A DNA stretch of 24,024 nucleotides from a virus (IMGVR_UViG_3300020365_000125:1-24024), one strand, 5' to 3'. Shown: positions 1 through 24,024, numbered from the stretch's first letter. The notes: generated by a model from the sequence alone, not told the origin. Translations and numbers: made by a program.

Positions 1-298
1 ATTTGTTAGTGCGTGGTTCGAGACGCCATGGCATACTATTCACTGGAAATAGATCTGTGTCTTTACATCGAGTATGCTTAACACCACGATCTTTTGTTTT
101 AGAACCACTTACCTTTCGTTTTGAGGAAGTCTTTGGTTGAGTGGCGAGTGATTTCAGGTTCTTGTCCAGACTTTGTTGCGTCTTGGATGATGATACTGTC
201 GCCTTTGACTTTCCACTCGATTTCTGTACCCGCTTGCCAGTGGAGTTCTTGGAGGATGTAGTGCGGGATCGTGATGTAGAGGTCTTTCGTGTCGTCAT
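1..298 (-). CDS. Highly basic Ser/Thr/Lys/Arg-rich hypothetical protein, 3'-partial (runs off window start); not in ORF track
   Basis: Manual translation from ATG at 298: MTTRKTSTSRSRTTSSKNSTGKRVQKSSGKSKATVSSSKTQQSLDKNLKSLATQPKTSSKRKVSGSKTKDRGVKHTRCKDTDLFPVNSMPWRLEPRTNK..., with no stop before position 1. The only other ATG lies near the window edge. The FP..MPWRLE segment resembles small conserved cyanophage proteins (recall). Confidence 0.6.
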   Translation of the reverse strand, partial: MTTRKTSTSRSRTTSSKNSTGKRVQKSSGKSKATVSSSKTQQSLDKNLKSLATQPKTSSKRKVSGSKTKDRGVKHTRCKDTDLFPVNSMPWRLEPRTNK

Positions 299-323
299 AC
301 TGTTCAATCTTGAATGTATCCAT
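99..323 (-). CDS. AbrB/MazE/SpoVT-like swapped-hairpin DNA-binding protein
   Basis: DLYITIPHYILQELHWQAGTEIEWKVKGDSIII fits the AbrB-type pattern (I.IP..I...L....G..I.W.......I.I). The start overlaps the end of the upstream gene by 20 nt. Confidence 0.65.
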   Translation of the reverse strand: MDTFKIEQYDDTKDLYITIPHYILQELHWQAGTEIEWKVKGDSIIIQDATKSGQEPEITRHSTKDFLKTKGKWF

Positions 324-999
324 TTTCAGTCAACCATTGACGAGTGAGTGGTGTCGGTTCATATTCTGTCCACATAGACCCACGAGCACACGCTTGAAGT
401 GCTTTCATGGTCATGTTCTCTGTTCGCCCTGCCCATTGTGCTTCCGCTTCCCATGGTACAGCAGACGCGGGGTAGGTGCGCTCTGCCATCACACGCCAGA
501 TCATAGGGACATCCTCCTCTGGTTTGATGATAGCAATCATGCTGTTCTCAATGGTGCCTGCCATACAGTCCTGAGCAGCGTGCCATCCCTCATGTCGCAT
601 CAATTGCATCAGTACATGTGGTTCATCCATGTATCTCTTGTTGAGATATACATTGTTACTCACAGTATGATACACACCACGATGCATGATGGGGAAGTAT
701 CGTTGATCAGCAAGGAATACTTTGATTCCCACCTGATTCATTGCCATCAGCATTTGATTGAATTCATCTGCCACATATGTGAACTCTTCAGTATTATCAT
801 ACTGAGATGAGATATCCAACAGTGAATGCACTTCATGCACATCGTTCTTACACTCTCTCACAAGCATACAACCCATTGCATCCATGCTATTGTATCCTTG
901 GGTGATTTTATCTTCACCTGCTTGGACACTCATACCATGTGCAGCGCCGAGTAATAGTCCTGCTGCGATTGTGTTAAACAGACTGATCCGATGTGCCAT
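304..999 (-). CDS. Putative exported zincin-like (HExxH) metallopeptidase-family protein
   Basis: 231-aa ORF with a signal-peptide-like N-terminus (MAHRISLFNTIAAGLLLGAAHGMSVQA). It has HEGWH within LMRHEGWHAAQDC, and downstream WEAEA is a candidate third-ligand Glu. Confidence 0.7.
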   Translation of the reverse strand: MAHRISLFNTIAAGLLLGAAHGMSVQAGEDKITQGYNSMDAMGCMLVRECKNDVHEVHSLLDISSQYDNTEEFTYVADEFNQMLMAMNQVGIKVFLADQRYFPIMHRGVYHTVSNNVYLNKRYMDEPHVLMQLMRHEGWHAAQDCMAGTIENSMIAIIKPEEDVPMIWRVMAERTYPASAVPWEAEAQWAGRTENMTMKALQACARGSMWTEYEPTPLTRQWLTENGYIQD

Positions 1000-1141
1000 A
1001 ATGATGTGTGTAATTCAAGAATGCATTGATGTTTGGTTTAACTCCGAGTGATAGACAGCACTCATACCATGAGTCAAAGTCTGTCTGGAGTGTCTTGCTC
1101 AGAGCAATTTGGACATAGTTTTTTGATGGTGTTGATGTCAT
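974..1141 (-). CDS. Small hypothetical protein (55 aa), not in ORF track
   Basis: Manual translation MTSTPSKNYVQIALSKTLQTDFDSWYECCLSLGVKPNINAFLNYTHHYGTSDQSV*; fills the gap in a co-oriented gene array. Confidence 0.6.
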   Translation of the reverse strand: MTSTPSKNYVQIALSKTLQTDFDSWYECCLSLGVKPNINAFLNYTHHYGTSDQSV

Positions 1142-1241
1142 GTAGGATCTTCTCTGCTAGTGCGTTGTCACCATCGGCATACGCTTTCATGTAATTAAGT
1201 ACAAGAGAGCGTAGTTGCTCCTTAAGTTGTGAGTTCGTCAT
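1074..1241 (-). CDS. Small hypothetical protein (55 aa), not in ORF track
   Basis: Manual translation MTNSQLKEQLRSLVLNYMKAYADGDNALAEKILHDINTIKKLCPNCSEQDTPDRL*; amphipathic helical pattern and a CPNC motif. Confidence 0.55.
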   Translation of the reverse strand: MTNSQLKEQLRSLVLNYMKAYADGDNALAEKILHDINTIKKLCPNCSEQDTPDRL

Positions 1242-1446
1242 ACAGTGCTACGAGTTCGTCACTATTGTAAAAGTGAGTTTGCTCGTTTATATAGTTGTTG
1301 GGATCCAACCACTCAAACCACTCATCAGCAAAACAGATTGCATCATCAGTGCGATTCTCAGCGATCAGATCACGAAAGCGTTCTACTACCCACTCACAGA
1401 TAGCATCACGGTTCTCAGAGATTTGCAGAGCGAATTCGTTGTTCAT
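1222..1446 (-). CDS. Acidic hypothetical phage protein
   Basis: 74-aa ORF; ATGA overlap with the stop of the upstream gene at 1443-1446. Confidence 0.75.
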   Translation of the reverse strand: MNNEFALQISENRDAICEWVVERFRDLIAENRTDDAICFADEWFEWLDPNNYINEQTHFYNSDELVALYDELTT

Positions 1447-1736
1447 TGCTTGTTAAGAGTCAGGGTGTTGTTCAGGTGGTCGTAAGAAACGAACTCTGTC
1501 CCTCGGGGCAGAGACTCAATGATAGCACGAGTGAACTCAAGAGTAAAGCGTGACTGGTATTTCCAGAACAAGCGATACAATTTGTTATGTGGTTCGACTA
1601 CGGTGCTCACTTGCACAGTATACTCACCACGAGTGTATCGTGTGGGGAATGGCATCAGCAGTTCTTTGACATGACTGACGACAATAGATGAGCAGCGTTG
1701 CTGCTTGTTAACTTGATTACCTAAACGAAGACTCAT
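1443..1736 (-). CDS. Hypothetical phage protein
   Basis: 97-aa ORF; ATGA overlaps at both ends (1733-1736 and 1443-1446). Confidence 0.75.
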   Translation of the reverse strand: MSLRLGNQVNKQQRCSSIVVSHVKELLMPFPTRYTRGEYTVQVSTVVEPHNKLYRLFWKYQSRFTLEFTRAIIESLPRGTEFVSYDHLNNTLTLNKQ

Positions 1737-1975
1737 TTGACAAATACCTCTTTGTTGAATTCTTTAGTAAGATCAACGGTTTCCTGTAGCAGATTACACA
1801 TGTGAATCACATATTCTGCTTCATCATCATCCATGCCACGCTCAAAGTCGAAGTCATAGGATGCATCCCAATCGGGTGTGCCATCCACCTTTACAGGTGC
1901 TCCGTACATATATCCATCTTCTTCCATCGCATAAGCGTTGCCATCAGCAACAATGTAGAAATCTGGGGCGTCCAT
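1733..1975 (-). CDS. Acidic hypothetical phage protein (start revised to ATG 1975, MDAPDFY...)
   Basis: The track start at 2032 is the TTG of a -35 box. The first ATG downstream of that promoter is at 1975. Confidence 0.75.
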   Translation of the reverse strand: MDAPDFYIVADGNAYAMEEDGYMYGAPVKVDGTPDWDASYDFDFERGMDDDEAEYVIHMCNLLQETVDLTKEFNKEVFVK

Positions 1976-2003
1976 GTTGGTAAGTGTGAGTTGGTATGAT
2001 AGT

Positions 2004-2032
2004 ATTTTATATAAGAAATGAGCGTTTGTCAA
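2004..2032 (-). promoter_or_regulatory. Sigma70-like early promoter
   Basis: TTGACA (2032-2027), 17-nt spacer, TAAAAT (2009-2004), upstream of ATG 1975. Confidence 0.8.
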
Positions 2033-2448
2033 CTCATGTAGAGATAACCTCCCGCCCAGTCAGCAACTTCAAGACAACGCTCGCGGGATTCTTCATCTAA
2101 AAGATTGTAGCGAACATATTTGGCAGGTCCTTTCCAACCTGCTGGTTTGTAGACATCACCAGTGTTACGATCGATGAATGCATGTACAGACTGAGAACCA
2201 CTAGAGTCCTTCATGATAAGTTTGTAATACTTACGACCTTTGTCAAGGTAGAAGTCATAATCAGCATTGCCTGCCTGGAGTTCATCAATCTGAGACTGGT
2301 GATAGTCAATGCTATACTGCTCAGTGGCATTAGCAAGAGAACGCTTCTGACTACGGATGCTATGCTCAATGAAGTCGGTAAGCAATGCCATGCACAGTTC
2401 GTGACTGTGTTGGGTAACTTGGGATTGTTGAGCAGTTGCGGTGGTCAT
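2029..2448 (-). CDS. Conserved phage hypothetical protein (GRKY...SVHAFID..TGDVYKPA.WK.PAK family); start revised to 2448
   Basis: Motif recalled from cyanophage early proteins. ATG 2448 (MTTATAQQ) follows the promoter at 2476-2533. Confidence 0.8.
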   Translation of the reverse strand: MTTATAQQSQVTQHSHELCMALLTDFIEHSIRSQKRSLANATEQYSIDYHQSQIDELQAGNADYDFYLDKGRKYYKLIMKDSSGSQSVHAFIDRNTGDVYKPAGWKGPAKYVRYNLLDEESRERCLEVADWAGGYLYMS

Positions 2449-2475
2449 GATGCGTTCTGTGTTGTGTATACAGTT

Positions 2476-2533
2476 ATTATAACCGTCAGTTGAGCAGTGC
2501 CAACACCTCAGGTGACAGTTCTTCAACTGACCA
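2476..2533 (-). promoter_or_regulatory. Early promoter with upstream 22-bp palindromic element (copy A)
   Basis: TGGTCAGTT-GAAG-AACTGTCAC (2533-2512), 30-nt gap containing TTGGCA, then TATAAT (2481-2476). Confidence 0.75.
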
Positions 2534-2635
2534 CTGGTCGCTCAGGTCAGGAATGTCATCATTCCAATCTACCTCAGCAGAATCAATCAGGTCAAGCAGT
2601 TTACGATCGAGCAGGACTTCAGCAACGGTAGTCAT
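2486..2635 (-). CDS. Small acidic hypothetical protein (49 aa), not in ORF track
   Basis: MTTVAEVLLDRKLLDLIDSAEVDWNDDIPDLSDQWSVEELSPEVLALLN*; ATGA overlap at 2632-2635. Its 3' half encodes the downstream promoter element. Confidence 0.6.
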   Translation of the reverse strand: MTTVAEVLLDRKLLDLIDSAEVDWNDDIPDLSDQWSVEELSPEVLALLN

Positions 2636-2841
2636 AGTAATTTGGAGAGACTAATGAACAGTAGAAAAGTGAGCATGATTACCACATCATACGATTTAGT
2701 GCGTATGAAATATGGTAAGGAGATAAGATCTCCGATAAAGTGGAGCGCGACTCCACCGATTACGCTAACATGTAACACAACAAAGTATGCTACAACTACA
2801 CACGCACTACCTGTAATGCGTAACTTAACATCATAATGCAT
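2632..2841 (-). CDS. Small membrane protein (2-3 hydrophobic segments)
   Basis: 69 aa and mostly hydrophobic (ACVVVAYFVVLHVSVIGGVALHFIG; VVIMLTFLLFISL). Confidence 0.7.
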   Translation of the reverse strand: MHYDVKLRITGSACVVVAYFVVLHVSVIGGVALHFIGDLISLPYFIRTKSYDVVIMLTFLLFISLSKLL

Positions 2842-2849
2842 TAGACTGG

Positions 2850-3011
2850 TCAGAAGACATTGGTGTAACGCTCATGCTGTACCTTGGTGATGCGACCTTC
2901 TGCCAGCATGTTGTCACACACATGGCAGAACACTTGGAACTTCTCAACCTTGGTCAGGGCAGTACCCTCACAGCACTCGCGGATGGTCTTGACGATGGTT
3001 GCCTTGAGCAT
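2850..3011 (-). CDS. Small hypothetical protein (53 aa), not in ORF track
   Basis: MLKATIVKTIRECCEGTALTKVEKFQVFCHVCDNMLAEGRITKVQHERYTNVF*; lies directly downstream of promoter copy B. Confidence 0.75.
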   Translation of the reverse strand: MLKATIVKTIRECCEGTALTKVEKFQVFCHVCDNMLAEGRITKVQHERYTNVF

Positions 3012-3034
3012 TGGTCCGTTGCGTTGATGTCTAT

Positions 3035-3092
3035 AGTATAAGGCAGATCAGGCGTTGCGGATCTCGCCTTTGACCACTACATCAGCTGGCAC
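3035..3092 (-). promoter_or_regulatory. Early promoter with upstream palindromic element (copy B) and internal stem-loop
   Basis: GTGCCAGCT-GATG-TAGTGGTCA (3092-3071), 30-nt gap forming an AGGC(G)AGATC...GATCTGCCT hairpin, then TATACT (3040-3035). Confidence 0.7.
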
Positions 3093-3284
3093 ACGAGAGA
3101 CAGTGTAGCGACGGATCTGCTGGGAGAATGGACGCCATGCATCAACAGTCTCATTAACGATGCGGTTGTGCTGACGATCCATGCCCTTAGCAGTGGTACA
3201 CTTGCGACACTTGCGGAAGTAGATGATGGGTTGCTGGGGAGCATCCACAGTGTCGATCTCGATCTTGTAGTGAGAGTAGGTCAT
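3048..3284 (-). CDS. Basic hypothetical phage protein (start revised to ATG 3284, MTYSHY...)
   Basis: ATG 3284 follows promoter copy C and a CAGGT SD-like sequence; the protein contains CRKC. Confidence 0.7.
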   Translation of the reverse strand: MTYSHYKIEIDTVDAPQQPIIYFRKCRKCTTAKGMDRQHNRIVNETVDAWRPFSQQIRRYTVSRVPADVVVKGEIRNA

Positions 3285-3308
3285 GACCTGTGTTTCGCTG
3301 ACTCCGTT

Positions 3309-3365
3309 AGTATAGGTCAGGTGGCGTCGTTGAGGGCATTGGATAGACACTCCTGTAAGTGTCCC
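3309..3365 (-). promoter_or_regulatory. Early promoter with upstream palindromic element (copy C)
   Basis: GGGACACTT-ACAG-GAGTGTCTA (3365-3344), 29-nt gap, then TATACT (3314-3309). Confidence 0.65.
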
Positions 3366-3505
3366 TCAAGTGCAACATCATTCACATTGTGACGAATTGC
3401 AAACGATTGACTGTCATGACGGTTCATAGACCACATACTGTCAATCAGGAACCTGATCTGATCTGTTGTCAGTTCAATCTGTAATGTGATAGGTTTGGGT
3501 CTCAC
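3317..3505 (-). CDS. Hypothetical protein (start GTG 3505 or ATG 3574)
   Basis: GTGA overlap with the upstream stop at 3502-3505 favours 3505; the ORF track gives 3574. Confidence 0.6.
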   Translation of the reverse strand: MRPKPITLQIELTTDQIRFLIDSMWSMNRHDSQSFAIRHNVNDVALEGHLQECLSNALNDAT

Positions 3506-3786
3506 AGGAAGTTCAATACCGAAGGTGTTAGCGGACGCAATATCGGCATCGCTGTATAAGGGGTCGTTTGACATAGTTCTATGGGGTCGTTACCCATGCG
3601 CTTTGAATTAATGGGAGGGTAGAATTGCTTACTTTTTTTGTGGTAGAATCCCCAGATTGTAGAAACAGGTTCACTGTTATAAACGTATTCGCGATGATGG
3701 CGCAACCATATAGCAATAACACCGCGTTTGTGTTCCTTAAATTCATAAGAGTATCCATCTGGTGGTTTATGAGTGAATTCTATCAT
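3502..3786 (-). CDS. Conserved cyanophage-type hypothetical protein (PPDGYSY...IWGFY...TPYTAM)
   Basis: ATGA overlap at 3783-3786 gives the start MIEFTH; motif recalled from cyanomyovirus early proteins. Confidence 0.75.
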   Translation of the reverse strand: MIEFTHKPPDGYSYEFKEHKRGVIAIWLRHHREYVYNSEPVSTIWGFYHKKSKQFYPPINSKRMGNDPIELCQTTPYTAMPILRPLTPSVLNFL

Positions 3787-4034
3787 GTCACACAAGCAAA
3801 TGGGGATCCGTGTACAGGTTGTGTGTGGAAATCAGTGACACTGTATCCATAACCATGAATACGAGAGTTTGCTTCCTCACGCAATGCCTTACGAGTGATT
3901 ATAGACCGAGAGACGGTCTCGATGCCATAATATTTGACATGCTTAACAATAAAGTTAGGAGACACATGTCCATCTGCTGTCATGCATGGATAGAAATCCA
4001 CTACCATGTGACCTTCAGGTGACTTGAGTTGCAT
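3783..4034 (-). CDS. Hypothetical phage protein
   Basis: 83-aa ORF directly downstream of promoter copy D. Confidence 0.75.
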   Translation of the reverse strand: MQLKSPEGHMVVDFYPCMTADGHVSPNFIVKHVKYYGIETVSRSIITRKALREEANSRIHGYGYSVTDFHTQPVHGSPFACVT

Positions 4035-4057
4035 GGGGTTGTTCGCTTGACTCTTCT

Positions 4058-4114
4058 AATATACATGAAAAAGGGGCGGTTGCCCACCCCTCGTGCCACT
4101 AAATCAACTGTCAC
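4058..4114 (-). promoter_or_regulatory. Early promoter with upstream palindromic element (copy D)
   Basis: GTGACAGTT-GATT-TAGTGGCAC (4114-4093), 29-nt gap, then TG-TATATT (extended -10; hexamer 4063-4058). Confidence 0.75.
4068..4091 (-). terminator. Rho-independent terminator embedded in promoter D
   Basis: AGGGGTGG-GCAA-CCGCCCCT followed by TTTT: a GC stem, GNRA loop and U tract, 12 nt after the stop at 4104. Confidence 0.7.
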
Positions 4115-4277
4115 TCATGCATGGGATGACATCGATAGGACCTGTTACCTTTGGATCACTCTCTAAATGTTTAATAAAATGACAAATATCATCTAGATTG
4201 TACATCACAACACGCTGCTGTGCTGAGTAACCTTTATTCTTCAGTTTTTTCCAAGTGATAGCGTACTTCTCGATCAA
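4104..4277 (-). CDS. Small hypothetical protein (57 aa, TTG start), not in ORF track
   Basis: MIEKYAITWKKLKNKGYSAQQRVVMYNLDDICHFIKHLESDPKVTGPIDVIPCMSDS*; TTGA overlap with the upstream stop and a GAGGT SD. Confidence 0.7.
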   Translation of the reverse strand: MIEKYAITWKKLKNKGYSAQQRVVMYNLDDICHFIKHLESDPKVTGPIDVIPCMSDS

Positions 4278-4609
4278 AGTGATGAACCTCGTTGAAACTT
4301 GGCGATGTCTGCCAGTGTGATTCTAGCAGCATAGTTATATGCTTTGCTACCATCTTCGCGCACTGTAACATCCTGCTGTGCTGCCAAGTGACCATATGCA
4401 TCATCAAATGCATCAACAGGACGGTGACCCTGCATCAAATCATATAGTTCTGATGCTTTATCAAGTTCCTTGCGATGATAATCGATGTTATCTTGAATTG
4501 ACATTAACATTTGCTCATAGCAAGCGCGAGCATCTAAACTATCATCATTGAGATAGTCATCAATACACTCTTGCATACGCTTATTCCTCTGTTGTGAGTA
4601 AGACTCCAT
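4274..4609 (-). CDS. Hypothetical phage protein (helical)
   Basis: 111-aa ORF; TAATG junction with the upstream gene and a GGAG SD. Confidence 0.75.
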   Translation of the reverse strand: MESYSQQRNKRMQECIDDYLNDDSLDARACYEQMLMSIQDNIDYHRKELDKASELYDLMQGHRPVDAFDDAYGHLAAQQDVTVREDGSKAYNYAARITLADIAKFQRGSSL

Positions 4610-4788
4610 TAATAAAACTCCTGGTTACGGCGTTGATCCAAGTATGCGAGGATTTCTCCGCGCCATTCGAGTAACTCATGATAACATAGTTGCTCATGTG
4701 CGTCCTCTCTCAGTTCATGGTCTGGTTTGAGAACACTCTCATAGAATAGATTGAATGCATCTCTGCGCTTTTGTGCTTTTGACTCCAT
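4609..4788 (-). CDS. Small hypothetical protein (59 aa), not in ORF track
   Basis: MESKAQKRRDAFNLFYESVLKPDHELREDAHEQLCYHELLEWRGEILAYLDQRRNQEFY*; TAGGT SD; fills the gap exactly. Confidence 0.75.
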   Translation of the reverse strand: MESKAQKRRDAFNLFYESVLKPDHELREDAHEQLCYHELLEWRGEILAYLDQRRNQEFY

Positions 4789-4809
4789 GAATTTTACCTA
4801 ATGTACACT

Positions 4810-5532
4810 CTATGTAAACGACAGAACACTGCTTTTAAGTCTATCATTTGATATCTTAATGTATTCATCATCGATTTCGTACCCAATCCAATCCCTATTC
4901 AGTGATTGTGCCACCAGTGCAGTGGTCCCTGATCCCAGAAAGGGGTCTAGGACCGTCTGTGATGCCTGTGTAGTGAGTTGGATACAGTTGCGTACCAACT
5001 GCTCAGGGAAGGGGGCAGGATGCTGCTTCTGACGATCGGGTGGAATCACCCATACTTCACCACGATACTGTGGATCAACTGCGTCACGAAACACTTTAGG
5101 TTTTTTCTTACAGAACCAGTAGATATGTTCTGTACATGGCACTAAGATATCATTGCGGATGTTTGGGGAGTTGCGTCTGTCCCAAATAATAAGTTGATAC
5201 AACTGTGCCGCACTGTGTGCAATGAAATCAGTGGGTAGATAGCATCTGTTTTTGTGTCTGCGTGGTTTATGGTTGAAAAATATACTACCATCATCTTTGA
5301 TGACGCGGTGACACTCATCCAATACTGCTACCATCCATGCCTGATACTCTTCCTCTGGCATATCATCACCATAGGAAGAGTAATCGATGTTGAACTTACC
5401 CCATATTTGATTACCACGCTTGACATTGCCAAGCAGACCTTTCTTATTGTATGGTGGTGATGTAATAATACAATCAATGGAGTTGTCATCCAACTCCTTC
5501 ATACCCTCAAGACAGTCTTTATTGATAATCAT
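4810..5532 (-). CDS. DNA amino-methyltransferase (N4-C/N6-A), beta class (N6_N4_Mtase family)
   Basis: Catalytic motif IV IITSPPY near the N-terminus, HPAPFP, SAM-binding motif I VLDPFLGSGTT near the C-terminus, and GYEID. Confidence 0.92.
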   Translation of the reverse strand: MIINKDCLEGMKELDDNSIDCIITSPPYNKKGLLGNVKRGNQIWGKFNIDYSSYGDDMPEEEYQAWMVAVLDECHRVIKDDGSIFFNHKPRRHKNRCYLPTDFIAHSAAQLYQLIIWDRRNSPNIRNDILVPCTEHIYWFCKKKPKVFRDAVDPQYRGEVWVIPPDRQKQHPAPFPEQLVRNCIQLTTQASQTVLDPFLGSGTTALVAQSLNRDWIGYEIDDEYIKISNDRLKSSVLSFT

Positions 5533-6194
5533 ACAAATAGATGGAGGTGAATGTGCCAGAGCACATTATAGCGGTTGCTCTTTGATTTCTTACCTTCACG
5601 CTGGAAGTGAAAGTATGATTTGCCTTGCTTATTCTTCAAGTGTATGCCACCAGAGAGGAATTTCCACTCAGCATCCTCGATTTTATCAATGATCTGCTGA
5701 TATGTCAATTCATATTCCTTATGCTCTAGGTGATTGTATACAACATGGGTGATGCCATCACCATTGCTGATGATAAGATCAACAACCTTACGCTTGTTAT
5801 TGTCAAGGAATTGTTTGAATGCTTCAATTTGGTCATCATCAATCTGTTTAATTGTACGGCGATCCTTGCCGTTGTAGTTATAGTCTGCATTACCACAGAA
5901 GTTACGGATAAATGCAGCAGCGAGACCATCGATACCGAGGGTCTCCATGAAATGTTTCTGTGTAGTAAGATGCACCTGAGTGGATGTACCACTAGCATTC
6001 TTAATACTCTTATTGTTTACACCATCAGTGCCATCAACTTTAGTACGAGAACCACCAATCTGTTTCAATCCATGTGCATCACAAATTGCTTTCTCCTTAG
6101 GACCAGAGTATTCTGCTCTAATCAGAGCACCCTTCTCTTCCTTGGTGAGCATGTCGTATGATGTTTTTGGTGGTGGAACTGTAAAATCTGGCAC
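5529..6194 (-). CDS. Putative PD-(D/E)xK Type II restriction-like endonuclease, MspI/HinP1I-like
   Basis: GGSRTKVD...SIKNAS...QVH resembles the recalled GGxxKTD...ISxK..S...VH core of MspI-type enzymes. NFCG, FLDNNKRKVVDLII, FHFQREG and NVLWHI parallel the HinP1I-type YFTG, WLEKNRVLVLTDIL, TIQRKGG and NMLQFKI. ATGA-coupled to the methyltransferase. Start GTG 6194 (or a later ATG). Confidence 0.65.
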   Translation of the reverse strand: MPDFTVPPPKTSYDMLTKEEKGALIRAEYSGPKEKAICDAHGLKQIGGSRTKVDGTDGVNNKSIKNASGTSTQVHLTTQKHFMETLGIDGLAAAFIRNFCGNADYNYNGKDRRTIKQIDDDQIEAFKQFLDNNKRKVVDLIISNGDGITHVVYNHLEHKEYELTYQQIIDKIEDAEWKFLSGGIHLKNKQGKSYFHFQREGKKSKSNRYNVLWHIHLHLFV

Positions 6195-6214
6195 GATAGT
6201 AAATTGGGTGTGTG

Positions 6215-6288
6215 GGGGGCGGTATCAGTTTGTCGATACACTTATCTATGTCTTGCCCCCTCTTGTTTGTGTCGGGTCTCCCCTCCAC
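6215..6288 (-). other. Structured 5' leader RNA upstream of the endonuclease
   Basis: Hairpin GUG-GA-GGG-GAGA-CCC-GA-CAC (6288-6269), then a GGGGGC/GCCCCC stem (6260-6255 with 6220-6215) enclosing a GUAUC/GAUAC hairpin. Confidence 0.55.
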
Positions 6289-6294
6289 TCATTT

Positions 6295-6351
6295 AATATA
6301 CTGCAGTTCATGCTCATGTGCAAGCATGGTGGACAGTTACTCAACTGGATC
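6295..6351 (-). promoter_or_regulatory. Early promoter with upstream palindromic element (copy E) driving the endonuclease-methylase pair
   Basis: GATCCAGTT-GAGT-AACTGTCCA (6351-6330); TTGCAC (6323-6318), 17-nt spacer, TATATT (6300-6295). Confidence 0.75.
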
Positions 6352-6522
6352 AACTCCAACTATATCTTTGACTGGCACTTCATGCTCTCCTGCGATAAGA
6401 TACCAATGCTCACCATCATCACGCTTTCCGAGATACTTTATCTCGCTTGGGGGCATATCGTTCTCTCTTAATATTGCTTGTAGTTGCAAGTGCAGCAACT
6501 CGCTGTTCGTTGGCACACTCAA
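6337..6522 (-). CDS. Small hypothetical cyanophage-type protein (start TTG 6522 or GTG 6516)
   Basis: (L)SVPTNSELLHLQLQAILRENDMPPSEIKYLGKRDDGEHWYLIAGEHEVPVKDIVGVDPVE*. The N-terminal half of track ORF 6337..6708 looks like a shadow of the DUF4385 frame. Confidence 0.65.
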   Translation of the reverse strand: MSVPTNSELLHLQLQAILRENDMPPSEIKYLGKRDDGEHWYLIAGEHEVPVKDIVGVDPVE

Positions 6523-6979
6523 CTTCTCGTCGCCAGTGTTGTCTGATTCGTTTGTATTCTGCATTGTTTGCCACGATGTCGCGTACTTTCTTAAAGATCT
6601 GAGCACTCTTATTATAGTCACAGGTCCAGTGATCAGATTCCTGAGGGCGGACTTCACCTTTACTATCATACTTCTTTCCACTATGATGGTTAGCATATCT
6701 ACGAGCACGAGTAAATCCCATCTCTAGGAATTTACGACACATATCCATGCCTACAAAATCTTTAGCATCTCGATAGTCGAGATACATTGCATATATCTTA
6801 TTAGCAGACTTTACTGCAACATCAGGAGTTCGGAACCGCCAATGAGCACAAATGTCGTCTGTATAAGGCCGTACCAATAGAACTCCTTGTTCTCCCCGAC
6901 CAATACGATAAAGTTGGTGAGTCTCTGGATCTGTAAAGTCAAGTGACTTGTAGTCGAGTTCATAGCAAAACTCAAGCAT
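6419..6979 (-). CDS. DUF4385-family protein
   Basis: LYRIGRGEQGVLLVRPY...HWRFRTP...DFVGMDMCRKFLEMGFTRARRYANH matches the recalled DUF4385 signature. Confidence 0.85.
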   Translation of the reverse strand: MLEFCYELDYKSLDFTDPETHQLYRIGRGEQGVLLVRPYTDDICAHWRFRTPDVAVKSANKIYAMYLDYRDAKDFVGMDMCRKFLEMGFTRARRYANHHSGKKYDSKGEVRPQESDHWTCDYNKSAQIFKKVRDIVANNAEYKRIRQHWRREVECANEQRVAALATTSNIKRERYAPKRDKVSRKA

Positions 6980-7001
6980 AGTGGTGTGCTAGTTCAGGAC
7001 T

Positions 7002-7030
7002 AGCATACCATAGTCATCACTCGCTGTCAA
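7002..7030 (-). promoter_or_regulatory. Sigma70-like promoter at the structural/early boundary
   Basis: TTGACA (7030-7025), 17-nt spacer, TATGCT (7007-7002), overlapped by an inverted repeat at 6983-7009. Confidence 0.75.
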
Positions 7031-7388
7031 CAGGGCGACCTGGGGGCACCAGACTAGTGTGAGGAATAGCACCAGTTGGGTTGATCACATATGCTTCAAT
7101 GAAATAGTCTTGATCATCCAACTGTGTTGATAGTGGGAACCACTCAATTGCTTTATCAATCGCAGCAGATTGCGTATCAAACTCATAGAATGTATAATCT
7201 TGTCTGAAGATCTCTTGAATTTCATCTTCATCAATGATTTCATCATAGTATGCCATGACTTCTTGCTGTTTGGTGGAGTCAAGAAAACACCATCTAGTGT
7301 TATCAATCACTAGCATGAACTTATTATTTGTTTTAGCGTAGAATGAGACCATCTCATAAGTACGCATTGCATTCATTGATACTAACAT
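7017..7388 (-). CDS. Acidic hypothetical protein at the end of the tail operon
   Basis: 123-aa ORF; TGATG junction with the upstream gene and a GGAG SD. Confidence 0.75.
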   Translation of the reverse strand: MLVSMNAMRTYEMVSFYAKTNNKFMLVIDNTRWCFLDSTKQQEVMAYYDEIIDEDEIQEIFRQDYTFYEFDTQSAAIDKAIEWFPLSTQLDDQDYFIEAYVINPTGAIPHTSLVPPGRPVDSE

Positions 7389-8317
7389 CAGATCTCTCCG
7401 TTTTCAATTCTAGTGAGTAGTGCCGACAAATACTCATCGGGATCTCTACCAGCTAGTTTAAGTTGTCTCCTATCTTCTTCTCTCTCAAGTGATCCAGCAC
7501 CTAATTCAGTGTCACTTCTAAATGGTCTGAGATATCTAGCACCAGGCACAGCATGAGTTGCATCATCAATGATTGCATTCATTGACATGTATACTGCCAT
7601 CTTCTTAGAGAATGAATTGACAGCATTAGATGTTAACATCCAGAAATGTGATTCAGAGAACAAATACTCTGTCTCTGTACCTTGATCACCAAATGCATCC
7701 TTGACTAGTGGCAATACATCAACAGACTTTCTATTCTCATACTCTACTGGTGTGATTGGAAACTTCACATCATATGGACTAGATGCTGCTGTGTTCTGTG
7801 TGAATAGTTCTCTTAGATATGTTCTATACTTCTTCCACAGTTCTTTCAGTTCAGGTGTGATTGGTGCATCCTCTACCTGTGTCCAGTCTGATTCAGTGAG
7901 TAGAAACTTTCTTACTAGTTTCAACTTATCCCAAGACAGTTTGCCCTGCTCCTTGAATTTAAGCAGCAATTGTCTCTCATATTCTGCTTCACCAACCTCT
8001 TTATAGTTGACAAACTTCTCAACTATACTATCATACAAATCTGTGACGATGGATTCATCAAGAGCACTAGGATCGAACTCATATGATGACCATCCTGATT
8101 CTTTTGTTTTAAAATTTCTACTATATTTGTATCTCTGAATGAGATGATAACCATCATCTCTGTATACAAACAACTCAAGTTTATCCTTTGGACTATCCCA
8201 CATAGGAACGAGTATTGGAGAAATCTCGGTTTCCCAATAATCATCGTTTATTAGTTTTGTTGAACCCTTGTATGTGATAGTTCTATCAAAGGCGTTCATT
8301 GATAAAAGAACAGTCAT
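7388..8317 (-). CDS. Tail fibre assembly chaperone-domain protein
   Basis: VRKFLLTESDWTQVEDAPI...WKKYRTYLREL matches the R..LL..SDWTQ..D.P....W..YRQ.LRD phage tail assembly chaperone motif; immediately downstream of the fibre gene. Confidence 0.8.
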   Translation of the reverse strand: MTVLLSMNAFDRTITYKGSTKLINDDYWETEISPILVPMWDSPKDKLELFVYRDDGYHLIQRYKYSRNFKTKESGWSSYEFDPSALDESIVTDLYDSIVEKFVNYKEVGEAEYERQLLLKFKEQGKLSWDKLKLVRKFLLTESDWTQVEDAPITPELKELWKKYRTYLRELFTQNTAASSPYDVKFPITPVEYENRKSVDVLPLVKDAFGDQGTETEYLFSESHFWMLTSNAVNSFSKKMAVYMSMNAIIDDATHAVPGARYLRPFRSDTELGAGSLEREEDRRQLKLAGRDPDEYLSALLTRIENGEI

Positions 8318-8340
8318 CTCAGAAATCCTGGTATGCTTAG

Positions 8341-8347
8341 TATTTAG
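8341..8347 (-). promoter_or_regulatory. Possible T4-type late promoter (CTAAATA)
   Basis: CTAAATA overlaps the fibre stop codon, 23 nt upstream of ATG 8317; variant of the T4 TATAAATA late box. Confidence 0.5.
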
Positions 8348-11300
8348 TATGCCTTGATCAAATACTTAGATCTAAAGTATCTGGTGATCAAAGGAATTGT
8401 AGTTTGCACTCTCGCTTCAGATGTGACAGAAATAGGAGTGGAACTAGACAATCTAAATGTACCGTCAGTGAATCTAAGATTAGAATCGCCAGCAGAAACT
8501 ACTCTACGAACTTCATTGATACCATCACCTGTACCACATGTTCCTTCATTGCCTGGCAATGTAGCATCTGATGTTGGTACAAACACCTGTTGTGTAACTT
8601 GATCATATGATATACCAACAGCAGCGAGTCCCCAGTTGTCATTAGTTGAACCACCTGGGACATCATCGTTATCACCTGAAGATGATGGTCTAGTCTGACG
8701 AATGGTGAGGTAAACATCATTAGCTCTGACATCAGCATCAGGATCAATATTGATAGTGTAGATAGCATATCCACTAGCAGATACTGATGGTTGTGCAACT
8801 GCTTCTAACAATGTCTCTGTTGGTGTATCTGCACCAAACTTAAAGTATGCTAGCAGTCCTTCTTCTGGTGCATCACCACCATTAGAACCATTACCTTTCT
8901 TCACTGTAAAGTATACATTATTTGCATTAGCTAGTGCTAGTGGTCCAATCTGTAGGAATCTATCACCAGCACCACTAAATTCAATAAATCTATTCGCTTT
9001 ACTGTTGGTTAGAGTTGTTGCTAGTCCTAAGTTGGTTCCAGTATCATTTCTAACTTCAACACCATCACTAGATGAATGCCAAATACCACCAGCACTAAAG
9101 TTTGTATCAGGTAAGGCATAGTTATCTGGATATGCTGGGACCTCATAGTATCTACCTTGAGGATCAGTAACATCTAAGACAACCTCATCTCCCTCATCAG
9201 TTTCATATGCTTCAACTGCAATTCTACCACCAAGTCCATTCTCACCACCACCAGAACCACCGTTACCACCAGTTCCTAGTGATGCAGACATAGCAGTGTT
9301 GATTGGACTACCATCCTGCGATTCATAAGAGAATTGTAGTGCGTATCCAGATCCACCGCCACCACCAGCATCATTTTGAATGTCAACTTCATAATAAACT
9401 GTGTAGTTTACATATCCATTACCACCAGAACCACTAGATTCTGATGCACCAGATAGTCCATTGTATGCAGATCTACCAGCGCGTCCACCAGATCCAGATC
9501 CAGTGTTGACGTGACCAGCACCTGCAACACCACCCGAACCACCGTTGCCACCACCTTGAGGACCAGCACCAGCACCACCGCCGCCACCTCCACCAGAGGT
9601 ACAACCAGCGATACCGCCACCAGAACCATTACTAAAACCAATAGTTCCACTGTGTGTTCCTTGAGATGGACCTAGACCAGATCCACCAGTCCAACATGGG
9701 TCAGTGACAGAACCACCATTGTTACCACCACCGTTACCGCCGCCGCCACCGCCGCCTCCAGCGCCGACAATGACAGTACCACCAGCAGAAACAGAAGTAG
9801 CACCACCGCCACCTCCACCAGATCCACCGTTACCCCATGCACCACGACCACCTTGTCCACCAGTTGCAGCACCGCCACCACCTGATGTATAAGATTCTGT
9901 CTGTGATCCACTGTAAATGTTCTGACCTTGGTTACCCTTCTGTCCAATAATATGACTGAATGTTGCACTGCCATTAAAATCACCAACAATTCTTCTACCG
10001 TTGGATCCAGATCCACCAGTAGTGCTACATCCTGCCTGACCATTGCTAGGTCCATTACCACCAGCACCACCAGATGCGTCGATTCTAACTTTAGTTACAG
10101 TACCACCTGTAGGTAAGACACTATTAGGATTGAAAGAACCATTGCTACTATAACTTTGTGTTTGGTTACCAGTAGTTTGTGTGCTCTCACTACCACCATT
10201 GCCACCTTTTCCGTTTTGTCCCTCTTGGAGACCACCTTGTCCTGGGGACTGTCCTGATCCACTAGTACCAGCATTTGCACCAAACTGTTGGAATGTAAAT
10301 CTAGGGTCATTCACCAGTGCAGTTGGAATCGAAACTGTTCCAGCAGCACCACCACCAGCACCACCAGATGCAGATGCTCCACCAGAACCACCAGATGCAG
10401 TGATAGTATAATTTGTGCCATCAACAGTAAATGTGATAGTTGCGGATCCACCATTATTACCATTACCAAATGATCCACCGCCACCGCCACCGCAACCCTC
10501 TAGGGTTACATTGTATCCAGTAACTTTGTTAGATCCATTTGGTTGTGCAGGCACTGATAAGCTACCAGCAAGAATTTCTTGGTCGTAAATTTTATTTCCA
10601 AGGTCTGGTGTATCTGCCGTGATTTCCTTACCACCAATGACTGTAGTTTCATCTACAACATATACTTTTGGTGTTGGAGTTGTGGTTTGCTCTGTGAAAT
10701 AACCACCTGCTTCTCTTACAAAACCACCAGAGTAACTTCCAGATGCAGCAGTATCAGGTGTTACTTTAAATGCATTGATACTAAATCCATCTTGGATAAT
10801 AGTATATGTGCCATCATAATCACCAGTAGAAGTAATAACAACAGCGTCACCAATTCCAAATCCATGATCTGCTTCAGTAACGATAGTATAATCTGTACCA
10901 TCACTAGTGATAGTTGAGATTTTTATGGTTGGTGGTTGTGTGACTGCATACTTATAGCATCCATCCCATCCTTCAGTAACTGATACATCAACATCAGGTA
11001 GTCTAATCAATGATGGTGACATTGTGATATCACCTAGACCAAGTGCTTGTCTTCTAGTAGTATTAAATGAGAAGTTCAGTAGATCACCAGCTTGATATCC
11101 AGCTCCTTTTTCAGAGAAACTTAGGATCTTATATTTTGTAGCATTAGCACCTGAACCATAACCCTGAACCCTAACTCTACAAACAGCAGGGGTGGTTGGA
11201 TTACCACCAGTTAGAGTTACATCACCCTCAAAATAATCACTTACATCTGGTTGACCATCAGTAGAAAGAGTATCAACTCTGAATGGTGTTACTAGTGAAA

Positions 11301-14300
11301 TAGCGGGTTCACCTTCAGATTCTCTTCTTGGTGTATTAAATGAGAATCCTAATTCATCATTAACACCATAATTTTGACCAGGATTTACAATTTCAAGTAG
11401 TTTGTATCTACTATTTCTAGCAGAGTCACCAGCAGGTTCAATTTTAATTCTAAAGACAGCACCAGTGCCTGCACCACCAGTCATGTTGAATTCTCCTTCA
11501 ACTTCATCACCAGCAATACCACCAGTTGTTCCGTTAGATACACTAACAACTTTAATTGGATCAGGAGCTAATTTTGTTGCTGCTAGACCTTCAGTCGTTC
11601 CTCTCCTATGAGTATTGAACATGAAATATAGTTCATCACCAGCACTGTAACCAATACCTTTGTCTACAACTTCAAGTAGTTTATATCTAACATCCTGATA
11701 ATTTGATGGAGCAGGTTCAAGTCTGATCTTAAGTTTCATACCAGATCCAGTTCCACCAATCATGTCAAATGTATCTTCAACAAAGTTTGGACCTGCCACT
11801 GTTCCTGAAGGGTCATACCATAATTGCTTGGCACTACCATCATTCATGAAGTACCAACCAGCATTATTAACGGTGCCGCCATTTTCAACACCATTTTGCT
11901 GTGACCATGCTGGACCATACCACCCATCAGGACCAGTAAATTCTGGATTAGTAACACTTGGACCTTGTGCTTCTTGATAAAAATCAAGTTCTTGAATACC
12001 AGCATCTGTGGGATCTTCCCACCAATCTCCTGCTCCACCACCAGTTTGGTATGCATACTGATTTAAGTCACCAGACCACACCCATCCATTTGATATTCCT
12101 TCTGGGTTTGTTGCCCAGTTGTTGTACAATGAAACTTCAGAAATTGCACCAGGGGTATTAACTGAATACCACATTTGTTCAACACCACCCTCATTCTGAT
12201 ATGCCCATGCATTCAGTGTGGATGGATTATATCCTGCAGGAAGACCATCTCCGTTAGGAACCTGATCAGTATTAAGTTCAAAATTATCTAGATCAATGCC
12301 ACCAGTTGATGACACACCACCAGTCAACCCTGCAAATCCACCCAAGAGCATAATCTGAGCGATGCCCATCATATCAAATGCGTTAGGATCCTCAGCAGGT
12401 GTAGACTGATACTGCTCACTACCAGATTGTGTGACAGTTTGCTTCAACTTAATTACAGTATTAGCACCTCTATATGTTGATGGAATATTGAACTCAGTTT
12501 GTTTCCAGAAAGCATATGCAGCATCATAATCAGCTGTAGTTGCACCTGGGTCCATTGTATTTGAATAATATTGACGACTCGGGAGAACAACCTCACTCGA
12601 ACCATCAGGCCACTCAATGAATAAACTCTCGCCTTGGTTATTAGCTCTTTCACCACCATTGTTATCATTACCTACAATGGCAAGAATACCAATCTTAGTA
12701 TAATTTGACGTATCAAGTGTTACTTGATATTCTCTGGTGCTTTGTAGTGAATTAAATGGTGTAAATCCTGAAGTACCGAATGCAACATACTGATCAATGC
12801 TGAGACCAGGATTAACAAATCCACCAATCTCACCCTGACCGTTGCCCCAGTTCACCAAAGCACTACCACTGTATGATGTAGTGAGAGCAGGATCTGTTAC
12901 ATCATAGACTATATCTTGCAGTGCATTTGATTGTTTCTTTTGTCCAATACCTTCAGTATTACCATATGATGCAATTGTACTATTTGATGGTCTACTACCA
13001 AGCAAACCATGAGCATGTCCTAGTGCTTCACCATCACCAGCAGGACCACCAGGGACAAAGTTTTCAACAGATCCCTTGTAAGAGTTCCAACCAGTAGTAT
13101 ATGTGTCAACACCACCAAAACTAACCTGTGATGTTTCTAGTGGTTCACTACCTAGAACTTGGTGGTTATGCTGTGGAGGTCTAGCAAAGACATAATCCTC
13201 CATCGGACCAACAGTGTATGTCTTCTCACCAACAATATATGGTTGAATTTGTGTCTCTACTTCAGAATATCCAGTTGTGAGAACATCACTGATCTCATAG
13301 AATTCAATAGGATCTTCTAGCGTAGAGATAGGAATGTACCAAATACCACCTACATCACCAACAGACATAGTTAGTCTATCTTCTACAAGTGGAGTTCCAG
13401 ATCCTTCTACACCCTCACCAAATCCAATTAGTTTTCTTTCTCTATAGTCTGGTACTCTGAACTTACCCAAGATATATGGGTAGTCTGAAATAAGGAATGA
13501 TTTTCTAATTTTGATCTTTGGATGATTAGTCAAAGATGACATAGTAACATTCAGATCATTACCAGTGACACCAGAATCATCACCAGTAATATCATAGTTT
13601 TCTGTGTATGCAGGACTACGATTGAATGTAGGTGTAAATGCACCACTACCCGCAGTAAAATCTAATTTAGTAACTAGAGTCTGATTATCTGTCATATTAG
13701 CAATGACATATAATCTGTAAGTATGATTTTCACCAGATGGAGGTTGTGGTCCAGAGTATCCGTTGTTTACCCAATCAGGACTAGAACCTAGTGATGAAAT
13801 CTCTACAAAGTTTTGTTGTAATGTAGCGCCAGATGGCAGAGATTCATTAATATTGAAACCAGTTTTAGTTGCAGGAATATTTTTTACATTCCACAGAACT
13901 GCACCATAGTCTCCACCGTCATCATCCTCATCATCAAGACATAAGTCTTCTAAGTAAATTTCATATGTGTCAACAGTAGCACCTGCTGGCAGTCCTTGTA
14001 AATTACCCCAACTTAATTGTGGAGTATCATTCTGTGCTCCAGGATATTGTGTGAATCCTGTAGGATATCCACCACCTGTCAAAGGGTCATATGTACCAGC
14101 ATCAACTGCAGGAACTGTGCCATAATATGCTGTTGCAAGGATAGGATTAGGATCCTGAGTTGCAATTAAAGAACTAGAAGAAATAGACCATGTTACCGTA
14201 CCACCAGGAGTTCCACCAGTATTTTGCTGTGGATCATAACCGATAAGCATTCGGTAGACATATGTATCAGTCCTATTTGAATCTCTAAGACTTTGATATG

Positions 14301-14796
14301 CAGCACCATATATCAAAGTATATGGTTTATCCTCTTCTACCTGACCACCTGCTGTAGGAAAGTCATTTAGATCATCAAATGTAAGTGTAGCACCATTTGG
14401 AACAACTCTATCATAACCAGTTGTACCATCTGGATTTGTTATTGTTCTGCCATAAAGTTCAGCATAAACATTACCACCGTCTACAATAAATCTATGAACG
14501 GTTCCAGGTTGTCCTGCTGCCTCAAATACTAAAGAGTTTGCCTCGAATAACTCATCAGATTGTAGATAGTCATTGCCAATAATTTCATACAATAGAGGAT
14601 ATCTATTGATGTCATACTGATCACCATCACAATACAAATATCCCTTATAAGAGTATTCTGGATCGTATGTTGTTTGTGAATTTGTACTATCTGAATTAGT
14701 ATCAGTTAATACTGGCACAATAGCGCCAATACTCACATACGAACCACTCTTATCAGAGTAGAAATTTGGAAGTGTAGATCTGTAATTAACAACCAT
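8344..14796 (-). CDS. Large mosaic tail fibre protein with split tail-collar domain, PEBP-like insertion, tandem repeats and Gly-rich block
   Basis: Collar motifs IGAIVP...GYLYCDG...YPLLYEIIG and, much later, FRVPDYR. HNH/HAH metal motifs. C-terminal KYLIKAY is similar to the ends of its paralogues. Confidence 0.85.
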   Translation of the reverse strand: MVVNYRSTLPNFYSDKSGSYVSIGAIVPVLTDTNSDSTNSQTTYDPEYSYKGYLYCDGDQYDINRYPLLYEIIGNDYLQSDELFEANSLVFEAAGQPGTVHRFIVDGGNVYAELYGRTITNPDGTTGYDRVVPNGATLTFDDLNDFPTAGGQVEEDKPYTLIYGAAYQSLRDSNRTDTYVYRMLIGYDPQQNTGGTPGGTVTWSISSSSLIATQDPNPILATAYYGTVPAVDAGTYDPLTGGGYPTGFTQYPGAQNDTPQLSWGNLQGLPAGATVDTYEIYLEDLCLDDEDDDGGDYGAVLWNVKNIPATKTGFNINESLPSGATLQQNFVEISSLGSSPDWVNNGYSGPQPPSGENHTYRLYVIANMTDNQTLVTKLDFTAGSGAFTPTFNRSPAYTENYDITGDDSGVTGNDLNVTMSSLTNHPKIKIRKSFLISDYPYILGKFRVPDYRERKLIGFGEGVEGSGTPLVEDRLTMSVGDVGGIWYIPISTLEDPIEFYEISDVLTTGYSEVETQIQPYIVGEKTYTVGPMEDYVFARPPQHNHQVLGSEPLETSQVSFGGVDTYTTGWNSYKGSVENFVPGGPAGDGEALGHAHGLLGSRPSNSTIASYGNTEGIGQKKQSNALQDIVYDVTDPALTTSYSGSALVNWGNGQGEIGGFVNPGLSIDQYVAFGTSGFTPFNSLQSTREYQVTLDTSNYTKIGILAIVGNDNNGGERANNQGESLFIEWPDGSSEVVLPSRQYYSNTMDPGATTADYDAAYAFWKQTEFNIPSTYRGANTVIKLKQTVTQSGSEQYQSTPAEDPNAFDMMGIAQIMLLGGFAGLTGGVSSTGGIDLDNFELNTDQVPNGDGLPAGYNPSTLNAWAYQNEGGVEQMWYSVNTPGAISEVSLYNNWATNPEGISNGWVWSGDLNQYAYQTGGGAGDWWEDPTDAGIQELDFYQEAQGPSVTNPEFTGPDGWYGPAWSQQNGVENGGTVNNAGWYFMNDGSAKQLWYDPSGTVAGPNFVEDTFDMIGGTGSGMKLKIRLEPAPSNYQDVRYKLLEVVDKGIGYSAGDELYFMFNTHRRGTTEGLAATKLAPDPIKVVSVSNGTTGGIAGDEVEGEFNMTGGAGTGAVFRIKIEPAGDSARNSRYKLLEIVNPGQNYGVNDELGFSFNTPRRESEGEPAISLVTPFRVDTLSTDGQPDVSDYFEGDVTLTGGNPTTPAVCRVRVQGYGSGANATKYKILSFSEKGAGYQAGDLLNFSFNTTRRQALGLGDITMSPSLIRLPDVDVSVTEGWDGCYKYAVTQPPTIKISTITSDGTDYTIVTEADHGFGIGDAVVITSTGDYDGTYTIIQDGFSINAFKVTPDTAASGSYSGGFVREAGGYFTEQTTTPTPKVYVVDETTVIGGKEITADTPDLGNKIYDQEILAGSLSVPAQPNGSNKVTGYNVTLEGCGGGGGGSFGNGNNGGSATITFTVDGTNYTITASGGSGGASASGGAGGGAAGTVSIPTALVNDPRFTFQQFGANAGTSGSGQSPGQGGLQEGQNGKGGNGGSESTQTTGNQTQSYSSNGSFNPNSVLPTGGTVTKVRIDASGGAGGNGPSNGQAGCSTTGGSGSNGRRIVGDFNGSATFSHIIGQKGNQGQNIYSGSQTESYTSGGGGAATGGQGGRGAWGNGGSGGGGGGATSVSAGGTVIVGAGGGGGGGGNGGGNNGGSVTDPCWTGGSGLGPSQGTHSGTIGFSNGSGGGIAGCTSGGGGGGGAGAGPQGGGNGGSGGVAGAGHVNTGSGSGGRAGRSAYNGLSGASESSGSGGNGYVNYTVYYEVDIQNDAGGGGGSGYALQFSYESQDGSPINTAMSASLGTGGNGGSGGGENGLGGRIAVEAYETDEGDEVVLDVTDPQGRYYEVPAYPDNYALPDTNFSAGGIWHSSSDGVEVRNDTGTNLGLATTLTNSKANRFIEFSGAGDRFLQIGPLALANANNVYFTVKKGNGSNGGDAPEEGLLAYFKFGADTPTETLLEAVAQPSVSASGYAIYTINIDPDADVRANDVYLTIRQTRPSSSGDNDDVPGGSTNDNWGLAAVGISYDQVTQQVFVPTSDATLPGNEGTCGTGDGINEVRRVVSAGDSNLRFTDGTFRLSSSTPISVTSEARVQTTIPLITRYFRSKYLIKAY
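9240..10500 (-). repeat. Glycine-rich low-complexity block within the tail fibre
   Basis: Repeated GGGGG/GGxGG runs (accacc/ccgccg on the + strand). Confidence 0.8.
10985..11770 (-). repeat. Three tandem ~90-aa protein repeats in the tail fibre
   Basis: GG.....KIRLEP...YKLLEVVDKGIGYSAGDELYFMFNTHRR / KIEP...YKLLEIVNPGQNYGVNDELGFSFNTPRR / RVQG...YKILSFSEKGAGYQAGDLLNFSFNTTRR. Confidence 0.85.
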
Positions 14797-16157
14797 CAGA
14801 TTTTGATCAGGTATTCCGTGACAATGTATGGCTGAATATATTTATCCGCCTTAGCATCAGTGTTTCTGTCAATTGTTATCTGAGAAACAAGACCACTATC
14901 TGCTCTAGCAGTAGCAGCTCTAGTCTTCATCTCAAATGTATGTGGTGTGTCAGAATCAAATGCTAATCTATGTCTGTGAATACATTCGTTGCCAACCTCA
15001 CCACTCTGAATTGTGATGTTAGACACAGCAGCAGGACCATGTGTATATTTCTCGTCAAATGGACTGAATGGTAGGTTGGGATCAGTCCAGTTTGTTAGTT
15101 GAACATCAGCTTTAGTCTTGTTACCACCATCACTTACAGTTTTTCCGTTAGGACAACCAATACCGAGGAAAGCAGTACATGTGCAGGTAATTGTATATGT
15201 TCCACAATACTCAACCGTACCAAATGTTTCACATACATCATTTGGTGGGTTGGATGTATTACAACTACCGTTGCTCAATCTAACATTAAACTCTTGTGAT
15301 AAATCACTTGAATATTGTGGACAAATAGAATCATCTGGCCACAAGCAATAACCCTGAGTGGTAAATCCAGTACACTGGTTCCAACATAGACCATAGATTG
15401 TACTGTATCCACCAGGACCATCAGGCACATCTCCAGGACCATCTGACGATGCAGCAACAACAGAAGTAATCTGCCAATAACATGCATCTTGTCTGGTATT
15501 GTACCACCAGTTACAAACATCTAGAGTGCTCTTTGTTCTAACATAGTTTCTCTGCCTACTAGAAAAGTGATTAGAGTTTCTATCAAACTGTCTTACACGA
15601 GTTGTTGTAGTTCTATGTAAGTGTGGTTGGAATGCATTCTGTGGAACTTCAGATGAAAATGTATAAGAACCACTATCAACAGTGAATGATGGTTCTCCTC
15701 TAAGTGTCACAGTTTGAGGTGGAATGTAGAAGTCACCTGTATATGTGAGTTCATATGGACTGTCGATGTTTTGAATAACAGCAAGACCCACACCAGCTTT
15801 AGGAATAGTATCACCAGCATCATTGACTACAAATAGATCATTGTACAAACCAATGTTTGCTGAAGTTGTTGCTCTGATATGTTTGTTTCTTAGATCAGGA
15901 AGTTGAAACTGATTATCATCTAGATTTTGATCTGGTTTCTTAAATCTACACTCACCACCAGTGCCAAGAACACCTGCTAGAATAGGATACTCGGTAGCAA
16001 ACAAGACACTACCATCACATCTCAAATAACCAGCAGGCAATAGTTCTCTATTACTGGAAGCAGTAGGATCAGTTGATGTTAGTTGTTTTGGGAACGATAT
16101 AATAGTTCCACTTAAGGCACCTAGTCTTGCCCTCTCTCGGTTGTAAAATGCAGGCAT
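14796..16157 (-). CDS. Tail-collar domain fibre/baseplate protein with Cys-rich central region
   Basis: GTIISFP...PAGYLRCDG...YPILAGVLG...FQLPDLR collar motif; HLH and HRH motifs; ends EYLIKI. Confidence 0.85.
   Translation of the reverse strand: MPAFYNRERARLGALSGTIISFPKQLTSTDPTASSNRELLPAGYLRCDGSVLFATEYPILAGVLGTGGECRFKKPDQNLDDNQFQLPDLRNKHIRATTSANIGLYNDLFVVNDAGDTIPKAGVGLAVIQNIDSPYELTYTGDFYIPPQTVTLRGEPSFTVDSGSYTFSSEVPQNAFQPHLHRTTTTRVRQFDRNSNHFSSRQRNYVRTKSTLDVCNWWYNTRQDACYWQITSVVAASSDGPGDVPDGPGGYSTIYGLCWNQCTGFTTQGYCLWPDDSICPQYSSDLSQEFNVRLSNGSCNTSNPPNDVCETFGTVEYCGTYTITCTCTAFLGIGCPNGKTVSDGGNKTKADVQLTNWTDPNLPFSPFDEKYTHGPAAVSNITIQSGEVGNECIHRHRLAFDSDTPHTFEMKTRAATARADSGLVSQITIDRNTDAKADKYIQPYIVTEYLIKI
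14839..14845 (-). promoter_or_regulatory. Possible T4-type late promoter (ATAAATA)
   Basis: ATAAATA about 42 nt upstream of the ATG of the 2150-aa fibre. It lies in coding sequence, so it could be chance. Confidence 0.4.
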
Positions 16158-16158
16158 G

Positions 16159-17553
16159 TTAGAACGCTCTGATAATGTACATCATTGTGAGTGATGGTGT
16201 GTTAGGGTTCATAGTAATATTTAACGCAGTATCAACAGATAATGGAATAGTTGTTCCAGTTGAAACATTGTTCACCAACACATTTGTAGGAATAGATAGA
16301 CTTCCTCTTGACATCGTAACTTCCATTGCATCATGAGTGTGTGATCTAAGACCACTGTCCAACCATCTATCAAATGCATGGTTTAGTGTTGTAGCATATG
16401 TATTATTTACTGCTAAGTTAATTGGTTGTTTATCACCAGCAGCAACATCGTAAACAGGATCACTGACATAACTACTAGGCATCTGAGGTCCTCTGTGATA
16501 GTATGGAATGTCTGGTGATGGATAGAAATTTCTCTTACCATTGTATCTACCAGCAGGAGGGAATGTACCTGTTAAAGCATCTGCCTGTACATTTACAACT
16601 GCACTATAATCATCTTGATATCCAGTCTCAATTTTACTATTTGATGGAATGTTTCTAGATCCACTGTTAGGTGGTAAAGGCACCTTGACATTAGCAAGAC
16701 CGATTTGTACAGCACTATCTAAAAGTGGTGCTGAAATTCCACCATCATCGGGATCATACCATGTAATATCTCTCTCACCACTACCCTGAGTAAATGCGTG
16801 AGCAAAACTATCTGAACCTCTGTTACCAATTAGGTCAACACTAGATACTGGGTTTGCTGGTTTAGCAGTTGGAGGATCCCATTCCTGAACTGGTTGACCA
16901 GTTGCAATCACAGCACTAAATGGTGTATCATCATCAAGTGGTCTATGTGTATGTTGTGCAATATGATCAACACCTAGTTTTCTAGGTAAAACATATACTG
17001 TATCAAAATAGATCGGATCATCCATCGTAATACCAGTAATTCTACCAGCAAGGTTATCTGATTGCTCAACATCAAATGTGATATCAACAGATGCCTCTAC
17101 TAGTGTTTCTGGCAGATCGCCCTCAATACCATTTTTACTAATAAGATTTCCCAACTCTAGTAATGCATCAGTTGGCATTCTTGATGCCTCAATGTCAACC
17201 AAAGCAAGTTGATTTAAGTTTGGCAATGCAAATTGATCAACATGTTTAGCTGGGTCATGGTGCAACACACCCTGTGGTGGGTTGTATGGAAAATCATTAA
17301 CAATACCGAAGTTAACACCGAGAATCGATGTAGTGTCAGTTGCTTCGGGAAATGGACCATAGGTGTTACCTATGATCTTTGCTAGCAGTGGATAATCTGC
17401 AGCATTCAACAACTGTGCTTGTAAATCACAAACAATCCAACCTTGAGGAACATTATCAGCACGCTCCCCCACTCTAGATCCACCTCCCCATGGCATGATT
17501 GTGCCAATGGGGGCGATCTTAGTTGATTTTAGTCTACCGTAGTTTGCTGCCAT
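16159..17553 (-). CDS. Tail-collar domain fibre/baseplate protein (gp12/gp10-like architecture)
   Basis: PIGTIMPW.G...PQGWIVCD...YPLLAKIIGNTYG...FALPNL; two HTH (His-Thr-His) motifs; ends P.LTMMYIIRAF. Confidence 0.85.
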   Translation of the reverse strand: MAANYGRLKSTKIAPIGTIMPWGGGSRVGERADNVPQGWIVCDLQAQLLNAADYPLLAKIIGNTYGPFPEATDTTSILGVNFGIVNDFPYNPPQGVLHHDPAKHVDQFALPNLNQLALVDIEASRMPTDALLELGNLISKNGIEGDLPETLVEASVDITFDVEQSDNLAGRITGITMDDPIYFDTVYVLPRKLGVDHIAQHTHRPLDDDTPFSAVIATGQPVQEWDPPTAKPANPVSSVDLIGNRGSDSFAHAFTQGSGERDITWYDPDDGGISAPLLDSAVQIGLANVKVPLPPNSGSRNIPSNSKIETGYQDDYSAVVNVQADALTGTFPPAGRYNGKRNFYPSPDIPYYHRGPQMPSSYVSDPVYDVAAGDKQPINLAVNNTYATTLNHAFDRWLDSGLRSHTHDAMEVTMSRGSLSIPTNVLVNNVSTGTTIPLSVDTALNITMNPNTPSLTMMYIIRAF

Positions 17554-17556
17554 TTA

Positions 17557-20500
17557 TCAGATCTCCTTGAGCCACCATCCAGTTACAGAGGAAGAAACAA
17601 TTGTTCCTTGAGAATCCGATGCACCTAGGTAGATCAAGGTGAACGCTGCATTTGGAGTCTGTACGACCAGTTCACCAGATGCGTATGGTGTGGATCCGCC
17701 CAGTCCAATTGTTGTTCCTTGAGCATCACCCTGAACTCTTACACTAGTTCCGAGTGCTCTGATAATCAGAGATGTGTTGTAGGTTAGGTTACCACCCACT
17801 TCAATAAATTCGATTCTATCACCAGTTTGTGCATTTTCAGGTAGGAATAGAACCAGATCGTCGTCAGCAGATACATTGACAAAGTATGTAAGGTTGACAT
17901 CTAGATTCAATTCAGCAGCATCAGATCCACTGGAAACATAACGAGCATGTCTACCACCAGATGTGGTATAGAAGTTGCTATATCCGAATGCATCAATCGA
18001 ATTGTCTTGGTTAATTACAAACTTATCAGCACCATTGACACCTAGGTTCTCAACAGTTAACTTAGGAGTCTTAGGTGGAGATTCTGCTGCAGAACCTACA
18101 ACTGTCCAGCTGTTACCAACTAAACCATCACCAAATACATCGACTTTAAACGATGGGAGACACGAGTCTGCATTTGTGACGACATTTTCTGGGCAAGATG
18201 TTGGATAGAGAGTAATGTTACCTCTACCAACAACACCTGCATCGAAGAAAATAGATCCAGAGTGATCTGCGTGACCGTCATCATTCTCAACAACCAAGAT
18301 GTTAGACTTCTGTACAGAGTCCTTGATCGTAATGTTACCACCATTCATGGTGAAGTCCTTGTTCAGAACTAGATCACCATTTCTATGAGTGATGTTACCA
18401 TTCTGGAGTGTCTCATCCATGATGCTGGTATGGACCTTACCAAGCAGTCCACCATTGACTAGATAGAGATTATCATTGGTTCCATCAGTAATTCTAATCC
18501 ACTGAGTGTAATCAAGTTTTGTCTGTACAATATGACCACGGTTGATGATCATAGAGACATATGGTGTTGCAACACCAGCCACATCACGAGATCTCTCCTG
18601 AATATCAATCATCTGAGAAGACTCAGGATGCTTGAGAATTCTAACTACAGTTGTTGTAGTTGCAGGATAATCAGTTAGAGCTTGTGCTGTAGTTCCTTCT
18701 TGTGCTGGTAGAGCACGAATTACCTTTCCAGGTACATCAACAGCAGCGATCTTCATGATCTCCCACTGTACATCATCAGAACCAGAAGGTACACCCTTAT
18801 CAGAAACTTGACTTGTCTTACCAACGATGATTAGATCGTCGATTGCAAATCTACCAGATCCAGTTCCAAGATCAGCAACAGTTAGGTATACAGAACCTGC
18901 TACAGATCCAGTTGCAGCTTGTGCAGTTAGAGTAGTGATTGGACCACCAGCGTTGATGGTAGCAGGATCAACCCAATAAGAGAAGATATTATAATCATCC
19001 TCAGATCCAGAGTATGCTGCTACAGTATCATCAGGATCCTGAGCAGATGGAGTGAGTCTACTAATATCAATTCGTCTGAACTGATTACCAACCTCAAGAG
19101 AAGCACTACAGGTGTCAAAGTACAGAGTATTCTGATCACTACCATTAGTGAGAATAAACTCCTCGTTTCTTACTGCCTTGAATACTACACTATTAATAGT
19201 TGCAGTTAGAATCAATGGTTTCGTTAGTTTAACGAAATCAGTACCAATCTCAGTAATTCTGGTGTTGCCCTGCATTTCAGCAGCGATTCCACCAACATTG
19301 AAGGAGATTACATCACCGATCGATACCTTAGCAATGTCAGCAGCACTAATATTAGTGATCATGAATGTTGCTGTAGTACCAGTCACAGGTGTGATAGTAC
19401 CAGTGAATGTACCTTTCTGAGTGGTTCCACAACCACCCTTGAGATTAAATCCACCTTCAAGTGTGACATCACCACCGATGTAAGTATCACCAGTTACAGT
19501 GTCTACCTCGAATACCTTAGTTTCTGTAGGATCACCACAGTCAGTAATTGTGAACTTCTGAACTAGTTGATCAAGAGATGTCTCAACCTTGATAACTTCA
19601 CCCTGATCAAAGATGCCATCGCTATCTGTATCTTCACGATCAACAATTACATAGTCACCTTCATTCAGAGCACCACCAAATTCTGCAAGATATACATTAT
19701 CCTTAGGACCAGTGTTATCTAGATATTGCTCAGTCCAAGTGGAATCAAACTGAACATTAACTTTATAGATTGCAGTTGTATCAGGATGGTTCTCTAACTG
19801 TCCAGTGAATGTACCAAATGGCTTACGCTTTACCTTAATATAGTAAGGAGCAGCGTTGATTCTGGTTAGTTCAACAATCTGTACAAATTCAGGATATCCA
19901 GTAGATCCTACGACAGCACTGTCGATAAGCAGATAGTTGTTTTCCTGATAGTATGGTACGCCATTGACTTCTGGTAAGTTCTTCAATGGTAGATAGAACT
20001 CATCACCAGATAGAGCAGGTAGGAACTGAGGTTCAACTACTGGTGTGCCACCAATACTAGTAACTTCTTGCTGATATGCAGATCCACCCCAATCACCAGA
20101 ACCAGCAGTATCAATCTGGTTGTATCCGTCATCTGTTACCGCTAGGCGATTTACATTGAGGATATCAATGTTCTTGTTAAACTGAGATTGTCCAAGAACT
20201 CCAGTCTGGTGCTCAACGATTGCAGATCCAGATTGTCCTCTCAAACCTTCAAATGCGAAGGATGCAAGTCCACCACAAATCTTGACATCGCCGTTAAACT
20301 CAGCAGATGCAATAACCTCTAGTTGGTTATTGATAGTGGTCTTACCACCCTGACCTGCAATGTTAACTTCAGATGCATTTAGACCGAAGTTAATAGTAGA
20401 TGCAGAACCAGAGTCAGAGAAGAAGCTAACTGTACCAGCAGTGGTAGATAGTCTGACAGTCTCAGTAATACCGCGTCTGGTTCCTAACTGGAAGTCACCA

Positions 20501-23500
20501 TTGACCTTGAAGGACTTGGTTTTAACTTCAGTGTAGGATAGAGACTCGTTATTGTTGTATGCACCACCAATCTCAACCTTGGAGATATTAGTTGCAGGAG
20601 TGTCAGGTGTAGTACCAATGAAGATGTTGCTGTGTAGAGACTTCGTACCGAAGCTCATAAACTGATCAGCAGTTGTTTCGTTAGCAACTTCTACATTCTG
20701 TACCCAACCAGCAACCTTGAGACCATTGACTCCACCAACGCTTTGTTGTACAGAACCAGTGAATCCACTGTTCATTAAGAAGTTGAACTGTCCAGAAGTA
20801 ATATCTGTTCTGATTTCAGCAGTGTTAGAACCACCACCACCATGAACTTCAATGTCCTCTTGGAATCTAGCATCACCAGTGAATCTGGACTCACCATCAA
20901 CAACTAGTGCTCTATCAAGTTCAGCTCTGGTTACATTGATACCAACACGACCGTTATTGGTTGTTGCAACACGAAGTGTTGCTTCACTTTCAGGTGCATT
21001 CCAGATGCCACCAACCAACAATGCCTCATCAACAGGAGTCTTGGTGCGATCTGCATATGCAGAATGTGCTCCAAAGTCATCAGTGATGAAACCACTGATC
21101 CAAGCATTACCCATAACATCTAGGTTTGCCTGTGGTTCAGTATTAGCATCTACCCAGTTATCAATGTAAGAATCGCGATCTGCTCTTACAACAGTGTTGA
21201 CACCTAACTTATACTCACCGATAGAGTCAGTCTTAGTTCTTAGTGCTTCAGCACCAAGTACACCCCACTCTTTCCAGTTGGAGTTAGAGAACTCAATTCT
21301 AATGTTTGGATTTGCTGCAACTTCAGAGGACCAGAGTCGTGGGTTGTCACCCTGTACACTGTTCTTGACATTGTTAATAGCAAATTGACATGTATTAGAA
21401 CTACCGCTAAATCCATTAGCGATTACCTGCCAAGTTCCATCGAGTTGACTATCAGATGCACCAGCAATTCTGATTTCAGAACCAGTTGTGATACCAAGTA
21501 GATCGTTAGTTAGAGATCCGTCCCACTCAATTGTAACCACATTGGTGTTGTTGAATGTCAATGAATATACATTCAGGTTACCAATGATGGTAAAGAAGTT
21601 TGCATAGATCCAACCAAGAGATCCTGTAGATCCAACAAATCCACCCTTGAGTAGCATGTCTCCTGTGAGTGGAGCACCAGCATTACCATATTGTACGATC
21701 TGAGAAGCACCAAATGTGCCAGACTGATCAGGTGTGATGTTAGATGGAGTTGTGCCAACAATATGAGTTTGAATCTTATATGGTTGTCCATCCCTGCGAC
21801 TATTGAACTGGAAAATTGCCGAGGAAATTTTATTGCGACTAATGACAATATCACCTTCGGTTTCCTGATTTCTGAGGAATGCAGATCTATCGAGAGATCC
21901 ATCATCGATAGCAGGATCAACGAACGAGGAGATTCTGAGAGCAGACTCTCTTACACTACCAAGAACATTGATTAGGACAGGAGAGTTGAATGTGCTACGA
22001 CGATCCTGTGCATCACCACCGTTAACAGTGATGTATTCGTTGAATGTTACAGGAGTGTCAAATGTCGTAACTAGGTTGCCGAGATCCTCATCATCATCAG
22101 CGGAGTCAACCAACTGTGCAGATTCTAGGAACTCTTCTTCACCAGTGATAGCGTCAATCTTACGGTTACCAATGTATAGGTCACCGTTAGAGTTCAGACC
22201 AGTGTAGAATACTAGACCACCATCTTGCTTCTTAGATTGTGCAAAGAAGTCTTGAGTTGGTGTGAGTACAACTTCCTGACGAGCAGGTAGACCAGTTGAA
22301 TAGTTACCAGGACCGAAACCTAGGTATTCAAAGGTGTGGTTACCAGCACGAGCGATAGATGGTCTACGGAGTTCAACATAGTAACGCTGATCACTCATGA
22401 CTGTGCTGTCACCAGCAATAGGAATCTTACGATCCTCAGATCCAGATGCAGCATTACCTGCCTGTGCAATCAGTCTGTTATCAACAGTAGAGCTGACCTG
22501 AGTATAAGAATTACCCTCAAGTGCAGGTGTTGCTAGGAGGTCAATCATTGCCTCCTTAGTCATCGATCCCTTGAAGTCGTTAACTCTTACAAGACCGTGT
22601 ACATAGTTGTCTGCAGCAGAGTATGTTGCAGGAGGATCAACCAATGTAGCATCCAGTTTCTGATACCAGAGAGGATCGTTCTTGTAGTTGAGTGGATATA
22701 GTTTGCTGATAGGCTGAGAGAACTTGAAGTTCCTGAAGTTGCCTAGGTTACCAGCACCCTGTGGGAATGGTGAGATGTTACCACGAACAGCAGTTAGATA
22801 GTAGATACCATCTTGCTGACCGAAGATACGGCGTTGTACCTCTTCAACATCAAAGATGTAGAATGTGTCATCAATAACACCAACATCAGTTACAGAGTCG
22901 ATGTAGTATTGAATACCAGCATCGTCTTCGATGATATCACCAGGAGTTACAGTATAAACTGGTGCTCCGTTCTGTCTGTAGTAATACTCAGGATAGTTCT
23001 TACGGATCAGTTCCTTAATAACAAGAGACTTACCAAAGTCAGCGTCTGCAAGTAGATCGGAGAATGCAGCACCTTGACCAATTCTGATATTCTCAATAGT
23101 GTCGAATGTGAGAGCACCTACAACACCCTTAAGGATCATGTACCAGTCAGATGTTCCAGGAACATTTGTGATAGCATGTAGATAACCATAACCAGAAGAG
23201 TTACCGAACCACTCAACACGGTTAACTGCATCAGAAGACTGAGTTCTATCTGCAACAAAGTTGCCACCCTGAGGTGCAGTAACTTTAATTGTAGTGAATG
23301 TCTCATTGATCAGACCAGTGTTAGTGATCTCAGGGTTGATGACAGTCAGTTCTAAGTAGTCATTGCCAGATGCTTGCTCAGTAAAGTATCTACCAGACTG
23401 AATAGTCATGGCAACATAGTTCTGAGTCTCAATCTTCTTAGCATACTGTACAGTGCCAATCAGATCCTTTCTGAATGGATCATACTCAACTGCTGGATCT

Positions 23501-24024
23501 AGATTTAGATTGTCAAATTCAGATTGAGTAACACCAATAACTTCATTCTGCTGAACTGGGTTGAAGAATCTCGCCTTGGTTACATTACCAGATACAGGCT
23601 TCAGTACCAGTTTCTGTGGTACGAGTTTTCTTGTTTCGTCAGTTCTAGTCTTAATTGTGAAACCATTGATAGGATCACGAGCAGACTGCAGATAAGATGG
23701 AATGACATAACGCAAGCGATAGATTCTATCTGTTGCTTCACGCTCATCCTTGACACGCTCAAAGAAGGAGTCGTTAGTCTTATCAATACCATCAGCATAT
23801 TCTCTGATACGACCGATGATCTGATCAGTGCCTAGATCGTTCTCAACTTGTAGATACCACTTACCATAGATTACTGGAGCAGTTCCAGGGTTGGTGTAAG
23901 CGGGATCAAACTTCATAGGCGACTCACGCTTGTTAGCGAAGACGCTGAAGTCATAGGTTCCAGGTTGGAATGTGATTTCATTTACACCACCCTCAGCATC
24001 TGCCTTAGTCTTATAGATGGTGAA
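17557..24024 (-). CDS. Giant virion structural/tail protein, 5'-partial (frame is open to the window end)
   Basis: The frame continues without a stop upstream of 23916 (FTIYKTKADAEGG...KRESP-MKFD). It is beta/Gly-rich. The C-terminal YFVNV...LP...TGDRI...GG...L.V......LIY...GW module is of the T4 gp9/gp34-like type. Confidence 0.85.
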   Translation of the reverse strand, partial: FTIYKTKADAEGGVNEITFQPGTYDFSVFANKRESPMKFDPAYTNPGTAPVIYGKWYLQVENDLGTDQIIGRIREYADGIDKTNDSFFERVKDEREATDRIYRLRYVIPSYLQSARDPINGFTIKTRTDETRKLVPQKLVLKPVSGNVTKARFFNPVQQNEVIGVTQSEFDNLNLDPAVEYDPFRKDLIGTVQYAKKIETQNYVAMTIQSGRYFTEQASGNDYLELTVINPEITNTGLINETFTTIKVTAPQGGNFVADRTQSSDAVNRVEWFGNSSGYGYLHAITNVPGTSDWYMILKGVVGALTFDTIENIRIGQGAAFSDLLADADFGKSLVIKELIRKNYPEYYYRQNGAPVYTVTPGDIIEDDAGIQYYIDSVTDVGVIDDTFYIFDVEEVQRRIFGQQDGIYYLTAVRGNISPFPQGAGNLGNFRNFKFSQPISKLYPLNYKNDPLWYQKLDATLVDPPATYSAADNYVHGLVRVNDFKGSMTKEAMIDLLATPALEGNSYTQVSSTVDNRLIAQAGNAASGSEDRKIPIAGDSTVMSDQRYYVELRRPSIARAGNHTFEYLGFGPGNYSTGLPARQEVVLTPTQDFFAQSKKQDGGLVFYTGLNSNGDLYIGNRKIDAITGEEEFLESAQLVDSADDDEDLGNLVTTFDTPVTFNEYITVNGGDAQDRRSTFNSPVLINVLGSVRESALRISSFVDPAIDDGSLDRSAFLRNQETEGDIVISRNKISSAIFQFNSRRDGQPYKIQTHIVGTTPSNITPDQSGTFGASQIVQYGNAGAPLTGDMLLKGGFVGSTGSLGWIYANFFTIIGNLNVYSLTFNNTNVVTIEWDGSLTNDLLGITTGSEIRIAGASDSQLDGTWQVIANGFSGSSNTCQFAINNVKNSVQGDNPRLWSSEVAANPNIRIEFSNSNWKEWGVLGAEALRTKTDSIGEYKLGVNTVVRADRDSYIDNWVDANTEPQANLDVMGNAWISGFITDDFGAHSAYADRTKTPVDEALLVGGIWNAPESEATLRVATTNNGRVGINVTRAELDRALVVDGESRFTGDARFQEDIEVHGGGGSNTAEIRTDITSGQFNFLMNSGFTGSVQQSVGGVNGLKVAGWVQNVEVANETTADQFMSFGTKSLHSNIFIGTTPDTPATNISKVEIGGAYNNNESLSYTEVKTKSFKVNGDFQLGTRRGITETVRLSTTAGTVSFFSDSGSASTINFGLNASEVNIAGQGGKTTINNQLEVIASAEFNGDVKICGGLASFAFEGLRGQSGSAIVEHQTGVLGQSQFNKNIDILNVNRLAVTDDGYNQIDTAGSGDWGGSAYQQEVTSIGGTPVVEPQFLPALSGDEFYLPLKNLPEVNGVPYYQENNYLLIDSAVVGSTGYPEFVQIVELTRINAAPYYIKVKRKPFGTFTGQLENHPDTTAIYKVNVQFDSTWTEQYLDNTGPKDNVYLAEFGGALNEGDYVIVDREDTDSDGIFDQGEVIKVETSLDQLVQKFTITDCGDPTETKVFEVDTVTGDTYIGGDVTLEGGFNLKGGCGTTQKGTFTGTITPVTGTTATFMITNISAADIAKVSIGDVISFNVGGIAAEMQGNTRITEIGTDFVKLTKPLILTATINSVVFKAVRNEEFILTNGSDQNTLYFDTCSASLEVGNQFRRIDISRLTPSAQDPDDTVAAYSGSEDDYNIFSYWVDPATINAGGPITTLTAQAATGSVAGSVYLTVADLGTGSGRFAIDDLIIVGKTSQVSDKGVPSGSDDVQWEIMKIAAVDVPGKVIRALPAQEGTTAQALTDYPATTTTVVRILKHPESSQMIDIQERSRDVAGVATPYVSMIINRGHIVQTKLDYTQWIRITDGTNDNLYLVNGGLLGKVHTSIMDETLQNGNITHRNGDLVLNKDFTMNGGNITIKDSVQKSNILVVENDDGHADHSGSIFFDAGVVGRGNITLYPTSCPENVVTNADSCLPSFKVDVFGDGLVGNSWTVVGSAAESPPKTPKLTVENLGVNGADKFVINQDNSIDAFGYSNFYTTSGGRHARYVSSGSDAAELNLDVNLTYFVNVSADDDLVLFLPENAQTGDRIEFIEVGGNLTYNTSLIIRALGTSVRVQGDAQGTTIGLGGSTPYASGELVVQTPNAAFTLIYLGASDSQGTIVSSSVTGWWLKEI

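Follow-up and report, generated by a model that had tools for sequence, protein, structure and literature searches.

What emptied this stretch of phage DNA of CCGG, and did the restriction-like nuclease that it encodes have a part in it? The window is the whole of a 24,024-base contig, and the original prediction had tied the missing MspI site to an MspI/HinP1I-like enzyme encoded at 5529..6194. The contig is a fragment of a T4-like cyanomyovirus (Kyanoviridae-like, a Synechococcus myophage), and searches with the nuclease and tail-gene proteins returned matches exclusively to marine cyanophage or marine virus records. All of its called genes are encoded on the minus strand. A tail block (7388..23916, minus strand), rich in Gly, Thr and Ser codons, holds a tail assembly chaperone and four tail-fibre or structural genes, recognised by Pfam and PHROG matches, and a cluster of small cyanophage genes with no assigned function occupies 99..4788 (minus strand). 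The nuclease gene and a methylase gene (4810..5532), both on the minus strand, sit between these two blocks. A 2,150 aa structural protein (8344-14796) carries a phosphatidylethanolamine-binding (PBP) domain at residues 254-372 (E 7.6e-07), and a small MazE/AbrB-like gene (PF04014, E 1.3e-05) lies at the contig end (99-323).

The tetramer count confirmed that CCGG is absent from the window. Indeed, it occurs 0 times in 24,024 bases where a Markov model predicts 12.9, and 500 synonymous-codon shuffles of the called genes gave 20.7 ± 4.2 occurrences with a minimum of 9, none of the 500 reaching zero. The junction NCC-GGN, said to be missing from the protein-coding sequence, is never used either, even in the Gly/Thr/Ser-rich coding of the tail block: NCC accounts for 162 of the 1,895 NCN codons overall and for 0 of the 205 that precede a GGN codon. 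The under-representation of CCGG exceeds what composition and codon usage lead one to expect, which is the classical mark of restriction-site avoidance, and the strong selection proposed against this word is borne out by the shuffles. GCGC (13 sites, 478 and 944 among them) is present and GATC (171 sites) abundant, as had been read by eye. GGCC is very rare, as also claimed (3 against 13.6 in the shuffles, none of the 500 as low as 3), although its sites number three and not two, the one at 12608..12611 having been overlooked beside those at 6867..6870 and 15337..15340. The gaps in AGCT (21 observed, 96.2 in the codon shuffles), AGCC (4 and 31.4) and GGCT (2 and 43.0) are equally strong, though unremarked in the reading by eye, so that GGCC is merely one member of a depleted RGCY set. 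ACGT is reduced to three sites (3683..3686, and those starting at 9509 and 12708) against 58.8 in the shuffles. Nineteen palindromic hexamers that are near zero in the relatives are all at 0 in the window, where each is expected just a few times per 24 kb.

The RGCY depletion is uneven along the genome, near-total around the variable small-gene region and weaker elsewhere. A single RGCY site (3084) lies within 1-6866 of the window (6.9 kb), and S-RIM12 and S-CAM22 have at about 25-45 kb (L071-L072, L080-L081, L111-L112) several 5 kb bins devoid of RGCY, with the cassette described below present or absent.

HinP1I (G^CGC) and MspI (C^CGG) are monomeric PD-(D/E)xK type IIP endonucleases, and the kinship of the window nuclease to them was rightly recognised. 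The protein, which likely starts at the ATG at 6152 (207 aa), is predicted to adopt the two-sheet monomeric restriction-enzyme fold of the HinP1I/MspI type, closer to HinP1I, and its family profile matches HinP1I. A Pfam search gave no match for the window nuclease; among 41 distant homologues, one matches R-HINP1I above the cut-off (E 7.6e-06) and one MspI below it (E 0.0018). Residues E34, D54 and K65 are invariant across 34 diverse sequences and, judging from the PD-(D/E)xK pattern, are presumably catalytic. The nuclease thus shares with HinP1I and MspI the fold, the conserved acidic and lysine residues and an adjacent methylase gene, but it is only about 15% identical to them, is phage-borne and has an N4 methylase as its partner. 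When the register of the profile alignment is read by eye, the positions of K96 and K223 of HinP1I are taken by L76 and E200, and Q93 is conserved (Q73). In HinP1I the first G is read by K96, according to the residue roles given in PMC7026639, and the replacement of this residue together with that of K223 fits a site other than that of HinP1I.

The adjacent gene, which the original prediction left out of account, encodes a beta-class methyltransferase of the N4-cytosine type, with SPPY at residues 25-28, ahead of the FxGxG motif (DPFLGSG, ending at 202), and a match to PF01555 (N6_N4_Mtase domain, E 5.1e-45). Its best PDB match is 8s9m, a DNA cytosine-N4 methyltransferase (E 1.3e-60). This structure we take to be the rotifer N4CMT, in line with PMC10406627 and PMC8885841. 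The methylase gene overlaps the nuclease stop by 4 bases (ATGA), and 47 of the 52 nuclease loci contain a homologue of it. The S-RIM12 isolates show the pair as a single insertion of about 1.4 kb, at a locus found in three states: five isolates have the cassette, six close isolates have nothing, and others have another annotated restriction endonuclease. As the two genes are adjacent and move together, the pair 5529-6194 and 4810-5532 is predicted to be a mobile type II restriction-modification cassette.

The loss of CCGG is spread over the family and is independent of this cassette. The nuclease is present in 3 of the 17 named phage records searched, and the 13 named isolates without it (eight whole genomes, five partial) contain 2 CCGG in 1,947,083 bases, as against 0 in 542,917 bases for the three that have it, P-TIM68 being excluded from the sum because its expectation is about 1. 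Pooled over 13 isolates, 1 CCGG is observed for 1,139 expected. In S-RIM12, an isolate about 99% identical to a carrier, and lacking at this locus only the 1.4 kb cassette, has 0 CCGG for 112 expected, the carrier 0 for 110. Conversely, some carriers have plentiful CCGG (observed/expected 36/36 in G005, 15/11 in L034, 21/15 in L049). We also compared 24 metagenomic carrier loci with 85 loci that have no cassette in the sampled stretch, with the cassette genes masked; these were what remained of 212 after removal of near-duplicates, of loci shorter than 7 kb and of two loci on carrier contigs. Among the 136 tetramer classes, CCGG ranked only 129 for depletion that tracks the cassette. Of the dereplicated loci with at least 4 expected sites, 6 of the 18 carriers and 52 of the 78 non-carriers have no CCGG. 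The proposed link between the nuclease and the CCGG loss, for which this comparison of cyanophages with and without the gene had been suggested, therefore does not stand, and the nuclease was rejected as an MspI isoschizomer causing the loss. Its pairing with an N4-cytosine methylase gene means, moreover, that the loss of sites would not be needed for protection.

The purge is not universal among T4-like cyanophages, and it switches by lineage in an all-or-none manner: observed/expected CCGG is 87/111 in G064, 184/204 in G065 and 89/90 in G066, and G067 stands at 13/152. Nor is CCGG the only word concerned. The RGCY words are at 0.16-0.31 of expectation pooled over 13 isolates, many strictly palindromic hexamers are near zero, and most of 10 complete or near-complete family records have none or almost none of the 19 hexamers mentioned above. 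In G067 (L456-L464), 8 of the 11 distinct surviving CCGG overlap RGCY at their outer C, whereas control words are preceded by RG just 3-9% of the time; GGCC is normal in this genome and RGCY near normal. This pattern fits a cutter that is blocked by a mark at the outer C of CCGG. In a motif scan of G067 no C5 methylase or Dam-like gene passed, and no marking enzyme was found. Other gaps are specific to single lineages: CTCAG (1/123 in S-CAM3, L150-L154, and 2/135 in S-CAM1, L155-L159), CTAG (39/238 in S-CAM3 and 11/239 in S-RIM32, L170-L174) and GACTC (17/189 in S-WAM2, L140-L149). The complete T4-like cyanophage record G065 (L446-L455), in which CCGG is normal, has 0 TCGA for 273 expected, and a restriction-enzyme-like gene unique to it lies at L450:5076-5735.

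What, then, does the cassette recognise? Our results point to ACGT, which is probably the target of both the nuclease and the methylase. With the cassette masked, ACGT ranks 1 of 136 tetramer classes for depletion in the flanks of carriers, its median observed/expected ratio being 0.33 in carriers and 0.77 in non-carriers (one-sided p 2.4e-06), and the ratio is 0.25 or less in 11 of 24 carrier loci against 4 of 85 non-carrier loci. Individual carriers are strongly depleted (39/346 in Sf-CH1b, 13/85 in G002, 4/46 in G004, 6/45 in G005), among them the distant low-GC carrier G008 (14/103), in which AGCT is normal. The assignment rests on this flank depletion together with independent evidence from the rotifer enzyme: N4CMT is described as preferring (a/c)CG(t/c/a), with symmetric ACGT preferred most and a 3' G (ACGG) disfavoured (PMC10406627). 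[quoted passage not shown] The phage methylase resembles N4CMT in its SPPY motif and has it as its best solved relative (8s9m; PMC10406627, PMC8885841), but it is a 240 aa protein that aligns to the catalytic domain only, is paired with a nuclease, and owes its candidate site to genome comparisons.

Several observations run counter to ACGT. The ratio is above 0.25 at 13 of the 24 carrier loci, S-RIM12 is equally depleted with and without the cassette (0.46 and 0.47), and S-CAM22 stands at 0.53. The S-RIM12 and S-CAM22 values require, if ACGT is the site, either a recent gain of the cassette or full protection by the methylase. Furthermore, 4 of the 85 non-carrier loci have zero ACGT, several other words are also missing in G007 and G008, and inside the cassette genes ACGT is no rarer than AGCT and RGCY. 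The compared loci are related by descent and hence not phylogenetically independent, and the bacterial enzymes that PMC8885841 puts closest to N4CMT recognise TCGA and CCSGG. Zero ACGT is seen in L222, L224, L227, L241 and L258, fragments with no cassette, and an ACGT cutter may lie elsewhere in their genomes.

If the cassette is not responsible for the loss of CCGG, which enzyme is? That the agent is a nuclease seems to us very probable. The near-total absence of CCGG, with CCAGG normal in the CCGG-free phages and no C5 methylase in any of the 18 named phage records, fits cleavage better than mutational decay. Whether this nuclease belongs to the cell rather than to a phage is the weakest step of our reasoning, and we lean to the cell only tentatively, at somewhat less than even confidence. 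Host DNA retains CCGG (112 observed for 129 expected in WH7803, about 5 per kb). HpaII-like genes were found in 0 of 301 host-family genomes, and MspI-like genes in 0 of 301, in a search run without a ringing control. Among 39 genomes from the genus of WH7803, 1 has a C5 methylase, 5 have a beta-class N4/N6 methylase and 2 have a D12 methylase. In all these searches each species was represented by one genome, and genes on islands may be missed. Avoidance of a host restriction system, the fallback of the original prediction, is the better reading, although no such system was found in these hosts. In the genus of G023 (39 marine Synechococcus genomes) the three methylase families are rare, whereas a Dam-type methylase is found in most of the complete myophage genomes examined.

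The ecology of these phages, as described in PMC6708340, gives some reason to favour the cell. Nearly all strains resistant to generalist T4-like cyanophages still let them attach, the resistance being met inside the cell, whereas specialists mostly fail to attach; of the strains studied, about a quarter have known intracellular defences. Cell-encoded systems are favoured on these grounds, generalists gaining entry to far more strains than specialists do. The same combination of generalist attachment and intracellular resistance could explain why podoviruses keep CCGG: of the 41 podovirus loci retained from 80, only one is low in the word. This single CCGG-free podovirus locus (L524, 0/15) has a GC content of 0.38. 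Podoviruses are partly depleted in the shared hexamers (GCGCGC 5/35, GTGCAC 22/72, GCATGC 16/63), which hints at a shared cellular pressure. It counts against a cellular cutter, as does the retention of CCGG by podoviruses and by host DNA, that Syn5 (CCGG 186/203) and Syn19 (0/147) are both listed with one host strain.

We therefore favour, as a whole, a rare cell-encoded CCGG cutter acting on the family together with an ACGT cassette, a composite that we believe and doubt in about equal measure. The window is devoid of CCGG because most T4-like Synechococcus myophages are, whether the nuclease is present or absent, and the loss would be maintained by a CCGG-cutting, methylation-sensitive restriction enzyme, contained in a minority of the cells that these phages of broad host range invade. 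The methylase would place N4-methylcytosine in ACGT on the phage DNA, the HinP1I-fold nuclease would attack ACGT left unmarked in the DNA of hosts or competitors, and imperfect self-marking would slowly strip ACGT from long-term carriers.

This composite has to be weighed against four other readings. The idea that the nuclease at 5529-6194 cuts CCGG and so caused its absence here is refuted as a cause and retains only a very slight probability: besides the equal loss in genomes that lack the gene, the fold is closer to HinP1I, and the characterised relative of the partner methylase disfavours a 3' G (PMC10406627). Just as slight is the probability that codon usage, low CpG or methylation-driven mutation removed CCGG with no cutting at all. 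The window does have a low CpG ratio (0.46) and CCG and CGG codons are rare in it, but the codon-preserving shuffles refute codon bias, CGCG is normal in the window (14 observed, 14 expected), a C5 methylase is absent from the CCGG-free named phages and almost absent from hosts, and over the pooled isolates 1 CCGG is left for 1,139 expected. An unrecognised nuclease common to these phages, degrading host DNA at CCGG and related palindromes while the phage is safe by lacking the sites, is quite improbable without being as remote. Such an enzyme would suit the degradation of host DNA reported in PMC6708340 whenever phage DNA replicates, the abundance of CCGG in the hosts, and the all-or-none behaviour of lineages, G065 having lost TCGA instead. 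However, the nine complete CCGG-free genomes share no nuclease-size gene that is absent from G064 and G065, and the shared SegE-like GIY-YIG gene hardly differs between loci that have CCGG and loci that do not. A comparison of 59 shared single-copy families finds only 21 columns, among 5,422 invariant ones, that tell the CCGG-free genomes apart from those two, and these columns do not cluster in any nuclease.

The strongest competitor, though still unlikely in our view, is pressure from other phages, in which swapped restriction-like genes cut co-infecting relatives, or cassettes are carried for a time and leave their lineages purged of the palindromes. The three states of the S-RIM12 locus are what such an exchange would produce, and putative nuclease-methylase pairs are found also in S-WAM2, Syn1, S-RSM4 and Syn19. 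A putative nuclease restricted, among all loci compared, to S-WAM2 and Syn1 matches their loss of GTAC (43/577 and 0/574, respectively), and the small number of DNA methylases in hosts and the retention of CCGG by podoviruses agree with a phage-borne source. The putative nuclease of S-WAM2 (L142:6220-7319), which is followed by a short methylase, and that of Syn1 (L167:15661-16272) are unlike the Syn19 protein annotated R.RsaI. Against this pressure, no candidate CCGG cutter was found in the 9 complete CCGG-free genomes, and podoviruses in co-infected cells would be cut too. A restriction war waged by the phages, where a pool of swappable cassettes, the HinP1I-fold ACGT cutter included, would cut unmethylated host DNA and rivals and would have shaped the sequence of the family, is equally unlikely.

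The preferred reading, a rare cellular CCGG cutter with an ACGT cassette, joins a known class of phenomena. Site avoidance in lytic dsDNA phages is already known (Rusinov et al. 2018, PMC6286503), with complete or near-complete site elimination in about one tenth of viral genomes for non-temperate dsDNA phages, and the CCGG gap is an extreme case of it; the ACGT assignment is new. As in the cases described there, a short palindrome is wholly lost in a lytic dsDNA phage, but here no matching host system was found and about 20 palindromes are lost family-wide; the main text of that study makes no mention of Synechococcus or cyanophages. Our literature search, of incomplete coverage, found no paper on a CCGG purge in this myophage family or on the site of the cassette. 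A cytosine modification is reported for Synechococcus phage S-B43, in which CmoA-CmoX-CmoY hypermodification in GC motifs blocked HhaI in vitro (PMC12783734). This suggests that restriction may matter for Synechococcus phages, but the CmoA-CmoX-CmoY genes were not seen among the annotated genes of the window.

In conclusion, ACGT becomes, through the cassette, a testable candidate site for the cyanophage methylases listed in 2022, beside the first animal N4-cytosine methylase, as "of unknown target specificity" (PMC8885841), and the agreement of this site with the measured preference of N4CMT suggests that the specificity came with the gene. If this assignment is true, an ACGT cutter is added to the HinP1I/MspI fold. 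On the other side, the near-loss of about 20 palindromes by phages whose hosts seemingly have no matching systems offers a way, through sequence, into the unexplained resistance that marine Synechococcus shows inside the cell (PMC6708340).
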